A stretch of DNA of 64,000 nucleotides from an uncultured Ignavibacteriales bacterium (lineage in GTDB: Bacteria > Zixibacteria > MSB-5A5 > GN15 > FEB-12). The translations under genes were made by a program, and so were the position numbers. Positions 1 through 64,000 of the stretch are shown piece after piece (position 1 is the stretch's first letter; the number at the start of each line of letters is the position of its first letter). Where the stretch lies: NCBI GenBank assembly GCA_964612145.1, contig CAZTBP010000013.1, positions 1 through 64,000 of the forward strand, written 5' to 3'. The notes beneath the pieces are model-generated. The model was not told the DNA's origin. It saw only the letters and a program-made list of their open reading frames with translations, and did not search any database.

Positions 1-15
1 CACCAGGCGGCCTGA

Positions 16-450
16 TTATGAAACAATTTGTCTCATTTCTATTGACACATTCCAGGCGCCCGGGCTATTTGGGTGCTTTGTTCCCGTCCCGTTGCGAATA
101 GTAAAGCCGAGTAGTACCGACGTGCTATCTTCGCCCGCATTGAATGTAACTACGGTACCCGAGTCATTGTGCTGTGGATTGCTGCCATCTATAATCGAGC
201 TATCAATGTGAGCCAAATCTCCGGAGTGTACGAACTCACTGGACAACACGATTCCCTTACCCCGGAAGTGGATGTTTTCGAAATATGTACCGGGTGCAAC
301 CAGCACCGTATCTCCATCCATCGCCGCATCAATGGCAGCTTGTATCGTCGGCTGGTCGGCTGGAACATGAATAGTGGCAGCAGTAGTAAATGAAACGAAA
401 ATGCCCCACGTCAGAAGGCAGATAACAAGACGCATAAACTCTCCCCGCAT
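16..450 (-). CDS. Short secreted protein (144 aa) with a signal peptide and the N-terminal start of a right-handed beta-helix fold. Paralogous to the N-terminus of the 43020..44465 protein. Possibly a truncated gene or pseudogene remnant.
   Basis: Signal peptide MRLVICLLTWGIFVSFTTAA. The motif TIHVPADQPTIQAAIDAAMDGDTVLVAPGTY matches TIRVPADQPNIQAAVDACDGDDTVLIADGIY of the 43020 protein. The ORF stops after 144 aa, whereas the paralog is 481 aa. Confidence 0.4.
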   Translation of the reverse strand: MRGEFMRLVICLLTWGIFVSFTTAATIHVPADQPTIQAAIDAAMDGDTVLVAPGTYFENIHFRGKGIVLSSEFVHSGDLAHIDSSIIDGSNPQHNDSGTVVTFNAGEDSTSVLLGFTIRNGTGTKHPNSPGAWNVSIEMRQIVS

Positions 451-1019
451 GTTTAGATTGGTCGGAACTGCTCCAAGATAACAGAATCGACAGATTTGTC
501 AACGGTCAGATTCCTTGGCTGGATTCCTTGACAGCCGCCCGATTCTGCCCGATATTGCAAGTCCTCAAGGCCCCGCTGGTCCCCCTCCCGTGTGCTCAAG
601 CCCAACCAGCGGGGCCGTCCTTTGCCTGAACGTGGAGACCAGAGGGACTTCGAAGCCGATGTGGAACCTGATCTACCTCTGGTGAGTGCCGCGAATACTC
701 AGTAGAATCGATTGTCGAGAACTTGTCCCGACGGTCCAGGCGGAAATGCAAACTTTGACGTTTGGTCAACAATCTAAGACTTTAGAGTGCAAGTTGTTAG
801 TAAAACGACTGTGCCAGTTCGCCAACTACCAACTACCTGCATAACAACTGAAAAATCACTTGCTATCAGCGACGGGAAAGGCGATATTATGCCTCAGGAA
901 AAGGCTTGTCTTGTGTGCTGGCTCAATCAAAGTGCACTCGCAGGGTAGCCAAACTTTTGATATTCGGGACAATTTCTGCCTTGGTATTGAGGTAGGAGAC
1001 ATTGCCGGAGATACATTGA

Positions 1020-1292
1020 GTGAATGGTGAAGGGACCTTCGTTGCTTTTCTAATCGTGTTCGCGGGTATCCCCCTTATGGGCATGTTCCTGTTGCACTTG
1101 TTATTGGGCGACAAGGCGTATCAAATCTTTAAGGCTCATGCGGCAATTGCCCTTATTCGTTTTTTAGTCCTCGCTCCGATTAAAGTCGTGGCGTACTTTT
1201 TTAAGGTCATATTTGAAGCTTGGGTAAAGTACAAATCGAGCTTTGTTGCGTCGGGAGCTTCGTTTCTGCAGTTCTTGAAAAAGTTAATTTGA
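1020..1292 (+). CDS. Small hydrophobic membrane protein (90 aa), hypothetical
   Basis: ORF with two predicted TM helices in an AT-rich 850-bp otherwise non-coding stretch. No recognisable homology. Confidence 0.2.
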   Translation: MNGEGTFVAFLIVFAGIPLMGMFLLHLLLGDKAYQIFKAHAAIALIRFLVLAPIKVVAYFFKVIFEAWVKYKSSFVASGASFLQFLKKLI

Positions 1293-1314
1293 CTCTATCT
1301 TGTGGAGAAAACGT

Positions 1315-1983
1315 ATGGTAAAGGATAGAACAGTCGATCTGAAGTCCAATAACAAAGAAAAGAAGCACGAGGACAATCCCCATCCCGAAGGCCATGTTGA
1401 TAACATGCCGTCAAACCAAAATAAGGATAATTCCGTTGAGCGTAACAGAAGTAGCGAAGTTCTCGATCTGCTGGAGAAGCTGTACTGCCTTACCGAGAAG
1501 AACCAAACTTCAGTAGCCGCAGTCGCGGCAAATATGGAGCAATCCAGTAAGCAAGGAGACTTGATAAAGAGCTTGTTTGCTAAGGTGGATTCATTAGAAC
1601 GAGATACGGTATTTCGCGACAGAATCCGGCCCGTACTCCTCGACATGATCCGACTTTATGATCGCGTTGAATTGATGTGCGGTGAGATAGCAGAACCTGT
1701 CGCTGATAACGAGGCGCTTAGTGTTCGGTTAAACAGCATTCGGAGCGAGTTATCTCAGATCCTGAAACGAAATGGTGTTGAGGAGCTCGATGTGTTGCAC
1801 AGGCCATTTGATGAATCTTTCAGCGAGGCGGCAGACAAAAAGCGGGTAAACGACCCGGCGTTACATATGAAGACAGTTGAGGTCTTAAGAAAGGCCTTTT
1901 TGTGCCATGGGCGATTGCTTAGACCAGCATTGGTACTGGTCGGCGAGTGCAAACCTGAGAACGGAGATGTGTCGGATGAGTAA
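1315..1983 (+). CDS. grpE: GrpE-like nucleotide exchange factor
   Basis: C-terminal GrpE signatures VNDPALHMKTVEV (DPxxHxA) and RKAFLCHGRLLRPALVLVGE (GYxLxxRxLRPAxVxV). GGAG lies 7 nt upstream of the ATG at 1315. The stop overlaps the Hsp70 start by 8 nt. Confidence 0.6.
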   Translation: MVKDRTVDLKSNNKEKKHEDNPHPEGHVDNMPSNQNKDNSVERNRSSEVLDLLEKLYCLTEKNQTSVAAVAANMEQSSKQGDLIKSLFAKVDSLERDTVFRDRIRPVLLDMIRLYDRVELMCGEIAEPVADNEALSVRLNSIRSELSQILKRNGVEELDVLHRPFDESFSEAADKKRVNDPALHMKTVEVLRKAFLCHGRLLRPALVLVGECKPENGDVSDE

Positions 1984-3502
1984 AGTGCTTGGAATCGATT
2001 TGGGCACAACAAACTGTTGTATGGCGGTTCTGAATGAATATGGTCGGCCCAAAGTGATTACTAACTCTGAAGGGCACAACACTACTCCTTCCGTAGTGCT
2101 ATTTCGGGGCGAGGAGCGAGTCGTTGGTGTACGGGCGAAGCGAGCACGGGTTGCTCAGGCAAATAATGTCGCCATGCTTATGAAGAGGTATATACTCAAA
2201 GAACATTGGCGGTTCATCGGACCTGATGGCAAAGAATACTCTCCTGAAGAGCTGTCCGCTATAGTGCTTCGGAAACTGAAACAGGATGCAGAAAAGGCCC
2301 TCGGTGAAGAAATCAAACAAGCTGTTATAACAGTACCTGCATATTTTGGCGATTTGGAGAGGAATCGAACAAAAGCCGCGGGCGAAATGGCCGGGTTAGA
2401 CGTCCTGCGGATAATAAACGAGCCAACCGCAGCAGCTTTGGCCTATGGGCTCGATCAAGCCGAAAGCGAACAGACAATCCTCGTCTACGATCTGGGTGGG
2501 GGGACATTCGATGTGACGATTATGAAAGTAACCGGTTCAAAAATCCAGGTTATCACATCCGGTGGGAACAAGTCTCTCGGGGGAGCCGATTTCGATCAAG
2601 CGATTGTTGAGCATATGAAGGAGCAGTTCATTGCCACACACCAAGTTGACCCAACCAAGGGGGGCGAGAGTCTAGGCGTTTTACAGGACTTTCTGGATAA
2701 GGCTGAACAAGCCAAATTTGACTTGTCAGCAGATACAGAAACAGATATAAACCTTTCGGCAGAAGGGCAAGTACTTGATCTCAACCTGAATAGGCAAACG
2801 TTTGAGTCTCTTATCGCAAATTACATCGAAGAAACTAAGGGCTATATGGACCAGGCACTAAGCGATGCGAGTATGACCTGGGGCGATATAGACCGCGTAT
2901 TGCTTGTTGGGGGGTCTGTGAGAATACCGGCAGTCAAGAAGATGGTAGAAGAGGCTTCGGGCAAGACAGCTGAAGGTGGAGTCAATCCGGACGAAATCGT
3001 TGCCGAAGGCGCGGCAATTGTCGGGGCTTCTGAGGTAGGTCAAACCATCCGTAAAGAAACTGGAGAAGAGGTGTCGGGGCTCGAAGTAAGAGATGTTACC
3101 GCACACTCGTTCGGCGTCAAAGCAAAAGAAGGGGGAGCACATGTGAACTCGATAATCCTTCCGAAGGACACTTCGATTCCGGCCTCCCGTACGCGAAACT
3201 TCACGACCCCTGAAGATAACCAGACATCAGTGGAGATTATAGTTCTCGAGGGTGAAGAGTTAGACCCCGATCTTTGCGAACAGCTGGGTGCGCTCCATAT
3301 CGAGGGACTTCCGCCTAAACCGAAAGGTGTACCCAAAATCGAAGTAACCATGACTTATACGAGAGAGGCCATCATTCAGGTTACTGCCCGGGAGCTAACC
3401 ACCGGCCTTGAAATCAAGGGTGAAGTAAAGGGGTCAGGACGGACTACAGCTGCAGACATTGCAGCCGTTCAGGGGGATATTGAAAAACTAAAAATCAAAT
3501 AG
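1976..3502 (+). CDS. Hsp70-family ATPase of about 508 aa that lacks the helical lid (HscC-like non-canonical Hsp70)
   Basis: Hsp70 motifs are present: VLGIDLGTTNCCMAV, ITVPAYFGDLERNRTKAAGEMAGLDVLRIINEPTAAALAYG and VYDLGGGTFDVTIM. The protein ends right after the SBD-beta region (about 508 aa versus about 640 for DnaK). The ATG at 1976 gives the canonical N-terminus MSKVLGIDLG. Confidence 0.85.
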   Translation: MSKVLGIDLGTTNCCMAVLNEYGRPKVITNSEGHNTTPSVVLFRGEERVVGVRAKRARVAQANNVAMLMKRYILKEHWRFIGPDGKEYSPEELSAIVLRKLKQDAEKALGEEIKQAVITVPAYFGDLERNRTKAAGEMAGLDVLRIINEPTAAALAYGLDQAESEQTILVYDLGGGTFDVTIMKVTGSKIQVITSGGNKSLGGADFDQAIVEHMKEQFIATHQVDPTKGGESLGVLQDFLDKAEQAKFDLSADTETDINLSAEGQVLDLNLNRQTFESLIANYIEETKGYMDQALSDASMTWGDIDRVLLVGGSVRIPAVKKMVEEASGKTAEGGVNPDEIVAEGAAIVGASEVGQTIRKETGEEVSGLEVRDVTAHSFGVKAKEGGAHVNSIILPKDTSIPASRTRNFTTPEDNQTSVEIIVLEGEELDPDLCEQLGALHIEGLPPKPKGVPKIEVTMTYTREAIIQVTARELTTGLEIKGEVKGSGRTTAADIAAVQGDIEKLKIK

Positions 3503-3518
3503 TGTAAGGCAGACCTAT

Positions 3519-4352
3519 ATGTCGCGTGAGTATCTTCGACGAATCGGTCTTCCGTCATCGGCCACAGAAAAGCAGATCGAAAATCGCATGACCGAACTGA
3601 TTCGCAAGCTGCAGAATAAACTCAATAGCCCTGTTATCTCGCATCGCGATCAAATTGAGAAGGAACTTGAAGAGTTGTTTCAGATTCGTGCCGCTCTGCG
3701 GGTTGGAAATAAAGAGGCTGGGTTGCAAGACGACGAAGAGAATTCTTCGTCCGATGAGAGCCTCGAGATATCTTATGGGGAGTTAACCGAAGGACTGGGA
3801 ATTGAGGAAAACTGTGAACCCTCAACTTCCAATGTTGGCTTGCTAATCGATACCTCTGGTAGCATGTCTGGCACAAAGCTGAAGGATGCCAAAATTGCGC
3901 TGGAGTCCTTTCTGAGTAACCTTGATGGCAACCAGATTATGGTTGGGCTCGCGGAATTTGGCAATACCATAAGTGTGGTTAGTGATCAAACATCCGAATT
4001 GGACCGGGTCAGGTCATCTATTGGCGAGCTTGTTTGTGGTGGAAGCACACCGCTATATGAGACTCTTGAGCTGGCTAGTAGCAAATGGTCATCCTTCTTG
4101 GGACAGAGTTTTTTATTCATTGTCGCGACAGACGGCCATCCTAACGGTTCCACTGAGCGCATTCTATCTCTCGCCGAGGAGATTAAAGAGCGGGGGGTTA
4201 GATTTATTACAATTGGCATCGGTTCCGATGTTAACGTCAAATTTCTGCAGGATTTGGCATCTACTCCAGAGGATTATTACTTTGCAGAGGCTAGTATACA
4301 ATTAGAGAGCATTTATCGACAAATTTCAGATGGGCTTGCGAGTTTAGACTAG
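3519..4352 (+). CDS. von Willebrand factor A (vWA/MIDAS) domain protein with an N-terminal degenerate J-like helical domain
   Basis: MIDAS motif LLIDTSGSMSG plus downstream GGSTPLYETL and ATDGHPNG. Residues 1-60 (EYLRRIGLPSSATEKQIENRMTELIRKL...SHRDQIEKELEELFQIRAAL) resemble J-domain helices II and III, with HRD in place of HPD. Confidence 0.65.
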   Translation: MSREYLRRIGLPSSATEKQIENRMTELIRKLQNKLNSPVISHRDQIEKELEELFQIRAALRVGNKEAGLQDDEENSSSDESLEISYGELTEGLGIEENCEPSTSNVGLLIDTSGSMSGTKLKDAKIALESFLSNLDGNQIMVGLAEFGNTISVVSDQTSELDRVRSSIGELVCGGSTPLYETLELASSKWSSFLGQSFLFIVATDGHPNGSTERILSLAEEIKERGVRFITIGIGSDVNVKFLQDLASTPEDYYFAEASIQLESIYRQISDGLASLD

Positions 4353-4370
4353 ATAAGGGAAACGATCGCT

Positions 4371-6521
4371 ATGGGTAAGTTCATAGACTATTTTGCGGAG
4401 CTCAACGAGGCGAAACTGCAGGGTGTTGGCAAGCTGATTCTGCGGTTAGATGCTAGACAGACAAACTTGGAGATTATAGAGAAGATCAAAATTCGACTAG
4501 GCAATAATCCCAGTAAACAGGCTGAGTATCTGCAGGGGCTTGCTCGAGAAGCTCGACCCATTTTCGAGGATAATAAGAAATACGCGGATTACTTTAAAGC
4601 GTATATTAGTTATGTGATTGAGACAAAGGTTAAAGAGGCACTTCTTGACGGGGAAGTTTCGCAAAAGGAGCTATCGATAATAGTTCAAGCAGCACGTGAG
4701 TTAGGTGAGTCAGATGAAAAGACTATAAAAACAATAAAAGATCTTGTCGAGGATGCGCATGGCATCATTGAAGATCCTCGGTCGGATGGGGGAAGAGAAT
4801 TTAGCACGCCATCCCGCAGTAAGTTCACGGACTATTTTGCTGAGCTAAATGGTGCCAAACTCGCTGGTATTAGCAAGCTGGTTCCAAAGTTGGATGCTAG
4901 ACTTACCAATTTGGAAATTATTGGGAAAATGAAGATTCGATTAGGTAATAATCCTAGTAAGCAAGCTGAGTACTTGCAGGGACTTGCGCGGGAGGCGCGT
5001 CTTATTTTCGAGGACGATAAGAAATACAGGGAGTACTTGATAGCTTACGTTGGATATGTGATTGAGACGAAGGTTCAATGGGCACTCGGCCTGGACGGAA
5101 AAATATCGCAAGAGGAACTGTCTATAATAATCCAGTCGGCACGAGACTTAGGCGTGTCCCATGAAGTTGCTTTAAAGACAATAAAAGTCCTTGTTAAGAA
5201 CGCAGGCGGTACCATTGAAAGCCCTGGGTCTGGGGGGAGAAGAGAATTTGGGAAGCCACCTCCAAAAACTCAGCCACAACCGAAAGCGCCACCGCAGCCT
5301 GGCGCCGGACAGAGGCAGCAATCGGGTGCCGGAGCGGGGTCGTCAACATCCGGTTCAGGAACGACCTTCGGTTTAGACAACTTGACCCCGGTCGAGAAGG
5401 CTAACATAGCCACCAGTATCGCTGGAACGCTTGGATTGCTCTACGTTCTTCTCAAAGTCACCTGGGTACCGCTGAATTGGTGGGGATTGCTGATTCCTGC
5501 GATCGCAGCGATTATCTCTATCAAAAATGCGAATTTGCCCGTGAAGAGGCACGCATGGAGCCTGGTAGCAATTCTATTCTTGTATTTCTGGAATGCTGCT
5601 CTACTATTAGTGCTCCTACCGACTTTTCTCCTTTGGCACTGGAGTCCAGTAATCTTCGCAAAGCTGAAACTGAAGCCGTCATATGTCTGGATTTTGCCCA
5701 TTGTCCTCTGCCTCGGCGTATATTCAACGTCATACGCAGTTAAACGTGTTCCCAGGAGAACCAGTAACATGGGATTTGTACAGCCAGCACCTAAACCTCC
5801 AGTCCAGCAGCAAGCTCCGCGGCAAGAGCGAAATACGCAAAATCGACCGGCGCAGACCAAGCCTGTGCCACAGTCATCCTCGGGCCAGTCACAACCGACT
5901 CAGACACGAAGGTCACAAACCACTTCGCCTCCCACGAACACGGTGAAGACAACAAAACCACCGACAACATCGGTGCCGCCAAAGACACAGGAGCCTAAGC
6001 CCCCAGCGACACGTACTCAGCCGAAGTCGGTTACATATGTATTCAATGCAGACAGCAGTGCATTCGAGCTATACTCGTCCGAGGGGATTCAAGGGACCGG
6101 AATAGTCGTCAACCAGGGTGACAGTATCATTATTGATGTTAGCGATAAGACGACTGTGGTTTGGAGTGAGGGCGAAGACCCGGTTGGGCCGGCCGGTTCG
6201 TCAGCCATCGCGTTGAGTCGAAATAATGGGACGGAGTTTTTAATTCCACAATCGCCATGCGGTGCCGTCATCGGTAGAATCGGTCAGGCAGGCAAGTGGT
6301 TCTGCATTGGACAGAAGTATCGTGCGCAAGCTGATAGAGAGGGCGAGCTTTTCTTGACAATCAATGACCGGCCGAACGGATTTGCTGACAATTTTGGCTT
6401 TTTCGGACTAAGTATAATCGTCAAGAGAAGGGTACCAAAGACTGCCAGCCTATTCGCTCCGGATTCAAAGCACGTCTTCGCGCAGGACGTTGAAATTTAC
6501 GAGATTAGGGGTGCAATTTGA
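4371..6521 (+). CDS. Multidomain membrane protein with 2x TerB-like about 148-aa tandem repeats (cytoplasmic), a PGS-rich linker, 4-5 TM helices, a P/T/Q-rich linker and a C-terminal PA-IL/LecA-like lectin domain
   Basis: Two about 75%-identical repeats, KFIDYFAELN...ELSIIVQAARELGES and KFTDYFAELN...ELSIIIQSARDLGVS. A hydrophobic block lies at aa 340-455. The C-terminus (GDSIIIDVSDKTTVVWSEG...GAVIGRIGQAG...NDRPNGFADNFGFFGLSI) parallels LecA (DVITIVAAGWASYGP...GALVMKIGNSG...NDVPGTYGNNSGSFSV). Confidence 0.6.
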   Translation: MGKFIDYFAELNEAKLQGVGKLILRLDARQTNLEIIEKIKIRLGNNPSKQAEYLQGLAREARPIFEDNKKYADYFKAYISYVIETKVKEALLDGEVSQKELSIIVQAARELGESDEKTIKTIKDLVEDAHGIIEDPRSDGGREFSTPSRSKFTDYFAELNGAKLAGISKLVPKLDARLTNLEIIGKMKIRLGNNPSKQAEYLQGLAREARLIFEDDKKYREYLIAYVGYVIETKVQWALGLDGKISQEELSIIIQSARDLGVSHEVALKTIKVLVKNAGGTIESPGSGGRREFGKPPPKTQPQPKAPPQPGAGQRQQSGAGAGSSTSGSGTTFGLDNLTPVEKANIATSIAGTLGLLYVLLKVTWVPLNWWGLLIPAIAAIISIKNANLPVKRHAWSLVAILFLYFWNAALLLVLLPTFLLWHWSPVIFAKLKLKPSYVWILPIVLCLGVYSTSYAVKRVPRRTSNMGFVQPAPKPPVQQQAPRQERNTQNRPAQTKPVPQSSSGQSQPTQTRRSQTTSPPTNTVKTTKPPTTSVPPKTQEPKPPATRTQPKSVTYVFNADSSAFELYSSEGIQGTGIVVNQGDSIIIDVSDKTTVVWSEGEDPVGPAGSSAIALSRNNGTEFLIPQSPCGAVIGRIGQAGKWFCIGQKYRAQADREGELFLTINDRPNGFADNFGFFGLSIIVKRRVPKTASLFAPDSKHVFAQDVEIYEIRGAI
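4377..5264. repeat. In-frame tandem duplication (2 x 444 bp) that encodes the two TerB-like repeats
   Basis: DNA and protein near-identity between 4377-4820 and 4821-5264. Example pair: gcaataatcccagtaaacaggctgagtatctgcagggg versus gtaataatcctagtaagcaagctgagtacttgcaggga. Confidence 0.8.
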
Positions 6522-6740
6522 TTCGTCAACAGTGACTAAACGTTCACAGTTTTTGACTGGAGTGTTAACGCAGGTGCAAATAGACACCAAATGTCAGTAC
6601 GCAGGGCATTAGATAGGACCTCTTCTCAGACGGAGAACATGTCCCTTTGCGTAACGTCGCACATGACAGATAAAGTCTATGTGCTTGCCACAAAGAAACG
6701 TCGACTGAGTAGATACACATACATCTGGAGGCATGGTCTC

Positions 6741-7937
6741 ATGAAGTACTTACGGGTCTTCGCCCTGTTCTGTCTGGTTCTTTCATACGCTGGATGCGGT
6801 GGTCCTAAAACGCTACGAGCACCAGTTCCTTATGAAAGTCAGAACGAATATACCGTCGATGATGTCATCACGGAAATGGTAACTGAAGCCTGCAGTCGCT
6901 TGCAGACAGAAGGGGCTAAAGGGAGGGTTGCTCTCCTGGACTGCTACAGTGCGTCGGGCAAATCTACCTCCTTGGAGGGCCGCATAAGTAATGTTCTTCT
7001 CGCAAAGTTTAGTGAATGTGCTACATCCGGAAGAACTTCTTTTAGCATTGTTCAGCCTCAAGTTATCGCATCCAATATGGCAGCACTTGATCTGTCGGCT
7101 CGAGCCGCGAATATCAAAAATAACGCTGACACGTGGAAGAGACTGGGGGTCCAAATGGTGGCCTCATGTCGTTGGCTACCGAATCCAAACGAGTCAATCA
7201 AGGTAATCTTTGAGTTTTTCGATGTAAGTTCGGGCGGACGACAAATTTTCACTATTGAGAGAACTCTGGAAAAAGATGACGATCTTCGAAAACTGCTCGG
7301 TGAAAAATTGCCCGGAATGCTCATAGTCGAATCGGAAACCGCCGGGTCGAGGGTGTACGTCGACGGCGAATTTAAGGGCGAGATAACTTCTGATCCGATA
7401 TCATTTGAAGTTCCCTACGGTACACACAGTCTCCGAATTGACCGGTCAGGGCACAAGTCCTTCTCTAAGAGTGTGACGATCGAAGAACGAGAGTCAGAAT
7501 ACCTGAAGGTGAAATTCACGCAGTCGCATCTGGCTCCAATGAATTCCGCCCTCTTGAGTGCGTTACTACCCGGCCTAGCATTGGCGGTCTATGGTCCGGA
7601 AGCTAAGGACAACGTTGCTTCGGCTTCTCACGGCATCGCAGCGGCGTTATTCTACACGGCTGCAATTTGCTGGGTGGTAGATGAAAGCAAAGACGATCCA
7701 TTCTTGACGCGCGACAATGACGACCGGTATAAAACTATCAAGAATATTGAGTTGTACACAGCGCTTGGCGCATATGTGGGCAATATAATTACTGGTTGGT
7801 TCGTTGGTAACGAGTACCGGAAGGAAACAAAAAGGGGGGTAGAGATCATGGCTCAAGAAATTCCGGACAGGCTGATCTTCTATGCAGATCGTAGCCACAA
7901 CGGCGACATGATTTTGAAGGTTGGCCTTAAATTCTAA
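6741..7937 (+). CDS. Lipoprotein with a PEGA domain and a C-terminal hydrophobic region
   Basis: Start at 6741 gives MKYLRVFALFCLVLSYAGCGG, a lipobox. The PEGA motif is LIVESETAGSRVYVDGEFKGEITSDPISFEVPYGTHSLRIDRSGHKSF. TM-like segments follow near aa 300-400 (LLSALLPGLALAVYG, AAALFYTAAICWVV). The 150-nt upstream extension in the ORF track has no support. Confidence 0.55.
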   Translation: MKYLRVFALFCLVLSYAGCGGPKTLRAPVPYESQNEYTVDDVITEMVTEACSRLQTEGAKGRVALLDCYSASGKSTSLEGRISNVLLAKFSECATSGRTSFSIVQPQVIASNMAALDLSARAANIKNNADTWKRLGVQMVASCRWLPNPNESIKVIFEFFDVSSGGRQIFTIERTLEKDDDLRKLLGEKLPGMLIVESETAGSRVYVDGEFKGEITSDPISFEVPYGTHSLRIDRSGHKSFSKSVTIEERESEYLKVKFTQSHLAPMNSALLSALLPGLALAVYGPEAKDNVASASHGIAAALFYTAAICWVVDESKDDPFLTRDNDDRYKTIKNIELYTALGAYVGNIITGWFVGNEYRKETKRGVEIMAQEIPDRLIFYADRSHNGDMILKVGLKF

Positions 7938-7954
7938 AAAAGTAGGTATCAGTA

Positions 7955-8323
7955 ATGAAACACATAGCTCTATTATTGGTATTGGCTCTGATGGCGAGTT
8001 TTCAAGGCTGTGCGAGTATCTTGTCTTCAGACACAGAGGTAGTTGGAGTGGCTAGATTGGAAGGTGCTCCTAGCAATGGTCATGGCGGGATACTTATCAG
8101 TAATGGACACGTAAGCGCCATTTCAGCATCAGACGGTACATTCACCCTATCGGGTCAGGTTCTCAAAGACACTGATTTCGATGTTATATTCTCAAAAGAC
8201 GGATACATATCTCAGGTGGTCAATATCTTCATCGATTATGCACCGGGAGATGATTCGGATGAGGACGATGGTCCCCTCGTAGTAGATGTTGGTACTGTTA
8301 CCTTGCCCTTGCAAAGTAAGTGA
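7955..8323 (+). CDS. Small lipoprotein with a carboxypeptidase-regulatory-like beta-sandwich domain
   Basis: Lipobox MASFQGCAS. The motif GILISNGHVSAISASDGTFTLSGQV resembles CarbopepD_reg. Confidence 0.45.
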   Translation: MKHIALLLVLALMASFQGCASILSSDTEVVGVARLEGAPSNGHGGILISNGHVSAISASDGTFTLSGQVLKDTDFDVIFSKDGYISQVVNIFIDYAPGDDSDEDDGPLVVDVGTVTLPLQSK

Positions 8324-8385
8324 TACTTACGATCTGTGGCATTCAATAGTATTGGTGAAGAGTCAGCTATAATTGGATATCTCCC

Positions 8386-9234
8386 ATGGAGCCAGTAATT
8401 AAGGACCAAGTTCGGTCATGGTCGCAGTTGAGTGCTATTCTGCAGGACGCTCGAGGGGTAGTAGATGCGGCCGGTATGAAGATGTTTTCAAATGGATACT
8501 TTCGTCCCGGGGATTTCAGTGAATTCGTTGTTGGAGCGGACCTTTTTTGTCTCGTTGGTTGGCCGATCAGTCTCCACTTGAATAGTGCGGTTGAGACTAC
8601 CGAGAAGTTTCTCAGGGCAAGTGAGAGTATCGAAAATACAGCTGGTCTAAGAAATGTATTAGCTAATTCGGTCATTCAGAGGTCCAAGGACGAGGATTCG
8701 GGTATTTTAGTGCATTGGAAGTTCATTGTGAATTCAGACAAGAAGTACTATAAGGACCGATATCGACGATACCCCGATGGCGGCTTCCTCCATACAGTCG
8801 ACACGCTTCTGTGGGAAACACACTGCCTATCAATGTGGGCATTGTCATTTTGGTATGATATCGCAGGAGCAGTACCTTCTGGCGACGCAGATCGTATAGC
8901 TGAAATCACCGACCGTCTTCTGGCCCTGATCAATGATCTTTTTCCAGACAAAGTCATCCAGGAAGACGATTCTCTCTTTGGCCTTGGTTTTGACGCTATA
9001 GACTCAGAGTTTATAATGTCAGCACTGGAAGAACACTACACTGGGAAGTCAGCACGGAAGCAGACTACTGAAGCCATGGGAAACTCTCCAACGAGTTCTT
9101 TGACCGAGGCTGAGTGGCTACAGGCAAGCGTAGGAACGTGGCGTGTTGATGGAAGATCAATTGAAGGTACTAAGTTGATGGTAATGCCGCTCTCACAGCT
9201 CGTAAAGTGGGTAGATATTCGAATTGACGGCTGA
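8386..9234 (+). CDS. Hypothetical protein (282 aa)
   Basis: Long ORF with no recognisable motif. It lies in the low-GC island. Confidence 0.4.
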   Translation: MEPVIKDQVRSWSQLSAILQDARGVVDAAGMKMFSNGYFRPGDFSEFVVGADLFCLVGWPISLHLNSAVETTEKFLRASESIENTAGLRNVLANSVIQRSKDEDSGILVHWKFIVNSDKKYYKDRYRRYPDGGFLHTVDTLLWETHCLSMWALSFWYDIAGAVPSGDADRIAEITDRLLALINDLFPDKVIQEDDSLFGLGFDAIDSEFIMSALEEHYTGKSARKQTTEAMGNSPTSSLTEAEWLQASVGTWRVDGRSIEGTKLMVMPLSQLVKWVDIRIDG

Positions 9235-9296
9235 AACTATGAGAGGAATCGAATTTTGTTGAGCAGAATTGTCGTATTTGATTCGGAGGTAAACTC

Positions 9297-9641
9297 GTGA
9301 AGTTAATTATCAAACGGGCTCAAGCCGAGCAGAAAGGGCTCTTTGGAGGGCACAAAGGAATGAAATTTACTCTGTCGTGTCAGGTTGACCTATCGGATGA
9401 AGAGAGAGGACTCCTTGAGAAATACAATGTTGAAGAGCATCCGTTGACGTACAGACAGCAAGATGGAGTAGATGTACCGGCTCTCAGAATCGGCGACTTG
9501 GTGCGTGGAAGAACTTACGAGGTAAACGACGTAAGCACGCTGCTCAATAACGAGGAAGTCATCAAGAATGCCTGTCATGACTTCAAAATGTTGTTAGAAG
9601 TTATGCGCTCCTTCGGGGGTGAGGAAGTAGTCGAAATATAA
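9297..9641 (+). CDS. Hypothetical protein (114 aa)
   Basis: ORF with no recognisable motif. It lies in the island cargo. Confidence 0.35.
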   Translation: MKLIIKRAQAEQKGLFGGHKGMKFTLSCQVDLSDEERGLLEKYNVEEHPLTYRQQDGVDVPALRIGDLVRGRTYEVNDVSTLLNNEEVIKNACHDFKMLLEVMRSFGGEEVVEI

Positions 9642-9674
9642 TAAGTGACTATTGAATTTTAGGGAGAGAAAATT

Positions 9675-9821
9675 ATGGCTGAAAAAGAATGTCCCGTATG
9701 TCATTACTCCGGAAAGTGCCCCAAATGTAATGGTAGGGGTGGTGGATTTACGACTGTTTGCTCCACCTGTAAGGGTACTAAGAAGTGTCCCCGTTGTGAC
9801 GGCAAGGGCGTAATCAAGTAA
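9675..9821 (+). CDS. 48-aa DnaJ-type zinc-finger (4 x CxxC, CxxCxGxG) mini-protein. It is not in the supplied ORF track.
   Basis: My own translation gives MAEKECPVCHYSGKCPKCNGRGGGFTTVCSTCKGTKKCPRCDGKGVIK*. The four CxxC units are CPVC, CPKCNGRG, CSTCKGTK and CPRCDGKG, which match the DnaJ cysteine-rich CxxCxGxG repeat. RBS agggagag lies 8 nt upstream. Confidence 0.55.
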   Translation: MAEKECPVCHYSGKCPKCNGRGGGFTTVCSTCKGTKKCPRCDGKGVIK

Positions 9822-9898
9822 GAGTTGGCTTAAATATAGAACATCTCCGGATTGATGGGTCCGCGTCGTAGCACCGGGGACGGACGAAGGAGTTTGAT

Positions 9899-10612
9899 AT
9901 GGATTTGGCCATTTTAAGAATTCATGCTACCAAAGCAGTCGGATCTCTTGTTGCGGGGGGGATTCGTGGCATTGCTTTCTTTGGTATTTTCGGGATGATA
10001 GTGGGAGGCACGATGTTTTTTGTAATTCAGTCCGTGACCAAACACTCCGATGGAGTCGGGAGTTTCATTCTAATGCTTGCTTGGATCGTGGTAGGACTTC
10101 TTCTTGGTGGATTTATCGGCTTCTTCCGGGGCTTACGTGGCGTCTGTCGACAATCACTGGTCAAGAGTCATTGGGTAAACGACGCGTGCGATAGACTATC
10201 ACGGGAGACAATTGGAAGGCTGCGTTCACCCCAGAAGCAGTCGAATCTACAAGTCGAGCTGAAGGAACTGGTCATGACCTGTCAACAGGAACAGGAGTTG
10301 TCAGATCAGCACGTTAAAAAAGATCGAGCCACCGGCGGTGTTGTCAGGCGAATGGTCGAGCGAATCACTGTTCTCCCCCAATTGGCTGTCCGCAAATGCT
10401 TCACCGACCTGATCAACCAAATGTCCGCAAGTATAGAATCTGACGCTGCGCTGTCAGCGCTCGTTGACCGGTTCCCCGAGGAGTTGAAGAGCCGCACGAA
10501 TTCACTTATCGACGCCTGGATTAAACAAATCTTTGCAAGGCCACTAGGAATAGCATACGTAGTTACTGGATGTGCGGTAGTCCTATTGGCTATCCTGACC
10601 GTCTTGATCTGA
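9899..10612 (+). CDS. Membrane protein, hypothetical (237 aa)
   Basis: Two N-terminal and one C-terminal TM helices. No other motif. Confidence 0.4.
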   Translation: MDLAILRIHATKAVGSLVAGGIRGIAFFGIFGMIVGGTMFFVIQSVTKHSDGVGSFILMLAWIVVGLLLGGFIGFFRGLRGVCRQSLVKSHWVNDACDRLSRETIGRLRSPQKQSNLQVELKELVMTCQQEQELSDQHVKKDRATGGVVRRMVERITVLPQLAVRKCFTDLINQMSASIESDAALSALVDRFPEELKSRTNSLIDAWIKQIFARPLGIAYVVTGCAVVLLAILTVLI

Positions 10613-10708
10613 TGTTATTTACACTCTCGTTTGTGCAATATTCCTAAGCAGCATTTAAGGTCCATAAAGGTACCAACACCCATATATATAGACACCAATT
10701 TGTGAATT

Positions 10709-11821
10709 CTAAACTTCTCCACCCCCTTCTTCAAACGGCAGTTTCTCCACCGCATTCGCCAGGTGATCCGGGCCGAGGTGGGCGTAGATCATGGTCGTTT
10801 CTATATCCGAGTGGCCCATCAGCTTCTGAACCGTTGGGAGATCGACGCCCTGCATTACCAAGTGGCTCGCGAACGTGTGGCGAAGCGTATGGACTTTCGT
10901 GAACTCCCCGATCTCGGCCTTCTTGGCGATTTTAATGAGCTCCATCCGGAGATAGTTGTGCATGTTCTTCCCTGACGACTTCACCGGAAAGACATAATCG
11001 TTCTTCGAACGGCCGTCTCGCTTCCGATGCAAGTCGGTAAGGAGCTTCAGGAGGCCATCGCTGATCGGGATGTCCCTCTCCCCCGTCTTCGGCCGCCAGT
11101 CCTTCTTCCGACGGATACTGATCTGTCGCCGCTCAAGATCGATATCGGCCCAGGTGAGATTCTCAAGCTCCGCTTTCCGCATGCCTGTATGAAGAAATGT
11201 ATAGTAGATCGGGTAGAGATTCGGCGGGCAGACGTCAAGGAACCTCCTGCATTCATTGACGGACAGAAATCGAGGCGTCTGATTTTCATCTACCTTCAGC
11301 TTCGCCACACCCTTGGTCGGATTCTCTCGAATGTATCCCCACTTGATCGCCAGGTTGAAAATTAGCCGAAGCGTATCGAGCTCAAAATTCACTGTACGCG
11401 ACTTGGCCACCTTGGGCGACCTACCCCCATTGGCATCTTCCTCGACGGCAGGACTACCGCCGTTGGCGTTCTTCCGAAACACCTTGTACTTGTCGATGAC
11501 CTCGGTCGAGACATCGGAAACATATCTGACCTTCGGCGAGGACTGGAGGAACTCCCGGAAATGATCAATCACCGCCCGATAACGGTCTGTCGTCGTCTTA
11601 CGGTGAGTAGCCTGGCTGTACTCAAGGTAGGAATCAAGAAAGTCGGTCAGCGGCATCTTGGCCTGGCCAAAACCATGCTCTTCTTTGGCAATCTTGACCT
11701 CGGCTTCCTTGAGAGCCAGCTCGGCCACTTTCTTCACCGGCCCGATTCGTCGGCGCACCCTGCGCCCATCGACCCGAATATCAAGATACCAGACTTTGCC
11801 GCGCTTATAGATTTCGCCCAT
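10709..11821 (-). CDS. int: Tyrosine site-specific recombinase / phage-type integrase
   Basis: C-terminal catalytic box [39 protein letters not shown] (R...HxxR...Y). An N-terminal SAM-like/AP2 region is present. The gene sits immediately 3' of tRNA-Leu. Confidence 0.9.
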
Positions 11822-11931
11822 ATCGACGTCTCCCCTTGGTCACAAGTTGGTCACAGCCCTGTTTTCCAAGAAGGAACGAAAGACTTAAGTCGTTGTCAAG
11901 TGGGAAGTTGAATCGGAGGGGAAAATCTAAA

Positions 11932-12015
11932 TGCCGAAGGGGGGATTCGAACCCCCACATCCTTACGGATACTGCGCCCTGAACGCAGCGCGTCTACCTG
12001 TTTCACCACTTCGGC
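11932..12015 (-). tRNA. tRNA-Leu (anticodon CAG), class II with a long variable arm
   Basis: Reverse complement reads GCCGAAGTGGTGAAACAGGTAGACGCGCTGCGTTCAGGGCGCAGTATCCGTAAGGATGTGGGGGTTCGAATCCCCCCTTCGGCA. The acceptor stem is GCCGAAG/CTTCGGC. The anticodon stem-loop is CTGCG-TTCAGGG-CGCAG. The T-arm is GGGGGTTCGAATCCCCC. Confidence 0.85.
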
Positions 12016-12164
12016 ATTCATAACGACTCCGGGGAAACACCGCAATTGCTGCCAATCACGCCCTTCCCTCGGGCCGCCGAGGCCGGTGAACCGCCTCGGT
12101 AGTCGCCAATATATACGCTCTGGCTCGTAACGCAACAGCAATTTTCAAGGCCGGAACAACAGAT

Positions 12165-14477
12165 CTACCGGCCACCTTGATTCAACGATAAACGGACTCC
12201 ATCGCCAAACCGCTTCCCCTCATAAAACAAGCCAAAGCGTAATGTCGTATACTCCGGCCGGTTCGGTATTACCGTATGTACCATGCGAACATCTTCCTTC
12301 TGCCAGTTATTGAAACGCGGCAGTGGCAAGAAGTCATGGTTGTCGAAACTATCCCCATCACCAAAAGCATGCAGGAAGATGCGGTAACTACTGGTTGGCT
12401 CCACTCGCGCATGCAATGTCAGAAATAAATGGAGACTGTCTTTTCTGTCAACCACTAGTGTATTCATCAGATCAAATCGCCCATCCAGATCATAGGCGAT
12501 AGAGTCCATCGGGAAATCACGCCATTTTGTCCAGTCGACACCCAAATACCGATCGGATTCCTCCTGAGCAGACACGTTGAGCCATTGACGTATCACCCGC
12601 CACCGAGCAAGGAAAAGCAGACTGTCACGGCTGGTGCCTTTGAACCTCCATTGCCCTTGCCCGGCAGTCGTCGGTGAGTCCACAACAGAAAAGAATCCAT
12701 CCACCTCCTGTCGTCGGAAAAACCTCTCGTCTTCGAACACCTCCGGGCTGAACTGAATTTCTTGCAGCGTGTACCGATTGGGATAGTTATCCAGGACCAT
12801 CGTCAAATACAGCACACTCTCGCGACTGCGCAGGTGGACAAAATCAACACCATCGAAAGTGTTGCTTGTCAGTGTAAGATTCAAGAGATACGGATCGTCT
12901 ATATGCTGCACCAGCGAAAGCAACCGATAGCGGCCGGTATACCGAGCCGCCGGATGACTGTAGTGATGATTAGGCGCCACAAAAAGATAAACCGGATAAA
13001 ATGACGGCAACTCTTCCCAGGCACTCAGAAATACCGTACCTCGACGCGGCACCATCCGTTCTTCACCAAAACCCCAGTTTGCCGGTTGACTTTTCCTCGC
13101 TTCCGCAATCCCTCCCGACTTCCCAACGACATTCGCCTGGTAGACAAGTGACAACAGCAACACAATACCCAAGGCTGCGAACACTCGCTGCACCCGTGGT
13201 CGCCCGTGCGCGGCCCGACTGAATGCAACCAGTGCCAATGCGATCACGGGACCGGTCACAAATGCAAGAAACTCTGCGGCCTTGATGAGATTGATCGGAC
13301 GGTCCAGGGCACCGAGAAAAGTCCCGAGCAGATAGTAACAGACTATCCCGCTAACCAGTGTTACCAGAGCCCGGTTTACGGAGGAATGGACTCTCCGCAA
13401 AGCATAAAGCAGCCCGCCCAGGAACAGAAGACCGGAAACGGTGAGAGTCATAAAACTGAAATTGACCCCCACGGAATCAATATGGTGCCACCCCGTCCCT
13501 TTGTCGACCCCGTATTTCGCGATGTCCGCCATCAATGGACCCCAGTAAAGACTGCTAACAACCGCCGCCGCCAACATGACACCTATTGCCGGCCATAGTC
13601 GAAATGAGTCGCGGACATATGGACGAATGAGACGGCTAAAAAAGACAACGCGAAGCAGTAGCAAGAATCCGCCAATGAAAAAACCGTAGAAATAGGTCAT
13701 AAAAATCAGGCCACCGATGAGGCCACCCCGCACAAAAAACGACCGGGTCGGCGCTGGATGTTTCACCTGCTCTATATAATAGAGCCACCAGGGAACGAAA
13801 AAAATATTCCCGAGCATCGCGTGCGGGACAGACAGTGCAAAGGCTCTCCCCCCTAGCAGGTAAACGAAACTCACGACCGTAATCACGGCCGCCTGACGAT
13901 CACTCACTATGCGACGCCACAAAAACCAGACAAAGAACGGGCTGACAAAGTGAATCGCCTGCGCCGCAAACTTCATCATAGCAAATGACGCAGCGTCATC
14001 AAGCCGCGCGAACAATGAAAGGACATAATACAACACCGGCGGGTAAAACGGTGAGAGGTCCTTGTAGTAAAAATCCTTCGGAACCCACCAAGTGGCAAAC
14101 TTCTCAATCATCGCGATCCGGAACTTCTGGTCCCCCCAGTATCCATTCAAACTAAACGCCGTTCCGTCAAGCAGCAGGCAGATGACGACATACCCGTACA
14201 CCGACACTACCGCGACAAGAACCGCCGACTTGATCCGCCAGGAAACTCCCGCAAGCCAAACCACCACCGTAGTCAAGACAAACAACAACCCCCACATGTC
14301 CAGCCAGATCAGGTCCCGAACCAGTAGCGTTTCTGAAAACGGCTTTGGGGTTGAACTGTACTGCCACAGATAAACAGCCATCCCCCCGAACAAGACCAAA
14401 GCAACAGCGGCAATCCAGTTCTTCGGAGTAAACCAGCGCGTGCTGTGCATCCTGTCCATCAGACCGCCTCCGTACAA
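12165..14477 (-). CDS. Large polytopic membrane protein (770 aa) with about 12 N-terminal TM helices and a C-terminal soluble domain. Possibly a GT-C-type glycosyltransferase.
   Basis: Strong hydrophobic periodicity over aa 20-480. No ATP or other motifs. Architecture only. Confidence 0.5.
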   Translation of the reverse strand: MYGGGLMDRMHSTRWFTPKNWIAAVALVLFGGMAVYLWQYSSTPKPFSETLLVRDLIWLDMWGLLFVLTTVVVWLAGVSWRIKSAVLVAVVSVYGYVVICLLLDGTAFSLNGYWGDQKFRIAMIEKFATWWVPKDFYYKDLSPFYPPVLYYVLSLFARLDDAASFAMMKFAAQAIHFVSPFFVWFLWRRIVSDRQAAVITVVSFVYLLGGRAFALSVPHAMLGNIFFVPWWLYYIEQVKHPAPTRSFFVRGGLIGGLIFMTYFYGFFIGGFLLLLRVVFFSRLIRPYVRDSFRLWPAIGVMLAAAVVSSLYWGPLMADIAKYGVDKGTGWHHIDSVGVNFSFMTLTVSGLLFLGGLLYALRRVHSSVNRALVTLVSGIVCYYLLGTFLGALDRPINLIKAAEFLAFVTGPVIALALVAFSRAAHGRPRVQRVFAALGIVLLLSLVYQANVVGKSGGIAEARKSQPANWGFGEERMVPRRGTVFLSAWEELPSFYPVYLFVAPNHHYSHPAARYTGRYRLLSLVQHIDDPYLLNLTLTSNTFDGVDFVHLRSRESVLYLTMVLDNYPNRYTLQEIQFSPEVFEDERFFRRQEVDGFFSVVDSPTTAGQGQWRFKGTSRDSLLFLARWRVIRQWLNVSAQEESDRYLGVDWTKWRDFPMDSIAYDLDGRFDLMNTLVVDRKDSLHLFLTLHARVEPTSSYRIFLHAFGDGDSFDNHDFLPLPRFNNWQKEDVRMVHTVIPNRPEYTTLRFGLFYEGKRFGDGVRLSLNQGGR

Positions 14478-14769
14478 AGTGGCTTGTCCCGTCCAGGGGC
14501 TGCTTGCAGTATCCTGATTGTTAATTTTGCCATTAGCTTGGGAAATGATAGGCTTGCCGATTGGCAGGTGTCAACAATCTTCCGGTCAAAAAGTCGTAAA
14601 CCCTTTAGAAAATGTATTGAATTGTCCAGCGTCGGGCGCTATGTTAACTTTCATAAGTCGACCGAAATTGTGCCTCTCCTGAGGCGAAGAGTGTTACGTA
14701 TCATTCAGCAAACCGGGCATTGAGCAATGGGACGGGGCCTATCTCAGTTGCTATAGTTGCTCATGGAGC

Positions 14770-16035
14770 GTGCGCATGTCAGCTTTTCTCGAAGCACTTA
14801 CCTCACATGACTCCCCAAAAAACCGAGCCCCCGCTCGACCAGCTATCTCACGTCGCGATCTGGCGGCCGTGCTGCTGCTTTCAGTCGTTTTAGCGGCGGT
14901 TTCGTACTTCGTCAACCAATACGACGGGGCCTATCTTATCCGATCCGATGCCGTATGGGAAAATAATCTCGAGTTTCACCAAACCTATCATCCCTTTGCA
15001 ACTCGAGTTTTCACTACTACTTTGATGCAGATCGGACATGAGCAATTTGGTCTCAGGCTCGTGACGGCATTCGCCATTATCCAGTATTCACTATTCATTG
15101 TTCTCGGTCCGTTATGTTTCGTCTTCCTTCGCCACGCGGGCCTTCGGCGGTCCAGCAGCTACCTCGGTGTTCTGGTTATGCTTACTGCTTATCCGATACT
15201 CGCCGCCTTTCATATGCCCATTTACACATGGGACGACTTCTGGATGTATGGCGCCATAATGCTGACGTTTACGCTTGCTTTTCGGGCCCGCCTTATCATA
15301 GCGAGCCTCGTCTTCGGTGTGGGAATCCTCGCACGAGACCCTATTATATTGTTTTATCCCATTCTGGTACTTGCTGTCTGCCAGTCGCCGGGCAGCCGAG
15401 CCACGAAGATTATTGCGGCACTTAGCCCGCTGGTCATATATTTCGTATTCATCATTTTCGCAATGGAGCCACCTGATCAGGCGCGCTGGATGAATTTCAG
15501 CAAAAACTTCCTCAAACCCGATTGGGCAAAGAATACCGCATTCTCTTTCGTCGCCGGGATGGGGATATTGTGGTTGTCCGCGCCAGTGGCTGGTGTTCGG
15601 CTCGGTCAAACCCTCCTGCGTCTGAATATCCCGCGTTTGATCCTCATTGGAGCTGCCTTCATCACGCCGCTCACAGTATTGACGGCCCTAACCATGGGGT
15701 TGGCCCGAGAAACCCGATTATTCTTCCCACCAGTCTTCTTTGCCCTCCCACTATCACTTTACCTGCTTGAATATTATACGCGATTCCATAAAAAGCCCCG
15801 GTCTTGGCTTCTAGCGGCTGGACTTGCGGCAATGGGAGCATCGGCCTGGCTTGGCATCCAAATTGCGCGATTCGTCTTTCCCCAACTCGAAGGACGTACC
15901 TGGCCGGCGTTCTTCCAGGCACATCTTGGAGTAAACATAGGTCTGGGAATTTGCTTCTTACTTTTTGTGATCTATCGGATTGTTCGAACAACGCCGCGAC
16001 TGCAGAAACCATCCTCCAGCAAGTACGTTCAGTAA
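14770..16035 (+). CDS. Polytopic membrane protein (421 aa), hypothetical
   Basis: More than 10 predicted TM helices. Adjacent to other envelope genes. Confidence 0.5.
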   Translation: MRMSAFLEALTSHDSPKNRAPARPAISRRDLAAVLLLSVVLAAVSYFVNQYDGAYLIRSDAVWENNLEFHQTYHPFATRVFTTTLMQIGHEQFGLRLVTAFAIIQYSLFIVLGPLCFVFLRHAGLRRSSSYLGVLVMLTAYPILAAFHMPIYTWDDFWMYGAIMLTFTLAFRARLIIASLVFGVGILARDPIILFYPILVLAVCQSPGSRATKIIAALSPLVIYFVFIIFAMEPPDQARWMNFSKNFLKPDWAKNTAFSFVAGMGILWLSAPVAGVRLGQTLLRLNIPRLILIGAAFITPLTVLTALTMGLARETRLFFPPVFFALPLSLYLLEYYTRFHKKPRSWLLAAGLAAMGASAWLGIQIARFVFPQLEGRTWPAFFQAHLGVNIGLGICFLLFVIYRIVRTTPRLQKPSSSKYVQ

Positions 16036-16122
16036 GACAACCCTCGTGCGCGGTTCACAGCATTGCGCACTTCCGTTTCAAAATTACGTGACAGATGCCC
16101 TGACCCCTTTATATTGATCAGC

Positions 16123-17094
16123 ATGAATGACTTCACCACGCCAACGGTCGTTATCGTCCTCATCATGCTTGCCCTCGCCGGTTGCCAGGACAAATCCCAA
16201 TCTTCCGATCTGGTGTGGAAGTCAACCCTCGCCGCCGCCAATCGCGAGTCCCAGGGCTTCGTCAATCTCTGGGGCGGCTCCCTGCCAAACACCAATATCA
16301 GCATCGAGCTCGCCCGGCAATACCAGGATCCGCTCGATAAAGACAGCATCGAGATGACCGTCTACCGAGGCGAGACCGTTTATTCACCAGTCGAATTGTG
16401 CCACCGCTGTTTCCACTTCATGGGTGCCTATCTAAAGACCAACGAAAAACATTTTCTCGAACGCGCGGAGAAATACGCGGCAAAGCTTGTCGACCTCTCT
16501 TTCGTCACCGATGACTCTGCGCGCTTTGTCGAATTTCAATACGACTATCTCCTTCACAACCGAGCAGATATGAAACTGACCGAACCCTTCAGCTCCGGCA
16601 TGGCCCAGGGCGAAATGTTGAGTGTGATGATCCGACTCTATGAATTCACTGACAACCCCCACTACCTCAATACCGCCCACGAAGTCTTTCGATCCCTGAC
16701 CCGCCTCCGCAAGACACATCCCGAGCACTGGGTGGCGCGCCTCGACTCTCTCGGTTACTACTGGCTGGAAGAATTTCCCCACAACACTGAGCCGGGGATG
16801 ACCCTCAACGGGTACATCGCAGGACTTTACGGCGTGTACGACTACTACCGTGTAACCCGGGACTCCACGGCACTATTTGTCTGGGAGGCCTCCTTAACGA
16901 CACTGAAACACTATCTCCCCGAGTTCCGGCGCCCCGGCATGAACTCTTACTACTGTCTCGGCCACAAACACGTTGCCAACGACAGCTACCACGCACTGCA
17001 TGCAAGCATGATGTACCACCTTCATCGGTTGACAGCCGACGATTACTTTGATGAAATGAAGAATTTGCTTGAGTCCGACGCTGGAAACAAGTGA
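16123..17094 (+). CDS. Lipoprotein with a D-glucuronyl C5-epimerase-like C-terminal domain
   Basis: Start at 16123 gives MNDFTTPTVVIVLIMLALAGCQ, a lipobox. C-terminal motifs GYYWLEEFPHN...NGYIAGLYGVYDYY...YYCLGHKHVANDSYHALHASMMYHL resemble the C5-epimerase C-terminal domain. Confidence 0.45.
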   Translation: MNDFTTPTVVIVLIMLALAGCQDKSQSSDLVWKSTLAAANRESQGFVNLWGGSLPNTNISIELARQYQDPLDKDSIEMTVYRGETVYSPVELCHRCFHFMGAYLKTNEKHFLERAEKYAAKLVDLSFVTDDSARFVEFQYDYLLHNRADMKLTEPFSSGMAQGEMLSVMIRLYEFTDNPHYLNTAHEVFRSLTRLRKTHPEHWVARLDSLGYYWLEEFPHNTEPGMTLNGYIAGLYGVYDYYRVTRDSTALFVWEASLTTLKHYLPEFRRPGMNSYYCLGHKHVANDSYHALHASMMYHLHRLTADDYFDEMKNLLESDAGNK

Positions 17095-17176
17095 CTGCCA
17101 ATACCAGTGATCCAGCTAACAGACTACCATCCCACTCAACCGTAACAGCCGTATTGCAAGACGCCAACTTCACCAC

Positions 17177-17205
17177 AAAAAAAGCCGCCCCAAAACGGAG
17201 CGGCC
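17177..17205 (-). terminator. Intrinsic terminator downstream of rpoD
   Basis: Minus strand reads GCCGC-tccgttttgggG-GCGGC followed by TTTTTTT. Confidence 0.4.
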
Positions 17206-17227
17206 TTCACTATCGATTCACTTGTGT

Positions 17228-18082
17228 CTAATTAAGATATGCACGCAGGGACCGGCTGCGTGACGCGTGACGGAGCCGGCGAATAGCCTTTTCCTTGATC
17301 TGCCGTACCCGCTCACGGGTCAGCGAAAACCGGGCGCCGATCTCTTCCAATGTGAGCGCCTTTTCATGGTTCAGACCAAAGTACAGGTTAATCACCTCCG
17401 CCTCGCGCGGGGTCAGTGTATCCAGCGCCTTCTCGATTTCGACACGCAGGGATTCCCGAAGCAACTGCTCATCGGGCGACGGCTGGAACTCGTCCTCGAG
17501 GACATCGATCAGAGAATTATCCTCAGATACACTGAACGGAGCATCCAACGACAAATGCGAGTTGGATATCTTCAGCGTATCGGAGACCTCATTCTCCGTC
17601 AGTTCCAGTTCCTTCGCGATCTCTTCCGGTGACGGTTCACGGCCGAGGCCCTGCTCCAGCCGGGATGAGATCTTACCGATCTTGTGCAGCGTTCCGACAC
17701 GATTGAGCGGCAGCCGAACAATACGCGACTGTTCCGCCAACGCCTGCAAAATCGCCTGTCGAATCCACCAGACAGCGTACGAAATGAACTTGAATCCACG
17801 GGTCTCGTCAAAACGCTTGGCCGCTTTGATCAGGCCTATATTGCCCTCATTAATAAGATCGGCCAGGGACAGACCCTGATTCTGATACTGCTTTGCTACC
17901 GAAACCACGAAGCGCAAATTGGCCTTGGTGAGTTTTTCCAGGGCTCGTTTATCACCCTGCTTGATTTTCCTGGCCAGGCGCACCTCTTCGTCGGCGCTGA
18001 TCAACGGAGTCTCCCCAATCTCGCGGAGATACAGATCGAGCGATCGATCCTCGTCGCGATATTTCAGGGATTGTTTAGCCAC
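17228..18082 (-). CDS. rpoD: Primary sigma factor, short FCB/Bacteroidota-type SigA (sigma-70 family)
   Basis: N-terminus [30 protein letters not shown]. Region 2 [37 protein letters not shown]. Region 4 [15 protein letters not shown]...[25 protein letters not shown]. 284 aa. Confidence 0.85.
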
Positions 18083-18188
18083 TGTTTACGACTATCTCCT
18101 TCCTATAGAAGTTAGTTGTAAACCATCCGCGCCGATTCCGACACGGCAGTTAGTTAACGTCAACATGTACACTACTCTCATATACTTC

Positions 18189-19712
18189 TCAGGGTCGCAG
18201 AACTTTCCGCGCAATCGTCCCGTCCGGCTCCTGTACAATCAAGGGCACGCGCCGGTCGCGGCTGAGCCGGGCCGTCGCCCGCTCAACCTCTTCGAGACTC
18301 TTCACGGTGTTATCGTCGATCTGGAGAATCACCGTTCCCCGGGAGATCGAAGAATTGTCCGCCGCCGAACCGGGAAACACCCGCCGGACATAAATACCCG
18401 GCACATGCTCACTCGACACCGCCGCCGCAATCTCCGGCGTAAATGTCAACAGTTCCATCCCCATCCAGCGGTAAACATCAAAATCATCGCCGGAGCCATC
18501 GGTTACCCCGGGCTGCTCCACCGACGCAAGAAAACTATCTTTGTCACCAATTCTGACGTTAATCATCATCTGCTCCCCATTCCGGCTGAGGAGAACCGGT
18601 ACCTGCTTGCCCCGACGAACCGTTGAAACCAGCACCGAAAGCTGACTGGCATTGTCAACAGCCACGCCGTTGAACGTCAAAATCACATCACCACGCTTGA
18701 TACCGGCCTTCTCCGCCGGCGAGTTCAAAAACACCGAATCGATCATGACGCCGCGCACCGCATCCAGCCCCTGGCGCTTGGCTTCCCGTTCGGTCACGTT
18801 GTTCAACCAGACACCGAGCCAGCCGCGCTGCGGCTTGCCCAGTTCGATAAGATCCGGTACAATCGCCCGTGCCAGGTTGATCGGGATCGCAAAACCAATC
18901 CCCACCGAGGCCCCCGTCGGCGACGATATCGCCGAATTCACACCGATCACCTCGCCGCGCAGATTCAACAGCGGCCCACCGGAATTACCGGGATTGATCG
19001 AGGCATCCGTCTGGATATAATACTGATAGCCGGGCGTCTCCCGGCCAAAATTTAACTGGCTCCGCCCTACCGCACTGATAACGCCCACCGTTACCGTCCG
19101 ATCAAGCCCCTGCTGCGGAAACGGGTTGCCAATGGCAATCGACCAGTTCCCTACCTTGAGATTATCCGAATCACCAAACGGAATCACCGTAACGTCGTGC
19201 TCCGGATCAACCTTCAACACCGCCAGATCAGTCTCGGGATCCGCCCCGACCAGCCGCGCTTCATATTCAAATCCGTTGGCCGTACGCACCGTCATCTCCA
19301 GCGCGCCGTCAACCACGTGGTTATTTGTCAGGATATAACCGTCCTCACGGAAAAAGAAACCGCTGCCCGATGAAGTCGCGGTACCGGACCGCTGATGCCA
19401 CCACGGCAAATCATCCTCGCGCGACCGTGCTGAGATATTAACAACCGCATTGGTTACCTTCTCAACCACCGCAACAAACGGCGACTCCATCTCACCATCC
19501 CGCTCAACCAGCGGGTACTGCATGAAATACGCCCGGTCTACCGCCCGATCCGGCGACGACTGTGCCGCAGTCGTGCCGGGGGAAACATCAAGTCCGGCTG
19601 ATATGAAAACGCCGACAGCCACGCACAGAACCGCGCCAAACGCGATCGCATACGGTGTTAGCCCCCGATTTTTGGTCTTTTCTGGGGAACGAGAGTTCCT
19701 AGTCAATGCCAA
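18189..19712 (-). CDS. htrA: HtrA/DegP-family periplasmic serine protease with two PDZ domains
   Basis: Catalytic Ser motif GNSGGPLLNLRGEVIGVNSAI. His and Asp regions are upstream. Two PDZ-like segments are present. An N-terminal TM or signal anchor is present. Confidence 0.9.
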   Translation of the reverse strand: MALTRNSRSPEKTKNRGLTPYAIAFGAVLCVAVGVFISAGLDVSPGTTAAQSSPDRAVDRAYFMQYPLVERDGEMESPFVAVVEKVTNAVVNISARSREDDLPWWHQRSGTATSSGSGFFFREDGYILTNNHVVDGALEMTVRTANGFEYEARLVGADPETDLAVLKVDPEHDVTVIPFGDSDNLKVGNWSIAIGNPFPQQGLDRTVTVGVISAVGRSQLNFGRETPGYQYYIQTDASINPGNSGGPLLNLRGEVIGVNSAISSPTGASVGIGFAIPINLARAIVPDLIELGKPQRGWLGVWLNNVTEREAKRQGLDAVRGVMIDSVFLNSPAEKAGIKRGDVILTFNGVAVDNASQLSVLVSTVRRGKQVPVLLSRNGEQMMINVRIGDKDSFLASVEQPGVTDGSGDDFDVYRWMGMELLTFTPEIAAAVSSEHVPGIYVRRVFPGSAADNSSISRGTVILQIDDNTVKSLEEVERATARLSRDRRVPLIVQEPDGTIARKVLRP

Positions 19713-20010
19713 ACCTTTCTCTACTCACAGAGCCTTGTAGTATACGAAACCTGGTGTACGGTGTCAAGGTTCAAAATAAGTTTTTCTCCCTTCCCGTTTT
19801 TCCTTCCCACTGTTATAACGTCTGAACGTTGGATTTGATTCAAGAAAGTTCCGGCTATTTGCCTATCCGACATAGAATTCCGGGCCGCCAGGTCTCCCTG
19901 ACCATCCGCCGCAGACTCCAGCGGCCAAACCACCACCGTTACCAGACGGTACGCAGGCCGCGGGCTAAGTTATTGACATCAGAGCAAAAAGCTCCTACCT
20001 TTTCTCCACC

Positions 20011-20685
20011 ATGAACTCACCCGAACAGGCAAGCCGGGCGCTCGTCGAAATTGGCCGCCTCCTCTACCAGCGAGGCATGGTGGCCGGTACCGACGGCAAC
20101 CTGTCCGTGCGACTTACCGACGGACGCATTGTCATGAGTCCGTCGGGCCTCCCAAAAGGCCGCCTTCGGCCAGACGATATGGTCATTATCGACATAGACG
20201 GCAAACACTTAGCAGGCAACCACCGGGCCTCGACCGAAGGCGCCATGCACCGCCACGTCTATGCCAAACGACCCGAAATCAACGCCTGCGTACACTCCCA
20301 CGCCACCCACGCCACCGCCTTTGCCGCCGCCGGCATCGAATTGCCCGAAGACGTTCTCCCGGAGGTCGTGGTCTTCGTCGGCCGCATCCCCCTGACCGAC
20401 TACGCCCCGCCCGGCACCAAAGCCGTCCCGGCCTCAATCGACCCGTTTCTCGGCGATTGCGACGCCTTCCTCCTGCGTAACCATGGCCTGCTGACCATCG
20501 GCCGCGACCTCGATCAGGCCTTCCATCGCCACGAAACCGTCGAACACTACGCCCGGATCCTCACCCTCACCAACCAGCTCGGCCAAACGGCACGAATCCC
20601 GGGCAACGATTTCACGCGCCTGAGCCAAATGCGCGAAAACCTGCGTCAGGCCCGCACCGGCAACGAACCACAGGCGGAGGACTAA
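20011..20685 (+). CDS. Class II aldolase/adducin-family protein (L-fuculose-phosphate aldolase / MtnB-like)
   Basis: Motifs GTDGNLSVRL, HRHVYAKRPEINACVHSHATHATAFAAAG and RNHGLLTIGRDLDQAF. Confidence 0.75.
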   Translation: MNSPEQASRALVEIGRLLYQRGMVAGTDGNLSVRLTDGRIVMSPSGLPKGRLRPDDMVIIDIDGKHLAGNHRASTEGAMHRHVYAKRPEINACVHSHATHATAFAAAGIELPEDVLPEVVVFVGRIPLTDYAPPGTKAVPASIDPFLGDCDAFLLRNHGLLTIGRDLDQAFHRHETVEHYARILTLTNQLGQTARIPGNDFTRLSQMRENLRQARTGNEPQAED

Positions 20686-20687
20686 CC

Positions 20688-21869
20688 ATGGCCTCCAAGA
20701 AAGTTATCATAGAAAAAGCCGACCGGCTCTACCAGCTGCCGCCCGAACCGACCAAATTCCTTCCCGAACACCGCCGCCGGTCTCTTATCCGCAAAATGGA
20801 AGTCCTCGATCTCGCCGGCTTTGACTGGCCCGTGCCGTTTGAGGCCAGCCACTCGCTCAAACCCACCGATCTGGCTCCCGCATCGAGTGAGTCGATCGCC
20901 GCACTCAAAGAGGAACTGGCCAACTGGTACCACCAGCACCTGCATGTCAAACTCCTCCCGGAAAAAGAAATATTCATCGGCCACAGCACCACCAACCTGC
21001 TGTACAGCCTTGCTCTGGCTTTTGTTGATCACGGTGACATCGTGTTTGTCCCCGAAGTCGGTATCCCCCTCTATCGGCGCGTCACTGTCGCCTGCGGGGC
21101 CGAACCGGTGGCCTACAGCGTGACCGGCAAAGACGGCTGGATGCCCGACTTCGAACGTGTCAACACCCGCCTCGGCCGCGTCGCCAAGATCCTGTTCCTC
21201 AATTCGCCCCACAACCCCACCGGTGCCGAACTGGGTGAAAAAGACATGACCAGCCTCGCCTTCCAGGCCGGCCGGGACAACATTATCGTCGTCAACGACG
21301 CCGCCTATATGACCGTCTCTGGCCGCAAACCGGTCTCCCTGCTCGCCGCCACCGGCGGCAAGAAAATCGGTGTCGAAGTCGGCAGCTTTTCTTACCTCTT
21401 TGGCTTGCCCCGGCTCCCCATCGGCTTTGTCGTCGGCAACCGGGACATCATCAACGGCCTTAAACAGGCCGCCCGATTGACCCCGATGACCGTCAACGAA
21501 TACCTAACCCGTCGCGCCATCAGCGCCGTCCAGCGCTTCCCCAACGAGAACCTGAAAGGTGCCCGCACCCACATCGCCTCCTCCCGGGCCGAAGCGGTCA
21601 AACTGCTCGACCTGCTCGAACTCGAACCTACCGGCTACGACACCGTTCCCTTCGTCTGGGGCCGCATCGAACGACGCCGAGGCTCCGCCTTCGCTGCCGG
21701 ACAAATGTTCCGCAGCGGGCGCATCATGGCCATTCCCGGCGTCGCCTTTGGTGAAAGCGGCGAAGGATTCCTGCGCTTCAGCCTGACCGCCGCCCCTGAT
21801 ACATATACTAAAGCGCTCGAGCGCGTCCGAAAGAAACCACGTCTCTTCAAACTGGTCAAAGAACGATGA
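20688..21869 (+). CDS. PLP-dependent aminotransferase, class I/II fold
   Basis: Motifs LNSPHNPTGAELGEKDM and IVVNDAAYMTV. The Lys region is SFSYLFGLP... Length 393 aa. Confidence 0.7.
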   Translation: MASKKVIIEKADRLYQLPPEPTKFLPEHRRRSLIRKMEVLDLAGFDWPVPFEASHSLKPTDLAPASSESIAALKEELANWYHQHLHVKLLPEKEIFIGHSTTNLLYSLALAFVDHGDIVFVPEVGIPLYRRVTVACGAEPVAYSVTGKDGWMPDFERVNTRLGRVAKILFLNSPHNPTGAELGEKDMTSLAFQAGRDNIIVVNDAAYMTVSGRKPVSLLAATGGKKIGVEVGSFSYLFGLPRLPIGFVVGNRDIINGLKQAARLTPMTVNEYLTRRAISAVQRFPNENLKGARTHIASSRAEAVKLLDLLELEPTGYDTVPFVWGRIERRRGSAFAAGQMFRSGRIMAIPGVAFGESGEGFLRFSLTAAPDTYTKALERVRKKPRLFKLVKER

Positions 21870-22264
21870 AAGACGTTATCCGAATCGGCGGCATGTCGTT
21901 CTACGGTTATCACGGCGTCTCCGAAGCCGAACGCGAAACCGGCCGCCTCTACGAGGTTGACTGCGAAGTCGAGGTCGACTTCGCCGACGCCGGACATTCC
22001 GACGACCTCTCAGATACCGTCGACTACGAAGCTGTCTACAACGTCGTCAAGGACATCGTCGAGGGCCGCTCCTTTGCCCTCCTTGAACGCCTGGCCACCG
22101 ACCTCGCCATCAAAGTCCTTGACACCTTTCCCGTTTATCGGGTAACTTTGAAGGTGCGGAAAATGACGCCCCCGATAGCCGGCCACATCAAATTTATCGA
22201 AGTTGAGATAACCCGCTATCAGGCCGATGTCTCCAAACTCATCGATAACGAAAACCGCGACTGA
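21866..22264 (+). CDS. folB: Dihydroneopterin aldolase
   Basis: Sequence IRIGGMSFYGYHGVSEAERETGRLYEVDCEVEVDF. 132 aa. The start overlaps the upstream stop by 4 nt. Confidence 0.8.
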   Translation: MKDVIRIGGMSFYGYHGVSEAERETGRLYEVDCEVEVDFADAGHSDDLSDTVDYEAVYNVVKDIVEGRSFALLERLATDLAIKVLDTFPVYRVTLKVRKMTPPIAGHIKFIEVEITRYQADVSKLIDNENRD

Positions 22265-22275
22265 CAAGGACCACT

Positions 22276-22794
22276 ATGAACGACGATAGAACCACCGTTT
22301 ACATTCTCCTCGGAGCCAACCTCGGCGACCGCGAACGAAACCTCGCTTTCGCCCTCGGTAAACTCGAACTCATTCCCGGCCTGGACATCACCGCCACTTC
22401 CGGCATCTACGCCTCCGAGGCCAAAGGCATGGACACGGACAGCCCTCCGTTTTTCAACCAGGTCATCCGCGGCGAATATACCTACCGACCCAATGAATTG
22501 CTCAGCGAACTGGAGTCCATCGAAAAAGTCCTCGGCCGCGTCGGTAAAGGCAAAATGCAGCCCCGCCCGATCGACCTCGATATCCTCCTCTTCGGCGACG
22601 AGATCATCGAAACCGACCGGCTGTCAATCCCCCACCGCGAACTGCTCAACCGACCGTTCGCCATGGTACCGCTGCTCCACATCGATCCCGAGATCGAGCA
22701 CCCGGTCACCAAACGACCCGTGAGCGAATTCCTGACCGACAAGGACCGTGAAACCGTAGTGCTGTACAAAGACCATGTCCCGAGAAATATCTGA
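22276..22794 (+). CDS. folK: 2-amino-4-hydroxy-6-hydroxymethyldihydropteridine pyrophosphokinase
   Basis: Motifs VYILLGANLGDRERNL, RPIDLDILLFGD and RPFAMVPLLHIDP. It lies immediately downstream of folB. Confidence 0.85.
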   Translation: MNDDRTTVYILLGANLGDRERNLAFALGKLELIPGLDITATSGIYASEAKGMDTDSPPFFNQVIRGEYTYRPNELLSELESIEKVLGRVGKGKMQPRPIDLDILLFGDEIIETDRLSIPHRELLNRPFAMVPLLHIDPEIEHPVTKRPVSEFLTDKDRETVVLYKDHVPRNI

Positions 22795-23437
22795 GCCCAA
22801 CTATATCGCCGTCGAAGGCGTCATCGGCGTCGGCAAAACATCCTTTGCCACTATGCTCGCCGACCGCCTCGAAGCCGACATCATCTACGAGGAGGTGTTC
22901 AACAACCCCTTCCTTGTCGATTTCTACAAGAACCGTAAGCGCTACGCGTTCTCATGCCAGATGTTTTTCCTCATGTCCCGCTTCCAGCAGCAGCAGCAAC
23001 TCATCACCCACGACCTCTTCTCAAAACGCATCGTTTCCGATTACCTTTTCGCCAAAGACTCCATCTTCGCTTCTATTAATCTCTCCGACCGTGAACTGGC
23101 CCTGTACAACAAAATCGCACCGGTCCTTGCACGCGATGTTCCCAAACCGGACCTCGTTATGTACCTCCAGGCCTCGACGCCGAAACTCCTCCAACGCATC
23201 AAGATCCGCAACTACTCCTTCGAAAAATCTATCGACGTCGAATACATTGAGGTCCTCAACAAAGCCTACGACTATTTCTTTTTTAACTATATCGAAACAC
23301 CGCTGCTGGTCGTAAAAACCGACAACATCGACTTCGTCAACAACCCGGAACATTTCGACGATCTCATCGACCAGCTGCGCAAACCGATCTCCGGCAAAAA
23401 ATATTACTCCCCTTCAGGCGAAATCTCTCGTATCTGA
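22775..23437 (+). CDS. Deoxynucleoside kinase (dGK/dAK family)
   Basis: P-loop YIAVEGVIGVGKTSF plus the downstream DRxxxxxxFAK-like region. It overlaps the folK 3' end by 20 nt. Confidence 0.75.
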   Translation: MSREISEPNYIAVEGVIGVGKTSFATMLADRLEADIIYEEVFNNPFLVDFYKNRKRYAFSCQMFFLMSRFQQQQQLITHDLFSKRIVSDYLFAKDSIFASINLSDRELALYNKIAPVLARDVPKPDLVMYLQASTPKLLQRIKIRNYSFEKSIDVEYIEVLNKAYDYFFFNYIETPLLVVKTDNIDFVNNPEHFDDLIDQLRKPISGKKYYSPSGEISRI

Positions 23438-23447
23438 ATCGAATACT

Positions 23448-24278
23448 ATGTCAAAAGTCTCGCAGAACAAAAAGAACACCATCCGCACCTTCATAAACAA
23501 GAAAGCCAAAGGCGAGAAAATCACCGTCCTGACCGCCTACGACGCTTTCACCGCCTCGCTGCTTGACGCCGCCGGTATCGACGCTGTCCTTGTCGGTGAC
23601 TCCGTCTCCAACGTCATCCACGGCTACGACTCCACTATTCCGATCACCATGGACCTCATGATTGCTCACACCGCCGCTGTCGTTCGCGGCACTCAAACCG
23701 CGCTGGTCATCGGCGACATGCCATTTATGTCCTTCCAGCCCTCCGAGGAAACCGCCATCAAGAACGCCGGACGATTCCTCAAGGAAGGCGGCGCTGAGGC
23801 CGTCAAAGTCGAAGGCGGCCTTGAAATCGCTCCGCTGGTCGCCCGCCTGATCCAGCTCGGCATCCCCGTCATGGGCCACATCGGCCTCACCCCGCAATCG
23901 ATCCATCGCTTCGGCGGGCCGAAAGTCCAGGGACGCCAGGAACGCGGCCGACAATACCTCATTGAATCCGCCCAGGCCCTCGAACAGGCCGGCTGCTTCG
24001 CGATAGTACTCGAACTGGTCCAAGCCGACACCGCCAAAGAAATCACTGAATCATTGCAAACCGCCGCAACCATAGGCATCGGCGCCGGCCCGCACTGCGA
24101 CGGCCAGGTACTCGTCATCAACGACATGCTCGGCCTCCACGAGGAAGGCTTCAAACCAAAATTCCTCCGCGAATATGCCGACCTGAAAAGCATTGTCTCC
24201 GACGCCGTCAAACGATATATTGAAGATGTCCGCTCGGGTGACTTCCCGAACGAAGACGAGTCTTTTGGTCCCAAGTAG
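23448..24278 (+). CDS. panB: 3-methyl-2-oxobutanoate hydroxymethyltransferase
   Basis: Motifs ITVLTAYDAFTASLLDAAGIDAVLVGDSVSNVIHGYDSTIPITMDLMIAHTAAV and GHIGLTPQ. Confidence 0.9.
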   Translation: MSKVSQNKKNTIRTFINKKAKGEKITVLTAYDAFTASLLDAAGIDAVLVGDSVSNVIHGYDSTIPITMDLMIAHTAAVVRGTQTALVIGDMPFMSFQPSEETAIKNAGRFLKEGGAEAVKVEGGLEIAPLVARLIQLGIPVMGHIGLTPQSIHRFGGPKVQGRQERGRQYLIESAQALEQAGCFAIVLELVQADTAKEITESLQTAATIGIGAGPHCDGQVLVINDMLGLHEEGFKPKFLREYADLKSIVSDAVKRYIEDVRSGDFPNEDESFGPK

Positions 24279-24475
24279 CATACCAGCCGCCCCCCTCACT
24301 CTCCCCGACAAAAGGGCCCTTCAAGAGTTTGCATCATACGGCATGCCTTCTATATAAGATACGCTAGGTATCCATATATGACCGGAATAACGACCACGCG
24401 GGAAATGTCTCTGCGTCGCTGACGGGGCAACCATTTGGACGATGAGGGTCAATGAACCTGTATAATGTGCAGCAC

Positions 24476-24500
24476 AAAAAAAGGCCTGCCGGTAAACCGG
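24476..24500 (-). terminator. Weak candidate intrinsic terminator after the encapsulin gene
   Basis: Minus strand reads CCGGtttaCCGGcaggcc followed by TTTTTTTT. Confidence 0.3.
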
Positions 24501-24538
24501 AAAACCGCTATGCCTATCGAAAGTCCTCAACCGAAGCA

Positions 24539-25342
24539 CTATTTCCCGGTCTGAATCGGTATGATCGCCAGACCGTCGAGAACCTGGAACGTGAATGATT
24601 CAGTAAAATACAGCCGGACCTTGTCCGCATCGGCAGAATTGAACCCGATCGACATGTCAACCCCCAACGTCAGCTTCATGTCTCCGCCCCTCACCGATAC
24701 CAGCATCGATTCTTCCAGCGATGGATTCAAAATGATCGAACTGTCAAGCAGGCGCTCCAGGTGCCGCGTCAGCGGATAGCCGCCGTTGTGGGCCGCAACA
24801 TCACGCCACAACTTGCTCCCGGCTATCAAGCGATACGGTCCCTCGACACCCGCTTTCATAAACTCGGTGATCCCGTCAGATACGGCATTGAGCAGCTTGT
24901 TCGCGTCACCAGATACCTTGATCGGCTTGTGGTCCGCACTGTCTTTCAGGCCGGTGATGTTGCCGTCCGCCAGCCCCTGGTAAATCGCCTTCTCCTCAAA
25001 CAAGGCTATCTTCCGTGCCGCTTCCTCCAGCGGCCCAAGATCGATATCCTCGGCTCCCCGGGCGGCATTATCCAGTTCCCAGACATCGAGATCAAACAAC
25101 ACCCGCGCCTCGACCAGCGGCTGCACGGTCCGAATACCGTAATCCACATCGCTCTTCGACTTGCCCTTGGCAACATCCAGCCGCCCCAGCGGCACTGCCG
25201 AAAAATCCCAGCCCTTGGGACCATCGACATCGACAAACTTCCGCGCCGAAAGACTCGCCGAAAGAATCTGTGTCGCCACCTCATTGATCTCGTCCCATGC
25301 TTCGGCGCCGATCGGCGCCAGCTTCTGTTTCAGTATATCCAT
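24539..25342 (-). CDS. Family 1 encapsulin nanocompartment shell protein (linocin M18-like)
   Basis: N-terminus MDILKQKLAPIGAEAWDEINEVATQILSASLSARKFVDVDGPKGWDFSAVPLGRL parallels T. maritima encapsulin ([20 protein letters not shown]...[21 protein letters not shown]). 267 aa. Confidence 0.85.
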   Translation of the reverse strand: MDILKQKLAPIGAEAWDEINEVATQILSASLSARKFVDVDGPKGWDFSAVPLGRLDVAKGKSKSDVDYGIRTVQPLVEARVLFDLDVWELDNAARGAEDIDLGPLEEAARKIALFEEKAIYQGLADGNITGLKDSADHKPIKVSGDANKLLNAVSDGITEFMKAGVEGPYRLIAGSKLWRDVAAHNGGYPLTRHLERLLDSSIILNPSLEESMLVSVRGGDMKLTLGVDMSIGFNSADADKVRLYFTESFTFQVLDGLAIIPIQTGK

Positions 25343-25392
25343 GGAGTGACCTCCTGACAGTCTTGTATTAACACCAAACGGAATTGGCGGCC

Positions 25393-25731
25393 TTACTTCT
25401 TCTGCCCGCCTATCCCCAGATCGGACACTCCTTCATCGTCATCGCCATGATCCTCATGTCCGATTTTACCCTCCTTGAACAGATTCTCTTTCAATTCATT
25501 ATCCCACCCAGGCATATTACGACGCAACCACTCCAGCGTCATACAGGCATGCTCGATCTCTTCATCACGATTGTGTTCGAGAATCGCTTTGAGCTGCTCA
25601 TCCTGTGTCACGGCGATTCGCTGCTGGTACCAGTCCACAGCCTCGATCTCCTCTTTCAGGCTGTTCAGCGCGCGCACGTAGTCACGGTCCTTCTGGCTCA
25701 GTTGCTCGGGCGGTTCATGATAGTCATTCAT
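25393..25731 (-). CDS. Encapsulated ferritin-like cargo protein (EncFtn) with a C-terminal cargo-loading peptide
   Basis: Ferritin-like E...EExH pattern (EEIEAVDWY, RDEEIEHACMTLEW). The C-terminal tail DDEGVSDLGIGGQKK resembles the encapsulin targeting peptide. The gene is immediately upstream of the shell gene on the same strand. Confidence 0.75.
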   Translation of the reverse strand: MNDYHEPPEQLSQKDRDYVRALNSLKEEIEAVDWYQQRIAVTQDEQLKAILEHNRDEEIEHACMTLEWLRRNMPGWDNELKENLFKEGKIGHEDHGDDDEGVSDLGIGGQKK

Positions 25732-25996
25732 CGTGTCGTCCCCTTCATATCAGGTCTTCCGACCATCGGTGGTAGTTCATTCGATTGGTCCGGCTGCAGT
25801 TATCAGTTGGATACTTCACCAATCCTGCAACAGCGGCTGGACCTGTTATATTTTTTGGAGATGCTTGGCAAGAGATGTATACCATTGTCCATGTATACTA
25901 ACGATCTGTGGAAGATCGCACAAGCGATTTTGACCGCCGGTACATCTGACAACGTGCCGGTACACCATTCTGTTCCGGGGCAATACGCTGTATGGA

Positions 25997-28000
25997 CTAG
26001 TTTCGAGCCGCCTGACGAAGACTGTCAGCCGCCGCCTGCGGATAACCCCGCCCAACCGCCCGTTGAAGATACTGCTCACCCGAGACCCGGTCCCCTGCCC
26101 CGAAAGAGTGCCGCGCCAGCTCCACCAGCACCGGCACAGGCGGTTCCGACTTGGAAGCTCCCTCACGAAGCGCCGCCATCCGCGCCGACGAATCGTTGCG
26201 CCGCGACGCGGTCTCGGCCAGCCCGGCCCAGAACTGCCACTCCGTCGGATCAATCGATATTGCTTTTCGAAGCATCTCTTCAGCCCCGTCAATATCCCCC
26301 TCCGCCAACCGCAGCCACGCGAGATTGTTCATAACAGCCGGACTGTACGGATTTACACCCTGCGCAACTGTAAGATACCACCGGGCGCTGTCCAATTGTC
26401 CCTGCTGCAGGTAGATATTTCCTATATTGGAATACGCCGAACCAAATAACGGATTGATATCAAGCACCCGCTCAAAGGTCGCCTTGGCCTCCCGCATCCG
26501 TCCCTGCCGGAGCATATCCAGACCGAGACGGGTCAGGTCATGCTCCCGATGAACATTCGACCACTCAAATATCTCCTGTTGCCGAATGGCCGGATCGGAG
26601 TGCTTTTCATGATATGCCGACACCAGCGCCAGGGTGTTTGACCCGCGCGCCGGATCCCAGGCAACATACTGTTCCAACTGCGCAAACTGCCGTTCCTCGG
26701 AATTGATCAACACTACCCTGGGCGCAATGAAGAACAGGTTGATTGCAACCGCCAGCACGATTACGCCGCCGGCCACACGCCGTGACCGCCACCGCAGCGC
26801 AACATAAACCGCCAGCAGCCCTGGCCCTACCGATGCAAACGAAAAAAGATCCCAGTCACGCGGCATTCCTATGCGCGCATCAAACAGAAATGCCGCCGCC
26901 AGTCCGCATACCGATAACACCAGAAGAAAACGCGCCCCGAAGTCTTTCCATACCTCCCGCGTCCCGCCAAAAAGAACCGTAACCATCAACACCAACCCGC
27001 CCGGTACCAGCATGACCACCAGATTGATCACGTCGGCAATATGCCGCAACGAAAACATCGTGTAGCCATCGACAACAAACCGACTCCCCGCCAACGGCAC
27101 CAGCGCCAGCCGAAGAAACACCGACTGCGAATACCAGTACCAGAGAATCCCCACCGCCCCAGCCAAACCCACGACCGCGAGTCCGACTCTGACCGACAGT
27201 GATAACCGTCCTGATAGTCGCCCGAGTTTCGACCGCGCAATCAGCAGATACACGACCGCCGGCAAAAAGACAACTCCCAGCACATGCAGCAACGGCGCCG
27301 CGACAGCCGGTATCACAATCCACCAGCGCGAGATTTTCCCGCTCGCCGCCACCGCCCCCACCAGTCCCAGAATCGCCAGCGATGTCACAAACAGAGAGTA
27401 ATACTCAACATACCCGAAATACAGCATCACCCAGCCCATACTGCTCAACAGCAGCACCGCCCCCACCTGACGCCCCCGATCCTCAAACAACCGAACCGAT
27501 CCCCACCATACGGCCGCGATATACACAATTCCGGATACAATCGACAGCACTCGAAAACTCGCCAGCGCCGCCGCCTCGGTCGGCCCGCCCAAAAGATCCC
27601 TCGCCCACACGTGAGACAAAGACTCCCCGATTTCACGCGACTTGATAATAGGCGTCTCGCTCGCCAGCGAACTCAGAACCGTGTAGCCATCTCCCAAAAA
27701 ATGCGCCTCTGCCCGAAAGCAATAAAACAGTCCCGCCATCACCAGCCCGTGCACCACTACCAACCCTGCCGTCGATGTCCGACTCAACGCATCAACTGTT
27801 GGCCCTCGACCTATCCACACCAGCACCCCAGTTACGACCGTCACCGCCAACAGGACATACATCCATACCGAATCAACAAAGGCGTAATTCGACAACCCCC
27901 ACCAGTACTTTCCTGGCGCAAACCCAGCTGCCACCAGGCCCAGCACAAGCACCCAGTACGTTACAAATCCGGATAGCCAGCGACCGTTCGACTCATTCAT
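25997..28000 (-). CDS. Membrane protein with an N-terminal polytopic domain (about 12 TM) and C-terminal TPR repeats
   Basis: Hydrophobic N-terminal 440 aa. TPR-like segments AYSNIGNIYLQQGQLDSARWYLTVAQGVNPYSPAVMNNLAWLRLAEGDIDGAEEMLRKAISIDP. Confidence 0.6.
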   Translation of the reverse strand: MNESNGRWLSGFVTYWVLVLGLVAAGFAPGKYWWGLSNYAFVDSVWMYVLLAVTVVTGVLVWIGRGPTVDALSRTSTAGLVVVHGLVMAGLFYCFRAEAHFLGDGYTVLSSLASETPIIKSREIGESLSHVWARDLLGGPTEAAALASFRVLSIVSGIVYIAAVWWGSVRLFEDRGRQVGAVLLLSSMGWVMLYFGYVEYYSLFVTSLAILGLVGAVAASGKISRWWIVIPAVAAPLLHVLGVVFLPAVVYLLIARSKLGRLSGRLSLSVRVGLAVVGLAGAVGILWYWYSQSVFLRLALVPLAGSRFVVDGYTMFSLRHIADVINLVVMLVPGGLVLMVTVLFGGTREVWKDFGARFLLVLSVCGLAAAFLFDARIGMPRDWDLFSFASVGPGLLAVYVALRWRSRRVAGGVIVLAVAINLFFIAPRVVLINSEERQFAQLEQYVAWDPARGSNTLALVSAYHEKHSDPAIRQQEIFEWSNVHREHDLTRLGLDMLRQGRMREAKATFERVLDINPLFGSAYSNIGNIYLQQGQLDSARWYLTVAQGVNPYSPAVMNNLAWLRLAEGDIDGAEEMLRKAISIDPTEWQFWAGLAETASRRNDSSARMAALREGASKSEPPVPVLVELARHSFGAGDRVSGEQYLQRAVGRGYPQAAADSLRQAARN

Positions 28001-28117
28001 TGCGAAGATCCGCTCCTGTACTGCAAGCGATTATTCGTCCTTTTAGATGAAACAGTATATCCGGTGTGACTCGCGTGAGCAACCGTTTAGCAAGACTTCC
28101 AATGAGAAGAAAAGGTC

Positions 28118-29839
28118 TTACCCGAACACGCCCGAGATCCCGAGCGTGATAATAATCGTAATCAGTACTCCGGCCGCAACCGCAACATACAACCACACCG
28201 GCGCCTGCTTGGTCTTCCGGGGCGCCGCCGGCGTCGACTCGGTCCTGCGCCGGGCGTCCTCTTCACGCCGCCGCTCGAAATCCTCCCAGTCCAGCAGGAA
28301 CTCTTCGGCACTCGCGTATCGACGCGTTACCCGGATTGCCAGCAGACGCGACAGCATCTGGCAGACCTCTTCCGGAAGCTCCCGCCGAACATCTTCCAGC
28401 ACCAGGTTATCACCCGAATCATACTGCGGCAAACGGCCCGTCAACAGCTGGTGAAGAACCACGCCCATCCCGTAGATATCCCCCTGCCGCGACACCTTGC
28501 GTTCCGGCGGGCTGTACCAGTTCCGCTTCTTGGGACCATCGTAGTGAACCGGCAGCGCGAAGTCGGTCAGCTTCACCACATCCTCGGCGTCGAACAGGAT
28601 ATTCGACGGCCTCAAATTCCCGTGCACGATATTGTTCTTGTGCGCAAAATCGACCCCGCCGGCAACCTGCAAAATGATCTTAAACGCCTTCTCCCAGTCA
28701 TACCGCCGAACCATCCGATCCGCAAGTGACCCGCCCTGCGCGTACTCTGCGATTATCACCGTCGAACGACGATCCCCGCCGGCGCCATATATATCGACAA
28801 TATTCTGCTGCTTGAGCGTCGATAGAAGCTTCGCCTCTTTTCGTCCCGCCTCACCCTTGTGATGTTTCTTGATGACATATAACCGCTTGGTCACCCGGTT
28901 TTCAACCAGGATCGTCGACCCATACCGCGTTTCCCGAATAGTATCAAGATAACGGCACTTGCCCAAAAACGACTCCGTCCCCGATACCTTCAACGCCTCC
29001 GGATCCGTCCGGACACTCCCACCGCCTATCGCCTCCAGCAGCGCATCTTTCAACTCCACTGCTGTCTGGTAACGATCACTGCGATCCTGCGCCAGGCACT
29101 TCGACACGATATTGTCATACGCCGTACCCAGCTCGGAGTTAAGCTCCGACGGCAACTTGAATCGGCCCAGCGGCTTCTTTCCGCACAGGATTTCGTAGAG
29201 AATCACCCCCACCGCATAAATGTCGGTCGTCTGGTCGACATTGGCTGAACTAACTTTCTGCTCCGGCGACATATACGACAACGTCCCCATCACCACGTCC
29301 GAGGCCGTCATCTCCGCTTCGGGCGTCCCCACGATCTGCGCGATACCAAAGTCAGCCACCAGCGCATTGGCCTGACGATCAATCAGGATGTTCGCCGGCT
29401 TAATGTCCCGGTGAATCACGCCATTCTTGTGCGCGTAGTCCAGCGCCTTGCATACCTGCACGACCATCTCGATCTTGGTGTGCAGCTGAATCTTGTCCGA
29501 ATCTATGACCTCCCGAAGCGAGGTGCCGTCGATAAAATCCATAACAAAGTAGTACCGACCGCCGGCCTGCCCTTTATCAATAATATGAACAATATTCGGG
29601 TGATTTAGCCGCGCCACGACCATCGACTCCCGCTCGAACCGGCGCACGATATCAGGATCATTGGAAAGCTTGGGCGAAAGAATCTTGATCGCAACATCAC
29701 GGTCCAGCGACTCCTGCCGCCCTTTGTAAATGACCGCAATTCCTCCCTGCCCGATTTTTCCCGTCAGGAGATACGGTCCGATCTTGACGACCTTTGGCGT
29801 CGCTCCGGCTTTCTTCTGATCTTTAACTGCTTCAGTCAT
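28118..29839 (-). CDS. Ser/Thr protein kinase (Hanks-type) followed by a second degenerate kinase-like domain and a C-terminal TM anchor
   Basis: GKIGQGGIAVIYKG...AIKIL, HRDIKPANILID and DFGIA in domain 1. Domain 2 has NIVHGNLRPSNILF...DFALP, with a degenerate Gly-loop. C-terminal TM is VWLYVAVAAGVLITIIITL. Confidence 0.8.
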   Translation of the reverse strand: MTEAVKDQKKAGATPKVVKIGPYLLTGKIGQGGIAVIYKGRQESLDRDVAIKILSPKLSNDPDIVRRFERESMVVARLNHPNIVHIIDKGQAGGRYYFVMDFIDGTSLREVIDSDKIQLHTKIEMVVQVCKALDYAHKNGVIHRDIKPANILIDRQANALVADFGIAQIVGTPEAEMTASDVVMGTLSYMSPEQKVSSANVDQTTDIYAVGVILYEILCGKKPLGRFKLPSELNSELGTAYDNIVSKCLAQDRSDRYQTAVELKDALLEAIGGGSVRTDPEALKVSGTESFLGKCRYLDTIRETRYGSTILVENRVTKRLYVIKKHHKGEAGRKEAKLLSTLKQQNIVDIYGAGGDRRSTVIIAEYAQGGSLADRMVRRYDWEKAFKIILQVAGGVDFAHKNNIVHGNLRPSNILFDAEDVVKLTDFALPVHYDGPKKRNWYSPPERKVSRQGDIYGMGVVLHQLLTGRLPQYDSGDNLVLEDVRRELPEEVCQMLSRLLAIRVTRRYASAEEFLLDWEDFERRREEDARRRTESTPAAPRKTKQAPVWLYVAVAAGVLITIIITLGISGVFG

Positions 29840-29921
29840 ATTTCGCCCAGCTTAAACAAAAAAACAGGGATGGCGGAGAATCTCGCCATCCCTGTAATAA
29901 TCGGCAGTTTCGCCGGATTTC

Positions 29922-30779
29922 TTATTTGATCAGGGTCATTTTCCTCGTTTCAACCCCCTCGGCATGGACCAACCGGTAGAAATATATCCCGCTCGGCTTG
30001 TCGCCCGCATCAAACTCTATCCGGTGCACTCCGGCACTAAGCCTCCGATCCACGAGGGTCTGAACTTCCTGCCCCAAAATATTAAACACCACCAGCTCAA
30101 TTTGGCCAGCGTGAGGCAGCGAAAACTCGATAGTAGTCATCGGGTTAAACGGATTCGGATAATTTTGAGCCAGGCTGAATTCACCCGGCAACGGCGAATC
30201 ATCACCGTCATTGATATCCAGCGTCATATCAACGTTCACCCCGCCCTTCACGACATCCGGGAAAAGTGACTGGCCTAGAGGATCAGACGCGTTTACCCAC
30301 CGGAAATCCGGGCCAATCCCGCTGATAACCGTATCCAGCGCAATCGAATCAATTTCATTCAGTCCCGGATCAACTGCTCCGCCAACCGTAAACCAAATAG
30401 TCGCAATAACGCCGTTCGGCGAGCTGAGCGCCGGAAGGCTCCCGCCGCTGAAATACGGCAGGATCGAAATCTGGAGCGTATCTTCGATATCCGTCGCCGG
30501 CAAAACCGCCCAGTAGAAATCGTTCGTGATAAAACTGTCATTTACCTGAACGGAGTCAACCTTAATATCCGGATTCGGCTCTATCCACAGCGGAATCTGC
30601 AGCGCCGAAATATCCGCCGTGTTGTCCAGCAGGCGGATCGGCACACCCACCTCAGTGCCCGGGGCGGCCAGAACCGTGTCAACCTGGATTGTCGCCGACC
30701 AGTTCTGCTGGGGCGACTGCGCCAGGGCCAGACTGCTTAACGCTATCAGTGCAAAAACCATTATCGAAATCTGTTTCAT
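29922..30779 (-). CDS. Secreted protein with a T9SS C-terminal sorting domain
   Basis: Signal peptide MKQISIMVFALIALSSLALA. C-terminal CTD LAQNYPNPFNPMTTIEFSLPHAGQIELVVFNILGQEV...GIYFYRL. Confidence 0.7.
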   Translation of the reverse strand: MKQISIMVFALIALSSLALAQSPQQNWSATIQVDTVLAAPGTEVGVPIRLLDNTADISALQIPLWIEPNPDIKVDSVQVNDSFITNDFYWAVLPATDIEDTLQISILPYFSGGSLPALSSPNGVIATIWFTVGGAVDPGLNEIDSIALDTVISGIGPDFRWVNASDPLGQSLFPDVVKGGVNVDMTLDINDGDDSPLPGEFSLAQNYPNPFNPMTTIEFSLPHAGQIELVVFNILGQEVQTLVDRRLSAGVHRIEFDAGDKPSGIYFYRLVHAEGVETRKMTLIK

Positions 30780-31068
30780 AGGTGCGTTCCTTTCAACCCT
30801 ATACCACGTCTCGTTTTCTTTCCTCTGGTGCGCCGCGTGAGTCTGCGGGGCTGTCCAACCCCTGTTTTTGCAAGCGGCATGCCAGCCTTTCAATACGTCG
30901 CCGAGCCGGCCCCGAAATCCCGGAGCCTCTCCTAATCACTTAAACTGTATGGTTTTATACTACTGTAGAACCTTTACGCAGCACTCTTTCTACCAAATAC
31001 TGCATCTGAAGTATCACAGAAAGTATGCATCGGGTTGCGAACCTGCAAACGTCAGCTCTCCAACATAC

Positions 31069-31107
31069 AAAAAAAGGCCGGCCTCATGCAAGGCCGGCCC
31101 AAAAAAA
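31069..31107 (-). terminator. Strong bidirectional intrinsic terminator
   Basis: AAAAAAA-GGCCGGCC-tcatgcaa-GGCCGGCC-c-AAAAAAA. An 8-bp perfect GC stem is flanked by A7/T7 on both sides. It lies just downstream of the minus-strand gene ending at 31127. Confidence 0.8.
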
Positions 31108-31126
31108 TCTCACGTCCGTCAGTCGA

Positions 31127-32569
31127 TCATTCCCAGTCCGTCTGCAAATTGACAAACATCGTCTTGCCCGCCCGCCAGACAAACAGAATCACCTCACGCG
31201 GCTTGGCCTCCATCACAGCCTCCATAGCCAGCTCGACATCAAGCACCGATTCAACACCGGTATTGCCAATTCGCTGAATAATATCCCCGATCCGCAGGCC
31301 GCTGACATCAGCCAGACCACCCATCTCGATCTCGGATACCACCGCCCCTTTGAACTCATCCGGATCCTGATTGGTGATCATATAGTCGGAAAACACCATG
31401 TTGCGGACCTTGAACTCAAACTCCTTAACCTCATACTCCTCGGCATCAGCAGCCGCGATCGGCGCCTCTCCCAGTGTTACCAGTACCTGCAACGTATCCA
31501 CTGTCTCGCCCCCCCGTCGCAGGACTCCCATCTCAACCGAGGCCCCCGGACCCAACTCAGAAATCAGCCGCTGGAAGACCGGCAGTTTCTCTTCCTTGTC
31601 CACCTCCACCGGCTGACCGTTGATCACGTATATGATGTCCTCCACCTCCAGCCCCGCCTGATCGGCCGGCGAGTCCTTCACGACGTCGTTCACGATTATC
31701 CCGCCCGGAACGTCAAGCCCCCAGAACTCCGCCATATCGGTCGTCAACGCCTGCAGCGTGATCCCCAGCCAGCCCCGGTCAATTTCACCCTCGAGCGGCG
31801 GATCGGCAATCAGCTTTTCCAGCCGCTCGGCTGAAATCACGCCCAGCATCGGAATGCCAAACTGCCCGAATGACTCCAGCATTCCCGATGCATCAGCCGA
31901 CCCGGAACCCGGATCCATCAGCGCACCCAGAACCCCTACCGCCTCCAGCTTCTCGTTAAACAACACCGAGATCATCTGGAGTGAATTGAACCCGACCGTC
32001 AGCGCAAACTCCTCGGGCTCCTCAACCAGCGTCGACACCATCCCGACATCAGCCGCGATCGGCGGACTCACAAAGTCCGGCAGGAGCATGTACAATCCAA
32101 GCCACTGCCCCACCTGGAACGTCTGCCCCCTCCGGAACTGAACGTACGGAAACAACTTATCCTCGGCCTTGACGTTCAAAAACCCGATATTCGTATACCG
32201 GTCATATCCGAGATACTCCGCGTCATATGTCTCCCCATCCATCGTAGTCACTTTGATATTGGTTGGCACCGTCTTTACCGAAAACCCACTGAAACTCGGA
32301 AAATCCCCAGCCGCCCCAATCGATGTCGCATCAAAAATCACCAGCCCGCTATCGGCCACGATCGTTCCCAGATACCGCTCGGATTCCTCGTTCGTATGAA
32401 TCCCGAACGATACCTCGAGATCCATTTCTATTATCACCGAGAACTCCTCCACCTTGTCCTGAAGCCGGGCGAAATCAAAATTCTGCGCCTTTGCCGATGG
32501 CGCCACTGCCGCCAGGACCAAAAGCACGACCGCCAAAACAGTTGTTATGATAATCCTATGATCACTCAT
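31127..32569 (-). CDS. Secreted PDZ-domain protein (HtrA-like but without a recognisable catalytic Ser motif)
   Basis: Signal or anchor IIITTVLAVVLLVLAAVAPSAKA. PDZ segments GWLGITLQALT...GGIIVNDVVKDSPADQAGLEVEDIIYVINGQPV and DVSGLRIGDIIQRIGN. No GNSGGP motif. Start at 32569 overlaps the upstream HtrA stop by 8 nt. Confidence 0.6.
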   Translation of the reverse strand: MSDHRIIITTVLAVVLLVLAAVAPSAKAQNFDFARLQDKVEEFSVIIEMDLEVSFGIHTNEESERYLGTIVADSGLVIFDATSIGAAGDFPSFSGFSVKTVPTNIKVTTMDGETYDAEYLGYDRYTNIGFLNVKAEDKLFPYVQFRRGQTFQVGQWLGLYMLLPDFVSPPIAADVGMVSTLVEEPEEFALTVGFNSLQMISVLFNEKLEAVGVLGALMDPGSGSADASGMLESFGQFGIPMLGVISAERLEKLIADPPLEGEIDRGWLGITLQALTTDMAEFWGLDVPGGIIVNDVVKDSPADQAGLEVEDIIYVINGQPVEVDKEEKLPVFQRLISELGPGASVEMGVLRRGGETVDTLQVLVTLGEAPIAAADAEEYEVKEFEFKVRNMVFSDYMITNQDPDEFKGAVVSEIEMGGLADVSGLRIGDIIQRIGNTGVESVLDVELAMEAVMEAKPREVILFVWRAGKTMFVNLQTDWE

Positions 32570-33947
32570 GGAACGATGCCTCCTCCTGGTCCTTCTCAAC
32601 CTTCAGCAAAACAAACCGCGTGGACCCGGTACGGTTGACCGTCAGCAAAACCTTCTCCGCCTCCCCGGCCACAAGATCACGATAGATGGCCGCAAAATCC
32701 GGAAGACTGCTCACCACGGTCTGATTGACCTCCTCAATAACGTCGCGAGAACGCAGTCCGCCCGAACCGGCCGGCCCCGTTCGCTTCACGCCCGTTACTA
32801 TTACGCCCACTGTATCCTCAAGCGTGTTTTCAATCTGCATCTGACGGGTAATCGCTTTGACGGCAAAGCCCCACTCTTTAGCCTCAAAATCCTCACCCTG
32901 CAATTCACCCAGCCGCTTCGTCGTCACCGTCACAGGGAACTTCTGGCCGTTTCGACGAACCGCCAGTTCAACGTCCGTTCCCGGCGGGATCTCGGCAATC
33001 TCGTTATAAAAAGCCGGCAGCTCCTCGATAAACCGCGCCGACACCGGTTCACCATTGACTGCGAGAATGATATCACCCGCTTTCAAAAAGCGCCCTTCAG
33101 CCGGCGAGCCCGGATCAATCGATGCCACCAGCACCCCTTCCCCGGTGTCCGCATCGAAAAAGTTCTCCAACTCCTGCAACGCCTGGGCATGGATACCCAG
33201 CCAGGATCGATCCACCCCGCCGTGATCCAGTATCGCCGCCGTCACTTCCTTGACCACATTGACTGGAATCGCAAAACCGATATTGTTCGCAAACAGCGTC
33301 GCCCGCGAGTTGATACCAACAACCCGCCCGTTTAGATCAACCAGCGGCCCCCCGGAATTACCCGGATTGATCGCCGCATCGGTCTGGAGCCACAGGTTGT
33401 ACTTCCCTGTCCTCTCGCCCGACGGCAACCGCACGTCGGCATCGAAATACCGATCCCGCGTCGAAATCACGCCCGCCGATACCGATCGTGACAGCGAAAG
33501 CGGTGACCCCATCGCCAGCACATACTGCCCGACCTGGATCGAATCGGAATCCCCAAACTCCGCCACGTTCAACGGCTTGTCGTATTCCGATAAATCCAGC
33601 TTGATCACCGACAGGTCCGTCATCGGATCACCACCGACAAATTCAGCACTGACCTGTTCCTTATCATTAAGCGTACAGATAATCCGCTCCGCCTTTCCAG
33701 CTACATGATAATTCGTAACCACATAACCGTCCGCGTGAAAAATCACGCCCGAGCCGATCACAGCCTGCTTCTCGAGCTCTCCGGTGTTATAGTTCTTAAT
33801 TACCGGCTGGATATGCACCAGCGCCGGCAGGACTTTGTCGCGAGCTTCAAATATCTGCTGTTGAATCTCTGCAGTCGGGGGAGCGGCAAGAACGCTGACT
33901 GCCATCAAAAGAGCCAGCAGGACACCCGGTATCTGCCATCTATACAT
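32562..33947 (-). CDS. HtrA/Do-family serine protease with two PDZ domains
   Basis: GNSGGPLVDLNGRVVGINS. The His region is VVTNYHVAG. Signal peptide MYRWQIPGVLLALLMAVSVLAAP. Confidence 0.9.
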   Translation of the reverse strand: MYRWQIPGVLLALLMAVSVLAAPPTAEIQQQIFEARDKVLPALVHIQPVIKNYNTGELEKQAVIGSGVIFHADGYVVTNYHVAGKAERIICTLNDKEQVSAEFVGGDPMTDLSVIKLDLSEYDKPLNVAEFGDSDSIQVGQYVLAMGSPLSLSRSVSAGVISTRDRYFDADVRLPSGERTGKYNLWLQTDAAINPGNSGGPLVDLNGRVVGINSRATLFANNIGFAIPVNVVKEVTAAILDHGGVDRSWLGIHAQALQELENFFDADTGEGVLVASIDPGSPAEGRFLKAGDIILAVNGEPVSARFIEELPAFYNEIAEIPPGTDVELAVRRNGQKFPVTVTTKRLGELQGEDFEAKEWGFAVKAITRQMQIENTLEDTVGVIVTGVKRTGPAGSGGLRSRDVIEEVNQTVVSSLPDFAAIYRDLVAGEAEKVLLTVNRTGSTRFVLLKVEKDQEEASFHE

Positions 33948-34154
33948 GCATTCTCCTTATTATATTGCCATATCGTGACCCTTATAACACGCCGGACCCC
34001 ACTTTGTTCGACCCGGCCGCCGGGGAGATCGTCGCCAGTATAGACCGGCCCGCAAGCCGGCACAAGTTTTTACACCAACCGCCACCTGCGCAAAGAAAAA
34101 GGCGGCCGAAGCCGCCTTCAACACGTCAGCGCGTGTCTGGAGAAGTGGATGGGG

Positions 34155-35012
34155 TTATTTGAAATTGATATCGGTCGAACCCACGCCAACATCCAATCGA
34201 ACGAGTATACGGGTCTCGGCAGATTCGTAATCGTCGGACTCCCAGCTGTCGTCACGATACCGCAAATCCCGGCCGTGCACCTCAACCGAGGACAGAAAAC
34301 CGGCTTCTTCGGCCACAATACGAACCGGCACATCATCGGGCAAGACGATATCCACCGAACCAAAACCAACTTCGAGCACAATCTCCGACTTTCCTCGGTA
34401 TTCGCCCCGGAAATCCAGATCAAAAGATCCGGCCCCGCCTTCAAACTCGAACAAGTCAAAATTGGCGTTGCCAACATCACGCATATCCAGCGAGGCCGCT
34501 CCGGCCTCGATCCGTATCTCCCGAAGACGCGTTTCGTTGCGCCGTGAAAATTCTATGGCCGCCGAGGCCGCCCCCACTTCCAGATCAAGTTTTTCCAGCA
34601 TCAACCCCCCAAGATCAAACTCGGCGTCACAAGCGCCAATCTTTATCTCAATGGCCAACGGATACCGCGTCGACAAATCGATCCGCCACTCGTTCGCCTC
34701 CGTGTCCAGATTCGTATCCTCAAGCATATTGCTTTTGGCCTCAATCCAGCCGGTCCCGTTTCGGACCTCATAGTCAACGTGATACTCAATCGACCGCGTA
34801 TCATAAGTAATATCGAATATCGCAGCCTCGGCCTGATCGCTCGAATTGATCCAGATCTCTCCAGCGCCGAATTCAAGGTCCAGCACGATCCGTTCGGCTC
34901 CGTCCGCATCGACTTTTACCTCCGACTGCTCAACTTCCGCCAGGACCGGAACCGCTCCCAGCAAAAAACCCGGAATCGCAATTAACGTGAATAACTTAAC
35001 GGCTAGACGCAT
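34155..35012 (-). CDS. Secreted beta-rich protein, possible DUF4097/toast-rack-like
   Basis: Signal peptide MRLAVKLFTLIAIPGFLLGAVPVLA. Repetitive beta-strand pattern. It lies in the ECF sigma cluster. Confidence 0.4.
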   Translation of the reverse strand: MRLAVKLFTLIAIPGFLLGAVPVLAEVEQSEVKVDADGAERIVLDLEFGAGEIWINSSDQAEAAIFDITYDTRSIEYHVDYEVRNGTGWIEAKSNMLEDTNLDTEANEWRIDLSTRYPLAIEIKIGACDAEFDLGGLMLEKLDLEVGAASAAIEFSRRNETRLREIRIEAGAASLDMRDVGNANFDLFEFEGGAGSFDLDFRGEYRGKSEIVLEVGFGSVDIVLPDDVPVRIVAEEAGFLSSVEVHGRDLRYRDDSWESDDYESAETRILVRLDVGVGSTDINFK

Positions 35013-35077
35013 CTCTGCCTCCCACTTTAATTACACATGGTTACCTGTCTCTGGAGTGAGTATACGGAAGGATCCGG

Positions 35078-36406
35078 CTATTGTTGCCGGTTATCTTCAT
35101 CGGACTGCGGCCGACGGAGATCCGATGGATCCGGCGGGGCCGGAGGAGGCGGCACCGGACCGGGTGTAACAATCGGTGGCGGCTGTTGCAGCGGCGGTGG
35201 GGCCGGAGCCGGCGGCTCCTCGCGCGTGACTCGTCGATCCGCAAGGGGACGGTACGGATGGAACCCGAACCGGGTCAACAAGGCCGCACCAACGCCGGTA
35301 CACACCGGGAACGATGTCACACAAATAGAAAGGACCAAAAACGCTATTCCAAACCCGTAAAGCACACCCGTCCCGCTGCCAAACAGCAGGATGGTTATAA
35401 TCCAAAGCGAATCCAGCAGAAACACACCCGTTAGAATATGTACAAAGATTCCTATACGTGACTTGAACAGCTTCCGCAGAACGTACCCGCCAAGAAGCGA
35501 TGAAAACGTGATGCACCCCAGCGTGATCGCCGCCAGATACACCAGCGGAACAAACGGCACCAAAATCAATCCTAAAATCGTAATCGTCAGCAGGACAATA
35601 ACCACCGGCAGCAGCAGCAAGAACAACAACCCCACCAAATAACACTTTACCTTGTGCTCTGACTGACAGTCAGCAATAGACTCCAACTGTTGCGGCATCA
35701 CAACCGCAGCTAAAAAGCCAAAGAAAATAAGAAGAATCGCAACCACGACCATCGCGACAATGGCGTCGACTGAGACCGTCTGACGGATCTGGTCAATACC
35801 TATCGGCTCGTCCGTCTCATTCATCCGGCCAAGAACCTCGCCCCCGTCCCGCACAACTATCTCCGGCGCCGTGACGTCCCCATCGACCCGCCCCGATGCG
35901 GTAACCAACACCCGATTGTTGTACGACGTCACGTCCCCCTTGACCCAGCCCCGTACCGTCACCCGGTTATACGCCACCACATCCCCATCTACATACTCAT
36001 CGGCGCCAATGAGCACCGTCCCCTCGATCCCGCGAATCTTCCGCTCCACCGTGGCCCGCTGCTCTACCGGTGTTTCGTCCGATCCGGTCCGGGGCTCGGT
36101 CCGGCCCGGCCCTTCAGGATAATCCAGCAACTCAACGAATACATTGCTCTCAAAATCGTAACGCCACTCGTACCCTGCCGTATCAATGGCGATAACGCCC
36201 CGCTCATCGAGCACTATTTTAGTGTAAAGAAGATCGAAATCGGCAGTATCGGGAATGATGATCGTCGTATTGACACGACCCGGCTCGTCCGCAAAAAGAT
36301 CACTCTCCGACTCAACCGTTTGCGCCACAACCAGCGAACAAAGCAGCACAACTGCCGGCAATAAAGTGATGAGCCAATAACGGCCTGTGCGAACGGCATA
36401 ACTCAT
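35078..36406 (-). CDS. Membrane protein with bactofilin-like beta-helix repeats, TM helices and a Pro-rich C-terminal tail. Candidate ECF anti-sigma partner.
   Basis: Signal-anchor at the N-terminus. Bactofilin-like segment YVDGDVVAYNRVTVRGWVKGDVTSYNNRVLVTASGRVDGDVTAPEIVVRDGGEV. Four TM helices. C-terminus PAPAPPPLQQPPPIVTPGPVPPPPAPP. Confidence 0.5.
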   Translation of the reverse strand: MSYAVRTGRYWLITLLPAVVLLCSLVVAQTVESESDLFADEPGRVNTTIIIPDTADFDLLYTKIVLDERGVIAIDTAGYEWRYDFESNVFVELLDYPEGPGRTEPRTGSDETPVEQRATVERKIRGIEGTVLIGADEYVDGDVVAYNRVTVRGWVKGDVTSYNNRVLVTASGRVDGDVTAPEIVVRDGGEVLGRMNETDEPIGIDQIRQTVSVDAIVAMVVVAILLIFFGFLAAVVMPQQLESIADCQSEHKVKCYLVGLLFLLLLPVVIVLLTITILGLILVPFVPLVYLAAITLGCITFSSLLGGYVLRKLFKSRIGIFVHILTGVFLLDSLWIITILLFGSGTGVLYGFGIAFLVLSICVTSFPVCTGVGAALLTRFGFHPYRPLADRRVTREEPPAPAPPPLQQPPPIVTPGPVPPPPAPPDPSDLRRPQSDEDNRQQ

Positions 36407-36442
36407 AAGACATCCTATGTTGAGCGCCGGTAAGAGAGATGT

Positions 36443-37381
36443 TTAAAACTGGGCTACGGTCACGTCGCCCGAGGAGGTCGTCAACTTTATCCTCGGTCCG
36501 CCGTCACCAAATGCCCCAACCAGCTGAGTCCGCGTGACCGATTTGATGATAATCGGGATATCCGTCTTGATACCGCCGCTGGCCGTTTCCACATCCAGCT
36601 CCCCGGAAGCTGCCGGCGGTATCGCAAACGTTATCTCTCCACTGGTCGTCTCGACAAAAAAGTCACGCGGACTGTCAAGCTCTGTCCGGATATGAACCTC
36701 GCCGGTGTGGGTAGCAATGTCAAGCGCCCCCACAATCTGGTTGACCACTATCGTCCCGGTCGTCGCCTTCACCCGAATGTCACCCTCAATCCATTGAAGG
36801 TCAACATCACCGTGCGGCTGACTCACCGTAACCGGACCAAAAATATACTCCGCCTTGGCCGTTCCGGTTTCATTCTCTATATCCAGTCCGCCCTCAATCG
36901 AGGATACGTAAATCTCCGAACTAAGGCTGGAAATTTTTACAGTCGTCTGAATCGGTACCGTGATCGTATACTCCACCTGGCCGTAAGAATCCGACCCCGA
37001 TCCCAGCAGCTTCTGCCAGAACGAGCGCCCCCGGTTGATCATCCTGAGGTAATTCGTTTGAATCTCCACCCGTTCCCCTGATTCCCCCACCTTGATCTCG
37101 ATATGATCGGCCACTTCCTGCGCCTCGTTGTAGTTACTCGCCCGTACCCGCTTGACCGCATTGATAATGATCCGGTGATCCTCGCCCCCATCAATCCTGA
37201 CCGTACCCCGGACCAGCCGCATATCAAGCGTTACCTGCTGCTTTAGATCGATAATTTTCTGGTAATCAAACGAGAATTCATCGGCCGCGACCTCACGCCC
37301 TGCTGTCAGCAGGACAAGGACAATCAACAGGGCCGAAATCGTGCCAAATAGCCGAGTCATACGGAGACACTCCTTTACCAT
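36443..37381 (-). CDS. DUF4097 (toast-rack) domain protein of the kind commonly paired with ECF sigma factors
   Basis: Repeated motifs of G-x-I/V-x-V with TxSG spacing (VSSIEGGLDIENETGTAKAEY, GDVDLQWIEGDIRVKATTGTIVVNQIVGALDIATHTGEVHIRT, TTSGEITFAIPPAASGELDVETASGGIKTD). N-terminal signal or TM. Confidence 0.55.
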   Translation of the reverse strand: MVKECLRMTRLFGTISALLIVLVLLTAGREVAADEFSFDYQKIIDLKQQVTLDMRLVRGTVRIDGGEDHRIIINAVKRVRASNYNEAQEVADHIEIKVGESGERVEIQTNYLRMINRGRSFWQKLLGSGSDSYGQVEYTITVPIQTTVKISSLSSEIYVSSIEGGLDIENETGTAKAEYIFGPVTVSQPHGDVDLQWIEGDIRVKATTGTIVVNQIVGALDIATHTGEVHIRTELDSPRDFFVETTSGEITFAIPPAASGELDVETASGGIKTDIPIIIKSVTRTQLVGAFGDGGPRIKLTTSSGDVTVAQF

Positions 37382-37386
37382 CCTGA

Positions 37387-37962
37387 TCAGAATGATGATT
37401 TAAGCTTCTTCTTCAGAAGCTCCCGCGCCCGGAATATCCGGGCTTTTACGGTACCAATCGGTATATCCAGTAGATCGGCTATTTCTTCGTATGATTTATC
37501 ATCCTTGTGACGATAGACAATAACCTCCCGGTACTTCTTCGGAAGAGAATCAATCGCCTCCTCAATGCTGAAACGCTGCTCTTTCCGGACCAGATCACGC
37601 TCCGGATGATAGGAATAGTCGGGAACATCAATGGTACGAGACTCGGAATCGTCGTTAAACTGCCCCTCCAGCGACAAAACCTGGATCCGCTTCTTACGCA
37701 AGTGGTCGATGGAACAGTTAGCCGCGATTTTATACAACCACGTGGAAAACCGGTACTCCGAACGGTACGACGCCAGCGACGAGAAAGCCTTCATGAAAGT
37801 CTCCTGCACAAGGTCATTGGCCGTCTCCCTGTCGCGGACTATCTTGAACACGACATGGAAAACGGCTCCCTTGTGACGCTCGGTGAGACTACGGTACGCC
37901 TGCTGATTGCCGGCCAGAGCCTGTTCGATTAACTGGGCGTCGTCGTTTTCCTTCACCTTCAT
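37387..37962 (-). CDS. ECF-type RNA polymerase sigma factor (sigma-70 regions 2 and 4)
   Basis: Region 2 DLVQETFMKAFSSLASY...FSTWLYKIAANCSIDHLRKK. Region 4 LPKKYREVIVYRHKDDKSYEEIADLLDIPIGTVKARIFRARELLKK. The start at 37962 (MKVKENDDAQLIEQALAGN) is preferred over the ORF-track extension. Confidence 0.85.
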   Translation of the reverse strand: MKVKENDDAQLIEQALAGNQQAYRSLTERHKGAVFHVVFKIVRDRETANDLVQETFMKAFSSLASYRSEYRFSTWLYKIAANCSIDHLRKKRIQVLSLEGQFNDDSESRTIDVPDYSYHPERDLVRKEQRFSIEEAIDSLPKKYREVIVYRHKDDKSYEEIADLLDIPIGTVKARIFRARELLKKKLKSSF

Positions 37963-38114
37963 TCCTTCAGAGCAATACGCATGGCCCTCCGGCCGGTTTC
38001 GCCATAACATCGAAGAATATAAAACGGGACAGTCACTTACAAGCGAAAAACTACGGCCGCATTACCCCCGCCGCCGGCCAGACCAGGCATCATCCGAGAT
38101 AGACTACAACCGGC

Positions 38115-38145
38115 AAAAAGCCGGCGCCTGAATCCAGACGCCGGC
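38115..38145 (-). terminator. Intrinsic terminator after the lipoprotein gene 38173..38823
   Basis: Minus strand reads GCCGGCG-tctggattcagg-CGCCGGC followed by TTTTT. Confidence 0.6.
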
Positions 38146-38172
38146 CCGCAGAATTCTCTGTATTCGTGTGCC

Positions 38173-38823
38173 TTACGCTTTTTCAATAGCCTTGATCATT
38201 GCCAGAAACTCATCTCCCATCGCCTCGGCCGTCCGCTTCGGACCCGTCAGCTTGAAAAAGACGTTCCCCTCCGGACCCTCCACAACAGCGCCAATCAAAT
38301 GATACCCCTCGGAGGCATCCGTCGCGCCGCCCATACCGCCGCCGCCCATCGACCCGGTATAGGCACCATCAGCCGTCACCACATGCACCGGCATCCCGGC
38401 GGTTTCCATGTTATACCGCTCCGCCGATGCCTTCGGATCGCTGCCGTCCGCCTGCACCATCTGGCTCACCCAGCGGTCGATATTCGCATCGATCGAACCA
38501 CCGCCGGTCGGACCAAAGTAGAAAACCGTTACCGTCCCTGAATCCGTATCACCCTCAGCCGGGCCGAAATAATACGATGCTTTCCGCATCCCCGACGGTC
38601 CCGTGTCTGTCCAGTCTCCCGGGGGCGTAAACGTAATCCCGGCCAATGTGACCGGCTGGCCGCTCAAGTCATAGTCGGCCGGATCAATAGCCGGTGCCGA
38701 GGTTTTCTCCACCGTGGCTTCACCCGCCTGCCCCGCATCACTCTGACCTGCTTCCTGATCACCGGACGAACAGGCCGTGGTCAGCAGTGCAATCATTGCA
38801 AACAACGCAACCAATCTCATCAT
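38173..38823 (-). CDS. Lipoprotein, hypothetical (216 aa)
   Basis: Lipobox MMRLVALFAMIALLTTACSSG. Gly-rich C-terminus. Confidence 0.5.
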   Translation of the reverse strand: MMRLVALFAMIALLTTACSSGDQEAGQSDAGQAGEATVEKTSAPAIDPADYDLSGQPVTLAGITFTPPGDWTDTGPSGMRKASYYFGPAEGDTDSGTVTVFYFGPTGGGSIDANIDRWVSQMVQADGSDPKASAERYNMETAGMPVHVVTADGAYTGSMGGGGMGGATDASEGYHLIGAVVEGPEGNVFFKLTGPKRTAEAMGDEFLAMIKAIEKA

Positions 38824-38997
38824 AACTACTTATTCCTTTCCAACTCTTTCTTTCAGTTGTCATCGAACGCATAGCAACGCTTCAACGCCGGATTGGTTCG
38901 GAAAATAGGTAAAACCAGTCCGCTTCGCAACGTCTCAAACAAAAAAACGCCCCCGCGCGAAACGGGGGCGTTTCTCAGTCAAGCTACATCCAGCGCA

Positions 38998-41900
38998 TTA
39001 CCACGGGCAATCAATCGGAGCCGGCCCCTGTCTAAAGAGGTAATCAACCAGGTATGTCAGGTCAGCCACATCGACCGGAGGTCCACTGGCATTAACATCA
39101 CCTTCCTCAGCACATGGCAGATCGGGGCCCTGGCGGAAAAGATAATCGACCATGTACGTCAGGTCATCCACCTGAACCTTGTCTTCCACATCACCGTTGA
39201 CATTGCCGCGAATTCCTTCACAGCAGCCGTCGCAGGCATCGCCCAAACCATCCCCATCAGTGTCCTCCTGACCCGGGTTGTACACCTCCGGACAGTTGTC
39301 GCATACATCGCCGATACCGTCCGGACCACCATTTTCCGGCAGCTCACTCTCTACCTGATCGGCGTTGGCATCCAACGGACAGTTGTCACACAGATCCCCG
39401 ACACCGTCGGCATCAACGTCTAGCTGATCCGGGTTATTGACCATCGGACAATTATCACAGGCATCGCCGAATTCATCGTTATCGGAATTGGTTTGGTCTG
39501 TATTCGCTGTATTCAGACAGTTGTCGCAAACGTCACCAACGTTGTCACCGTCAGCATCGGCTTGCGTGTCGTTGAATGTAGTCGGGCAGTTGTCTACGTC
39601 GCCACAAACCCCGTCACCATCGATGTCATTATCGGGATCATTGGGACACTGATCGCAGACATCACCGATACCATCACCATCAGCGTCAGCCTGATCGGTG
39701 TTCGCGTCATCCGGACAGTTGTCACAAACATCTCCGATACCGTCAGCATCGACATCCGCCTGGTTGCGGTTCCACTCTTCCGGACAGTTATCGCAGACAT
39801 CACCTACCGTATCGAAATCCTGGTCAGCCTGATCCGCATTGGCATTATCCGGACAATTGTCACAGGCATCACCGGTCCCGTCCCCGTCTATGTCGGACTG
39901 ATCCGTGTTCGCCGTATCCGGACAGTTATCGCAGACATCGCCGATATTATCCGCGTCAACGTCGCTCTGATCGGAGTTCGGATCCGACGCACAGTTGTCG
40001 CATTGGTCGCCCCAGCCGTCGTCATCGAAATCGGACTGGAACTGGTTGGCCACCGTCGGACAATTGTCGCACGCATCGCCGACACCGTCACCATCGACAT
40101 CCGCCTGATCCGTATTCGGCGTGCTCGGACAATTGTCGCAGATATCACCTTTCCCATCATCGTCCGCATCCAGTTGATCCGTGTTGGCTTCGTCCGGACA
40201 GTTATCACAGACATCACCGATTCCGTCGCCGTCCACATCCGACTGGTCGGCATTCGACGTAGTGGGGCAGTTGTCGACATCACCACAGACGCCGTCACCA
40301 TCTATGTCATTATCCGGATCATCCGGGCACTGGTCACATAGATCACCGATTCCGTCAGCGTCAGCGTCTTCCTGAAGCGGATTGGACACGGTCGGACAGT
40401 TGTCACACAAATCGCCAATCCCGTCACTGTCACCATCCGCCTGATCGGCATTAGCCACTGTCGGACAATTGTCGCAAACATCCCCAACCCCGTCGCCGTC
40501 AGCGTCAAGCTGATCACTGTTTGGCTCATTCGGGCAGTTGTCGCACACATCACCAACACTATCGCCGTCCCCATCCAGCTGGTCCGGATTGGCATCGGCC
40601 GGGCAGTTGTCACAGATGTCGCCCACACCGTCAGCGTCACCATCCGCCTGATCCGTATTCGCATCGGTCGGACAGTTATCACAGACATCCCCGATACCGT
40701 CGCTGTCTACATCGGACTGATCGACATTGGCGTCCGTCGGACAGTTATCGCAGTCGTCACCAATACCGTCAGCGTCACCGTCAAGCTGATCCGGATTCGG
40801 ATCACTTGGACAGTTATCACAAAGATCACCGACCGAGTCAGCATCGACATCAGACTGATCGCTGTTGGCATCGTCAGGACAGTTGTCACAGACATCACCA
40901 ACGCCGTCACCATCGACATCCGATTGGTCAGCGTTCGGCGTATCCGGACAGTTATCGACATCACCACAGACTCCGTCGCCATCTATATCATTCTCGGGAT
41001 CATTCGGACACTGGTCACACAGATCACCGATGCCGTCTCCGTCGCTGTCAAGCTGATCCGGATTAGCGACATCGGGACAGTTGTCGCAGAGATCCCCTAT
41101 ACCATCGCCATCCGTATCCAACTGATTCGGATTGAACACTCCCGGACAGTTGTCACAGACATCACCGATACCGTCGTTGTCGGCATCGTTCTGATCCGGG
41201 TTCGGCGTGGTCGGACAGTTATCACACAGATCTCCCACACCGTCACCGTCAGCATCTACCTGATCCGGATTGGCAACCGTCGGGCAATTGTCACAGGCGT
41301 CACCGAGCCCGTCACCATCGACATCCGCCTGATCCGAATTCGGCGTCGTCAGACAGTTATCGCACACATCCCCGACGCCGTCGTTATCAGTATCGAGCTG
41401 ATCGGTATTCGGTGTTGTCGGACAGTTGTCACAGGCGTCGCCAATCCCGTCGCCGTCGGAATCCAGCTGGTCCGGGTTAAACACTGTCGGACAGTTGTCA
41501 CATAGATCTCCAATCCCGTCACCATCAGCATCGGCCTGGTCGGAATTCGGAATTGTCGGACAGTTGTCGCAGAGGTCACCCACTCCGTCACCGTCTGAAT
41601 CAAGCTGGTCCGGATTGGCAACCGTCGGACAATTATCGCAGGCATCACCAAATCCGTCGCCATCGCTATCGGCCTGGTCCGGATTGAACACGGTCGGGCA
41701 GTTGTCAGGCGGGCAGTTCTGGCCCGGTACCGTCGGATCCCCAAACCCGTCGCCGTCCGGGTCGAGACAAAACTGACACTGGTCACCGATGTATTCGGTG
41801 CCGTCCCAGATCGGCTGAAACACGATCTGGCCCGTTGGCGAGTTCGAGTTCATAACGTATTCGGTGCCGTTGGAATATGTCGCCGTGTCGATGATGATCA

Positions 41901-42351
41901 GATCATCAGAATCCCAGCTTGAAAGTGTGAAGTAGTAAGTTGCCCAGTGTTGTCGAGCAGTTAGATTGGAGTCAACCCCGTCGCCCATCAATTGTGAACC
42001 ACCAACCAAAAATCGCTGGTTCGCATTTGTCGTCGCCAGGTCATTGTTCTCGTAGAAAAACGGCCCGATCTCAAACCCGTCGATCAACAGTTGCGTACCA
42101 ACCGCACTGTCCATCTGAAGGTTCGGGTTGTCCCACGTAAACCCGGCCGATCCGCCGCTGATATTCTCGTCGTGGTACATCCACAATTCCACCTCGACCT
42201 TCGCCTGGCCGGTCGAGGCATCGGGACAAAGCGTTGTGACGAGAATCAACGTGTCGGTATTCCCCGGATCGTCGGGATCTTGGGCGTTGACGGTTGCAGC
42301 CAGCAATAACGCACCCATCAGCAGTGCTGCCGGCAAGAGAGTCTTCCTCAT
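38998..42351 (-). CDS. Giant secreted protein (1117 aa) made of about 45 thrombospondin type-3-like calcium-binding repeats, with a C-terminal tandem dockerin-like module
   Basis: Signal peptide [23 protein letters not shown]. Iterated D-x-D-x-D-G-x-G-D-x-C-D-N-C-P-x-x-x-N-x-D-Q units. C-terminus [19 protein letters not shown]...[24 protein letters not shown]. Confidence 0.85.
39320..41740. repeat. Coding tandem-repeat array (about 45-bp TSP3 units with an about 650-bp higher-order repeat containing CDQCPNDP(E/D)[16 protein letters not shown], present 3 times)
   Basis: The 15-aa periodicity is obvious in the translation. The many spurious opposite-strand ORFs across this span are the artefact signature of a high-GC periodic repeat. 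Confidence 0.8.
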
Positions 42352-43019
42352 AGAGCCACCTCCCTGATCGCGTGTGAGGAGATTAGAATGTTAGAAATTT
42401 AAAAACAGGATAACCCGTAAAAAGAGCGTCGCGTGTGCGGGCGCAAAAGATAGGACTCTTTCCACGGCAAATCACCGGATATTGGCCTCCCGGTTACCGA
42501 ATCTATTCAGAGATTTTGTACCGGTTCAGATTTGTTGAATCAGAATGGAAACGTACCCTCAGGCTTCTCTGAACTGGCGGATCTACTAATAATCTAATGT
42601 GGATGTCAAAGTCTGTCAAGACGTATGTCAAGGCGTATTTGCCCCTCGGGGCCACACCTTAACCGCCTGCCTCTAAAAGACCCCGGCGGGAACTTTAGTA
42701 CGTCTCCACCGGTTGTTCAAGCGCCGGGTCAAAGGCTGAGTATCGGATATTCGTCAGGCGTTCACTTCGATCAGAAGATTTACCATTTATCAACCGATAA
42801 ACTATATAGATAGCGAAGTGCCGACGACGTCACCTAAGAAACTTCTCTCCGCGTTTGAACCCCAACGGCCTTGTGAAGATTTGGCAAGCTATTTTGAAAC
42901 GCAGAATTTACAGCAGCCTAACGAATGGTTGGATACTCGGAATCTGGTCGTATATTTTACTTGGTGAGTGTTAACTCGTCTGGATTCTGCGTGGGGATGT
43001 CCGGAGACACAGGTTTGGA

Positions 43020-44465
43020 ATGAACAAGTATCTGTCCGTCAAAGCATTACTGGCTCTTGCGATCGTCACACCGACCCTCGTGGACGGAGCCACCATACGG
43101 GTACCGGCCGACCAGCCGAACATTCAGGCAGCGGTCGACGCCTGTGACGGCGACGATACAGTTCTCATTGCCGACGGCATCTACTCCGGCACCGGCAACC
43201 ACGACGTTATCATTCCCGACACCAACCTGACCATCCGCTCCGAAAACGGCCCCGAATTCACCATCATCGACCTCGCCGGTACCGCCGACCACAAGGGCTT
43301 CATCCTCGGCTCCGGCGCACTTGGAACCAGCCGCAACGTAGTATTCAGCCTCGAAGACCTCACTATTCAAAACGGCGACGGCGTCAACGGCGGTGTCCTC
43401 GAAGCGACCACCTGGCGCCTCAGTATAGATAACTGCCATTTTGAGAATAACCGTGCCGACAACGGCGCCGTACTCTACCTCGACAGTTGCGTGGCCGAAA
43501 TCACCAATTGCCGGTTCAACTCCAATGTCGCCGTCAACACCGGCGGCGCCATCTATGGCCTCGATTCGACCAGCCGCATCTCCGCCACACGATTTGACTT
43601 CAACATTGCCGACCGCGGCGGCGCCCTGGCCAACTACACCGGCATCGACATCGAGAACTGCGTCTTCCTGCAAAATCAGGCCACCTGGGGTGCCGCCATG
43701 TTCTCCCAGCGCGAAAACGCCCATTTCACCCTTACCGGCACCTTCTTTACCCGCAACTCAGGCGCCCCCGCTATCTACATGTGGAAGTCCGCTGCAGCGG
43801 TCGACCACTGCACCTTCTTCGGCAACGACGGCGTCTTTGAACTCAACTCCTCATCGCCCGTCTCCACCAACACCATCTTCGCCGATAACAGCGGAATGAC
43901 CCTCACCTGCAACGACTCCTTCCCCGGCAGCGAAAGCAACCCCGACCTCGACTACTGCATCGTCTCCGACTCCGGCCTGGATTTCCCCGGCTGCCCGGTC
44001 TCTATCATCCAGATGCCGAACAACTACATCGGCGACCCCATGTTCTGCGATACCGCATCTAACGACTTCCGCCTCCAGTCCGGCTCGCCGGCCGAGGGCA
44101 ACGCCTCCGACGGCTCTACTATAGGTGCCGCCCCGGTTGGCTGCCTCCCGACCGATGTCGAGGATTCCGACCCGATTCTCCCGAACGCCTTTACGCTCCA
44201 CCAGAACCATCCCAACCCGTTCAACCTCGAAACCACCATTGTCTTTGACCTCCCCCGAACCTCAGCCGCCCGGCTTGATATCTACAACTCTCTGGGTCAA
44301 CTCGTCCGCACCATAGATCTTGGCCGACATTCGGCCGGAACCCACCGCGTTGAATGGGACGGTACCGCCTCCGACGGATCCGTCGTCGCCAGCGGTCTAT
44401 ACCTCTACCGCCTCATAACGGACAACGAGTCCTCTGATTCAAAGAAGATGCTGTTGTTGAAGTAG
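43020..44465 (+). CDS. Secreted right-handed parallel beta-helix (pectate-lyase fold) protein with a T9SS C-terminal sorting domain
   Basis: Signal peptide MNKYLSVKALLALAIVTPTLVDGA. PbH1-type repeats (NNRADNGAVLYLDSC, NSNVAVNTGGAIYGLDS, NIADRGGALANYTG). CTD FTLHQNHPNPFNLETTIVFDLPRTSAARLDIYNSLGQLVRTI...GLYLYRL. Confidence 0.8.
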   Translation: MNKYLSVKALLALAIVTPTLVDGATIRVPADQPNIQAAVDACDGDDTVLIADGIYSGTGNHDVIIPDTNLTIRSENGPEFTIIDLAGTADHKGFILGSGALGTSRNVVFSLEDLTIQNGDGVNGGVLEATTWRLSIDNCHFENNRADNGAVLYLDSCVAEITNCRFNSNVAVNTGGAIYGLDSTSRISATRFDFNIADRGGALANYTGIDIENCVFLQNQATWGAAMFSQRENAHFTLTGTFFTRNSGAPAIYMWKSAAAVDHCTFFGNDGVFELNSSSPVSTNTIFADNSGMTLTCNDSFPGSESNPDLDYCIVSDSGLDFPGCPVSIIQMPNNYIGDPMFCDTASNDFRLQSGSPAEGNASDGSTIGAAPVGCLPTDVEDSDPILPNAFTLHQNHPNPFNLETTIVFDLPRTSAARLDIYNSLGQLVRTIDLGRHSAGTHRVEWDGTASDGSVVASGLYLYRLITDNESSDSKKMLLLK

Positions 44466-44641
44466 CCCTGTATCCCCGCGATGTACAAAAAAGTGAGCGA
44501 AACCCGAAGCGGTTCTGCCGGCAGGTCGCGCACCCACAATGCGTAAACATATCTTCGCAACTCAACCCCCCCTGTGAAGCCTGACAGAGTCACCCTGAAC
44601 GCAGCCGAAGCGTGACAAGTGTCACCGCTCCCCTCTCTTCC

Positions 44642-46519
44642 CTAACACACCGGCGGCGGGCCACTATTAAACAAGTAATCCACAAGATACGTCAAATCTG
44701 CAACATTCGGCGCACCTCCGGAACCATTCAAATCGGAATTTTCCGACACCGCCGGCGCCGCGCCGCCACGGAACAGGTAGTCTACCAGATACGCCAAATC
44801 CGCAATATCCGGTCCGTCACCGTCATCATCAAAATCCCCGACCCGGCAGAAATCAACCGAACCACCCACCAGCACAGGCTCATACACCCCGGCCTGGGCC
44901 GTAAACGACGGCGAGTAGCCGGCCACACTGGTTATCTCAATCGGGTTCGGCCCCTCGGTCGCATTATACGACACCGTAAAAAACAAACTCATCACCGCCC
45001 CGGTATCCGGCGCCAAAAGAGGCTGAGAACCATCCGCCGAGGTTACAATACTGTATGCCGCCCGCCTGTTGACATTATCCGACACGATCTTCTGGAAAAT
45101 ATCGACATACTCCGTCCGAAGTCCCGCGACCGATCCTGAATCCAGCATCATATCGAACGTCCCCCCATACGAAAACGGAATGATCATACTCCGCAGCGGC
45201 AGCCGATTATTTGCATACACATCAACCCGTACCTGCTTCCCCGGCGTCGCCGCCGCTTCCTCGATATCAACCGTATCCGCATACGCCGCGATATAATCAC
45301 CCGCTACCGTCGAGTACGGTCCGTCCGGCGTCTGAATCGTCACCGCCACATCATACAACCCACCCTCCGTATACGTGTACGTCGGGTTCTGCACCGTTGC
45401 ACTACCACCGTCGCCAAAATCCCATTCCCAACTGGTCGCCGACTTCGGTGTCGATGCGGCAAAATTCACTTCCAGCGGCACCGGACCCAAAACCGTGTCC
45501 GCCGCTATCTTCACATTGAGCTGCCAGCTCGTGAGCACTTCGTTCATCCAGCAATGCATCCGCCCCCACTGCTGCATCGAAAACTGATCCCGGCAACCTC
45601 CGTATCCCATATGGTTCTCCGGATTCGTCGGCCCCCACGTTTCAAACGAACACTGGTCGACCCCGTCCGGCGCACCGCAGCCATAGTTAGTCGGCGTCGG
45701 ATCCGTATCCGAACAGAAATCCCCACGGTCATCAGCCGGCGTCCGGGCATACTCGTAGCACGGCCCGCACGGCGTCACCTCGTCAACCCCGTGATGCGTA
45801 TGCCACAACCCCAGATTATGACCAATCTCATGCGTCAGCGTCCGATCATTGAACGGTGGAAACTGCGTGTTATTCATGACAATTCCGCCCGTCTTACCCA
45901 GCGCGTCAGCACTCCACGGAAACGTCCCGAACGAAAACACCGAACCATCGACATTCACCGACGCCACCCACACATTCAACTGCGAGTCCGGCGCAATGGC
46001 ATAGGCATTCTTCATCTGGTCAAACTCGGCATTCGACGTCAGGTACCGGAACTGCGACGAATTCACGAACCGCATCTCGTATTCAAATTGGATCCGCAAC
46101 GGAAGGTAATGCCCGTTGATATCCTCCACCGCGTCCGCAACATTCTGCTCGGTTACAGCCGGATTACTGCCGTCATCCGCTCGCATCACGTGGAAATAGA
46201 TCTTGAGAATCGTCATCGCATCGCTTGAATCCGGAATCCACCAGTCACGCACACCGGCGATATCGCAATCTCCCAGTAAGTTGCACGCCAACCCGCTCTC
46301 CTTCAACTGCGGATTCTCCATATCCCAGAAGACCTGCGTATAGCACTGGTCATGCTCCGGACCGGTCGCGTCAAGCGCATCGGCTTTAACCAACGTACCG
46401 GCGAGGACTATTAGAAACAATCCGGTAAGAATAGATAGTTGAAAAAAAGCGGGAAAAGTCGACGGTTTGGTGAGAGCCGAAACTTTCGAGGCAGGCTGCG
46501 GCGCACGCTGAGCTTTCAT
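44642..46519 (-). CDS. M43-family (pappalysin/cytophagalysin-like) zinc metalloprotease with a PKD domain and a C-terminal tandem dockerin-like module
   Basis: Zinc site LTHEIGHNLGLWHTHHG (HExxHxxGxxH). PKD segment WEWDFGDGGSATVQNPTYTYTEGGLYDVAVTIQTPDG. C-terminus [19 protein letters not shown]...[21 protein letters not shown]. Confidence 0.8.
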   Translation of the reverse strand: MKAQRAPQPASKVSALTKPSTFPAFFQLSILTGLFLIVLAGTLVKADALDATGPEHDQCYTQVFWDMENPQLKESGLACNLLGDCDIAGVRDWWIPDSSDAMTILKIYFHVMRADDGSNPAVTEQNVADAVEDINGHYLPLRIQFEYEMRFVNSSQFRYLTSNAEFDQMKNAYAIAPDSQLNVWVASVNVDGSVFSFGTFPWSADALGKTGGIVMNNTQFPPFNDRTLTHEIGHNLGLWHTHHGVDEVTPCGPCYEYARTPADDRGDFCSDTDPTPTNYGCGAPDGVDQCSFETWGPTNPENHMGYGGCRDQFSMQQWGRMHCWMNEVLTSWQLNVKIAADTVLGPVPLEVNFAASTPKSATSWEWDFGDGGSATVQNPTYTYTEGGLYDVAVTIQTPDGPYSTVAGDYIAAYADTVDIEEAAATPGKQVRVDVYANNRLPLRSMIIPFSYGGTFDMMLDSGSVAGLRTEYVDIFQKIVSDNVNRRAAYSIVTSADGSQPLLAPDTGAVMSLFFTVSYNATEGPNPIEITSVAGYSPSFTAQAGVYEPVLVGGSVDFCRVGDFDDDGDGPDIADLAYLVDYLFRGGAAPAVSENSDLNGSGGAPNVADLTYLVDYLFNSGPPPVC

Positions 46520-46789
46520 GATAGTCTTTCCTTATGTCTTTCAGGCGGAGGTCAACATAACTAACCGTCAATATAATAAAAAAATCCGAGATTGTGGTTC
46601 AAAATAGGAGATTTTTTCTATTTCTGCATTTTCGCCCCTACTCCGCCCCCCACAACCACTTATCAGACCTTCCGCCACCTCCACCGCCATTGACTTTCCC
46701 CACCCATGTCGTATATTTCGGCTACAAACACCAATCACACCGGAGACACGCAGAGCTGACCAACCACCCTGCGCGACGAGGGGCCGGCC

Positions 46790-47590
46790 ATGCATGAGGA
46801 CCACTACGAATTCTTAAAAGATGTCAACGACCCCGATCTGATCGAGACCCTCGCCTTTAAACTGACTGACTACCGCGACGACGCCCAGGCGGCGCTGTGG
46901 ACTGTCGCCTCGGAACGCAGAATAACCAGGTCCTCAATCACCGACCTCCGCCGCGAACGGTTCGCAGACTTTGATAAAAACATGAACTGTGTCGGCTGCA
47001 ACGAAGCTATCGTACTGGACAATCCGGAATTCATCAGCGGCCGGTACCACTGTCCAACCTGCGGCCTTTCATTCTTGATCCCGTACCAGGCCCTCCGGAC
47101 GATACGCCAAAAACCTATTACGCCGCCGCGAGAACTAACCGCACCCCCGGACGATGAACTCCGAGGCATCGGCGGATGGCTCATTGTCGTGGCGATCGGC
47201 CTCTGCCTGACCGGACTCTCATATCTCAAACAGGCCATTTTGCTTACCGGGAACCCGGAAATGGTGCTCGATGCTCTTGTGTCGTGGCTCTATTTCGGAT
47301 ACATCGCCATCGTGCTCTACCACCTGTTCACAAAGTCCCGGCATTTCCGGGAGCTGTTCATTGCCGGCTTAATCGCCAACCTTGTCCTGGCCTTGGAATT
47401 TGTAATTCACGTCGGGATCACGCCGGAAAGTCTCAAATTTGTGTCGCGGGCAGCTATCTATGCTTTGATCTGGATCCCGTACACGAAACTATCCCAACGA
47501 GTCCAGAACACGTTCCACGCCCCGCCTCAAGAACCGCCAGCCGGCCCTCCTCAACACCCTTCCAGCCAACCACCCGCCCCCCAACCCTGA
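46790..47590 (+). CDS. Zinc-ribbon (CxxC...CxxC) protein fused to a polytopic membrane domain with a Pro-rich tail, hypothetical
   Basis: CVGCNEAIVLDNPEFISGRYHCPTCG. Four TM helices. C-terminus PPQEPPAGPPQHPSSQPPAPQP. Confidence 0.5.
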   Translation: MHEDHYEFLKDVNDPDLIETLAFKLTDYRDDAQAALWTVASERRITRSSITDLRRERFADFDKNMNCVGCNEAIVLDNPEFISGRYHCPTCGLSFLIPYQALRTIRQKPITPPRELTAPPDDELRGIGGWLIVVAIGLCLTGLSYLKQAILLTGNPEMVLDALVSWLYFGYIAIVLYHLFTKSRHFRELFIAGLIANLVLALEFVIHVGITPESLKFVSRAAIYALIWIPYTKLSQRVQNTFHAPPQEPPAGPPQHPSSQPPAPQP

Positions 47591-47746
47591 CAGCGTGGAT
47601 ATTTTTCGAGCCGATCGAGACCCCTGCGGTCCTGACGTAGCCCACACACCCATAATACGTAGCATGTTTCTTAGCAGATCAATATTCCTGTGACCTTGAG
47701 AAAGTCACGTTGGGCGAAGTCGAAAGGTGACACGTCTCTCATCTCG

Positions 47747-49747
47747 CTACTTCGCCTCCGCCTTCCCCTCCACCTCCTGCCGAAGACTCATCTTCCCCGG
47801 AAACTGCTTAATCGCACGCTGGTCGATCTCACGCCCCGTTCCCTTTGCAATCGGCGACGCCTCCGGAATCACAAACTTTTCATTCGGCAGCGTGTCACTG
47901 TACGCCAGTGCCGCCGTCGCCGCGGTCCGCATGCTCTGGTCCGCATGCTGCGTCAGCCGCGCGATGTTCTCCTTGACCGCCACCTCTGCCATGTCAAGAA
48001 AATGCAGTGCCGCCGCCTTATCGCGCTCAAATTTGGGCCCGGACTCACCGTCGCGAATCTGCATGTCCAGCTTCGCCAGCGTGCACACCGACACATGCAG
48101 CCACATCGTATTTTCACTGATCCGCTGCTGGATCGTCTGCTTCTCCAGCACCCGCTCCATGTGCCGCTTGCTCACCAGCTTGAACTGGTGGCTGTGCTCC
48201 CGCACCAACTCACCCAGCCGGTCAGCCTGCTCGCGCAACGACTCATGGATCTTGCCGATGGTCGGAGCGGAACCTTTCCGCCCGAAAAACAACTCCAGCC
48301 CCAGCGGTACCGCCACCGAAAGAACCTTCGGGTTCAACCCGTTCTTGAGCATCCGGCCGATATTTCCGCCGAACCCCTGCTCACTGTTCCACAACAGCGC
48401 CTCCTGCACCGACACCATCTGCTCGGCCAGCTGCTTGCCGCCGTAGCCGAACACAAACGTGTGCATGACCTCGTTAGCCCCCTCGACAATCGTGTTAATC
48501 CGGCTGTCCCGCATCGCGCGCTCGACCTCGTTCTCGGTCATGTACCCCTCACCACCCATGATCTGAATCGCATCGTTGACCACGGTCCAGCCCATCTCGG
48601 AGTTGAATATTTTACAGATCGCCGTCTCGAGCATTATATCCTTATCCTGGCGGTCCAGTATCCCGGTCGTCATATACAGCACCGCATCCATCGCGTACGT
48701 CAACGCCGCCATTCGCGCGATCCGCTCCTGTACCAGATCAAACGCAGCCAGCGGCCGCCCGAACTGGTAGCGCGTCTGCGCCCACTTCGTCGCCTGGTCA
48801 GCACACTTGCGCGCCGAACCCAGCATCCCGGCCGAAAGCGTGCAGCGGCCGTAGTTCAGGCAGGTCAGGGCCACATTCAGCCCCTTCCCCTCCTTGTGCA
48901 GAAGGTTCTCTTTGGGCACCTTGACATCTTTCAGGCGGATCCGCGCCTGCCAGGTCCCTCGAATACCGCACTTGGAACGGTTCTTTTCGAAAATATCGAC
49001 CCCTTCCATATCCGGCGTGCAAACCAGCGCCGTGACACGGTCCTTGGTCTTGCCGGTCTTTGGATCCGTAATCGCCTGCTTCGCCATCACCGTAAACAAC
49101 GCCGAAAGCGCCCCCGAAGTCGACCACTTCTTCTCGCCATTGAGGATGTAATAAGAACCGTCCTCGGACAGCTCGCACCGCGTCTCCTGCCCGCCTGCAT
49201 CACAGCCAACATTCGGCTCTGAAAGACAAAACGCCGATAACGACTCGGTCGCCATCTTCGGCAGCCAGCGCTTCTTCTGCTCCTCCGATCCAAACAGCAT
49301 CACCGCCTTGCAACCAATCGACTGATGCGCCGAAACAATCACCGCCGTCGAGGCACACGTCTTGCCAATCCGCTCCAGCACCCTGTTATACGACGTTACC
49401 CCCAGCCCCAGACCGCCGTACTCCTTTGGTATCGTCATCCCCAGCACACCTATCTCGAACAGCCTGTCAATCACCCGGCGCGGCGTCTCCTGCTCTTCAT
49501 CGATCTGAACCGCCGGGTGCTCCTCGGTCAGGTACTGATCAAGCTTCTCCAGCAGTTCATCACACTGCTTCCGCTCCTCTGCCGTTTCTTCAGGATACGG
49601 AAAGACTATCTCTTCACGCAGCCGCCCCCAAAACATGTTCTTGACAAACCCCGTCTCCTCGGGCTCCGGCCCGAACATGACCTCGGCGTCAGCTATCATC
49701 TTTCGGTCACTCTCGGATATACTCTTCAGCTTTTTCAAATCGGCCAT
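47747..49747 (-). CDS. Acyl-CoA dehydrogenase, long type (ACAD N/M/C domains plus a C-terminal extension)
   Basis: Motifs EYGGLGLGVTSYNRVLERIG, FCLSEPNVGCDAGG and GGEGYMTENEVERAMRDSRINTIVEGANEVMH. 666 aa. Confidence 0.8.
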   Translation of the reverse strand: MADLKKLKSISESDRKMIADAEVMFGPEPEETGFVKNMFWGRLREEIVFPYPEETAEERKQCDELLEKLDQYLTEEHPAVQIDEEQETPRRVIDRLFEIGVLGMTIPKEYGGLGLGVTSYNRVLERIGKTCASTAVIVSAHQSIGCKAVMLFGSEEQKKRWLPKMATESLSAFCLSEPNVGCDAGGQETRCELSEDGSYYILNGEKKWSTSGALSALFTVMAKQAITDPKTGKTKDRVTALVCTPDMEGVDIFEKNRSKCGIRGTWQARIRLKDVKVPKENLLHKEGKGLNVALTCLNYGRCTLSAGMLGSARKCADQATKWAQTRYQFGRPLAAFDLVQERIARMAALTYAMDAVLYMTTGILDRQDKDIMLETAICKIFNSEMGWTVVNDAIQIMGGEGYMTENEVERAMRDSRINTIVEGANEVMHTFVFGYGGKQLAEQMVSVQEALLWNSEQGFGGNIGRMLKNGLNPKVLSVAVPLGLELFFGRKGSAPTIGKIHESLREQADRLGELVREHSHQFKLVSKRHMERVLEKQTIQQRISENTMWLHVSVCTLAKLDMQIRDGESGPKFERDKAAALHFLDMAEVAVKENIARLTQHADQSMRTAATAALAYSDTLPNEKFVIPEASPIAKGTGREIDQRAIKQFPGKMSLRQEVEGKAEAK

Positions 49748-49765
49748 GATATCCTCCTCGCTCCC

Positions 49766-50176
49766 TTAACTCGACTGCTCCGCCGACGGCGTCCCCTCAC
49801 TCAGCTTTCGCTGCTTACGCGCCTTCACAAACGACGTAATCGCTGCTCCTAAATATGCGCCGGAAAGTAAAGCCATGATCGACTGCGAAATCGCCGCCGC
49901 CGGACGAGCCACTTCACCGCCGCCAAGCATGGCCGCGAGCTTGGAGAACCCGGATACGGTTGCAATAAAGCCGACCAACGCCAGCCCGGCCGCAAGGTGC
50001 ATTGCCAGCGCCCGACGTTTCTCACTGCGCGCCCACAGCCCCAGACCAAAAATGATAATTCCAAAAAAACTCGGTATCAGCGCCGTTACACTCGCCGCAC
50101 CGGTAGCAAAAAAGCCAACAATCCCCAGCGCAACCAGGATAAGCCCATAAATGACGGTTGTTTTCGACATATTCAT
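49766..50176 (-). CDS. Small membrane protein (about 136 aa, 4 TM), hypothetical
   Basis: Hydrophobic helices throughout. It overlaps the acyl-CoA DH start region closely, so the two may be an operon. Confidence 0.4.
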   Translation of the reverse strand: MNMSKTTVIYGLILVALGIVGFFATGAASVTALIPSFFGIIIFGLGLWARSEKRRALAMHLAAGLALVGFIATVSGFSKLAAMLGGGEVARPAAAISQSIMALLSGAYLGAAITSFVKARKQRKLSEGTPSAEQSS

Positions 50177-50359
50177 AAACTCTGCACCTTCCAAGTGTGT
50201 ATGTGAGGTTAATAACTTGCTACTGCTGTAACATACCGACCAACCGAGAGTTTCTCATTCCAGTCCAATTCTGGACTAAGTCTGTCTGCGATTGGTCGAG
50301 CCGCACAACACTGAAATTTGTATTTGTGTTTGACCCCAAATGTACCATACAGTGTTATT

Positions 50360-51355
50360 ATGAGTGGTAAATTTCCCTTCAGTTCCTGTGTCGTCATCGG
50401 CGCCGGCATCTCCGGCCTCATTGCGGCCCGCACTCTCGAATCAGCCGGTATCGATGTCGTTGTTATCGACAAAGCACGCGGAGTGGGCGGCCGCATGGCC
50501 ACCCGACGCATCGACGGCGCCCGAATCGACCACGGCGCCCAGTTTTTCACCGTGCGCAACGACGCCTTCGAGGCAATGGTAACCGACTGGCTCGACAACG
50601 GCCTCATCCACGAGTGGAGCAAAGGATTCCCGATCGCCGGGAGCGAATACAAAGCCGACGGCCATTCACGCTACGTTGGCTCCGACGGCATGACAACCGT
50701 GCCCAAATACCTCGCTATCCCGCTCGACCTGCGGCTACAAACCCGAATCGAAGCCATCGTACCGGGCGACGAGCGTTGGATCCTCCGTTCGGCCTCCGAC
50801 GAAGAAATCGAGGCCGAAGCCTTGATCGTGACCGTCCCAATTCCCCAGGCGCTGGCATTACTCGAAGCCGGCGAGGCCTACCTCCCCGAGGACATCATGG
50901 GCCAACTCAAAAATATCCGGTACGACCCCTGCATTGCTGTCATGGCCGTCTTCAACGAACCGGTCAACCTTCCCGAGCCCGGCGCCGTTCGCCTCGAACA
51001 AGGTCCCGTTACCTGGATCGCCGACAACAACGCCAAAGGTATCTCGCCGCACATTCACACTGTCACGATCCACACCTCCCCTCAATTCAGTCGCGAACAT
51101 CTCAAAAGCGAAAACCAAAATATCATCGAACGGGTCATCGACTCCGTCCGCGAGTATCTGCCGGGTCGACCCGAAACCGTCCAGGTTCACCGCTGGCACT
51201 ACAGCCAGCCAGTCGTCGCCCACCAGAAAGCGTTTCTCATGATCGATGTCCCGGCGCCGCTAGTGTTTGCCGGCGACGGCTTCGATGGTTCCAAAATCGA
51301 GGGTGCGGCCCTCTCCGGTCTGGCCGCCGCCAAAGCCCTCCTGACCAGAGCGTGA
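50360..51355 (+). CDS. FAD/NAD(P)-binding oxidoreductase (renalase / amine-oxidase-like)
   Basis: Rossmann dinucleotide motif CVVIGAGISGLIAARTLESAGIDVVVIDKARGVGGR. The C-terminal FAD region is VFAGDGF. Confidence 0.7.
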   Translation: MSGKFPFSSCVVIGAGISGLIAARTLESAGIDVVVIDKARGVGGRMATRRIDGARIDHGAQFFTVRNDAFEAMVTDWLDNGLIHEWSKGFPIAGSEYKADGHSRYVGSDGMTTVPKYLAIPLDLRLQTRIEAIVPGDERWILRSASDEEIEAEALIVTVPIPQALALLEAGEAYLPEDIMGQLKNIRYDPCIAVMAVFNEPVNLPEPGAVRLEQGPVTWIADNNAKGISPHIHTVTIHTSPQFSREHLKSENQNIIERVIDSVREYLPGRPETVQVHRWHYSQPVVAHQKAFLMIDVPAPLVFAGDGFDGSKIEGAALSGLAAAKALLTRA

Positions 51356-52251
51356 ACCTCTTCCCTGGTACAATAAACAAGCACCCGTCCGTCTGGCGAC
51401 GAGTATCATCGCTACTCGTCTGGCTCGGCATCGCCCTGCTGGTGATCTTTGCCTTCCTCGGCATTATCGGCGGCGGCTGGTCAAACAAACCGCCGCTGCC
51501 CGCCCCACTTGCCGATGCTCCGCGGCCACTGCTGCTTTCCCACCGAGGCGTCACCACGCAGTACCCCGAGAACTCCCTCGGCGCCATCCACGCCGCCGAC
51601 AGCATTGGTTTCCCCGGGCTGGAAATAGATATCCAGTACACTCATGACAGTGCCTTCGTCGTGCTTCACGATTACGACATGAAACGCATGTTCAACTACG
51701 CCGGAATCGCCTCTGAAATGACCCTCGCACAGCTCCGCACCCTCCCCCTTCTGCACGCCGACACCGCCACCGACCAGACTGTCCCGGCTCTCACCGACGT
51801 CATCGAGCGATACTCCAACAAATTTGTCTTCTACTTCGACATGAAACGCCACGGTCACGACGGCAAAATCCCGCTGGCCGCCGATATCGCCCGCTTCATC
51901 GACAGCGCCGGAATTACAAACCGAACCATGGTCGCCTCCGCCCACGTCTGGTTTATCTGCTGGCTCGAATACAACTACCCCCAGATCGTAACCGTCCTGG
52001 AGGGAATCGACCCCGGCGCACCCTGGCTCTATACCGTTTTGCCGACCCGCTTCCGCCCGGACTTAATCGCTTCCCGCTACAACACCGTCAGCGAGGGTCT
52101 TGCCAACTGGCTGGTCGAAACCGGCCTCAACGAACGCTACGTCACCTATCACATCGAGCCCGAGGAACTCCCCGCAGCTCTCAACCGCGGACTGACCATG
52201 TTTATCATCGACTACGAGCAGCCCCTCAACCGCTGGCTGCACAATGAGTAA
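51352..52251 (+). CDS. Glycerophosphodiester phosphodiesterase-family protein with an N-terminal TM anchor
   Basis: GDPD catalytic region LLLSHRGVTTQYPENSLGAIHAADSIGFPGLEIDIQYTHDSAFVVLHDYDM. A GTG start at 51352 overlaps the upstream stop (GCGTGA). The first 738 nt of the ORF-track frame overlap the oxidoreductase gene and are not coding. Confidence 0.65.
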   Translation: MNLFPGTINKHPSVWRRVSSLLVWLGIALLVIFAFLGIIGGGWSNKPPLPAPLADAPRPLLLSHRGVTTQYPENSLGAIHAADSIGFPGLEIDIQYTHDSAFVVLHDYDMKRMFNYAGIASEMTLAQLRTLPLLHADTATDQTVPALTDVIERYSNKFVFYFDMKRHGHDGKIPLAADIARFIDSAGITNRTMVASAHVWFICWLEYNYPQIVTVLEGIDPGAPWLYTVLPTRFRPDLIASRYNTVSEGLANWLVETGLNERYVTYHIEPEELPAALNRGLTMFIIDYEQPLNRWLHNE

Positions 52252-52945
52252 AATCGACCCCCGAATACAGGAGATCTTCCGCTCCCTCAAGAACTCTCCC
52301 CCATCCGACGACATCTTCAATCCCTGGTGGGAAATCGATCCCGTCAATGAAATCGGAGCCGATGGTCCCGCCATCCGCCGTCGCCAATACGGAGCCTACC
52401 TGAGCGAACGAATCGGCCGCGCGAAATACCTGCTCGTCGGCGAGGCTCCCGGCTACCAGGGTGGCCACTTCTCCGGCATCCCCATGACCTCCGAACGGAT
52501 CCTCCTCGGCCACATGAGCCACAAGCACCTCCATCCCGAACGTGTCTTCACCTCGTTCAAACCCCGACGCACCAGTAAACCGGCAATCAAACTCAACGGA
52601 TTCTCCGAGCCAACCGCAACCATCGTCTGGGGCCATCTGGCTGAAATGAATATAGACACCTACGAGGTCGTCATCTGGAACGGCTGCCCCTGGCACCCGT
52701 TCGATCCTCGCAAGGGCATGCTGTCCAATCGCACACCTCGTGAACCCGAAGTTCGTGCCGGCGAACCGATGCTGGCCCGGCTGCTTAAAATCATGCAGAT
52801 CGAACACATCGTCGCCGTCGGCAACAAAGCCCACGGCCTTCTGAGTTTCATGGGGTACGACGTTCCCAAGGTCCGCCATCCGGCCAGCGGCGGCGTTCCC
52901 GCGTTCAAAAACCAGTTCACCACCTGGATTGATTCGCTCCGATAA
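52244..52945 (+). CDS. Uracil-DNA glycosylase superfamily protein (family 4/5-like)
   Basis: Motif LLVGEAPGYQGGHFSGIPMTSE (GEAPG motif A). The distal His region is MQIEHIVAVGNKAHGLL. It overlaps the upstream gene by 8 nt. Confidence 0.65.
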   Translation: MSKIDPRIQEIFRSLKNSPPSDDIFNPWWEIDPVNEIGADGPAIRRRQYGAYLSERIGRAKYLLVGEAPGYQGGHFSGIPMTSERILLGHMSHKHLHPERVFTSFKPRRTSKPAIKLNGFSEPTATIVWGHLAEMNIDTYEVVIWNGCPWHPFDPRKGMLSNRTPREPEVRAGEPMLARLLKIMQIEHIVAVGNKAHGLLSFMGYDVPKVRHPASGGVPAFKNQFTTWIDSLR

Positions 52946-52996
52946 AAAAGGGCCGCCCGCTTCCACGGACGGCCCGGTCTTTCTCGCACCGGCGAA

Positions 52997-55771
52997 TTAC
53001 CGCACAGTGGCCGGCGTAGTCTGACAATTCAACGGCAGACCACCCCGGAAGAGGAAGTCCACAAAATACGTCAGGTCCGAAACATTAATGCCGCCATCAC
53101 CATTCACATCACCTGCTGTCTGATCCGGTGACGGTCCCCCACGGAACAGGAAGTCGACCAGATACGTGAGATCGGACACATTTGGCCCCTCACCATTCCC
53201 ATCCATATCACCGCAGATAAACGCTGATTCCACTGTGATCGAGATAATTTCTTCATCGATCAAACTGCCGTCATCCGCCACGAACTGAATTCCGCTGTGC
53301 GTGCCCGTATCGCTTTCAGTCGGCGTCCACTCAACCGTGGCCGTGTACCGCAGCAACCCGGCATCCCAGCCGTTCTCGGTCAGCGTCGCACCGGACGGTA
53401 GATTCTCCGTCCAGAACATGACAATGTCGCCGTTCTGGTCGTGGGCAGCAATCTCAAACGTCAGCAGTTGTCCGGCTGCCGCTGTCTGATCCCCAATCGG
53501 GTCGAGCACCGGCGCTACATTGCCCTCGGACACACTAATAGTCACCAGCTCACTATCGGCCAGCGAACCGTCAAAGGCACTGAACAGCACATTATGATCG
53601 CCGACATCACCGGACTGCGGCGTCCAGTTAAAATCGGCCGTCCCATCGCCATTATCGGCAAACGTAGCACCCGCCGGTAACGAATCGACCAGAAGTTGCG
53701 GAACATTACCATCCGGATCGGAGCCCGTTATCGTAAGATTCAGATTATTGTCGACTACGGCGTTCTGCGCCCCTATCGGATCAAGTACCGGTGCCCGATT
53801 CACGTTGTTTACCGTGATCGCCACTATTTCCGTATCCGCCGCCAATGAATCATCCTCGGCGATAAAATACACACTGTACTCACCCGATTGCTCGAACGCC
53901 GGCGTCCAGTCAAACGTCCCGGTCCCATCACCGTTATCAGCAAACGTCGCTCCGTTCGGCAGCGAATCGGCCCGTAGCGTCGGCGTCGTCCCATCAGGAT
54001 CCGTCGCACTGACCGTGAAATTCAACAGGCTGCCCTCGTCGACTGTTTTCGGACCGATCGGATCAATGATCGGCGCCGAATTTCCCGCTATCGGCGTTAC
54101 CGTGACTGTCTGGCTGTTCATCATTTCCGGCGTTGATTTGCCGTTGGCCGCCCAGAGATCATACAGCGTCTGTCCCCAGTGATCGGTCACGTTCTCATCG
54201 CGGAGAAATTCAACATATTCTTTCGTTGTTGTCTGGTAATAGATCGTCACTTCAACCTCGGCAGTCGCTCCCGGAAGCAAATACTCGGTATAGTCCCAAT
54301 ACTGGCCATCGGCATAGGTATAGTCCACCGGCGGCGACTGGATGCTATCAAACGCGGCATTGGTGAATCCTCGCGGGGGAATACGGTTGTCACTGAAGAT
54401 CGTATCGTTCAACACAAAATGGAACCCCGGCCCGGCCGAAAAACCGACCACCGGCGCGAGCGTGTTGGACAACCCCGGCTTAATCTCGTAAATCTTTACA
54501 TCGGCATCGCGCGTGAGAACCGCCGTCGAAGTATCGTACGCCCCCGACTCGTACAGCAGCGTCCCCCCGGAACCATACGCCCGCACGTTTATCCAGATCC
54601 GACGGCCTTCGGGGTAACCCGACGGCAACTTGTGGCCGGTCTCGTTGGTCACTTTAACACTGCATCGGTGCTGCGAACCATCCGGCGTCACACTGACATC
54701 GAGCGACGTGGCCAACTGAAGCATCCGCCGAGCCCGGACGATCCCCGAATCAAGCGCATCGGTTGGTGTCTCGCCGGGAAAAACGTCGTCTACAATTCTC
54801 GGTATGAACGTATTGCCGCCGGTCATGTCATGAATCGCCAGATCGTCACGCAATGGCGCATCGTTCTTATCGCAACCGTGACCGGTGGTATCACGCATGT
54901 GACAGTCCTGGCAGCTGCGAACGGTATCGAGATTGCCCCCGAACTGTGGTGCGTACACGCCTTCGAGTGTGTTGTACGCCGATACCTTCCACTCCGAAAA
55001 CGTCCGCTCAATCGGGAACATCGCATACGGATTGGCCGAATCCGGATGCGGCGCATCAAACGTATTCGGAACGTACTTCCCATTGGCATCCTTGCTGAAC
55101 ACCGGATTGCTCACGTCATGACAAGTACCGCAGAGATCCGATTCACTGTGAAACGGCGAATAGAGAAAAGCGTGGCGAGCCACTGTCTCCGCATACGGCC
55201 CGCGTTTGGGATTAGCATCGGAATCAACTACATAGCCGCCGTTGGACTCCCCCTCCGGTATCGCTGTCAATGTCGCCAGGTAAGTCTGATCAAAATTGTA
55301 TGTCGTCGCTGTATAAATCGAGTCATCCGGATACGGGTTCTCACCGACATGAGCCGGCTTCACAGCACGGTGACAGAAATCGCACAAAATCGATTCGCGA
55401 TCGTCTGCCGTTAACGCCGAACCGTCCGTCGGCTCCGAACGCCCTTCCAGCCAACCCTTCGGTGAATGGCACCGAATACACAGATCGCCCGATCCCGGCG
55501 CATCCTGTTCGGCAATCGTCATACAGGCGAAAAACAGCGGATCGCGCGCCGCCTGGGACATCATGCTGCCGCGCCAGTTAAAGCCCGGCTCGACCGGCTG
55601 ATCGTAGCCGCCATGACAGTTTTCACAGCGATCGGGTTTTTCAAGTGTTCCGGATTGGTTCGGCTGTGAACCGGGCAGGAACATATCGTTGATTGTTGTC
55701 GGCGCCTGGGCGAAACTTCCGCTCGCCTGAGTGACAATCAGCCACAAAGCGATTGGTATCAAGCGACGCAT
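52997..55771 (-). CDS. Extracellular multihaem c-type cytochrome (at least 5 CxxCH) fused to three Ig/cadherin-like repeats and a C-terminal tandem dockerin-like module
   Basis: Signal peptide MRRLIPIALWLIVTQASGSFAQA (start 55771, GGAGG RBS). Haem motifs CENCH, CIRCH, CDFCH, CGTCH and CQDCH. Three about 95-aa repeats (APIIDPIGPKTVDEG..., APVLDPIGAQNAVVDNN..., APVLDPIGDQTAAAG...). C-terminus NVSDLTYLVDFLFRGGPSP...DVNGDGGINVSDLTYFVDFLFRGGLPLNC. Confidence 0.8.
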   Translation of the reverse strand: MRRLIPIALWLIVTQASGSFAQAPTTINDMFLPGSQPNQSGTLEKPDRCENCHGGYDQPVEPGFNWRGSMMSQAARDPLFFACMTIAEQDAPGSGDLCIRCHSPKGWLEGRSEPTDGSALTADDRESILCDFCHRAVKPAHVGENPYPDDSIYTATTYNFDQTYLATLTAIPEGESNGGYVVDSDANPKRGPYAETVARHAFLYSPFHSESDLCGTCHDVSNPVFSKDANGKYVPNTFDAPHPDSANPYAMFPIERTFSEWKVSAYNTLEGVYAPQFGGNLDTVRSCQDCHMRDTTGHGCDKNDAPLRDDLAIHDMTGGNTFIPRIVDDVFPGETPTDALDSGIVRARRMLQLATSLDVSVTPDGSQHRCSVKVTNETGHKLPSGYPEGRRIWINVRAYGSGGTLLYESGAYDTSTAVLTRDADVKIYEIKPGLSNTLAPVVGFSAGPGFHFVLNDTIFSDNRIPPRGFTNAAFDSIQSPPVDYTYADGQYWDYTEYLLPGATAEVEVTIYYQTTTKEYVEFLRDENVTDHWGQTLYDLWAANGKSTPEMMNSQTVTVTPIAGNSAPIIDPIGPKTVDEGSLLNFTVSATDPDGTTPTLRADSLPNGATFADNGDGTGTFDWTPAFEQSGEYSVYFIAEDDSLAADTEIVAITVNNVNRAPVLDPIGAQNAVVDNNLNLTITGSDPDGNVPQLLVDSLPAGATFADNGDGTADFNWTPQSGDVGDHNVLFSAFDGSLADSELVTISVSEGNVAPVLDPIGDQTAAAGQLLTFEIAAHDQNGDIVMFWTENLPSGATLTENGWDAGLLRYTATVEWTPTESDTGTHSGIQFVADDGSLIDEEIISITVESAFICGDMDGNGEGPNVSDLTYLVDFLFRGGPSPDQTAGDVNGDGGINVSDLTYFVDFLFRGGLPLNCQTTPATVR

Positions 55772-56125
55772 CTGAAACCTCCGTGTGCCTGACGCCGAAT
55801 ACTCCCCACTGAAACCGACCCAGGCTTTTACCACCGTTACTATTGTCGGCAAGTAGACCGATAAGACTATTTACAATTTAAATAAAGCGGATATATTTAG
55901 CAATGTTTTTTCGATGGCAACCGCACAACTCTTTGCTAAGAACAGTCACCCCCTTATCTTAACTGACACACTTTTCAATCTTGACTAAAAGGTGAAGATT
56001 CTTCATTGTCCGGATAGCTGCCTGATCGAGTAGGCACGAATGAAAACTGGCAGCCTGCAGCCCCGACCGGAGTATTTCGTATATATACACGCCCGTGTGC
56101 CGGGCACCATGTTCTGGGAGATATT

Positions 56126-57577
56126 ATGCACCGCACAATCGCTTTGTCACTGGGGATCCTGATCATTCTCGCATTACTGAATCCCCCGTCCGCACTCGCC
56201 GATGACACTCTGCATGAACTCTACACCGGCGCCGGACAAATGTTGGAGGCCGGCGAGCTTGACAGCGCCCGCGCCCTCTACCTCCGAGTCTATGACTCGG
56301 ACCCACACTATAAAGACGTTCAGGAAAAACTTGCGGAAACATATAAGTTCATTGGAGTCACAGCATATGGTAGCGAGGACCTGGCCGCGGCCATTGCGGC
56401 CTGGGAAACAGCCGCCACCTTCGACCCGGACAACCAGGAGATTGCCGGCTATATCGCCCGCGCCAAGGCCGAACAGCGTGGACTTGCCCGGATCTCCGAT
56501 CGCCCGGCCGATGCCGTATCACCACCATCTCCCGATACCGAGCCAACCGACAATACACTTCAGGAGATGATCGACAGTATCAGCGTTCTCGTGAAAATGT
56601 TTGAATCCAAACCCGAAGCCGACGACGTCGTCGACTGGTCTGACCGGATATCCCTGAGCGGCTTTATCGATGCTGTCCACTACGGGGACTGGAATACGAA
56701 TGTGAACAGCTTCGAAGCAAGTACCGTCGAACTCGACATCGCCGCACAGCTCTCAGACAACGCCTCGGCCCGGGTCGACCTCGATTACGGACCCGGCAAC
56801 CTGACCGACTACGACGTCCGGATCGAACAGGCGTATGCCTCGTTTGTTACCGGCGAATCCATCGTCTGGGATTTCACCTTCGGCCGCTTCAACGCCCCGA
56901 TGGGCCTGGAATCAATCGACGCCGCCGATCGAGCCTTCTTCAGCCGCTCGGCTCTTTCCGGCGCCGCTACACCCGACAATCTGACCGGCCTGATGATAAC
57001 CGCAACGCTGTCCCCCCATGTCCTGCTGTCCGCTGTCGCGGCCAATGGCTGGGACCGCAATACCGATAACAACAGCGATAAGTCCTTCGGCGGACGACTC
57101 TCCTTTATCGCCACTACCTTTGCCTCCGGTAACATCGCGGCCCTCTACGGCCCCGAACAAGACGACATCAACAGCTTCAAACGGCTCGTTATCGACGGTG
57201 ACCTGGTGATCGTACCGGCGCCCGGCTGGTGGTTCGGCGCAGAGATAAACTACGGCAAGGAGACCCAAGCCGCCGGACTCGACGGCGAGGATGCCGAATG
57301 GCGCGGAACTATGCTCTCCGCAGAAACCGCCCTCTCAGAAAGCGTCAGCCTCGCTGCCCGCTTTGACTATCTTGACGATGAACATGGCTTGTTGACCGGC
57401 AACGCTACTTCTTTTTGGGCTATTGCCGTCGCCCCCTCGGTCAACCTGTTCGAATCGCTCGAGTTGCGATTCGAATGGCAAATCGAGACCGCGGATGAGC
57501 CGGTCTACCCTCAGGCCGGTAGCGACCCCAAAGATAGTCGGCACACTACTGCGCTTGAGTTGGTGGCTGTCTTCTAG
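56126..57577 (+). CDS. Outer-membrane beta-barrel protein with an N-terminal TPR-like helical region
   Basis: Signal peptide MHRTIALSLGILIILALLNPPSALA. Alternating amphipathic beta pattern. The C-terminal ...LELVAVF ends with the aromatic residue typical of OMPs. Confidence 0.55.
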   Translation: MHRTIALSLGILIILALLNPPSALADDTLHELYTGAGQMLEAGELDSARALYLRVYDSDPHYKDVQEKLAETYKFIGVTAYGSEDLAAAIAAWETAATFDPDNQEIAGYIARAKAEQRGLARISDRPADAVSPPSPDTEPTDNTLQEMIDSISVLVKMFESKPEADDVVDWSDRISLSGFIDAVHYGDWNTNVNSFEASTVELDIAAQLSDNASARVDLDYGPGNLTDYDVRIEQAYASFVTGESIVWDFTFGRFNAPMGLESIDAADRAFFSRSALSGAATPDNLTGLMITATLSPHVLLSAVAANGWDRNTDNNSDKSFGGRLSFIATTFASGNIAALYGPEQDDINSFKRLVIDGDLVIVPAPGWWFGAEINYGKETQAAGLDGEDAEWRGTMLSAETALSESVSLAARFDYLDDEHGLLTGNATSFWAIAVAPSVNLFESLELRFEWQIETADEPVYPQAGSDPKDSRHTTALELVAVF

Positions 57578-57735
57578 ACCACAGCCGGCTGTGAAATCTC
57601 CCGGTACAACTGCTCGTGAACGATCAGCGGCAAAAGGCGTTATACCACTAACAAAGGAACACTGTCGGCAGCCCGTCTTTCCACCCAATTGCCGGCCTCC
57701 CCTCAAGCCGATAGAGTAGTTCCAAAGCAAGACGG

Positions 57736-58839
57736 ATGAGGCCTTCCCTGTCTCCTCCGCCCGAACCAGGTATGCCACGAAACACTAGCAGTAATGACGC
57801 TAATGCCTTCCGCCGCCGCACGGTAACGATGGCGTTGGCGGCCTTACTCGTCATTGTAGCCCTCTTTTTCTTGAAGAATGTCGTCGAAACACTGTTGGTA
57901 ATCTTCGCCGGTGTGCTGTTTGGTGTCCTGCTCAACGCGTTTTCACAACGCCTCGCCAGTCGCTTGCATATCAGTCACGGCATCGGACTGGCAATAATCG
58001 TACCCATCGTTCTTGGGCTGCTCGTCGGACTGGGCTGGCTCCTCGGCCCCGGTATCGCCGACCAGGTCGACCAAATGAACCAGCGAATCCCCGAGGCCGT
58101 CGAGCAACTCAAACTCACCTTGAAGAAACATGAATTCGGCCGGGTCCTGGTCGAAAACATGCCCGGAACCAAAGACATCCTCCCGTTTGGTGAAAAACAA
58201 CTCTTCAGCGCCCCCGAGGCCTTTTCCAGCTTCGTCGGCGCCATCCTCAACCTCCTGATCATCCTCTTTATTGGGTTTTACCTGGCTGCGAGCCCGCGTC
58301 ACTACTTCGAAAACTCCCTGAAACTGATCCCCAAAAAGCATCGGGACAGAGTCGGCGAGGTGCTCCACACTATCAACGAAGTCCTCCAGCGCTGGCTGAT
58401 CGGTCGAGTTGCCTCCATGATCGTAGTTGGAATCCTCACTTCAATCGGCCTCTGGCTGGCCGGCGTACCGCTGGCCATTACCCTCGGCCTCATCGCTGCC
58501 GTGCTCAGCTTTGTCCCGTTCATCGGTCCCATGGTGTCTACCATCCCGGCGATCCTGGTTGCTCTCGGCGAAGATCCAATTCTCATCCTCTATGTCTTAA
58601 TCATCTTCGCCATCGTCCAAACGGTGGAAAGCTATATCGTTACCCCCCTTATCCAGAAACGGGCCGTGTCGATCCCCCCCGCCCTCCTTATCTCCTTCCA
58701 AATTCTTATGGGCGCCGTGTTTGGAGCTCTCGGCGTTTTCCTGGCCACCCCCACTGCAGTAATTGTGATTCTGGCAGTGCAGATGTTCTATATTGAGGAC
58801 GTTTTAGGCGACAAAATCAGTGTTCTTGGACACCATTGA
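57736..58839 (+). CDS. AI-2E family (UPF0118/PerM-like) transporter
   Basis: 8 TM. Conserved C-terminal region ILILYVLIIFAIVQTVESYIVTPLIQKRAVSIPPALLISFQILMGAVFGALGVFLATP. Confidence 0.75.
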   Translation: MRPSLSPPPEPGMPRNTSSNDANAFRRRTVTMALAALLVIVALFFLKNVVETLLVIFAGVLFGVLLNAFSQRLASRLHISHGIGLAIIVPIVLGLLVGLGWLLGPGIADQVDQMNQRIPEAVEQLKLTLKKHEFGRVLVENMPGTKDILPFGEKQLFSAPEAFSSFVGAILNLLIILFIGFYLAASPRHYFENSLKLIPKKHRDRVGEVLHTINEVLQRWLIGRVASMIVVGILTSIGLWLAGVPLAITLGLIAAVLSFVPFIGPMVSTIPAILVALGEDPILILYVLIIFAIVQTVESYIVTPLIQKRAVSIPPALLISFQILMGAVFGALGVFLATPTAVIVILAVQMFYIEDVLGDKISVLGHH

Positions 58840-58907
58840 GTATCAAAACCCGGTCCGTCGGTACCCCGATTCGACCAACACTAAGAACACTATCAAGCCC
58901 GATACTT

Positions 58908-58943
58908 AATCACAAACATAGACATGTGACAATGTTTGTGATT
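58908..58943. promoter_or_regulatory. Perfect 12-bp inverted repeat (AATCACAAACAT-N12-ATGTTTGTGATT), a candidate operator. It is followed by the palindrome ATTACGTAAT. A third TCACAAACA copy lies at about 58975.
   Basis: Read directly from the AT-rich intergenic region between the AI-2E transporter gene and the FeS/NrfD/cytochrome operon. Confidence 0.4.
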
Positions 58944-59098
58944 ACGTAATAGGTTAAACATAAACAACTTCCATAGTCACAAACAATCGCGGCACAGACC
59001 TGCTTGTGCTTTTTATCACTAAATTCATCCGATTTGCCTTGACAATTCAGCCTATTGATGGTAAATTTAATCCACAATTGATATTTTTTCGTAGTTTA

Positions 59099-59114
59099 TG
59101 TGAATTTTTTCACA
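59099..59114. promoter_or_regulatory. CRP/FNR-family binding site TGTGA-N6-TCACA. It sits within a perfect 10-bp IR TTTATGTGAA-tttt-TTCACATAAA (59095..59118).
   Basis: Exact match to the CRP-type half-site consensus. It is centred about 57 bp upstream of the ATG at 59164. An upstream TTGACA-N17-TAAATT lies at 59039..59067. Confidence 0.5.
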
Positions 59115-59163
59115 TAAAATGCCGTATTAGTAAATGTAGGAAACGTTAACTGAGGATAAAAAC

Positions 59164-60063
59164 ATGGCTCTGACCAGACGAAACTTCCTCGGACTCGCCG
59201 CAGCCGGCTCTACCGCCCTGCTGACCGGAAGCAACGCTGCCGGCAGTTCCGAAGAGCCGTTCGACTGCCGCGAAAGCTACGCGGTGCTGGTCGATACTGT
59301 CAACTGCATTGGCTGCCGGAAATGCGAAGCCGCCTGTAGCCGGCAGAACAAACTGAACGCCGGGTCGGAATCCTCTTTTGAAGATAAATCAGTCCTCAAC
59401 CAGCATCGCCGCCCCCACGAAGACGCCTATACTGTCGTCAACCGCTTCAGCAGTCCGGACCACCCCGACAAGTCCTGGACCATGAAAGTCCAGTGCATGC
59501 ACTGTAATCAACCGGCCTGCGTCTCAGCCTGTATCGTAGGGGCGCTCACAAAAACCGAAAACGGACCGGTTGTCTACGACGCCTGGAAATGCATCGGCTG
59601 TCGTTACTGCATGATCGCCTGCCCCTTCCAGATCCCAGCCTACCAGTATCACAACGCACTGGATCCGCAGATCCGCAAATGCACATTCTGCGCCGACCGG
59701 CTCGCCGAGGGCCAGACCCCGGCCTGCGTGAGCATCTGCCCCAACGAAGCGATGATATTCGGGCAGCGTGAGCGCCTGATTGCCGCCGCCCGCGCCCGGA
59801 TCAAGACTTTCCCCGACCGCTACGTGGACCATATCTACGGCGAACATGAAATCGGCGGGACCGCCTGGATGTACCTCGCCCCGATCGACTTCGCCAATAC
59901 CGAACTGCCCAAACTGCCGGTGGAACCGATTCCGGAACGGACCGAGAAAATCCAGCACGGCATTTTCAAGTCCTTTGTACCACCGCTGGCCCTCTACGGC
60001 CTGCTGGGCCTGATCATGCACTCTCTGCGTGACAAACCCGAGGGCGAGGAGGTAGAATCATGA
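59164..60063 (+). CDS. TAT-exported 4Fe-4S ferredoxin-type subunit (NrfC/PsrB/HybA-like electron-transfer subunit)
   Basis: Twin-arginine signal MALTRRNFLGLAAAGSTALLTGSNAAG. Multiple CxxCxxCxxxCP clusters (CIGCRKCEAAC, CMHCNQPACVSAC, CIGCRYCMIACP, CTFCADR...CVSICP). Confidence 0.85.
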   Translation: MALTRRNFLGLAAAGSTALLTGSNAAGSSEEPFDCRESYAVLVDTVNCIGCRKCEAACSRQNKLNAGSESSFEDKSVLNQHRRPHEDAYTVVNRFSSPDHPDKSWTMKVQCMHCNQPACVSACIVGALTKTENGPVVYDAWKCIGCRYCMIACPFQIPAYQYHNALDPQIRKCTFCADRLAEGQTPACVSICPNEAMIFGQRERLIAAARARIKTFPDRYVDHIYGEHEIGGTAWMYLAPIDFANTELPKLPVEPIPERTEKIQHGIFKSFVPPLALYGLLGLIMHSLRDKPEGEEVES

Positions 60064-61334
60064 GCAGCACCCATGTCCACGAAATCCCCGTCCCGATTCG
60101 CACCAAGTTCTTCACCACCGGGACCAAAATTATCTTCGGCGTCATGCTCCTGGGTGTCGCCGCCTATATCTACCGGCTGATTGTCGGCCTGGGCGCTGCC
60201 ACCAACCTCAACGATCAGTACCCCTGGGGGATCTGGATCGCTATTGATGTCGCCTCCGGCGTAGCTTTAGCCGCCGGCGGGTTCACAACCGCAGCCCTGG
60301 CTGATATCTTCCATAAAGAACGCTACCACGTCATCACCCGCCCGGCGCTGCTCACCGCCATGCTCGGCTACACCTTCGTCGTGATCGGCCTGCTGGCCGA
60401 CCTCGGCCGCTACTACAATGTCTGGCACCCCATCATGCCGTCGATGTGGCAGGGCAACTCGGTTCTGTTCGAAGTCGGCCTGTGCGTGATGATCTACCTC
60501 AGCGTCCTCTACATCGAATTCCTCCCCATTATCGTCGAGAAATTCAAGGGCCACGTCAACCTGCCCAAGGGCCTTTCATTCCTCAACCGTGTTATTGAGT
60601 CATGGCTCCACACTGCGCATCAGTTCCTCGGCCGGTTCATCTCCATTTTTATCATCGCCGGCGTAGTACTCTCATGCCTCCACCAGTCCTCGCTGGGTAC
60701 CCTGATGGTTATCGCCCCGACCAAACTCCACCCGCTCTGGTACACCCCCATCTCGCCCCTGCTGTTCTTGCTCTCGGCGATCGCCGTTGGATTCCCGATG
60801 GTCATATTTGAGTCGATTCTCGCCTCGAAATCATTCAAGCTCAAACCCGAAACCGGCATCCTCTCATCTATCGCCCGCTATACGCCGGTCATCCTCGGAA
60901 TCTATTTTGCCATCAAGATCGGCGATATCACCCTGCGCGATGCCTGGCCGTACGTCTGGGCGTTCTCGACCGAATCAATCTTCTGGCACATCGAAATGAT
61001 AGCCGGTGTTCTCCTGCCGGTCGTCATCCTCGCCAGCCCGACCCGGCGCAAATCAATCAAGTGGCTCTTCACCGGCGCCTCGCTGGTCGTCTTTGGAGTG
61101 ATCCTCAACCGGATCAACGTCTTCCTGATCGGTTATGAACCACTCTATCCCAACGGCGGCTACTTCCCATCGATTTTCGAGATCGCCGTCACCCTCGGCC
61201 TCGGTGCCGGCCTGATCCTCGTCTACCGCTGGATCGTCATGACCTTCCCGATCATCTCGGTCCCGACAGACGAGTCCAAACACCCGGTCAGAACTAAACC
61301 CATCGGAAAGCCGACCTACACTGGGACCAAATAA
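60060..61334 (+). CDS. NrfD/PsrC-family polytopic membrane quinol-interacting subunit
   Basis: About 10 TM helices. Length 424 aa. The start overlaps the FeS gene stop (ATGA). This is the typical partner of NrfC-like FeS proteins. Confidence 0.75.
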   Translation: MSSTHVHEIPVPIRTKFFTTGTKIIFGVMLLGVAAYIYRLIVGLGAATNLNDQYPWGIWIAIDVASGVALAAGGFTTAALADIFHKERYHVITRPALLTAMLGYTFVVIGLLADLGRYYNVWHPIMPSMWQGNSVLFEVGLCVMIYLSVLYIEFLPIIVEKFKGHVNLPKGLSFLNRVIESWLHTAHQFLGRFISIFIIAGVVLSCLHQSSLGTLMVIAPTKLHPLWYTPISPLLFLLSAIAVGFPMVIFESILASKSFKLKPETGILSSIARYTPVILGIYFAIKIGDITLRDAWPYVWAFSTESIFWHIEMIAGVLLPVVILASPTRRKSIKWLFTGASLVVFGVILNRINVFLIGYEPLYPNGGYFPSIFEIAVTLGLGAGLILVYRWIVMTFPIISVPTDESKHPVRTKPIGKPTYTGTK

Positions 61335-61335
61335 G

Positions 61336-62493
61336 ATGAAATACACAGCATACATATTCACGTTCGGTTTGACACTCGCGTTGAGCATGATTGGCCCGAT
61401 ATCCGGCTCAAGCACCCAAGACGCGATCCAGGAAGCCACCCACCTGGACTGCTCCCAATGCCACGACTGCCAAGAACCAACACCCGAAGACCCCTGCCTG
61501 AAAGCCTGCCCGACCCATTCCATGACGCGGCAGACCGCCAGCCACGGACTCACCGAGGCCCCGGATAGACTGCTGCTTGACAAGTTGGCCGAACAGTACA
61601 AGCCGGTGTCGTTTAACCATAAACTCCACGCCGAGATGGCCGAAATGGGCTCCGACTGCGCCACCTGTCACCACTACAGTCCGCCGGGACAAATCCCGCC
61701 GTGCGCCGAGTGCCACGACAGTGAGACCAACTCAACCAATCTTCGGCAGCCAAGCCTCAAAGGAGCCTATCACCGCCAGTGCCTCTCCTGCCACCGGGAA
61801 TGGAGCCATGACACCAAGTGCGTCGTCTGCCACCTCCCCGCCGACTTAGCGTCTGCCTCCGCCCAGGACTACGACACCACCGACATCATAGGCGTGCCGC
61901 ACCCGGTCATCCAGGAACCGACCAAAAAGGTCTACCGCACTCCCTACGAACAGGCCCCGATCGTCACCTTCTACCATGAAGAACATATCCACCTCTTTGA
62001 TTTAACCTGCGCCAACTGCCATAAGCAGGAGAATTGCAGCTACTGCCACGACCTGCAGAGAGAATCGCGTACGTCCAAAACGCAGGAAGAAATCCACGCC
62101 ATGTGCGACGGCTGCCACGAAACCGACAACTGCGCCAAATGTCATGACACCAAGCAACGTCCCGGCTTCACCCACTCTGCCTCAGCCTGGACCAAAACCG
62201 AGTACCACCAAGACCTCCCCTGCAGAGGCTGCCACCCGACCGGGAAAAAGATCGGGCATATCGACGGCAACTGCGCCTCCTGCCACGCCGGCTGGAATCC
62301 CGACAACTTCAATCACGCCGTGACCGGATTCCAGCTCGATGAATACCACGTCGAGTTCGACTGCGAGTATTGCCATACAAACCTCGCTTTCACCGAAACA
62401 CCCGACTGCTCCAACTGCCACGACGACGAGCGGACTCACGAGGACGCTCCTCCGGGATACGAAATCGAACCGCTGCAGGCTCACTCAAATTAG
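61336..62493 (+). CDS. Periplasmic multihaem cytochrome c with 13 CxxCH motifs
   Basis: Signal peptide MKYTAYIFTFGLTLALSMIGPISG. CxxCH motifs: CSQCH, CATCH, CAECH, CLSCH, CVVCH, CANCH, CSYCH, CDGCH, CAKCH, CRGCH, CASCH, CEYCH, CSNCH. Confidence 0.85.
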   Translation: MKYTAYIFTFGLTLALSMIGPISGSSTQDAIQEATHLDCSQCHDCQEPTPEDPCLKACPTHSMTRQTASHGLTEAPDRLLLDKLAEQYKPVSFNHKLHAEMAEMGSDCATCHHYSPPGQIPPCAECHDSETNSTNLRQPSLKGAYHRQCLSCHREWSHDTKCVVCHLPADLASASAQDYDTTDIIGVPHPVIQEPTKKVYRTPYEQAPIVTFYHEEHIHLFDLTCANCHKQENCSYCHDLQRESRTSKTQEEIHAMCDGCHETDNCAKCHDTKQRPGFTHSASAWTKTEYHQDLPCRGCHPTGKKIGHIDGNCASCHAGWNPDNFNHAVTGFQLDEYHVEFDCEYCHTNLAFTETPDCSNCHDDERTHEDAPPGYEIEPLQAHSN

Positions 62494-62523
62494 CACACGC
62501 GTTTCCTACAACGTGCGCTTGGC

Positions 62524-62560
62524 GGGCCCCTCGAGACTACCCGAGGGGCCCTTCTCTTTT
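62524..62560 (+). terminator. Strong intrinsic terminator after the cytochrome operon
   Basis: GGGCCCCTCG-agactac-CGAGGGGCCC followed by TTCTCTTTT. Confidence 0.8.
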
Positions 62561-62618
62561 CAGGCGTGAACTTCCCGACGCAAATTCCTGTTCCGATTGC
62601 CAAAGGAGGCCGTGCCAG

Positions 62619-63113
62619 ATGAAACGGAAAAAAATCGAACCCGGCTCGGGACAGGAATCAGTGTGGGATTACCCCCGTCCCCCAGCCCTCGAAGACACCG
62701 GCAGGAACATTAGGATCATATTCAACGGCGTCACCATCGCCCGGACCAATCGGGCCAAACGAGTACTCGAGACCAGCCACCCGCCCGTCTATTACATTCC
62801 CCCACAGGATATCGCGTCCAATGTCCTGGAAGCCGTTCCCGGAACCTCCTGGTGCGAATGGAAAGGCAAGGCTCGCTACTTCAATGTTCGCGTCGGCAAC
62901 TCCGTCGCCGAGCGGGCCGCCTGGTCATACCCGTCGCCCAGCGAACGCTTCGCTTTACTGCGCGACTCTATCGCCTTTTATCCGAGCTGCATGGATGCCT
63001 GTTATGTCGACAGCGAACAGGTCCGGGCCCAGGACGGCGATTTCTACGGCGGCTGGATCACCTCGGACATTGTCGGACCGTTCAAAGGTGGCCCGGACAC
63101 CCTCGGCTGGTAA
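62619..63113 (+). CDS. DUF427-domain protein
   Basis: Start at 62619 (aaaggagg RBS) gives MKRKKIEPGSGQESVWDYPRPPALE...YYIPPQDIASNVLEAVPGTSWCEWKGKARYFNV...SIAFYP, which is DUF427-like. The 249-nt upstream ORF-track extension has no support. Confidence 0.55.
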   Translation: MKRKKIEPGSGQESVWDYPRPPALEDTGRNIRIIFNGVTIARTNRAKRVLETSHPPVYYIPPQDIASNVLEAVPGTSWCEWKGKARYFNVRVGNSVAERAAWSYPSPSERFALLRDSIAFYPSCMDACYVDSEQVRAQDGDFYGGWITSDIVGPFKGGPDTLGW

Positions 63114-63190
63114 GATCGTAGCGCCTCGCCATAGGAAAGGCCCGCTCGCGACTGCGAACAGGCCTTTCTCTATTAAATCACGATAGCTCC

Positions 63191-64000
63191 TTACGGACAC
63201 GGTACCGGCGGCGGACCACCCCTGAAGAGATAGTCGACCAGCGCCGTCAGATCTGAGACATTGACCGTCCCATCACCGTTGACGTCCGCTTCCGGCAGAC
63301 ACGGTGGTGTCGGACCGCCTCGGAAGAGGTAATCGACCAGATTTGTAAGATCAGAGACGTTAAGTGTCCCGTCATGATTAGCGTCTCCCCGCAGTACACA
63401 GCAGGAGGCCCGTGGCACATGCACCAAATACCCATACCCGTTCGTTTCACTGCTGTGAGCTTCGGCCGAATCGACCATGCCGTTAGTCGGATCACTGGTA
63501 CCACTATTCGTCGTCACCCAGCGATCCCAGACATCCGGACTCGCATTATCAAACTGGAACCGGAATGGACTGAAAATAGCGTTCGTGCAGGTCGGATCCC
63601 ACCACGAGACATACCAGTCCGTGCCAACCTTATGGACCGCATGTGTCCAGCCGACCGGCTCAACCCAGTTACTATAATTGCCGGCAATACTGTCATGCGT
63701 GCGAACGTGGAAATCACACCGTCCCGTACCACCGCCCGGCGTCACATCATACCAGTACGTCGGCGGATGCGTAGGATTAGTTCCGCCCTGCGGCTCACAT
63801 TCAACCTTATCAGCCGTGTCCGGGCATATCACCAGGGCCGCCTCGATCACCGGGTATACAACTCCGCCGCCCCACGGCGCGTAGTCGGTACCCCGGTTCA
63901 TCCCGAGGAAATTGCCGAGGATATTCGCATTGTACGGGTAATTGATCACCTCCACCGGACCGGTCATACCCGGCAGCGTCATCACCTGGCACTGATACGG
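63191..64000 (-). CDS. Secreted protein with a C-terminal tandem dockerin-like module. The N-terminus may run off the window end.
   Basis: C-terminus GDANHDGTLNVSDLTNLVDYLFRGGPTPPCLPEADVNGDGTVNVSDLTALVDYLFRGGPPPVPCP. The reading frame is open to the window edge. Confidence 0.6.
   Translation of the reverse strand, partial: PYQCQVMTLPGMTGPVEVINYPYNANILGNFLGMNRGTDYAPWGGGVVYPVIEAALVICPDTADKVECEPQGGTNPTHPPTYWYDVTPGGGTGRCDFHVRTHDSIAGNYSNWVEPVGWTHAVHKVGTDWYVSWWDPTCTNAIFSPFRFQFDNASPDVWDRWVTTNSGTSDPTNGMVDSAEAHSSETNGYGYLVHVPRASCCVLRGDANHDGTLNVSDLTNLVDYLFRGGPTPPCLPEADVNGDGTVNVSDLTALVDYLFRGGPPPVPCP

What the first reader, a model, noticed from the sequence alone, without database searches (positions are those of the whole stretch)
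4371..6521. Recent in-frame tandem duplication of a TerB-like module, and an unexpected PA-IL/LecA lectin domain on a membrane protein
The two 148-aa N-terminal units are about 75% identical at protein level and clearly homologous at DNA level, so the duplication is recent. The C-terminal 150 aa reproduce the LecA Ca/galactose-binding signature spacing (GDSIIIDV..., GAVIGRIGQAG, NDRPNGFADNFGFFGLSI). The PA-IL fold is rare outside a few Proteobacteria. This architecture is cytoplasmic TerB x2, then TM, then a P/T/Q-rich stalk, then a lectin. It suggests a transmembrane sensor that reads an extracellular glycan.
Basis: partly seen in the sequence, partly recalled or inferred. Interest (0 to 1): 0.6.

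Follow-up and report, generated by a model that had tools for sequence, protein, structure and literature searches.

The report
Membrane lectin-like adaptor of an Hsp70 operon
The gene encodes a rare membrane protein with a duplicated J-domain-like (not TerB) head and a calcium-type LecA-like lectin domain, sitting in a conserved operon with its own Hsp70 chaperone, so it is most likely a membrane adaptor of that chaperone rather than a stand-alone glycan sensor.

Summary
The ORF (4371-6521, +, 716 aa) is real. The tandem duplication is real: 70% amino-acid and 74% nucleotide identity. It is not recent: dS is about 1.1 and dN/dS 0.16. All four homologues found have a single unit. The C-terminal domain is a PA-IL/LecA-type domain. 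It scores above the Pfam cut-off, and a family profile hits only LecA and PllA in the PDB (E 1e-12 to 2e-13). The calcium ligands are kept, but the galactose-contacting His50 and Gln53 are not. The domain is not rare: 470 cluster representatives match the protein, nearly all listed ones through this domain.

The gene lies in an operon conserved in five loci: GrpE, a lidless Hsp70, a J-domain(no HPD)-vWA protein, this protein, and a PEGA lipoprotein. The membrane part has four hydrophobic helices, not one, so an extracellular lectin is unproven.

Best reading: a DjlA-like membrane tether or adaptor for a dedicated Hsp70. It is a new variant of known kinds and of moderate interest.

The parts
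4371..6521 (+). Whole ORF, 716 aa: 2 x (J-like + hairpin) units, linker, 4 hydrophobic helices, P/T/Q linker, PA-IL-like domain, short tail
   Evidence: ORF list. An identical protein, P0001, is called on one Logan/NCBI contig.
4371..4814 (+). N-terminal unit 1 (aa 1-148). Predicted helices at aa 7-12, 26-44, 49-66, 68-93 (J-domain-like) and 98-110, 115-128 (hairpin with weak TerB/DjlA-like motif LDGEVSQKEL...LG).
4815..5261 (+). N-terminal unit 2 (aa 149-297), tandem paralogue of unit 1
   Evidence: 70% aa and 74% nt identity, dS about 1.14, dN/dS 0.16. Homologues P0002-P0005 carry one unit only.
5262..5396 (+). Low-complexity P/Q/G/S linker (aa 298-342)
   Evidence: Sequence read directly. 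Modelled as disordered.
5397..5741 (+). Membrane region (aa 343-457): four hydrophobic helices with family-conserved motifs KNAxxxKRHxW, LLPxFxxWHWSP and, just after helix 4, (K/Q)RVPRR
   Evidence: Hydropathy. Helices 340-363, 371-386, 394-432, 441-458 in the AF2 model. Conserved across the 5 family members.
5742..6065 (+). P/T/Q-rich linker (aa 458-565)
   Evidence: Composition P20, T17, Q14, S11 of 108 residues.
6066..6440 (+). PA-IL/LecA-like beta-sandwich domain (aa 566-690). Predicted Ca2+ ligands are D666, G670 (main chain), D673 and N674.
   Evidence: Pfam PF07828 at 26.1 bits, above the 22.5 cut-off. phmmer vs PDB: PllA 2.2e-5. Family profile A7 vs PDB: PllA 2e-13, LecA 1.1e-12, and all 5 hits are PA-IL lectins. 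N665, D666, N674 and G676 are invariant in 19 sequences.
1315..1983 (+). Operon partner: GrpE-like nucleotide-exchange factor
   Evidence: Pfam GrpE 53.4 bits. Gene call. Same position in L002 and L004.
1976..3502 (+). Operon partner: Hsp70 paralogue (508 aa) with no helical lid and an altered interdomain linker
   Evidence: Pfam HSP70 468 bits. 41% identity to DnaK, ATPase motifs kept, VLLL replaced by LEVR, ends before the lid.
3519..4352 (+). Operon partner: J-domain (no HPD) fused to a vWA domain with MIDAS motif DTSGS
   Evidence: Pfam VWA 68.6 bits. N-terminus vs canonical J-domains: hhalign 97.3%, E 1.9e-11. Homologues reach the Pfam DnaJ cut-off.
6741..7937 (+). Operon partner: PEGA-domain lipoprotein with C-terminal hydrophobic helices
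   Evidence: Pfam PEGA 42 bits. Lipobox read in the sequence. Conserved downstream gene in L002-L006.

Best explanation
The protein is the membrane-embedded adaptor (co-chaperone-like tether) of a self-contained, specialised Hsp70 machine encoded by the same operon.

Shown:
- It is co-oriented with a GrpE-like exchange factor, a lidless but ATPase-competent Hsp70 and a J-domain-vWA protein, separated by spacers of 16-18 nt. This gene order recurs in five independent metagenomic loci.
- Its C-terminus is a PA-IL/LecA-type domain with an intact Ca2+ site.
- Its N-terminus is a duplicated helical module whose confident model superposes best on J-domains.

Inferred:
- The J-like units dock the operon's Hsp70 at the membrane, as the J-domain of DjlA does for DnaK.
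- HPD is absent here and in the vWA partner, and the Hsp70 linker is altered. Coupling is therefore probably non-canonical: tethering or regulation rather than classical ATPase triggering.
- The lectin-like domain binds a diol-bearing ligand, most likely a sugar of unknown identity, through Ca2+.
- The four-helix membrane block links that binding to Hsp70 and vWA action.

Which side of the membrane the lectin-like domain faces is unresolved. I put the same side as the N-terminus, that is the cytoplasm, at about 55%.
For: Operon conservation: GrpE-Hsp70-J/vWA-target-PEGA in the window and in L002 and L004; L005 and L006 show it from Hsp70 onwards, and L003 holds only the target and the downstream genes.

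The neighbouring vWA protein carries a J-domain (hhalign 97.3%, E 1.9e-11; Pfam DnaJ above cut-off in homologues).

The Hsp70 keeps its ATPase motifs and R167/N170.

PA-IL membership and Ca ligands.

Precedent: DjlA is a membrane anchor, a TerB-like domain and a J-domain working with DnaK (PMC11709261). J-domains recruit Hsp70 to places and clients (PMC10410713).
Against: - No sequence method calls the N-module a J-domain. Pfam is silent, hhalign probability is only 5-35%, and Foldseek vs PDB has no significant hit.
- The HPD motif, needed for ATPase stimulation, is missing, and the helix II-III loop is only about 4 residues.
- No experiment links any member of this family to Hsp70.
- Only one unit was modelled, from a 6-sequence alignment.
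- Co-location does not prove physical interaction.
Confidence: 0.5

Rival explanations
1. One reading: two cytoplasmic TerB domains, a membrane anchor, an extracellular stalk and a LecA-type lectin, forming a transmembrane sensor that reads an extracellular glycan.
For: - A weak local match of aa 79-117 to the last hairpin of TerB/DjlA: hhalign score 26-28 against a maximum of 16.4 in 30 shuffles, and NCBIfam DjlA 16 bits.
- A PA-IL domain with a Ca site.
- Several relatives of this domain inspected carry signal-peptide-like N-termini, a T9SS tail, or sit after the single TM of a kinase.
- In homologue P0005 the flank after helix 4 is acidic and an extra ConA/LamG-like domain follows, which fits an outside location.
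- The downstream genes encode lipoproteins.
Against: - The fold match is to J-domains.
- Four hydrophobic helices, followed by the conserved K/QRVPRR, favour N-in/C-in.
- The galactose-contact residues His50 and Gln53 are not conserved.
Confidence: 0.15
2. The N-terminal helical units are generic oligomerisation or scaffold modules with no Hsp70 contact. The protein is simply a membrane-anchored Ca-dependent lectin or adhesin that works with the PEGA and lipoprotein genes downstream, and the chaperone genes upstream only help its biogenesis.
For: - Sequence similarity to J-domains is not significant.
- HPD is absent.
- Foldseek finds nothing significant.
- PA-IL lectins work as multimers (PMC11875179).
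Against: - The gene is adjacent to GrpE-Hsp70-J/vWA in every locus whose contig reaches that far.
- The units are under purifying selection (dN/dS 0.16).
- The neighbour carries a related HPD-less J-domain.
Confidence: 0.2
3. The whole cluster is a mobile conflict or defence module, chaperone-gated like the Hsp70/GrpE-containing systems of Kaur et al. 2020. In this reading the lectin-like membrane protein is the sensor or effector for an invader-derived glycan or for an envelope insult.
For: - A tyrosine integrase and tRNA-Leu lie next to the cluster.
- A transposase fragment lies next to it in L002.
- Type I R-M genes and a large PNP_UDP_1/HD protein lie next to it in L004.
- The family is very rare and patchy: 4 homologous clusters in 1.84 billion representatives.
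- Hsp70-GrpE modules occur in predicted conflict systems (PMC7159879).
Against: - No PADLOC hit for any gene except a 13.6-bit chance-level one.
- No PHROG or viral-contig relation.
- No att repeat in the window.
- No recognisable toxin or effector domain.
- The described systems are centred on GTPases that are absent here.
Confidence: 0.15

Closest known systems
DjlA (E. coli membrane-anchored class C J-protein; the 'TerB-DnaJ' architecture)
   Same: A membrane-anchored protein that combines a J-type helical domain with a TerB-type helical element and works with an Hsp70/GrpE pair. It is thought to bring the chaperone to the inner face of the membrane (PMC11709261, PMC10410713). The only family-model hit to the N-module is a 16-bit match to DjlA.
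   Different: DjlA has one N-terminal TM, a full TerB-like domain and a C-terminal J-domain with HPD. Here the order is reversed: J-like, then a single TerB-like hairpin. The module is duplicated and HPD is absent. There are four helices, and a PA-IL domain is appended. The partner is a dedicated lidless Hsp70 rather than housekeeping DnaK.
LecA/PA-IL of Pseudomonas aeruginosa and PllA of Photorhabdus (PF07828)
   Same: The C-terminal domain aligns over nearly the whole lectin (LecA residues 10-119). The Ca2+ ligands are conserved: D100=D666, N107=D673 (Asp, as in PllA and EclA) and N108=N674 (residue roles from PMC9300185 and PMC11875179).
   Different: LecA and PllA are 121-122-aa stand-alone soluble tetramers specific for galactose. 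Here the domain is the tail of a polytopic membrane protein. The His50-Gln53 loop that holds galactose O6 is replaced (Asn, Thr) and 5-8 residues longer, so specificity is unknown.
EclA of Enterobacter cloacae (LecA domain fused to a second domain)
   Same: A LecA-type domain inside a larger protein, with the calcium residues kept and the galactose residues lost. EclA's LecA domain does not bind galactose resin (PMC11875179).
   Different: EclA is a soluble two-domain lectin with no membrane region, no helical units and no chaperone context.
HscC with DjlB/DjlC (E. coli specialised Hsp70 with its own, partly membrane-anchored J-proteins)
   Same: A non-housekeeping Hsp70 paralogue encoded next to dedicated J-type partners, one of them membrane-bound. 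This comparison rests on my own knowledge and was not checked here. PMC10410713 only notes that DjlB and DjlC carry HPE instead of HPD.
   Different: The HscC system has no GrpE, no vWA and no lectin domain, and its J-proteins keep an HPD-like triad.
HPD-less J-like proteins (e.g. mitochondrial Pam16/Tim16; DNAJB13)
   Same: The J fold is retained without the HPD triad. Such proteins regulate or tether rather than stimulate Hsp70. The Pam16 case rests on my own knowledge; DNAJB13 lacking HPD is noted in PMC10410713.
   Different: These are eukaryotic, unrelated in sequence, not duplicated in tandem, and have no lectin or polytopic membrane part.

Membership tests
TerB (PF05099) | Significant match to the TerB family model over the domain (about 118 positions) | tested here: not met
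   No TerB hit at E <= 1 for the protein or homologues P0002-P0005. A genuine TerB scores 81.8 bits in the same scan. hhalign vs TerB+DjlA aligns only 39 columns (aa 79-117 to TerB 110-148), probability 18-25%.
TerB (PF05099) | TerB-type helical fold | tested here: not met
J-domain (PF00226) | Four-helix J fold (helix II-III hairpin flanked by helices I and IV) | tested here: met
J-domain (PF00226) | HPD tripeptide between helices II and III | tested here: not met
   That place reads GNNPSK in both units and is not conserved in the homologues (KQTSTE, NKRNIE, FNQPYG, ATTRNQ).
J-domain (PF00226) | Significant sequence match to the family model | tested here: not met
   No Pfam DnaJ hit. hhalign probability 5.5-34.6%, although the score exceeds all 30 shuffles.
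PA-IL / LecA (PF07828) | Match to the family model above the curated cut-off | tested here: met
   26.1 bits against a cut-off of 22.5, aa 571-686, profile positions 11-120 of 121. Homologues P0003 and P0005 also pass.
PA-IL / LecA (PF07828) | Homology to solved PA-IL lectins over the whole domain | tested here: met
   Profile A7 vs PDB: PllA 2e-13, LecA 1.1e-12 (LecA residues 10-119). All five hits at E <= 0.01 are PA-IL lectins.
PA-IL / LecA (PF07828) | Ca2+-coordinating residues (LecA D100, N107, N108; main chain of Y36 and T104) | tested here: met
   These correspond to D666, D673 and N674. N665, D666, N674 and G676 are invariant in 19 sequences. Residue roles come from PMC9300185 and PMC11875179.
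PA-IL / LecA (PF07828) | Galactose-contact residues His50 and Gln53 | tested here: not met
   They align to Asn and Thr (or Glu, depending on the aligner) in a loop that varies across the family.
PA-IL / LecA (PF07828) | Jelly-roll beta-sandwich structure and actual Ca2+/sugar binding | not testable with these tools
Binding needs experiment.
DjlA family (NF006948) | N-terminal single TM + TerB-like domain + C-terminal HPD J-domain, scoring above the equivalog cut-off | tested here: not met
   16.1 bits against a cut-off of 162. The architecture differs.

The most novel reading that the evidence does not exclude
The cluster is a previously undescribed, horizontally mobile, envelope-associated Hsp70 machine. 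A lidless Hsp70 with a rewired interdomain linker is driven by HPD-less J-like adaptors instead of by canonical J-domains. One adaptor is soluble and fused to vWA. The other is a polytopic membrane protein whose Ca-dependent lectin-like domain senses a glycan, either from the cell's own envelope or from an invader, and gates the chaperone. This would be a new mode of Hsp70 control and a new class of signalling or defence module.
Probability: 0.25. Interest if true: 0.75.

Novelty: new variant of a known kind. Interest (0 to 1): 0.5.

Why it matters
If the reading holds, three things follow.

1. It adds a bacterial example of J-fold domains that have lost HPD yet stay genetically locked to a dedicated Hsp70 and GrpE. 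The Hsp70 has itself lost its lid and changed its allosteric linker. That makes a natural test case for how Hsp70s can be recruited or regulated without the canonical J-domain trigger.
2. It places a LecA-type calcium lectin domain, known experimentally almost only from small soluble virulence lectins, inside a polytopic membrane protein of an uncultured lineage. The closest genome found is a Zixibacteria MAG.
3. It shows that this domain is far more widespread and modular than the characterised lectin literature suggests.

Tried and rejected
- The three word-indexed homology searches (full length, N-terminal 298 aa, C-terminal 160 aa) returned only the protein itself or nothing. The full HMMER scan of representatives was needed.
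- The full-length single-sequence AlphaFold model was too poor to use for folds (pLDDT 44). I used it only to count helices.
- Foldseek of the N-unit model against the PDB gave no significant hit. The afdb50 library was unavailable.
- PDB profile hits of the N-unit to designed repeat proteins and to 'ORF 131', and the Pfam PHA01746/Gla/DUF7117 hits, are all sub-threshold. The 'ORF 131' hit disappeared with the deeper alignment, so I rejected them as chance.
- Tandem Repeats Finder did not report the duplication because the copies are too diverged.
- PADLOC and PHROGs gave nothing relevant for the target.
- Scans of the metagenome and viral contig collections found no further relatives. The genome collection gave only the Zixibacteria MAG.
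- I found no direct repeat of the tRNA-Leu 3' end, so the island boundary is undefined.
- Counting positive charges across five homologues did not separate a 4-helix from a 5-helix topology. I counted by hand on alignment A3: about 37 inside and 17 outside for four helices, against about 35 and 19 for five.
- Cluster look-up gave no names or accessions.
Full report
**What is there.** The coordinates hold one ORF, 4371-6521 on the + strand, 716 aa. An identical protein is on record from a single Logan/NCBI contig. From N to C it has:
- two tandem helical units (aa 1-148 and 149-297);
- a P/Q/G/S linker;
- a block of four hydrophobic helices (aa 343-457);
- a 108-residue P/T/Q-rich linker;
- a beta-rich domain (aa about 566-690) and a 26-residue tail.

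**The duplication.** The repeat finder gives two in-register blocks with a 444-447 nt period, 77% and 71% identical. The units are 70% identical over 145 aligned residues with one 1-residue gap.
- A codon-wise Nei-Gojobori count gives pS 0.585, dS about 1.14, dN 0.18 and dN/dS 0.16.
- Synonymous sites are therefore close to saturation and both copies have been kept by purifying selection. The duplication is real and in frame but not recent.
- It is lineage-specific. The four true homologues found in 1.84 billion cluster representatives (P0002-P0005; E 4.5e-81 to 2.9e-29) each have one unit.

**The N-terminal unit is not a TerB domain.**
- Pfam gives no TerB hit at E <= 1 for the protein or for P0002-P0005. 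A genuine TerB scores 81.8 bits in the same kind of scan.
- Profiles of the units find no TerB in the PDB at E <= 10.
- An AlphaFold model of unit 1 from a six-sequence alignment is confident (pLDDT 87.5, pTM 0.77; helices 7-12, 26-44, 49-66, 68-93, 98-110, 115-128).
- At sequence level the evidence is weak but in register. hhalign of aa 1-95 against ten J-domains aligns helices III-IV (aa 46-78 to DnaJ 37-70), score 24.8, probability 35%, against a maximum of 13.4 in 30 column shuffles.
- The HPD triad is absent. The site reads GNNPSK and is not conserved in the homologues.
- The last hairpin of each unit (aa 79-117, '...LDGEVSQKELSIIVQAARELG...') aligns to the last hairpin of TerB/DjlA. The score is 26-28, probability 18-25%, against a shuffle maximum of 16.4. 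A 16-bit NCBIfam DjlA hit falls on the same stretch.

Each unit is thus best described as a J-like four-helix domain plus one TerB-type hairpin. These are the two ingredients of DjlA, degenerate and in the opposite order.

**The C-terminal domain is a PA-IL/LecA-type domain.**
- Pfam PF07828 scores 26.1 bits against a cut-off of 22.5.
- phmmer against the PDB finds PllA at 2.2e-5 and LecA at 0.017.
- A 19-sequence profile of this domain finds only PA-IL lectins: PllA 2e-13, LecA 1.1e-12 over LecA residues 10-119.
- The calcium ligands known from LecA and EclA (PMC9300185, PMC11875179) are kept. D100 corresponds to D666, N107 to D673 and N108 to N674. N665, D666, N674 and G676 are invariant in the alignment.
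- The loop that holds galactose O6 in LecA (His50-Gln53) aligns to Asn and Thr/Glu and varies across the family. Calcium-dependent ligand binding is therefore likely, but galactose specificity is not implied. EclA is a precedent for exactly this situation (PMC11875179).
- The claim that the fold is rare fails. 470 representatives match the protein at E <= 1e-3, nearly all listed ones through this domain. Examples are secreted tandem arrays, a T9SS-tailed protein and a Ser/Thr kinase fusion.

The gene is the fourth of a tight co-oriented cluster:
- a 90-aa two-helix protein;
- a GrpE-like factor (1315-1983);
- an Hsp70 (1976-3502);
- a J-domain-vWA protein (3519-4352);
- the target;
- a PEGA lipoprotein (6741-7937) and a small lipoprotein (7955-8323).

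The same order recurs in every homologous locus as far as its contig reaches. These are L002, L003, L004 (a 2.26-Mb Zixibacteria MAG) and L005/L006.
- The vWA protein's N-terminus is a J-domain (hhalign 97.3%, E 1.9e-11; Pfam DnaJ above cut-off in two homologues). It also lacks HPD.
- The Hsp70 is 41% identical to DnaK and keeps the ATPase motifs and R167/N170. It has no helical lid, and its VLLL linker is replaced by LEVR/IRIK/ISIT after a 9-residue insert.
- The cluster abuts a tyrosine integrase and tRNA-Leu here, a transposase fragment in L002 and type I R-M genes in L004.
- No defence or phage model matches, and no att repeat was found.

**Topology.** There are four conserved hydrophobic segments, not one.
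- With a 340-residue N-terminus that has no signal peptide, four spans put the C-terminal domain in the cytoplasm. The conserved KNAxxxKRH loop and the (K/Q)RVPRR stretch after helix 4 agree with this.
- Against it, the third segment is long (34-40 residues). P0005 has an acidic flank after helix 4 and an extra ConA/LamG-like domain. Several relatives of the PA-IL-like domain that I inspected look extracytoplasmic.
- Charge counts do not separate the two models.
- I put the cytoplasmic reading at about 55%. The 'extracellular glycan sensor' idea is neither shown nor excluded.

**Mechanism proposed.** I read the protein as a membrane adaptor that tethers or regulates the operon's own Hsp70 through its J-like units, following DjlA's logic (PMC11709261). 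Its Ca-dependent lectin-like domain would bind a still unknown diol-bearing ligand.
- Inferred: Hsp70 docking, non-canonical coupling without HPD, and ligand-dependent control.

Rival readings are a TerB sensor, a plain membrane lectin, and a mobile defence module. Each is scored separately, with the result that would refute it.

**Verdict.** The object is a rare, uncharacterised family that combines known parts in a new way, so I class it as a new variant of a known kind. Interest is moderate (0.5), mainly because of the HPD-less J-like adaptors locked to a lidless Hsp70.

Noticed in passing
window 3519-4352 (+): The vWA protein upstream carries an N-terminal J-domain that lacks HPD (SPV at that place). 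Its three homologues lack it too. The MIDAS motif DTSGS is intact.
   Followed up: yes
window 1976-3502 (+): The operon's Hsp70 has no helical lid. Its interdomain linker VLLL is replaced by LEVR after a 9-residue insert, while the ATPase residues and R167/N170 are kept. The same holds in three homologous loci.
   Followed up: partly
window 1315-1983 (+): The GrpE-like gene has a K/E-rich N-terminal extension of about 100 residues, and its end overlaps the Hsp70 start by 8 nt.
   Followed up: no
window 6741-7937 and 7955-8323 (+): Two lipoproteins lie downstream, with lipoboxes YAGC and FQGC. The first has a PEGA domain and C-terminal hydrophobic helices. Both are conserved in the homologous loci.
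   Followed up: partly
window 8386-9234 (+): A 282-aa ORF with no family match sits between the small lipoprotein and a conserved 114-aa gene. It is absent from loci L002, L003 and L005, so it may be an insertion.
   Followed up: no
window 10709-12016 (-): A tyrosine integrase lies directly next to tRNA-Leu(CAG), which suggests an integrated island that includes the Hsp70 cluster. No repeat of the tRNA end of 14 nt or more was found elsewhere in the window.
   Followed up: partly
locus L004 9112-9956: In the Zixibacteria MAG the J-vWA gene is broken into a 110-aa J-domain ORF and a 94-aa vWA fragment, with stop codons in the frame read. This is either a pseudogene or an assembly error.
   Followed up: no
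window 38998-42351 (-): A 1117-aa protein made largely of thrombospondin type 3 (calcium-binding) repeats, with 11 stretches and 373 bits. A Ser/Thr kinase (28118-29839) and an AftA-like arabinofuranosyltransferase (12165-14477) also lie in the window.
   Followed up: no

What the first reader, a model, noticed from the sequence alone, without database searches (positions are those of the whole stretch)
38998..64000. A family of secreted proteins sharing a Cys-flanked tandem dockerin-like C-terminal module, including a multihaem cytochrome
Four otherwise unrelated secreted proteins end with the same about 70-aa module. They are the TSP3 giant, the M43 protease, the at-least-5-haem cytochrome with Ig-like repeats, and the protein at 63191-64000. 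The module is two EF-hand-like D-x-N-G-D-G-x-x-N-V-[SA]-D-L-T-Y-L-V-D-[YF]-L-F-R-G-G-P segments bracketed by cysteines. It resembles type-I dockerin repeats but has a distinct [13 protein letters not shown] core. The same genome also uses T9SS CTDs (29922..30779, 43020..44465). So this tag probably specifies assembly onto a cohesin-like scaffold, or another surface-anchoring route, rather than export. A dockerin-tagged multihaem cytochrome is unusual. It hints at a scaffolded extracellular electron-transfer or redox complex.
Basis: seen in the sequence. Interest (0 to 1): 0.7.

Follow-up and report, generated by a model that had tools for sequence, protein, structure and literature searches.

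The report
Dockerin-tagged surface proteins with T9SS cohesin anchor
Four secreted proteins of a probable Zixibacteria genome, one of them a five-haem cytochrome, end in a cysteine-clamped variant of the dockerin "plug", and the same window encodes the matching "socket": a small cohesin protein carrying a type IX secretion signal, which probably pins these proteins to the cell surface.

Summary
Four minus-strand ORFs share only a C-terminal module of about 70 aa, and the motif occurs nowhere else in the window. A profile of the module hits genuine Clostridium type-I dockerins in the PDB (E 4e-8). It is nevertheless a divergent subfamily: Pfam's dockerin model passes 1 of 4 window tails and 13 of 61 relatives. 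Across 121 relatives the cysteines come in even sets (CC…C…C or C…C).

The 285-aa "T9SS CTD" protein at 29922-30779 is signal peptide + cohesin + type-A CTD. Its AlphaFold model matches type-I cohesins (TM about 0.8), and 20 of 21 PDB profile hits are cohesins. It is conserved and syntenic in Zixibacteria. The M43 protease also has a cohesin-like domain just before its dockerin.

The cytochrome core occurs elsewhere with a dockerin (48 of its 120 best homologues), a T9SS CTD (39) or an IPTL-CTERM-like tail, so these ends look interchangeable. Cargo is mostly proteases and adhesin-like repeats, with no glycoside hydrolases among the leading families.

Best reading: a non-cellulosomal cohesin-dockerin surface display anchored through T9SS. 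This is a new variant of a known kind; Cloacimonadota offer a published precedent. A scaffolded electron-transfer complex is not supported.

The parts
38998..42351 (-). Secreted 1117-aa protein made of thrombospondin type-3 (TSP3) calcium-binding repeats, ending in the dockerin module (39001-39225; 4-Cys form CC...C...C)
   Evidence: Pfam TSP_3 E 2e-114 with 19 stretches. The tail matches the other three in BLASTP and the motif scan. Coordinates. The N-terminal domain is not demonstrably a cohesin (hhalign E 0.013, probability 3%).
44642..46519 (-). Secreted 625-aa M43-type zinc metalloprotease (HEIGHNLGLWH) with a PKD domain, a cohesin-like domain (44936-45289) and the dockerin module (44645-44851; 2-Cys form)
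   Evidence: Pfam Peptidase_M43 35 bits and PKD_4 47.6 bits. The cohesin-like domain scores hhalign probability 95%, E 3e-8 against the Coh-CTD family and local HMM E 1e-9. Orthologues with the same cohesin-then-dockerin end occur in L024, L055, L019, L060 and L041.
52997..55771 (-). Secreted 924-aa cytochrome: five-haem core (54092-55708), three He_PIG/Big_9 Ig-like repeats (53222-54091) and the dockerin module (53000-53218; 2-Cys form)
   Evidence: Five CxxCH motifs. Pfam He_PIG, Big_9 and a weak Cytochrome_C7 match. P0241 is 100% identical. In the AF2 model the Ig repeats and dockerin have block-mean pLDDT 75-94 (dockerin blocks 75-88) and the dockerin has three helices, 865-877, 884-887 and 897-908. 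The dockerin part of the family profile hits PDB dockerins.
63191..64000 (-). 3' part of a gene that runs off the window. The passenger is unknown. It ends in the dockerin module (63194-63403; 4-Cys form with two canonical 12-residue loops)
   Evidence: This is the only window tail that passes the Pfam Dockerin_1 cut-off (38 bits on the excised tail, 34.2 on the whole partial ORF, against 22.9). No family was found for the passenger.
29922..30779 (-). Proposed receptor/anchor: a 285-aa protein with a signal peptide, a type-I-like cohesin (about 30216-30716) and a T9SS type-A C-terminal domain (29925-30161)
   Evidence: The window protein scores below Pfam's Cohesin cut-off (16.5 bits), but about half of its 285-aa orthologues carry PF00963 + PF18962. 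Of 21 PDB hits of the family profile, 20 are cohesins (best 8.7e-6). The AF2 model has pLDDT 88.9 and its top Foldseek hits are all cohesins, with TM 0.75-0.81 normalised to the target. TIGR04183 scores 39.4 bits against a cut-off of 23. Synteny is conserved.
43020..44465 (+). Context: a beta-helix protein with a T9SS CTD, lying between two dockerin genes. It shows that T9SS cargo and dockerin cargo are interleaved
   Evidence: Pfam Beta_helix, FlgD_ig and Por_Secre_tail. The local CTD HMM gives E 1.6e-25.
56126..62493 (+). Context only, linked by adjacency: an outer-membrane beta-barrel porin (56126-57577), an AI-2E transporter, a TAT-signal 4Fe-4S protein (59164-60063), an NrfD-type membrane subunit (60060-61334) and a 13-haem cytochrome (61336-62493). 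This is a possible quinol-linked electron-transfer module, transcribed divergently from the dockerin cytochrome
   Evidence: Pfam BBP2, Fer4_11, NrfD and Cytochrom_CIII. Thirteen CxxCH motifs.

Best explanation
The window comes from a Zixibacteria-type (FCB-group) bacterium that uses a non-cellulosomal cohesin-dockerin system to place many different secreted proteins on its surface.

Each cargo protein has a Sec signal peptide and ends in a module of about 70 aa. The module is two loop-helix repeats, a divergent type-I dockerin with the core [10 protein letters not shown]-x-GGP in both repeats. It is probably stapled by one or two disulfides between cysteines at its N-flank, linker and C-terminus.

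The receptor is a small, conserved protein with a single type-I-like cohesin followed by a type-A T9SS C-terminal domain. T9SS would export it and attach it to the outer face of the outer membrane, and each copy would hold one dockerin-bearing protein non-covalently. Some cargo proteins, such as the M43 protease, carry a cohesin of their own just before the dockerin. They could act as adaptors that extend the assembly by one tier.

The five-haem cytochrome is one such cargo: a surface-displayed redox protein held away from the anchor on three Ig-like repeats.

Shown here: the dockerin homology, the cohesin fold, the T9SS CTD, the strictly C-terminal position, the lineage distribution, tag swapping on the cytochrome core, and genomic co-occurrence. 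Inferred: actual cohesin-dockerin binding, the disulfides, calcium dependence, surface location, and the route of the cargo across the outer membrane.
For: Dockerin identity. The profile of the four tails hits C. thermocellum dockerins in the PDB: 4fl4_A 4e-8, CelD 1.8e-6, CelS 8e-6, XynY 2e-4. Pfam Dockerin_1 scores 38 bits for one tail and 18 bits for the cytochrome tail. A separate profile from 34 cytochrome homologues again hits dockerins. The AF2 model gives three helices with block-mean pLDDT 75-88.

Position. In 116 of 121 related ORFs with a complete C-terminus, the module lies within 10 residues of the stop.

Cysteine parity. 61 of 121 tails have the 4-Cys pattern and 22 of 121 the 2-Cys pattern.

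Cohesin partner. The closest folds are type-I cohesins, including the single-cohesin anchors OlpA (3ul4_A) and OlpC (4dh2_A).

Co-occurrence. The Coh-CTD gene lies 8 kb from the first dockerin gene in the window. The same arrangement (dockerin-tagged gene, ECF sigma, DUF4097, bactofilin, HtrA, PDZ, Coh-CTD, Ser/Thr kinase) is present in L081, whose cohesin protein is 43% identical. On JGI contig Ga0434945_000005 both genes lie within about 40 kb. All named members of both families are Zixibacteria or unclassified ('bacterium'). A control of 722 kb of T9SS-CTD-centred loci from other metagenomes has no dockerin of this type.

Tag equivalence. Of the 120 best homologues of the cytochrome core (46-72% identity over the aligned part), 48 end in this dockerin, 39 end in a T9SS CTD and about 7 end in an IPTL-CTERM-like tail.

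Cargo. The families include C25, M6, S8, M14 and C1 peptidases, TSP3, FG-GAP and beta-helix proteins.

Precedent. A cohesin scaffoldin with a T9SS CTD plus dockerin-tagged peptidases was inferred for Ca. Stygibacter, Cloacimonadota (PMC8542988).
Against: The window cohesin itself is below Pfam's cut-off (16.5 bits against 24.1). Many loops are 13-14 residues rather than the canonical 12, so calcium binding is uncertain for several repeats. The window has one single-cohesin anchor (plus the cohesin-like domain inside the M43 protease) against four dockerin cargo genes, and related genomes yielded a dozen or more dockerin loci each, so the stoichiometry is unknown. Nothing shows how CTD-less dockerin cargo crosses the outer membrane. 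T9SS machinery genes were not looked for; none of the window genes scanned is one. The Coh-CTD gene sits in an envelope-stress-like cluster (ECF sigma, HtrA), which could point to a different, periplasmic role. Three relatives carry both a dockerin and a T9SS CTD, which does not fit a simple anchor-and-cargo split.
Confidence: 0.6

Rival explanations
1. Piggy-back export. The dockerin is in effect a trans-acting T9SS signal. Cargo and the Coh-CTD carrier meet in the periplasm, where disulfides form and calcium is available, and they bind there. T9SS exports folded proteins, so the complex would cross the outer membrane by means of the carrier's CTD. The cargo would thus be both exported and anchored.
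For: Both partners have Sec signal peptides and must pass through the periplasm (by inspection). The even cysteine pattern implies oxidative folding before or during export. The same cytochrome core uses either a cis T9SS CTD or a dockerin. Peptidase families that are classical cis-CTD cargo in Bacteroidota, such as C25 gingipain-like and M6, are dockerin-tagged here (the Bacteroidota comparison is from general knowledge). The carrier is small, single-domain, conserved and syntenic, as expected of a housekeeping shuttle.
Against: To my knowledge no hitch-hiking through T9SS has been described. Cargo reaches 2191 aa. A type II secretion system or vesicles could do the job, and these were not examined. 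This is an extension of the best explanation, not an alternative to cohesin binding.
Confidence: 0.17
2. Self-contained sorting signal. The module is recognised directly by a secretion or sortase-like machine, as T9SS CTDs and PEP-CTERM or IPTL-CTERM tails are. Its likeness to dockerins is only ancestry, and no cohesin is involved.
For: The module is strictly C-terminal (116/121). It is exchanged with bona fide sorting signals on the same cytochrome core. Most copies fall below Pfam's dockerin threshold.
Against: The module is clearly homologous to cohesin-binding dockerins, and both helices are conserved. A conserved cohesin is encoded in the same genomes and nearby. The tails have no hydrophobic helix plus basic cluster; they end in ...GGPxPxCP. 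They do not meet the GC-type dockerin model NF041540 (14.1 bits against 29).
Confidence: 0.1
3. Extracellular self-assembly without a cell anchor. Dockerins bind the cohesin-like domains carried by other dockerin proteins (cohesin-then-dockerin ends as in the M43 protease), giving chains or a matrix. Alternatively, the module is a calcium-dependent adhesion element for EPS or mineral surfaces.
For: Cohesin placed just before the dockerin recurs in 9 of 122 ORFs, including a 258-aa protein that is only cohesin + dockerin (L054). The cargo is rich in calcium-binding TSP3 and adhesin-like repeats.
Against: This does not explain the conserved Coh-CTD protein. Most cargo (113 of 122) has no cohesin. 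No binding to carbohydrate or mineral is known for dockerins.
Confidence: 0.1

Closest known systems
Single-cohesin cell-surface anchors OlpA (Cthe_3080) and OlpC (Cthe_0452) of Clostridium thermocellum with type-I dockerin enzymes
   Same: One type-I cohesin is fused to a cell-surface anchoring module, and each copy displays one dockerin-bearing enzyme. Their cohesins (3ul4_A, 4dh2_A) are among the sequence and fold hits. The dockerins have two near-identical repeats.
   Different: The anchor here is a T9SS type-A CTD in a probable diderm, not SLH repeats on a Gram-positive wall. The dockerin is cysteine-clamped with a distinct [13 protein letters not shown] helix. The cargo is peptidases, adhesin-like proteins and a cytochrome, not glycoside hydrolases.
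Cellulosome-like system inferred in Ca. Stygibacter (Cloacimonadota): dockerin-tagged GH18, GH57, S8 and C25 enzymes plus a cohesin scaffoldin with a T9SS CTD (Williams et al. 2021, PMC8542988)
   Same: It is an FCB-group bacterium with cohesin(s) on a protein bearing a T9SS CTD, and C-terminal dockerins on secreted peptidases (S8, C25). Both systems are genomic inference only.
   Different: That scaffoldin is 3755 aa with tandem cohesins and CBMs. Here the conserved anchor is 285 aa with one cohesin; Zixibacteria relatives have 2 and unnamed metagenome relatives up to 4. No CBM or GH cargo was seen. There the cargo does not include cytochromes. Cysteine flanks were not described.
Non-cellulosomal cohesin/dockerin modules in Bacteria and Archaea (Peer et al. 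2009, PMC3035643; Archaeoglobus fulgidus cohesin 2xdh; ANME archaea and their sulfate-reducing partners, PMC9012536, PMC10553843)
   Same: Cohesin-dockerin pairs are used outside cellulose degradation. The A. fulgidus cohesin is a fold hit (TM 0.75). In ANME a link between dockerin/cohesin and multihaem-cytochrome adhesion was hypothesised (PMC5244752).
   Different: In the papers I read, ANME dockerins are on ABC-transporter binding proteins and S-layer proteins. None describes a multihaem cytochrome that itself carries a dockerin. Those systems have no T9SS.
T9SS type-A C-terminal domain cargo of Bacteroidota (for example gingipains)
   Same: A C-terminal tag decides surface localisation. 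The same cytochrome core and the same peptidase families occur with a cis CTD.
   Different: The dockerin is not homologous to the CTD beta-sandwich. If it uses T9SS at all, it does so indirectly, through the cohesin carrier.

Membership tests
Type-I dockerin (Pfam PF00404) | Tandem duplication of a segment of about 22 residues, each an EF-hand-like loop (Asp/Asn at positions 1, 3, 5; Asp at 12) followed by a helix | tested here: met
   There are two repeats in all four tails. The Asp at the loop end is invariant in both repeats in 121/121 relatives, and D/N occupies loop positions 1 and 3. However, only three of the eight window loops have the canonical 12-residue length. The rest have 13-14 residues (by inspection of the sequences), and a rough regex count on the relatives likewise finds only about half of the recognisable loops at 12 residues.
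Type-I dockerin (Pfam PF00404) | Significant sequence similarity to experimentally characterised dockerins, or a score above the Pfam gathering cut-off | tested here: met
   The family profile hits 4fl4_A at 4e-8, 1clc_A at 1.8e-6 and 1daq_A at 8e-6. For individual tails the result is mixed: 38 bits (pass), 18 bits (fail) and two with no hit. Among relatives, 13 of 61 match at E<=1e-3.
Type-I dockerin (Pfam PF00404) | Compact three-helix fold with the two calcium sites | tested here: inconclusive
   The AF2 model of the cytochrome gives helices 865-877, 884-887 and 897-908 with block-mean pLDDT 75-88. No 3D comparison of the isolated module was run, and calcium sites cannot be assessed.
Type-I dockerin (Pfam PF00404) | Calcium-dependent, high-affinity binding to a cognate cohesin | not testable with these tools
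   This needs binding assays, or at least AlphaFold-Multimer with access to the interface.
Cohesin (Pfam PF00963), for the 29922-30779 protein | Nine-stranded beta-sandwich (jelly-roll) cohesin fold | tested here: met
   The AF2 model has pLDDT 88.9. The top Foldseek PDB hits are all cohesins: 6kgf_C TM 0.80, 1aoh 0.77, 3ul4_A 0.78, 2xdh 0.75, with E down to 2e-10.
Cohesin (Pfam PF00963), for the 29922-30779 protein | Sequence-profile membership | tested here: met
   The window protein alone is below threshold (16.5 bits against 24.1). About half of its orthologues carry a precomputed PF00963 hit. A 38-sequence profile hits 20 cohesins among 21 PDB matches.
T9SS type-A C-terminal sorting domain (TIGR04183 / PF18962) | C-terminal domain scoring above the curated cut-off | tested here: met
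   TIGR04183 scores 39.4 bits against 23, and PF18962 scores 32.9 against 27, for residues 207-281.
T9SS type-A C-terminal sorting domain (TIGR04183 / PF18962) | T9SS machinery (SprA, PorU/V, GldKLMN) in the same genome | not tested
   None of the window genes scanned is a T9SS component, and the whole genome was not available. The window holds at least two CTD cargo genes (29922-30779 and 43020-44465).
Cellulosome | Multi-cohesin scaffoldin with a carbohydrate-binding module, and glycoside-hydrolase cargo | tested here: not met
   There is no multi-cohesin ORF in the window or in about 1 Mb of related loci. No GH family appears among the 25 leading Pfam families of 61 cargo proteins. Relatives with 2 to about 4 cohesins plus a CTD exist elsewhere (P0410 in Zixibacteria; P0368 unnamed).
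Exosortase-type C-terminal signals (PEP-CTERM, IPTL-CTERM, MYXO-CTERM) | Short motif, then a hydrophobic transmembrane helix, then a basic cluster at the extreme C-terminus | tested here: not met
   The four tails end in ...GGPxPxC(P) with no hydrophobic helix. The TSP3 giant's NCBIfam MtsC hit is driven by its repeats, and it has no MYXO-CTERM. Some cytochrome paralogues do carry IPTL-CTERM-like tails in place of the dockerin.
GC-type dockerin (NCBIfam NF041540) | Score above the curated cut-off | tested here: not met
   The score is 14.1 bits against a cut-off of 29, for the best window tail only.

The most novel reading that the evidence does not exclude
The dockerin is a trans-acting type IX secretion signal. 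Cargo without a CTD binds the 285-aa cohesin-CTD carrier in the periplasm and is carried through the T9SS translocon as a folded complex, then stays displayed on the carrier. This would be the first hitch-hiking route through T9SS, and it would explain why one lineage replaced cis CTDs with dockerins on cytochromes and gingipain-like peptidases.
Probability: 0.17. Interest if true: 0.85.

Novelty: new variant of a known kind. Interest (0 to 1): 0.52.

Why it matters
Cohesin-dockerin pairs are best known as the glue of Gram-positive cellulosomes. Here the same glue appears to be wired to the type IX secretion system of an uncultured FCB-group phylum. It carries proteases, adhesin-like proteins and a multihaem cytochrome.

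Three consequences follow.

1. Annotation. The dockerin subfamily is missed by Pfam in about four of five cases. The conserved cohesin carrier is named only 'T9SS type A sorting domain-containing protein' in public records. The surface proteome of Zixibacteria is therefore systematically under-described.

2. Biology. The dockerin, the T9SS CTD and the IPTL-CTERM-like tail are exchanged on one conserved five-haem core. This argues that the cytochrome works at the cell surface, which bears on the proposed iron or extracellular redox metabolism of Zixibacteria.

3. Mechanism. How CTD-less dockerin cargo crosses the outer membrane is an open question that can be tested, with possible piggy-back export.

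4. Tools. A small disulfide-clamped dockerin with a single-cohesin partner could also be a useful orthogonal pair for surface display in Gram-negative hosts.

Tried and rejected
- TSP3 giant N-terminal domain as a cohesin: hhalign E 0.013, probability 3%, and no Pfam hit. Not supported.
- NCBIfam names for the TSP3 giant (MtsC 662 bits, Omp28-related selenoprotein 434 bits): the scores are inflated by 19 or more TSP3 repeats, and there is no MYXO-CTERM. Rejected as identities. Only the last ~55 positions of the Omp28_seleno model align to the dockerin.
- Identity of the five-haem core: phmmer against PDB found nothing. The profile gave only a 64-residue match to pentahaem cytochrome c552 5ze8_A (4.6e-4). 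NCBIfam ExtKL scored 29.6 bits against a cut-off of 250. The AF2 core has pLDDT below 50 and is unusable, so no fold search was run on it. The family remains unassigned.
- Extending the window to complete the fourth protein: exact-product look-ups of 61336-62493 and 60060-61334 found nothing on record.
- Cohesin-centred metagenome sampling: the cohesin-only alignment had no stretch conserved enough to search with. The full-length alignment returned almost only CTD matches. I used those loci only as a negative control.
- Literature: no paper in the held library combines Zixibacteria with dockerin or cohesin, and none mentions 'GC-type dockerin'.
- Complex modelling of cohesin with dockerin was not possible.

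Full report
**1. The observation**

The region holds four minus-strand ORFs whose products end in the same module:
- a 1117-aa protein of thrombospondin type-3 repeats (38998-42351);
- a 625-aa M43 zinc protease with a PKD domain (44642-46519);
- a cytochrome (52997-55771, 924 aa from the ATG; the listed 951-aa ORF starts at an upstream TTG);
- the 3' part of a gene that leaves the window (63191-64000).

A six-frame scan for the helix motif D[LI]x-x-[LMF]V[DN][YF][LI]F finds eight sites. They are the two repeats of each of the four tails, with none elsewhere in the 64 kb. In an all-against-all BLASTP of the window's ORFs, the four proteins match each other only over the last 50-73 residues, at E 5e-9 to 1e-15. 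Pfam confirms the passengers: TSP_3 (19 stretches), Peptidase_M43 + PKD, and He_PIG/Big_9 Ig-like repeats. The cytochrome has exactly five CxxCH motifs.

**2. What the module is**

A profile of the four tails, searched against all PDB sequences, returns bona fide cellulosomal type-I dockerins: 4fl4_A at 4e-8, CelD 1clc at 1.8e-6, CelS 1daq at 8e-6 and XynY 1ohz_B at 2e-4. An independent profile from 34 homologues of the cytochrome hits dockerins again with its last 60 positions.

In an AlphaFold model of the whole cytochrome, the tail has block-mean pLDDT of 75-88. It forms three helices (865-877, 884-887, 897-908), the arrangement of a type-I dockerin.

The module is nevertheless a divergent subfamily. 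Pfam Dockerin_1 passes only the tail of the partial protein (38 bits on the excised tail). It gives 18 bits, below the cut-off, for the cytochrome, and nothing for the other two. Of 61 related proteins, only 13 match at E<=1e-3. The reason is visible in the sequence. Only the partial protein has two canonical 12-residue loops, and the other loops carry one or two extra residues.

A logo from 121 related tails reads roughly (C)CC-x-x-G-[ND]-[VI]-[DN]-G-D-...-[DN]-[VI]-[AS][21 protein letters not shown][AG]-[DN]-V-[DN]-G-...[23 protein letters not shown]. The cysteines come in even sets: CC…C…C in 61 tails and C…C in 22. This is what one expects of one or two disulfides that staple the ends of the module. 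The disulfides are an inference. The window holds two tails of each kind.

**3. Where it occurs**

A search of the 5.8-billion-protein collection with the profile gave 255 hits. Every named one is from candidate division Zixibacteria, and a few are already called 'dockerin type I repeat-containing protein' by PGAP.

A scan of species-representative genomes confirmed 177 stretches. The best 80 lie in 78 loci, nearly all from Zixibacteria MAGs. The rest come from MAGs labelled 'uncultured Ignavibacteriales' (TPA assemblies) or GN15, plus one Deferrimicrobium and one Actinomycetota-labelled contig. Several genomes contributed a dozen or more loci each.

I built local HMMs for the dockerin, the cohesin and the CTD and scanned every ORF of these loci (about 1 Mb):
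- 122 ORFs carry the dockerin.
- In 116 of the 121 with a complete C-terminus it lies within 10 residues of the stop.
- Passengers range from 77 to 2191 aa.

Pfam on a random 61 of them shows TSP_3 (15), FG-GAP, LVIVD, beta-helix, and many peptidases (M14, S8, trypsin-like, C25, M6, C1). No glycoside hydrolase appears among the 25 leading families.

As a control, 722 kb of T9SS-CTD-centred loci from other metagenomes contain 121 CTD ORFs and no dockerin of this type. The module is therefore lineage-restricted and is not a general feature of T9SS organisms.

**4.

Its N-terminal domain gives a sub-threshold Pfam Cohesin match (16.5 bits, covering 2-110 of 139 model positions).

A homologue search found a large family of proteins of about 285 aa, 38-51% identical. 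The named ones are from Zixibacteria or unclassified bacteria and are annotated only as 'T9SS type A sorting domain-containing protein'. About half carry precomputed Cohesin + Por_Secre_tail hits.

A 38-sequence profile against the PDB returns 21 hits. Twenty are cohesins (best 8.7e-6) and one is a Por CTD.

The AlphaFold model (pLDDT 88.9) has only cohesins as its top Foldseek PDB hits. Normalised to the target, TM is 0.75-0.81 for type-I cohesins. These include C. acetobutylicum CohA2, CipA cohesins, the single-cohesin anchors OlpA and OlpC, and the non-cellulosomal Archaeoglobus cohesin.

The C-terminal 80 residues pass TIGR04183 (39.4 bits against 23). The protein is thus signal peptide + one type-I-like cohesin + type-A T9SS CTD.

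**5. Linkage of the two**

In the window the cohesin gene is 8 kb from the first dockerin gene. Between them lies a conserved block: ECF sigma factor, DUF4097, bactofilin, Toast_rack, HtrA and a PDZ protein. A Ser/Thr kinase and a TPR protein follow on the other side of the cohesin gene.

The same order is found around orthologues in L081 and L082. In L081, the gene at the position of the TSP3 giant also ends in the dockerin (score 91.7). In a third lineage with different synteny, the same JGI contig carries a dockerin gene and the Coh-CTD gene within about 40 kb.

The M43 protease has, immediately before its dockerin, a domain related to the Coh-CTD cohesin (hhalign probability 95%, E 3e-8). 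The cohesin-then-dockerin end recurs in 9 of the 122 ORFs, including a 258-aa protein that is nothing else.

A cohesin-only profile against 1.84 billion representative proteins finds 1247 relatives. Most are the 285-aa type. There are also proteins of about 430 aa with two cohesins + CTD (one named Zixibacteria), one of 719 aa with about four cohesins + CTD, and giant Ig-repeat proteins with cohesins and a CTD. Small T9SS-anchored scaffoldins therefore exist in the group, but none is in this window.

**6. The cytochrome**

Its core of about 560 aa is highly conserved: 49-72% identity to the window protein among the 34 aligned homologues, with more than 150 invariant columns.

Of its 120 best homologues, 48 end in this dockerin and 39 in a T9SS CTD (after fn3 or PKD domains). 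About seven end in an IPTL-CTERM-like signal. The rest are mostly untagged proteins of about 635 aa, and a few carry dockerin-like single-repeat tails. One core with three different surface-localisation devices is the strongest comparative argument here. It suggests that the dockerin serves localisation and that this cytochrome works outside the cell.

What the core does is unknown:
- there is no PDB sequence relative;
- the only leads are a 64-residue match to pentahaem cytochrome c552 and a far sub-threshold ExtKL match;
- the haem region of the model is unusable.

Divergently transcribed next to it are an outer-membrane porin, a TAT 4Fe-4S protein, an NrfD subunit and a 13-haem cytochrome. 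This is a plausible electron supply, but the link rests on adjacency alone.

**7. How it most likely works**

Shown: homology of tag and receptor to dockerin and cohesin, the T9SS CTD on the receptor, the C-terminal position, lineage restriction, co-occurrence, and tag swapping.

Inferred, step by step:
- Cargo and receptor enter the periplasm by Sec.
- The dockerin folds with calcium and disulfides.
- T9SS exports the Coh-CTD protein and fixes it on the cell surface.
- Each anchor holds one dockerin protein.
- Proteins with a cohesin-then-dockerin end add a second tier.

I put this at about 0.6.

The main open step is how CTD-less cargo crosses the outer membrane. Both partners pass through the periplasm and T9SS moves folded proteins. 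Export as a pre-formed complex, with the dockerin acting as a trans-acting T9SS signal, is therefore the most novel reading not excluded (about 0.17).

The rivals are a cohesin-independent sorting signal and anchor-free self-assembly or adhesion, at about 0.1 each.

**8. Comparison with what is known, and novelty**

Functionally, the closest analogues are the single-cohesin anchors OlpA and OlpC of C. thermocellum.

The closest published system is the cohesin scaffoldin with a T9SS CTD, plus dockerin-tagged S8 and C25 peptidases, inferred for Ca. Stygibacter in the Cloacimonadota (PMC8542988).

Non-cellulosomal cohesin-dockerin pairs are widespread (Peer et al. 2009, as cited in PMC9012536). 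In ANME archaea a link to cytochrome adhesion was only hypothesised.

I found no paper on cohesin or dockerin in Zixibacteria, and none describing a multihaem cytochrome that itself bears a dockerin. That search covers the held library only.

The system is not a cellulosome. It has no multi-cohesin scaffoldin with a CBM and no GH cargo.

It is a new variant of a known kind. The new features are the disulfide-clamped dockerin subfamily, the conserved one-cohesin T9SS carrier, the cytochrome cargo and the interchange with cis sorting signals.

Noticed in passing
window 1-12016: A tRNA-Leu(cag) gene (11931-12016, minus strand) lies next to a tyrosine integrase (10709-11821, minus strand). The stretch 1-10.7 kb has lower G+C (0.46-0.49, against 0.52-0.61 in the rest of the window) and the opposite GC skew. 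It encodes an Hsp70-like protein (1907-3502), a VWA protein (3519-4352), a 716-aa protein with a PA-IL-like end, and a PEGA-domain protein. This is probably an integrated island.
   Followed up: partly
window 24539-25731 (minus strand): An encapsulin shell gene (Linocin_M18, 24539-25342) lies next to an encapsulated-ferritin gene (EncFtn, 25393-25731). This is an iron-storage nanocompartment pair, identified from the Pfam table of the identical Logan contig L001.
   Followed up: no
window 56126-62493 (plus strand): This stretch holds an outer-membrane BBP2 porin, an AI-2E transporter, a TAT-signal 4Fe-4S protein, an NrfD membrane subunit and a cytochrome with 13 CxxCH motifs. It looks like a quinol-linked multihaem module, next to the dockerin cytochrome and transcribed divergently from it.
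   Followed up: partly
window 31127-38010 (minus strand); L081, L082: A conserved block flanks the cohesin carrier in at least three genomes: ECF sigma factor, DUF4097, bactofilin, Toast_rack, HtrA-type protease and a PDZ protein, with a Ser/Thr kinase and a TPR protein on the other side. It looks like an envelope-stress or quality-control cluster. Why the cohesin gene sits in it is unexplained.
   Followed up: partly
L003:3151-5316(-), L037:452-3100(+), L068:4307-10879(+): Three relatives carry the dockerin internally. It is followed by a beta-rich domain of about 115 aa and a T9SS CTD. Tag and anchor signal are thus in one protein, which does not fit a simple cargo-and-anchor split.
   Followed up: no
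P0262, P0273, P0286, P0288, P0290, P0291, P0300 (homologues of the window cytochrome): These proteins have the same five-haem core but end in ...IPTLSEWGM + hydrophobic helix + RKR. This is an IPTL-CTERM-like, exosortase-type tail in place of the dockerin or the T9SS CTD.
   Followed up: no
window 38998-42351: The TSP3-repeat protein exceeds the NCBIfam cut-offs for 'MtsC' (662 against 350) and 'Omp28-related selenoprotein' (434 against 200) only because of its many TSP3 repeats. Automatic annotation would probably misname it.
   Followed up: partly
window 16-450 (minus strand): This short ORF near the left edge of the window opens with a signal peptide and an N-terminal stretch 59% identical over 37 aa to the start of the T9SS beta-helix protein at 43020-44465. 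It is probably a paralogue.
   Followed up: no

Follow-up and report, generated by a model that had tools for sequence, protein, structure and literature searches.

A three-gene operon in an uncultivated Zixibacterium encodes a respiratory module that connects the membrane quinone pool with a 13-haem periplasmic cytochrome. The module is a variant of the known Hmc/Nhc/HybAB class and not an unclassifiable system, because its iron-sulfur (FeS) and membrane subunits best match HmcB/HybA and HybB/HmcC, and a domain of its cytochrome matches NhcA/HmcA. A conserved palindrome in the promoter region is a genuine operator, which most likely binds the NADH-sensing repressor Rex rather than a CRP/FNR protein. 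As a joint explanation we favour, with some confidence, a three-subunit complex between menaquinone and the periplasm whose expression is gated by Rex and which drains electrons outward. Hmc/Nhc-type complexes that join periplasmic cytochromes to menaquinone are already known; what is new here is the three-subunit variant. Features of the operon are listed in Table 1; the window referred to below is the whole 64-kb stretch of DNA that was analysed.

Table 1. Features of the operon, by position in the window
Feature	Position	Strand	Description
Whole operon, from -35 to end of terminator	59039-62561	+	Host: uncultivated Zixibacterium
-35 hexamer TTGACA	59039-59044	+	Predicted sigma-70-type promoter; consensus scan
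Extended -10 TGgTAAATT	59059-59067	+	Consensus scan
TCCACAA box	59071-59077	+	At predicted transcription start; reverse complement TTGTGGA
Palindromic operator ATGTGAATTTTTTCACAT	59098-59115	.	Most likely bound by a Rex-type repressor; core TGTGAA-N4-TTCACA
Shine-Dalgarno GAGGA of FeS gene	59152-59156	+	7 nt before ATG; read from sequence
FeS subunit	59164-60063	+	299 aa; TAT-exported, periplasmic, 4x[4Fe-4S], C-terminal membrane anchor; HybA/HmcB-like
NrfD-family subunit	60060-61334	+	424 aa; 10-TM, predicted quinone-interacting; HybB/HmcC/NhcC-like
13-haem cytochrome c	61336-62493	+	385 aa; Sec-exported, c3/c7 superfamily
Intrinsic terminator	62524-62561	+	10-bp stem with 9 GC pairs (62524-62551), T-rich tail

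Gene content and subunits

A sequence-only reading of this DNA had proposed three translationally coupled genes, encoding a TAT-exported 4x[4Fe-4S] protein, an NrfD-type subunit and a 13-haem cytochrome. The coupling is borne out by the open reading frame coordinates, by an ATGA overlap that joins the FeS and NrfD genes (junction ..TCATGAGC..) and by a 1-nt gap (TAA-G-ATG) between the NrfD and cytochrome genes, and the identity of the products by cofactor motifs, Pfam matches and hydropathy. Gene content, motifs, export signals and homologies, like the conservation of operon and operator described below, are direct observations.

In the FeS protein, a TAT motif (TRRNFL) is accompanied by sixteen ligand cysteines in four motifs (CX2CX2CX3C, CX2CX4CX3C, CX2CX2CX3C and CX2CX11CX3C) and a single C-terminal transmembrane helix at residues 267-285. 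It matches Pfam Fer4_11, aligns over its full length with E. coli HybA at 34% identity, and has FdnH as its top PDB match (1.7e-38). Against NCBIfam it scores 341 bits with HmcB (cut-off 420) and 250 bits with HybA (cut-off 263). GAGG-like motifs occupy the position of its Shine-Dalgarno sequence in most related loci.

The membrane subunit has about ten hydrophobic segments, matches Pfam NrfD (E 2.6e-20) and contains no redox cofactor motif. Its NCBIfam scores are 340 bits with HybB (cut-off 450) and 305 with HmcC (550), and it aligns over its full length with E. coli HybB at 31% identity. Residues R94, Y104, E153 and H208 correspond to HybB R89, Y99, E148 and H184, mutation of which impairs hydrogenase-2 (Hyd-2) activity (PMC8076601).

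Twelve of the 13 CXXCH motifs of the cytochrome are fully invariant among 115 homologues, and the second cysteine of the remaining one, the fifth, is at least 90% conserved. Fourteen non-motif histidines are invariant in the same set, and the 13 haems are probably bis-His-ligated. Pfam matches are to Cytochrom_CIII and Cytochrome_C7; no NCBIfam equivalog cut-off was reached. Residues 69-167 align to the C-terminal c3 domain of NhcA and HmcA (30-35% identity, about 116 residues), which are the only relatives of solved structure. The predicted structure is of moderate confidence (pLDDT 71).

Of 80 species-level loci, mostly from Zixibacteria, about 70 retain the order FeS-NrfD-cytochrome, and no neighbouring gene is shared by more than 10. 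Near the operon we found no hydrogenase, molybdopterin or cytoplasmic subunit. A dockerin-tagged cytochrome that the earlier reading had linked to the module gains no support from synteny: the closest syntenic relative lacks it, its haem domain is missing from all 80 related loci, and it is a lineage-specific insertion.

It would follow from a different assignment that the FeS/NrfD pair is the membrane module of a Hyd-2-like hydrogenase or of a molybdoenzyme (Psr/Ttr/Dms), with a catalytic subunit encoded elsewhere and the cytochrome an accessory. Although HybA/HybB model scores near threshold and full-length alignments with E. coli HybA and HybB lend themselves to this assignment, we consider it extremely improbable, given that HybO/HybC homologues are found neither in the window nor in the 80 loci, that there are no conserved neighbours, and that Nrf, Ttr, Dms and Arr models score low. 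The cytochrome gene, moreover, is translationally coupled to the pair and co-conserved with it in about 70 loci, so that the cytochrome itself stands where a catalytic or peripheral partner would be.

Comparison with known complexes

The best models of the FeS and NrfD subunits, HmcB/HybA and HybB/HmcC, score far above those of Nrf, Ttr, Dms, Dsr and Qrc. The operon is none of Nrf, Psr, Ttr or ACIII; the earlier reading had already remarked that its gene order and haem count do not exactly match Nrf, Psr or ACIII. Its description as a quinol:cytochrome conduit is a reasonable functional reading, but left the nearest relatives, Hmc, Nhc and HybAB, unnamed.

By homology, the complex is a stripped-down relative of Desulfovibrio Hmc and Nhc. 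Like NhcABCD and HmcABCDEF, it combines a periplasmic multihaem c3-family cytochrome, a 4x[4Fe-4S] subunit and a 10-TM NrfD-like subunit. Unlike those complexes, it misses all equivalog cut-offs, belongs to a Zixibacterium rather than a sulfate reducer, and has no NhcD, HmcD, HmcE or HmcF, and so no cytoplasmic module. Its gene order is B-C-A, whereas that of Nhc and Hmc is A-B-C. It has 13 haems, compared with 9 in Nhc and 16 in Hmc, with one cytochrome domain recognisably homologous; some Desulfovibrio NhcA proteins reportedly also carry 13. The cytoplasmic partner of Hmc is unknown (PMC4215793).

E. coli HybA-HybB likewise has a TAT signal, four clusters and a C-terminal anchor alongside a 10-TM NrfD subunit, and differs in its peripheral partner, HybOC, in whose stead the 13-haem cytochrome stands here, with no hydrogenase subunits nearby. 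QrcABCD and alternative complex III likewise use an NrfD-type subunit, an FeS protein and one or more multihaem cytochromes between quinones and periplasmic cytochromes; in contrast to these, the present complex is without a molybdopterin-like QrcB/ActB1 domain, a second NrfD-like subunit or monohaem subunits, and Qrc models score low (QrcC 64 bits; QrcD 101 bits, cut-off 570). The complex may also be functionally analogous to Cbc4 (CbcS-CbcT-CbcU) of Geobacter sulfurreducens, a proposed menaquinol:periplasmic cytochrome oxidoreductase (bioRxiv 10.1101/2025.04.14.648717). The two share a three-part logic in which a c-type cytochrome is joined by a 4x[4Fe-4S] protein and an integral membrane protein; CbcS is a membrane-anchored NapC/NirT-type tetrahaem protein, whereas the cytochrome here is a 13-haem c3-type.

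A conserved operator downstream of the predicted promoter

As the sequence-only reading had noted, the operon is bracketed by an exact TGTGA-N6-TCACA site in the promoter region and a strong terminator. The predicted promoter (59039-59067), which like the others described here is a consensus match rather than a mapped transcription start, reads TTGACA-17-TAAATT with an upstream TG. TTGACA is invariant in an alignment of the window with its three closest loci, and ATGGTA of the -10 region in four loci; in the upstream region, conservation is confined to islands at the -35, the -10 and the operator.

The palindrome TGTGAATTTTTTCACA (59099-59114) is the sole match in the window with at most one mismatch, and its 12-base core, TGTGAA-N4-TTCACA, was not found in 100 shuffles. 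Of the 70 species with an orthologous upstream region, 43 have the exact palindrome ahead of the FeS gene, against 0.03 expected, and all 38 exact occurrences of TGTGAA-N4-TTCACA in about 1 Mb of related loci stand before the FeS gene. The remaining 27 orthologous loci are missing the exact site; some have near-matches and four a different palindrome. Across 41 sites the extended consensus is (T/A)TGTGAA-N4-TTCACA(A/T), with A6 invariant and T11 kept in 37; the outer positions of the 18-mer are weakly kept (T in 27, A in 19).

A TTGACA-like hexamer (at least five of six bases) is found some 60-63 nt before the operator in 22 of the 41 loci that carry one, and in 29 if the permitted offsets are widened slightly; in about 17 loci, some 30-35 nt separate the end of the -10 hexamer from the operator. 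The promoter is upstream of the operator, about 31 nt away, in roughly 17-27 loci, and in about 8 there is overlap between the operator and either the -10 hexamer or the spacer. Downstream of the operator, -10-like signals show no enrichment among operator-bearing loci.

This position, downstream of or overlapping the predicted promoter, and the extended consensus argue for Rex rather than a CRP activator. The Rex operator consensus, which the sites here match, is TTGTGAA-N4-TTCACAA (PMC5317091, PMC5355995, PMC8376106), and three related loci (L001, L020 and L062) have operator sites identical to the core of a crystallised Rex operator, TGTGAAATATTTCACA (PMC8376106). At cydA1 and wblE, Rex operators are placed either between the -35 and -10 elements or beyond the transcription start (PMC5355995). 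Predicted Rex regulons of Desulfovibrio take in the NrfD-type complexes qrcABCD and dsrMKJOP (PMC4045070), and Caldithrix, a relative in the FCB group, has Rex with the same kind of operator (PMC5317091). As in Gram-positive bacteria, Desulfovibrio and Caldithrix, the palindrome is in or just downstream of the promoter of a respiratory target; unlike Rex operators there, its outer T/A are weak and its spacing of about 31 nt from the -10 is unusually constant. Such constancy is not demanded by a simple roadblock model. Rex has been reported absent from most Gram-negative bacteria (PMC8376106), and a Rex gene was found neither in the window nor across the roughly 1 Mb of related loci.

The earlier reading had instead called the operon CRP/FNR-controlled, a family that is probably wrong in view of the extended consensus and the repressor geometry. 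A site for CRP, HcpR or a similar protein, with activation by cAMP, oxygen, NO or another signal, strikes us as improbable, though it deserves some weight: TGTGA-N6-TCACA is the E. coli CRP core too and is exact at this site, and CRP/FNR regulators are widespread and able to repress as well. In these sites, however, A6 and T11 are as conserved as the core, which is typical of Rex operators; A and T at positions 6 and 11 are not characteristic of the E. coli CRP consensus. Relative to the best promoter the site lies downstream or inside, rather than at -41.5 or -61.5, with no -10-like enrichment beyond it, and neither the window nor the related loci, about 1 Mb in all, contain a cNMP-binding or HTH_Crp gene. 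In Desulfovibrio, the identical consensus was first ascribed to a CRP/FNR protein (PMC545781) and later to Rex; the repressor-type sites before sat moved to the Rex regulon, and sat is up in a rex mutant (PMC4045070).

Were the predicted promoter used, the palindrome would be transcribed at about +25 to +40, and it could then act as RNA, a 5'-leader hairpin for mRNA stability, translation or an RNA-binding protein. The window palindrome does fold into a 10-bp hairpin (whole leader -17.9 kcal/mol, z = -2.1), yet we hold this role to be very improbable. The half-sites are invariant across 41 species with no compensatory changes, and the loop and flanks vary, a signature of protein-DNA recognition; at the roughly 8 loci where the site overlaps the -10 or spacer it would not be fully transcribed, and Rfam gave no match.

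The window shares a TCCACAA box at the predicted transcription start with two related loci (L001 and L081), and in part with a third (L005). The box is possibly an auxiliary Rex half-site, by analogy with S. avermitilis, where Rex binds half-site operators including TTGTGGA, one of which spans a transcription start (PMC5355995).

Proposed path and direction of electron flow

We propose that the periplasm-facing complex shuttles electrons between the menaquinone pool and redox partners in the periplasm. The path would start at a quinone/quinol site in the HybB-like 10-helix NrfD subunit, probably with proton coupling, pass through the four [4Fe-4S] clusters of the TAT-exported, membrane-anchored HybA/HmcB-like subunit, and end in the chain of 13 probably bis-His haems of the cytochrome. 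Transcription would begin at the sigma-70-type promoter, and the palindrome of 16-18 bp in the early transcribed region would gate expression, most likely through Rex sensing of NADH/NAD+; a build-up of NADH would cause derepression and let electrons out from menaquinol to periplasmic acceptors. In this scheme the regulator's identity and the redox partners are inferred, as are proton coupling and the direction of electron flow; for the direction, data on Hmc point outward (PMC4215793).

The homologous Hyd-2, Nhc and Qrc mainly reduce quinone, and sequence alone does not fix direction. NrfD-type modules are reversible in principle, and both directions may be used.

The same complex could run in reverse and reduce menaquinone with electrons from periplasmic donors, either H2 or formate by way of small cytochromes or Fe(II) by way of those of the outer membrane, a possibility that we rate as somewhat unlikely but real. 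Its closest characterised homologues are described as quinone reductases, namely HybAB of Hyd-2 and NhcABCD as a TpIc3:quinone oxidoreductase (PMC8076601), and an Nhc-like complex of D. piger is important for H2 use (PMC4215793). In the Zixibacterium RBG-1, Fe(II) oxidation via an Mtr-like system has been proposed, but the only hydrogenase in the main text of that paper is a cytoplasmic Mvh/Hdr-type enzyme (PMC3903129), and none of the 80 loci has genes for a periplasmic hydrogenase or formate dehydrogenase close to the operon. A Rex-type operator, to the extent that the regulator assignment holds, would bring induction at high NADH, which suits an outlet for electrons over an inlet.

A conserved three-gene respiratory cassette

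The FeS, NrfD-type and 13-haem cytochrome genes form a real respiratory cassette that is conserved widely; its operator is well footprinted, and its logic is unsurprising to specialists. All three ORFs lie exactly where the sequence-only reading had placed them, translationally coupled as it described: the FeS and membrane protein genes share an ATGA overlap, and the membrane protein and cytochrome genes are separated by a 1-nt gap (TAA-G-ATG). A scan also recovered the promoter region and the strong terminator that had been proposed to bracket the operon. Neither the leader nor the intergenic junctions contain a fourth ORF.

The FeS protein carries the twin-arginine motif TRRNFL, four cysteine motifs that provide 16 ligand cysteines, sufficient for four [4Fe-4S] clusters, and a single C-terminal hydrophobic helix at residues 267-285. 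The membrane protein belongs to the Pfam NrfD family (E 2.6e-20) and has about ten hydrophobic segments, while the cytochrome combines a Sec-type signal or anchor with 13 CXXCH motifs. By its Sec signal the cytochrome faces the periplasm, as does the FeS protein with its TAT signal and C-terminal anchor.

Upstream of the operon promoter, the segment 58903-59010 contains an imperfect palindrome with 22-nt arms (TACTTAATCACAAACATAGACA / TGACAATGTTTGTGATTACGTA), followed by a third copy of TCACAAACA (58974-58985) and, at 58991-59010, by a hairpin that resembles a terminator. Conservation of these repeats and hairpin was absent in the three closest loci.

Features of the operon and of the surrounding window
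Feature	Position	Strand	Description
Tyrosine integrase gene	10709-11821	-	
tRNA-Leu(CAG)	11931-12016	-	adjoins the integrase gene
Encapsulin shell protein gene	24539-25342	-	Linocin_M18, E 2.6e-81
Secreted five-CXXCH protein gene	52997-55852	-	951 aa; three Ig-like (He_PIG/Big_9) repeats, dockerin-like tandem tail
Predicted promoter	59039-59067		TTGACA-17-TAAATT with upstream TG; consensus scan
TCCACAA	59071-59077		reverse complement of TTGTGGA; at the predicted transcription start
Palindrome TGTGAATTTTTTCACA	59099-59114		sole match at <=1 mismatch in 64 kb
FeS protein gene	59164-60063	+	ORF, 299 aa
Membrane (NrfD-family) protein gene	60060-61334	+	ORF, 424 aa
13-haem cytochrome gene	61336-62493	+	ORF, 385 aa
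Terminator	62524-62551		10-bp stem with 9 GC pairs, then T-rich tail; 30 nt past the cytochrome gene
Dockerin type I tail protein gene	63191-64000	-	convergent with the operon; runs past the window end

The FeS and membrane subunits resemble Hmc and Hyb proteins

We typed the two subunits with curated NCBIfam models, reading each score against the equivalog cut-off. For the FeS protein, HmcB was the top model (341 bits, cut-off 420); HybA scored 250 bits (cut-off 263), DsrO 112 (200), NrfC 91 (378) and TtrB 87 (416), while the DmsB model gave 105 bits (cut-off 214) and the QrcC model 64 bits. For the membrane subunit, HybB came first (340 bits, cut-off 450) and HmcC second (305 bits, cut-off 550), with QrcD at 101 bits (cut-off 570), and no match to the NrfD, PsrC or TtrC models was reported. 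Both HmcB and HmcC thus score below cut-off. Only Nrf, alternative complex III and Psr had originally been considered for comparison; the mismatch to these stands, and the best models are instead of the Hmc and Hyb types.

In direct full-length comparison with E. coli K-12, the FeS protein is 34% identical to HybA and the membrane protein 31% identical to HybB. PMC8076601, summarising Lubek et al. 2019, lists Arg89, Tyr99, Glu148 and His184 as HybB residues whose replacement lowers Hyd-2 activity, and in our alignment these residues are kept in the membrane subunit as R94, Y104, E153 and H208. NrfD-like proteins divide into a HybB/NhcC/QrcD/ActC subgroup and an eight-helix NrfD/PsrC/DmsC subgroup (PMC8076601); ten predicted helices match the membrane subunit to the former rather than the latter. 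A PDB sequence search with this subunit returned nothing at E <= 0.01.

The 13-haem cytochrome

All 13 CXXCH motifs are conserved in an alignment of 115 homologues, twelve of them fully invariant; in the fifth, one cysteine is conserved at >=90%. A further 14 histidines are invariant in the same alignment, enough for bis-His ligation of every haem. Pfam matches the protein to Cytochrom_CIII and Cytochrome_C7. Among solved structures, only two Desulfovibrio proteins are related to it, the 16-haem HmcA and nine-haem NhcA (E about 1e-15), and the similarity is confined to residues ~69-167, which align with the C-terminal c3-like domain of those proteins. Model scores reflect this partial match: the HmcA NCBIfam model reached 56 bits against a cut-off of 400, over residues 108-166 only, and the 9HemeCytC model 39 bits against a cut-off of 640, with a structural match of only ~116 residues. 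None of 29 family members tested reached a curated family cut-off. A fold search with an AlphaFold2 model (pLDDT 71, pTM 0.43), usable for domain-level matches only, again returned HmcA and NhcA, along with the poly-c7 cytochrome GSU1996. Some Desulfovibrio NhcA proteins reportedly carry 13 haems, so the haem count alone is not unprecedented.

Directly after haem motif 1 lie three extra cysteines, C45, C54 and C58 (window 61468-61509, residues 45-58), in the pattern CxxCHxC-x8-CxxxCP; all three are invariant in the 115 homologues. They might form a disulfide, ligate a haem or contact the FeS subunit.

Distribution, synteny and comparison with known systems

Zixibacteria are abundant in sediments and aquifers and are uncultivated; to our knowledge, their respiration is known from gene inventories only. 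The cytochrome has more than 700 homologues, and the named ones come almost all from this candidate phylum. Scanning one genome per species, we found 190 genomes with a relative of the cytochrome and compared the best 80 of these as loci. Most of these 80 are from Zixibacteria, among them the original RBG-1 genome and metagenome-assembled genomes labelled Ignavibacteria, with a few Holophagae or Acidobacteria, Calditrichia, Eisenbacteria and Deferrimicrobium. In ~70 of the 80, the FeS and NrfD-type genes directly precede the cytochrome gene with their order unchanged, which places the three-gene module among the most widely conserved respiratory cassettes of the sampled genomes. When all flanking ORFs of the 80 loci were clustered, no cluster occurred in more than 10 loci, and tblastn with E. 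coli HybO and HybC gave zero matches in the window or the 80 loci. The cassette is therefore self-contained. In some variants, for example L042 (4734-7083) and probably also L050, the cytochrome gene is tandemly duplicated. The FeS/NrfD pair upstream of the L042 duplicates is more divergent, its NrfD-type protein being ~37% identical to that of the window, and the locus retains the TGTGAA operator.

The cassette lacks a molybdo-, nickel- or NrfA-type catalytic subunit and a cytoplasmic subunit. Unlike Hmc (HmcABCDEF), it has 13 CXXCH motifs rather than a 16-haem HmcA, no HmcD, and neither the membrane cytochrome b nor the cytoplasmic CCG-type subunit (HmcE, HmcF). With Nhc (NhcABCD) it shares FeS and 10-TM NrfD-like subunits without a cytoplasmic subunit; however, the nine-haem NhcA and the small membrane subunit NhcD are missing. 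With Hyd-2 it has in common HybA/HybB-type sequences, the TAT signal, the C-terminal anchor and the HybB functional residues, but no [NiFe] hydrogenase small or large subunits lie nearby. No NrfA pentahaem or Mo-bisPGD catalytic subunit adjoins the FeS/NrfD pair, in contrast to Nrf, Psr, Ttr and Dms. Alternative complex III differs in having ActB1 and a second NrfD-like subunit, neither of which occurs among the three genes here, and Qrc in its molybdopterin-like QrcB, with low QrcC and QrcD scores in addition. Strict membership of Hmc, Nhc, Hyd-2, Nrf, Psr, Ttr, alternative complex III or Qrc is ruled out by these missing defining subunits. The mismatch with NrfABCD, alternative complex III and Psr that had been noticed from sequence alone is thus borne out by absent subunits and low model scores. 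Geobacter Cbc4 shares the three-part logic but uses another cytochrome. By analogy, the module is best viewed as working like Nhc or Cbc4. In the searchable literature, we found no paper that connects either the present module or a Rex site with Zixibacteria.

A conserved operator upstream of the FeS gene

The exact TGTGA-N6-TCACA site reported in the sequence-only reading is present in the operon leader, and its core, TGTGAA-N4-TTCACA, occurred in 0 of 100 shuffles. Within 400 nt upstream of the FeS gene, the exact TGTGA-N6-TCACA site is found in 43 of 70 species, against a mean of 0.03 loci in composition-matched shuffles. Nearly all sites (41/43) lie within 100 nt of the ATG, and a typical site begins ~65 nt ahead of it. 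The exact site is missing in 27 of the 70 loci; with a tolerance of one or two mismatches at the corresponding place, the total rises to ~50 loci. Across ~1 Mb of window and loci, all 38 exact TGTGAA-N4-TTCACA sites lie upstream of the FeS gene.

Conservation extends beyond the TGTGA half-site to bases that the search pattern had left free: position 6 is A in 41 of 41 operators and position 11 is T in 37 of 41. The four central bases and the flanks are free to vary, the outer bases being T in 27/41 and A in 19/41, and the family consensus reads (T/A)TGTGAA-wwww-TTCACA(A/T). The operator of Rex, an NADH/NAD+-sensing repressor, is TTGTGAA-N4-TTCACAA (PMC5355995), a consensus also given in PMC5317091 as a quotation of Ravcheev et al. 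2012. The window site, ATGTGAATTTTTTCACAT, differs from it at two positions, both outer. An operator co-crystallised with Rex has the core TGTGAAATATTTCACA (PMC8376106), identical to the sites of three related loci (L001, L020 and L062).

Four of the 27 loci lacking the exact site (L024, L070, L075 and L078) belong to a sub-clade without the TGTGAA operator. There a TTGCG-N6-CGCAA palindrome, which reads CTTGCGCGATATCGCAAG in L070, takes the same place, ~40-70 nt ahead of the FeS gene's start codon, which suggests that operator or regulator has been replaced.

Promoter-operator geometry and the likely regulator

When the four closest intergenic regions were aligned, the only conserved islands were CTTGACA, ATGGTA...TCCA and the palindrome. 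Of 41 loci, 22 have a TTGACA-like hexamer (>=5/6) ~60-63 nt ahead of the operator, and 29 have one at slightly wider offsets. The best-scoring promoter ends 30-35 nt before the palindrome in about 17 loci, and a -10-to-operator distance of about 30-35 nt is kept in the window and about 27 related loci, the intervening sequence not being conserved. In ~8 loci, the palindrome overlaps the predicted promoter: the -10 hexamer falls within its central bases in L008, L044, L045 and L073, and in L071 it occupies the promoter spacer. No enrichment of -10-like hexamers was detected downstream of the operator among operator-bearing loci. With promoters upstream of or overlapping the site, and no such enrichment downstream, the operator either covers roughly +25 to +40 or coincides with the predicted promoter, a geometry predicted for a repressor and not for a class I/II activator. 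The constant ~31-nt spacing between promoter and operator is beyond what a simple roadblock repressor needs. Footprinted Rex operators of Streptomyces avermitilis lie between -35 and -10 (rex, nuoA1, atpI) or beyond the start of transcription (cydA1, -3 to +25; wblE, +108 to +135), and sometimes have half-sites such as TTGTGGA (PMC5355995).

The match to the extended consensus, together with the repressor geometry, makes Rex the probable regulator. Binding by a CRP/FNR-family protein, as had first been proposed, would account for the TGTGA-N6-TCACA core; however, a CRP/FNR activator would sit ahead of the -10, at about -41.5 or -61.5, and the operator does not stand there, and the conserved A6 and T11 extend it to the Rex consensus. 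We therefore regard control by this family as rather improbable: the exact and conserved site was read correctly, while consensus and geometry favour Rex over the family first named. What likelihood is left goes to other explanations. The palindrome could also be read as an RNA hairpin, but the half-sites show no covariation, the site is not fully transcribed in some loci and an Rfam search of the leader gave a chance snoRNA match only, which makes this reading unlikely.

In a tblastn search for the regulator gene, neither the Rex of B. subtilis nor the CRP of E. coli had a match in the window or 84 related loci, and Pfam scans of ~45 window ORFs yielded sigma factors, a Ser/Thr kinase and the like, with no Rex or CRP/FNR. 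Most Gram-negative bacteria reportedly lack Rex (PMC8376106). A Rex with the same kind of operator is described in Caldithrix abyssi, which has been cultivated and belongs to the FCB group, a relative of the Zixibacteria (PMC5317091). A similar assignment has been revised in Desulfovibrio, where sat and apsAB have TTGTGA-N6-TCACAA sites that overlap the -10 and were initially ascribed to the CRP/FNR-like HcpR (PMC545781); sat, qmo and other energy genes were later assigned to the Rex regulon, and a rex mutant upregulates sat (PMC4045070). The predicted Desulfovibrio Rex regulon also contains the NrfD-type complexes qrcABCD and dsrMKJOP (PMC4045070). CRP/FNR should not be the default for a bare TGTGA-N6-TCACA match; Rex-type and CRP-type sites can be told apart by the extended half-site and by where the site lies with respect to the promoter.

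Proposed mechanism and direction of electron flow

The NrfD-type subunit, on which the FeS protein and the cytochrome sit, is cofactor-less and keeps the HybB functional residues. Electrons would pass between its quinone site, the four [4Fe-4S] clusters of the FeS protein and the cytochrome's 13 low-potential haems, and by analogy with other NrfD-type modules the transfer is probably coupled to proton uptake or release (PMC8076601).

Accounts of related complexes differ in direction. Quinone reduction is the role given to Hyd-2, Nhc and Qrc (PMC8076601), and an Nhc-like complex of D. piger supports H2 use (PMC4215793). Hmc apparently sends electrons outward (PMC4215793), and Geobacter Cbc4 is a proposed quinol oxidase supplying periplasmic cytochromes (bioRxiv 10.1101/2025.04.14.648717). 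For the present module, we favour the outward direction, from menaquinol to the periplasm, since the operon has no linked gene for a periplasmic donor enzyme and a Rex-type switch would turn it on at high NADH; the preference depends on the assignment to Rex. In Streptomyces, the quinol oxidase cyd is Rex-controlled (PMC5355995). [quoted passage not shown]

A more far-reaching proposal, which we consider a long shot, is that the cytochrome founds a Zixibacteria-wide family without a curated model and does more than conduct electrons. Were its cysteine triad to provide His/Cys ligation or a redox-active thiol, as in DsrJ/TsdA, the complex would itself be an NADH-gated terminal enzyme, acting for example on a sulfur compound, and the fixed 31-nt promoter-operator spacing might reflect an unusual Rex-RNA polymerase mechanism.

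Neighbouring features of the window

The gene for the 951-aa secreted cytochrome is divergent from a gene for a 483-aa TPR and BBP2 beta-barrel porin, the pair spanning 52997-57577. The sequence-only reading had linked this dockerin-tagged cytochrome to the operon, and synteny speaks against the link. In the closest relative (L005), the order GDPD-UDG-AI-2E transporter-operon-DUF427 is kept and both the cytochrome and the BBP2 porin are missing; relative to that locus, the pair sits between the UDG and AI-2E transporter genes. No homologue of the haem domain of the 951-aa protein was found in any of the 80 loci. The pair is a lineage-specific insertion, and its closeness to the operon is uninformative on operon function. 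Electron transfer at the outer membrane or outside the cell could be a function of the pair as a unit of its own.

Unrelated proteins of the window have dockerin-like tails too, for example at 63191-63985. Homologues of the dockerin gene at 63191-64000 lie downstream of the operon in L001-L006, and the L001 copy is annotated as DUF7901.

At the other end of the window, positions 1-12016, bounded by the tRNA and integrase genes, have a GC content of 0.46-0.49, against 0.52-0.61 elsewhere, and an opposite GC skew; they encode GrpE-like, Hsp70-like, VWA, PA-IL-like and PEGA-domain proteins. This segment looks like a tRNA-integrated genomic island, and PADLOC defence models gave 0 matches among its proteins. 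From 12000 to 64000, the window has an unusually strong negative GC skew, with (G-C)/(G+C) of -0.09 to -0.29 in 2-kb bins over ~50 kb, even though both strands carry genes.
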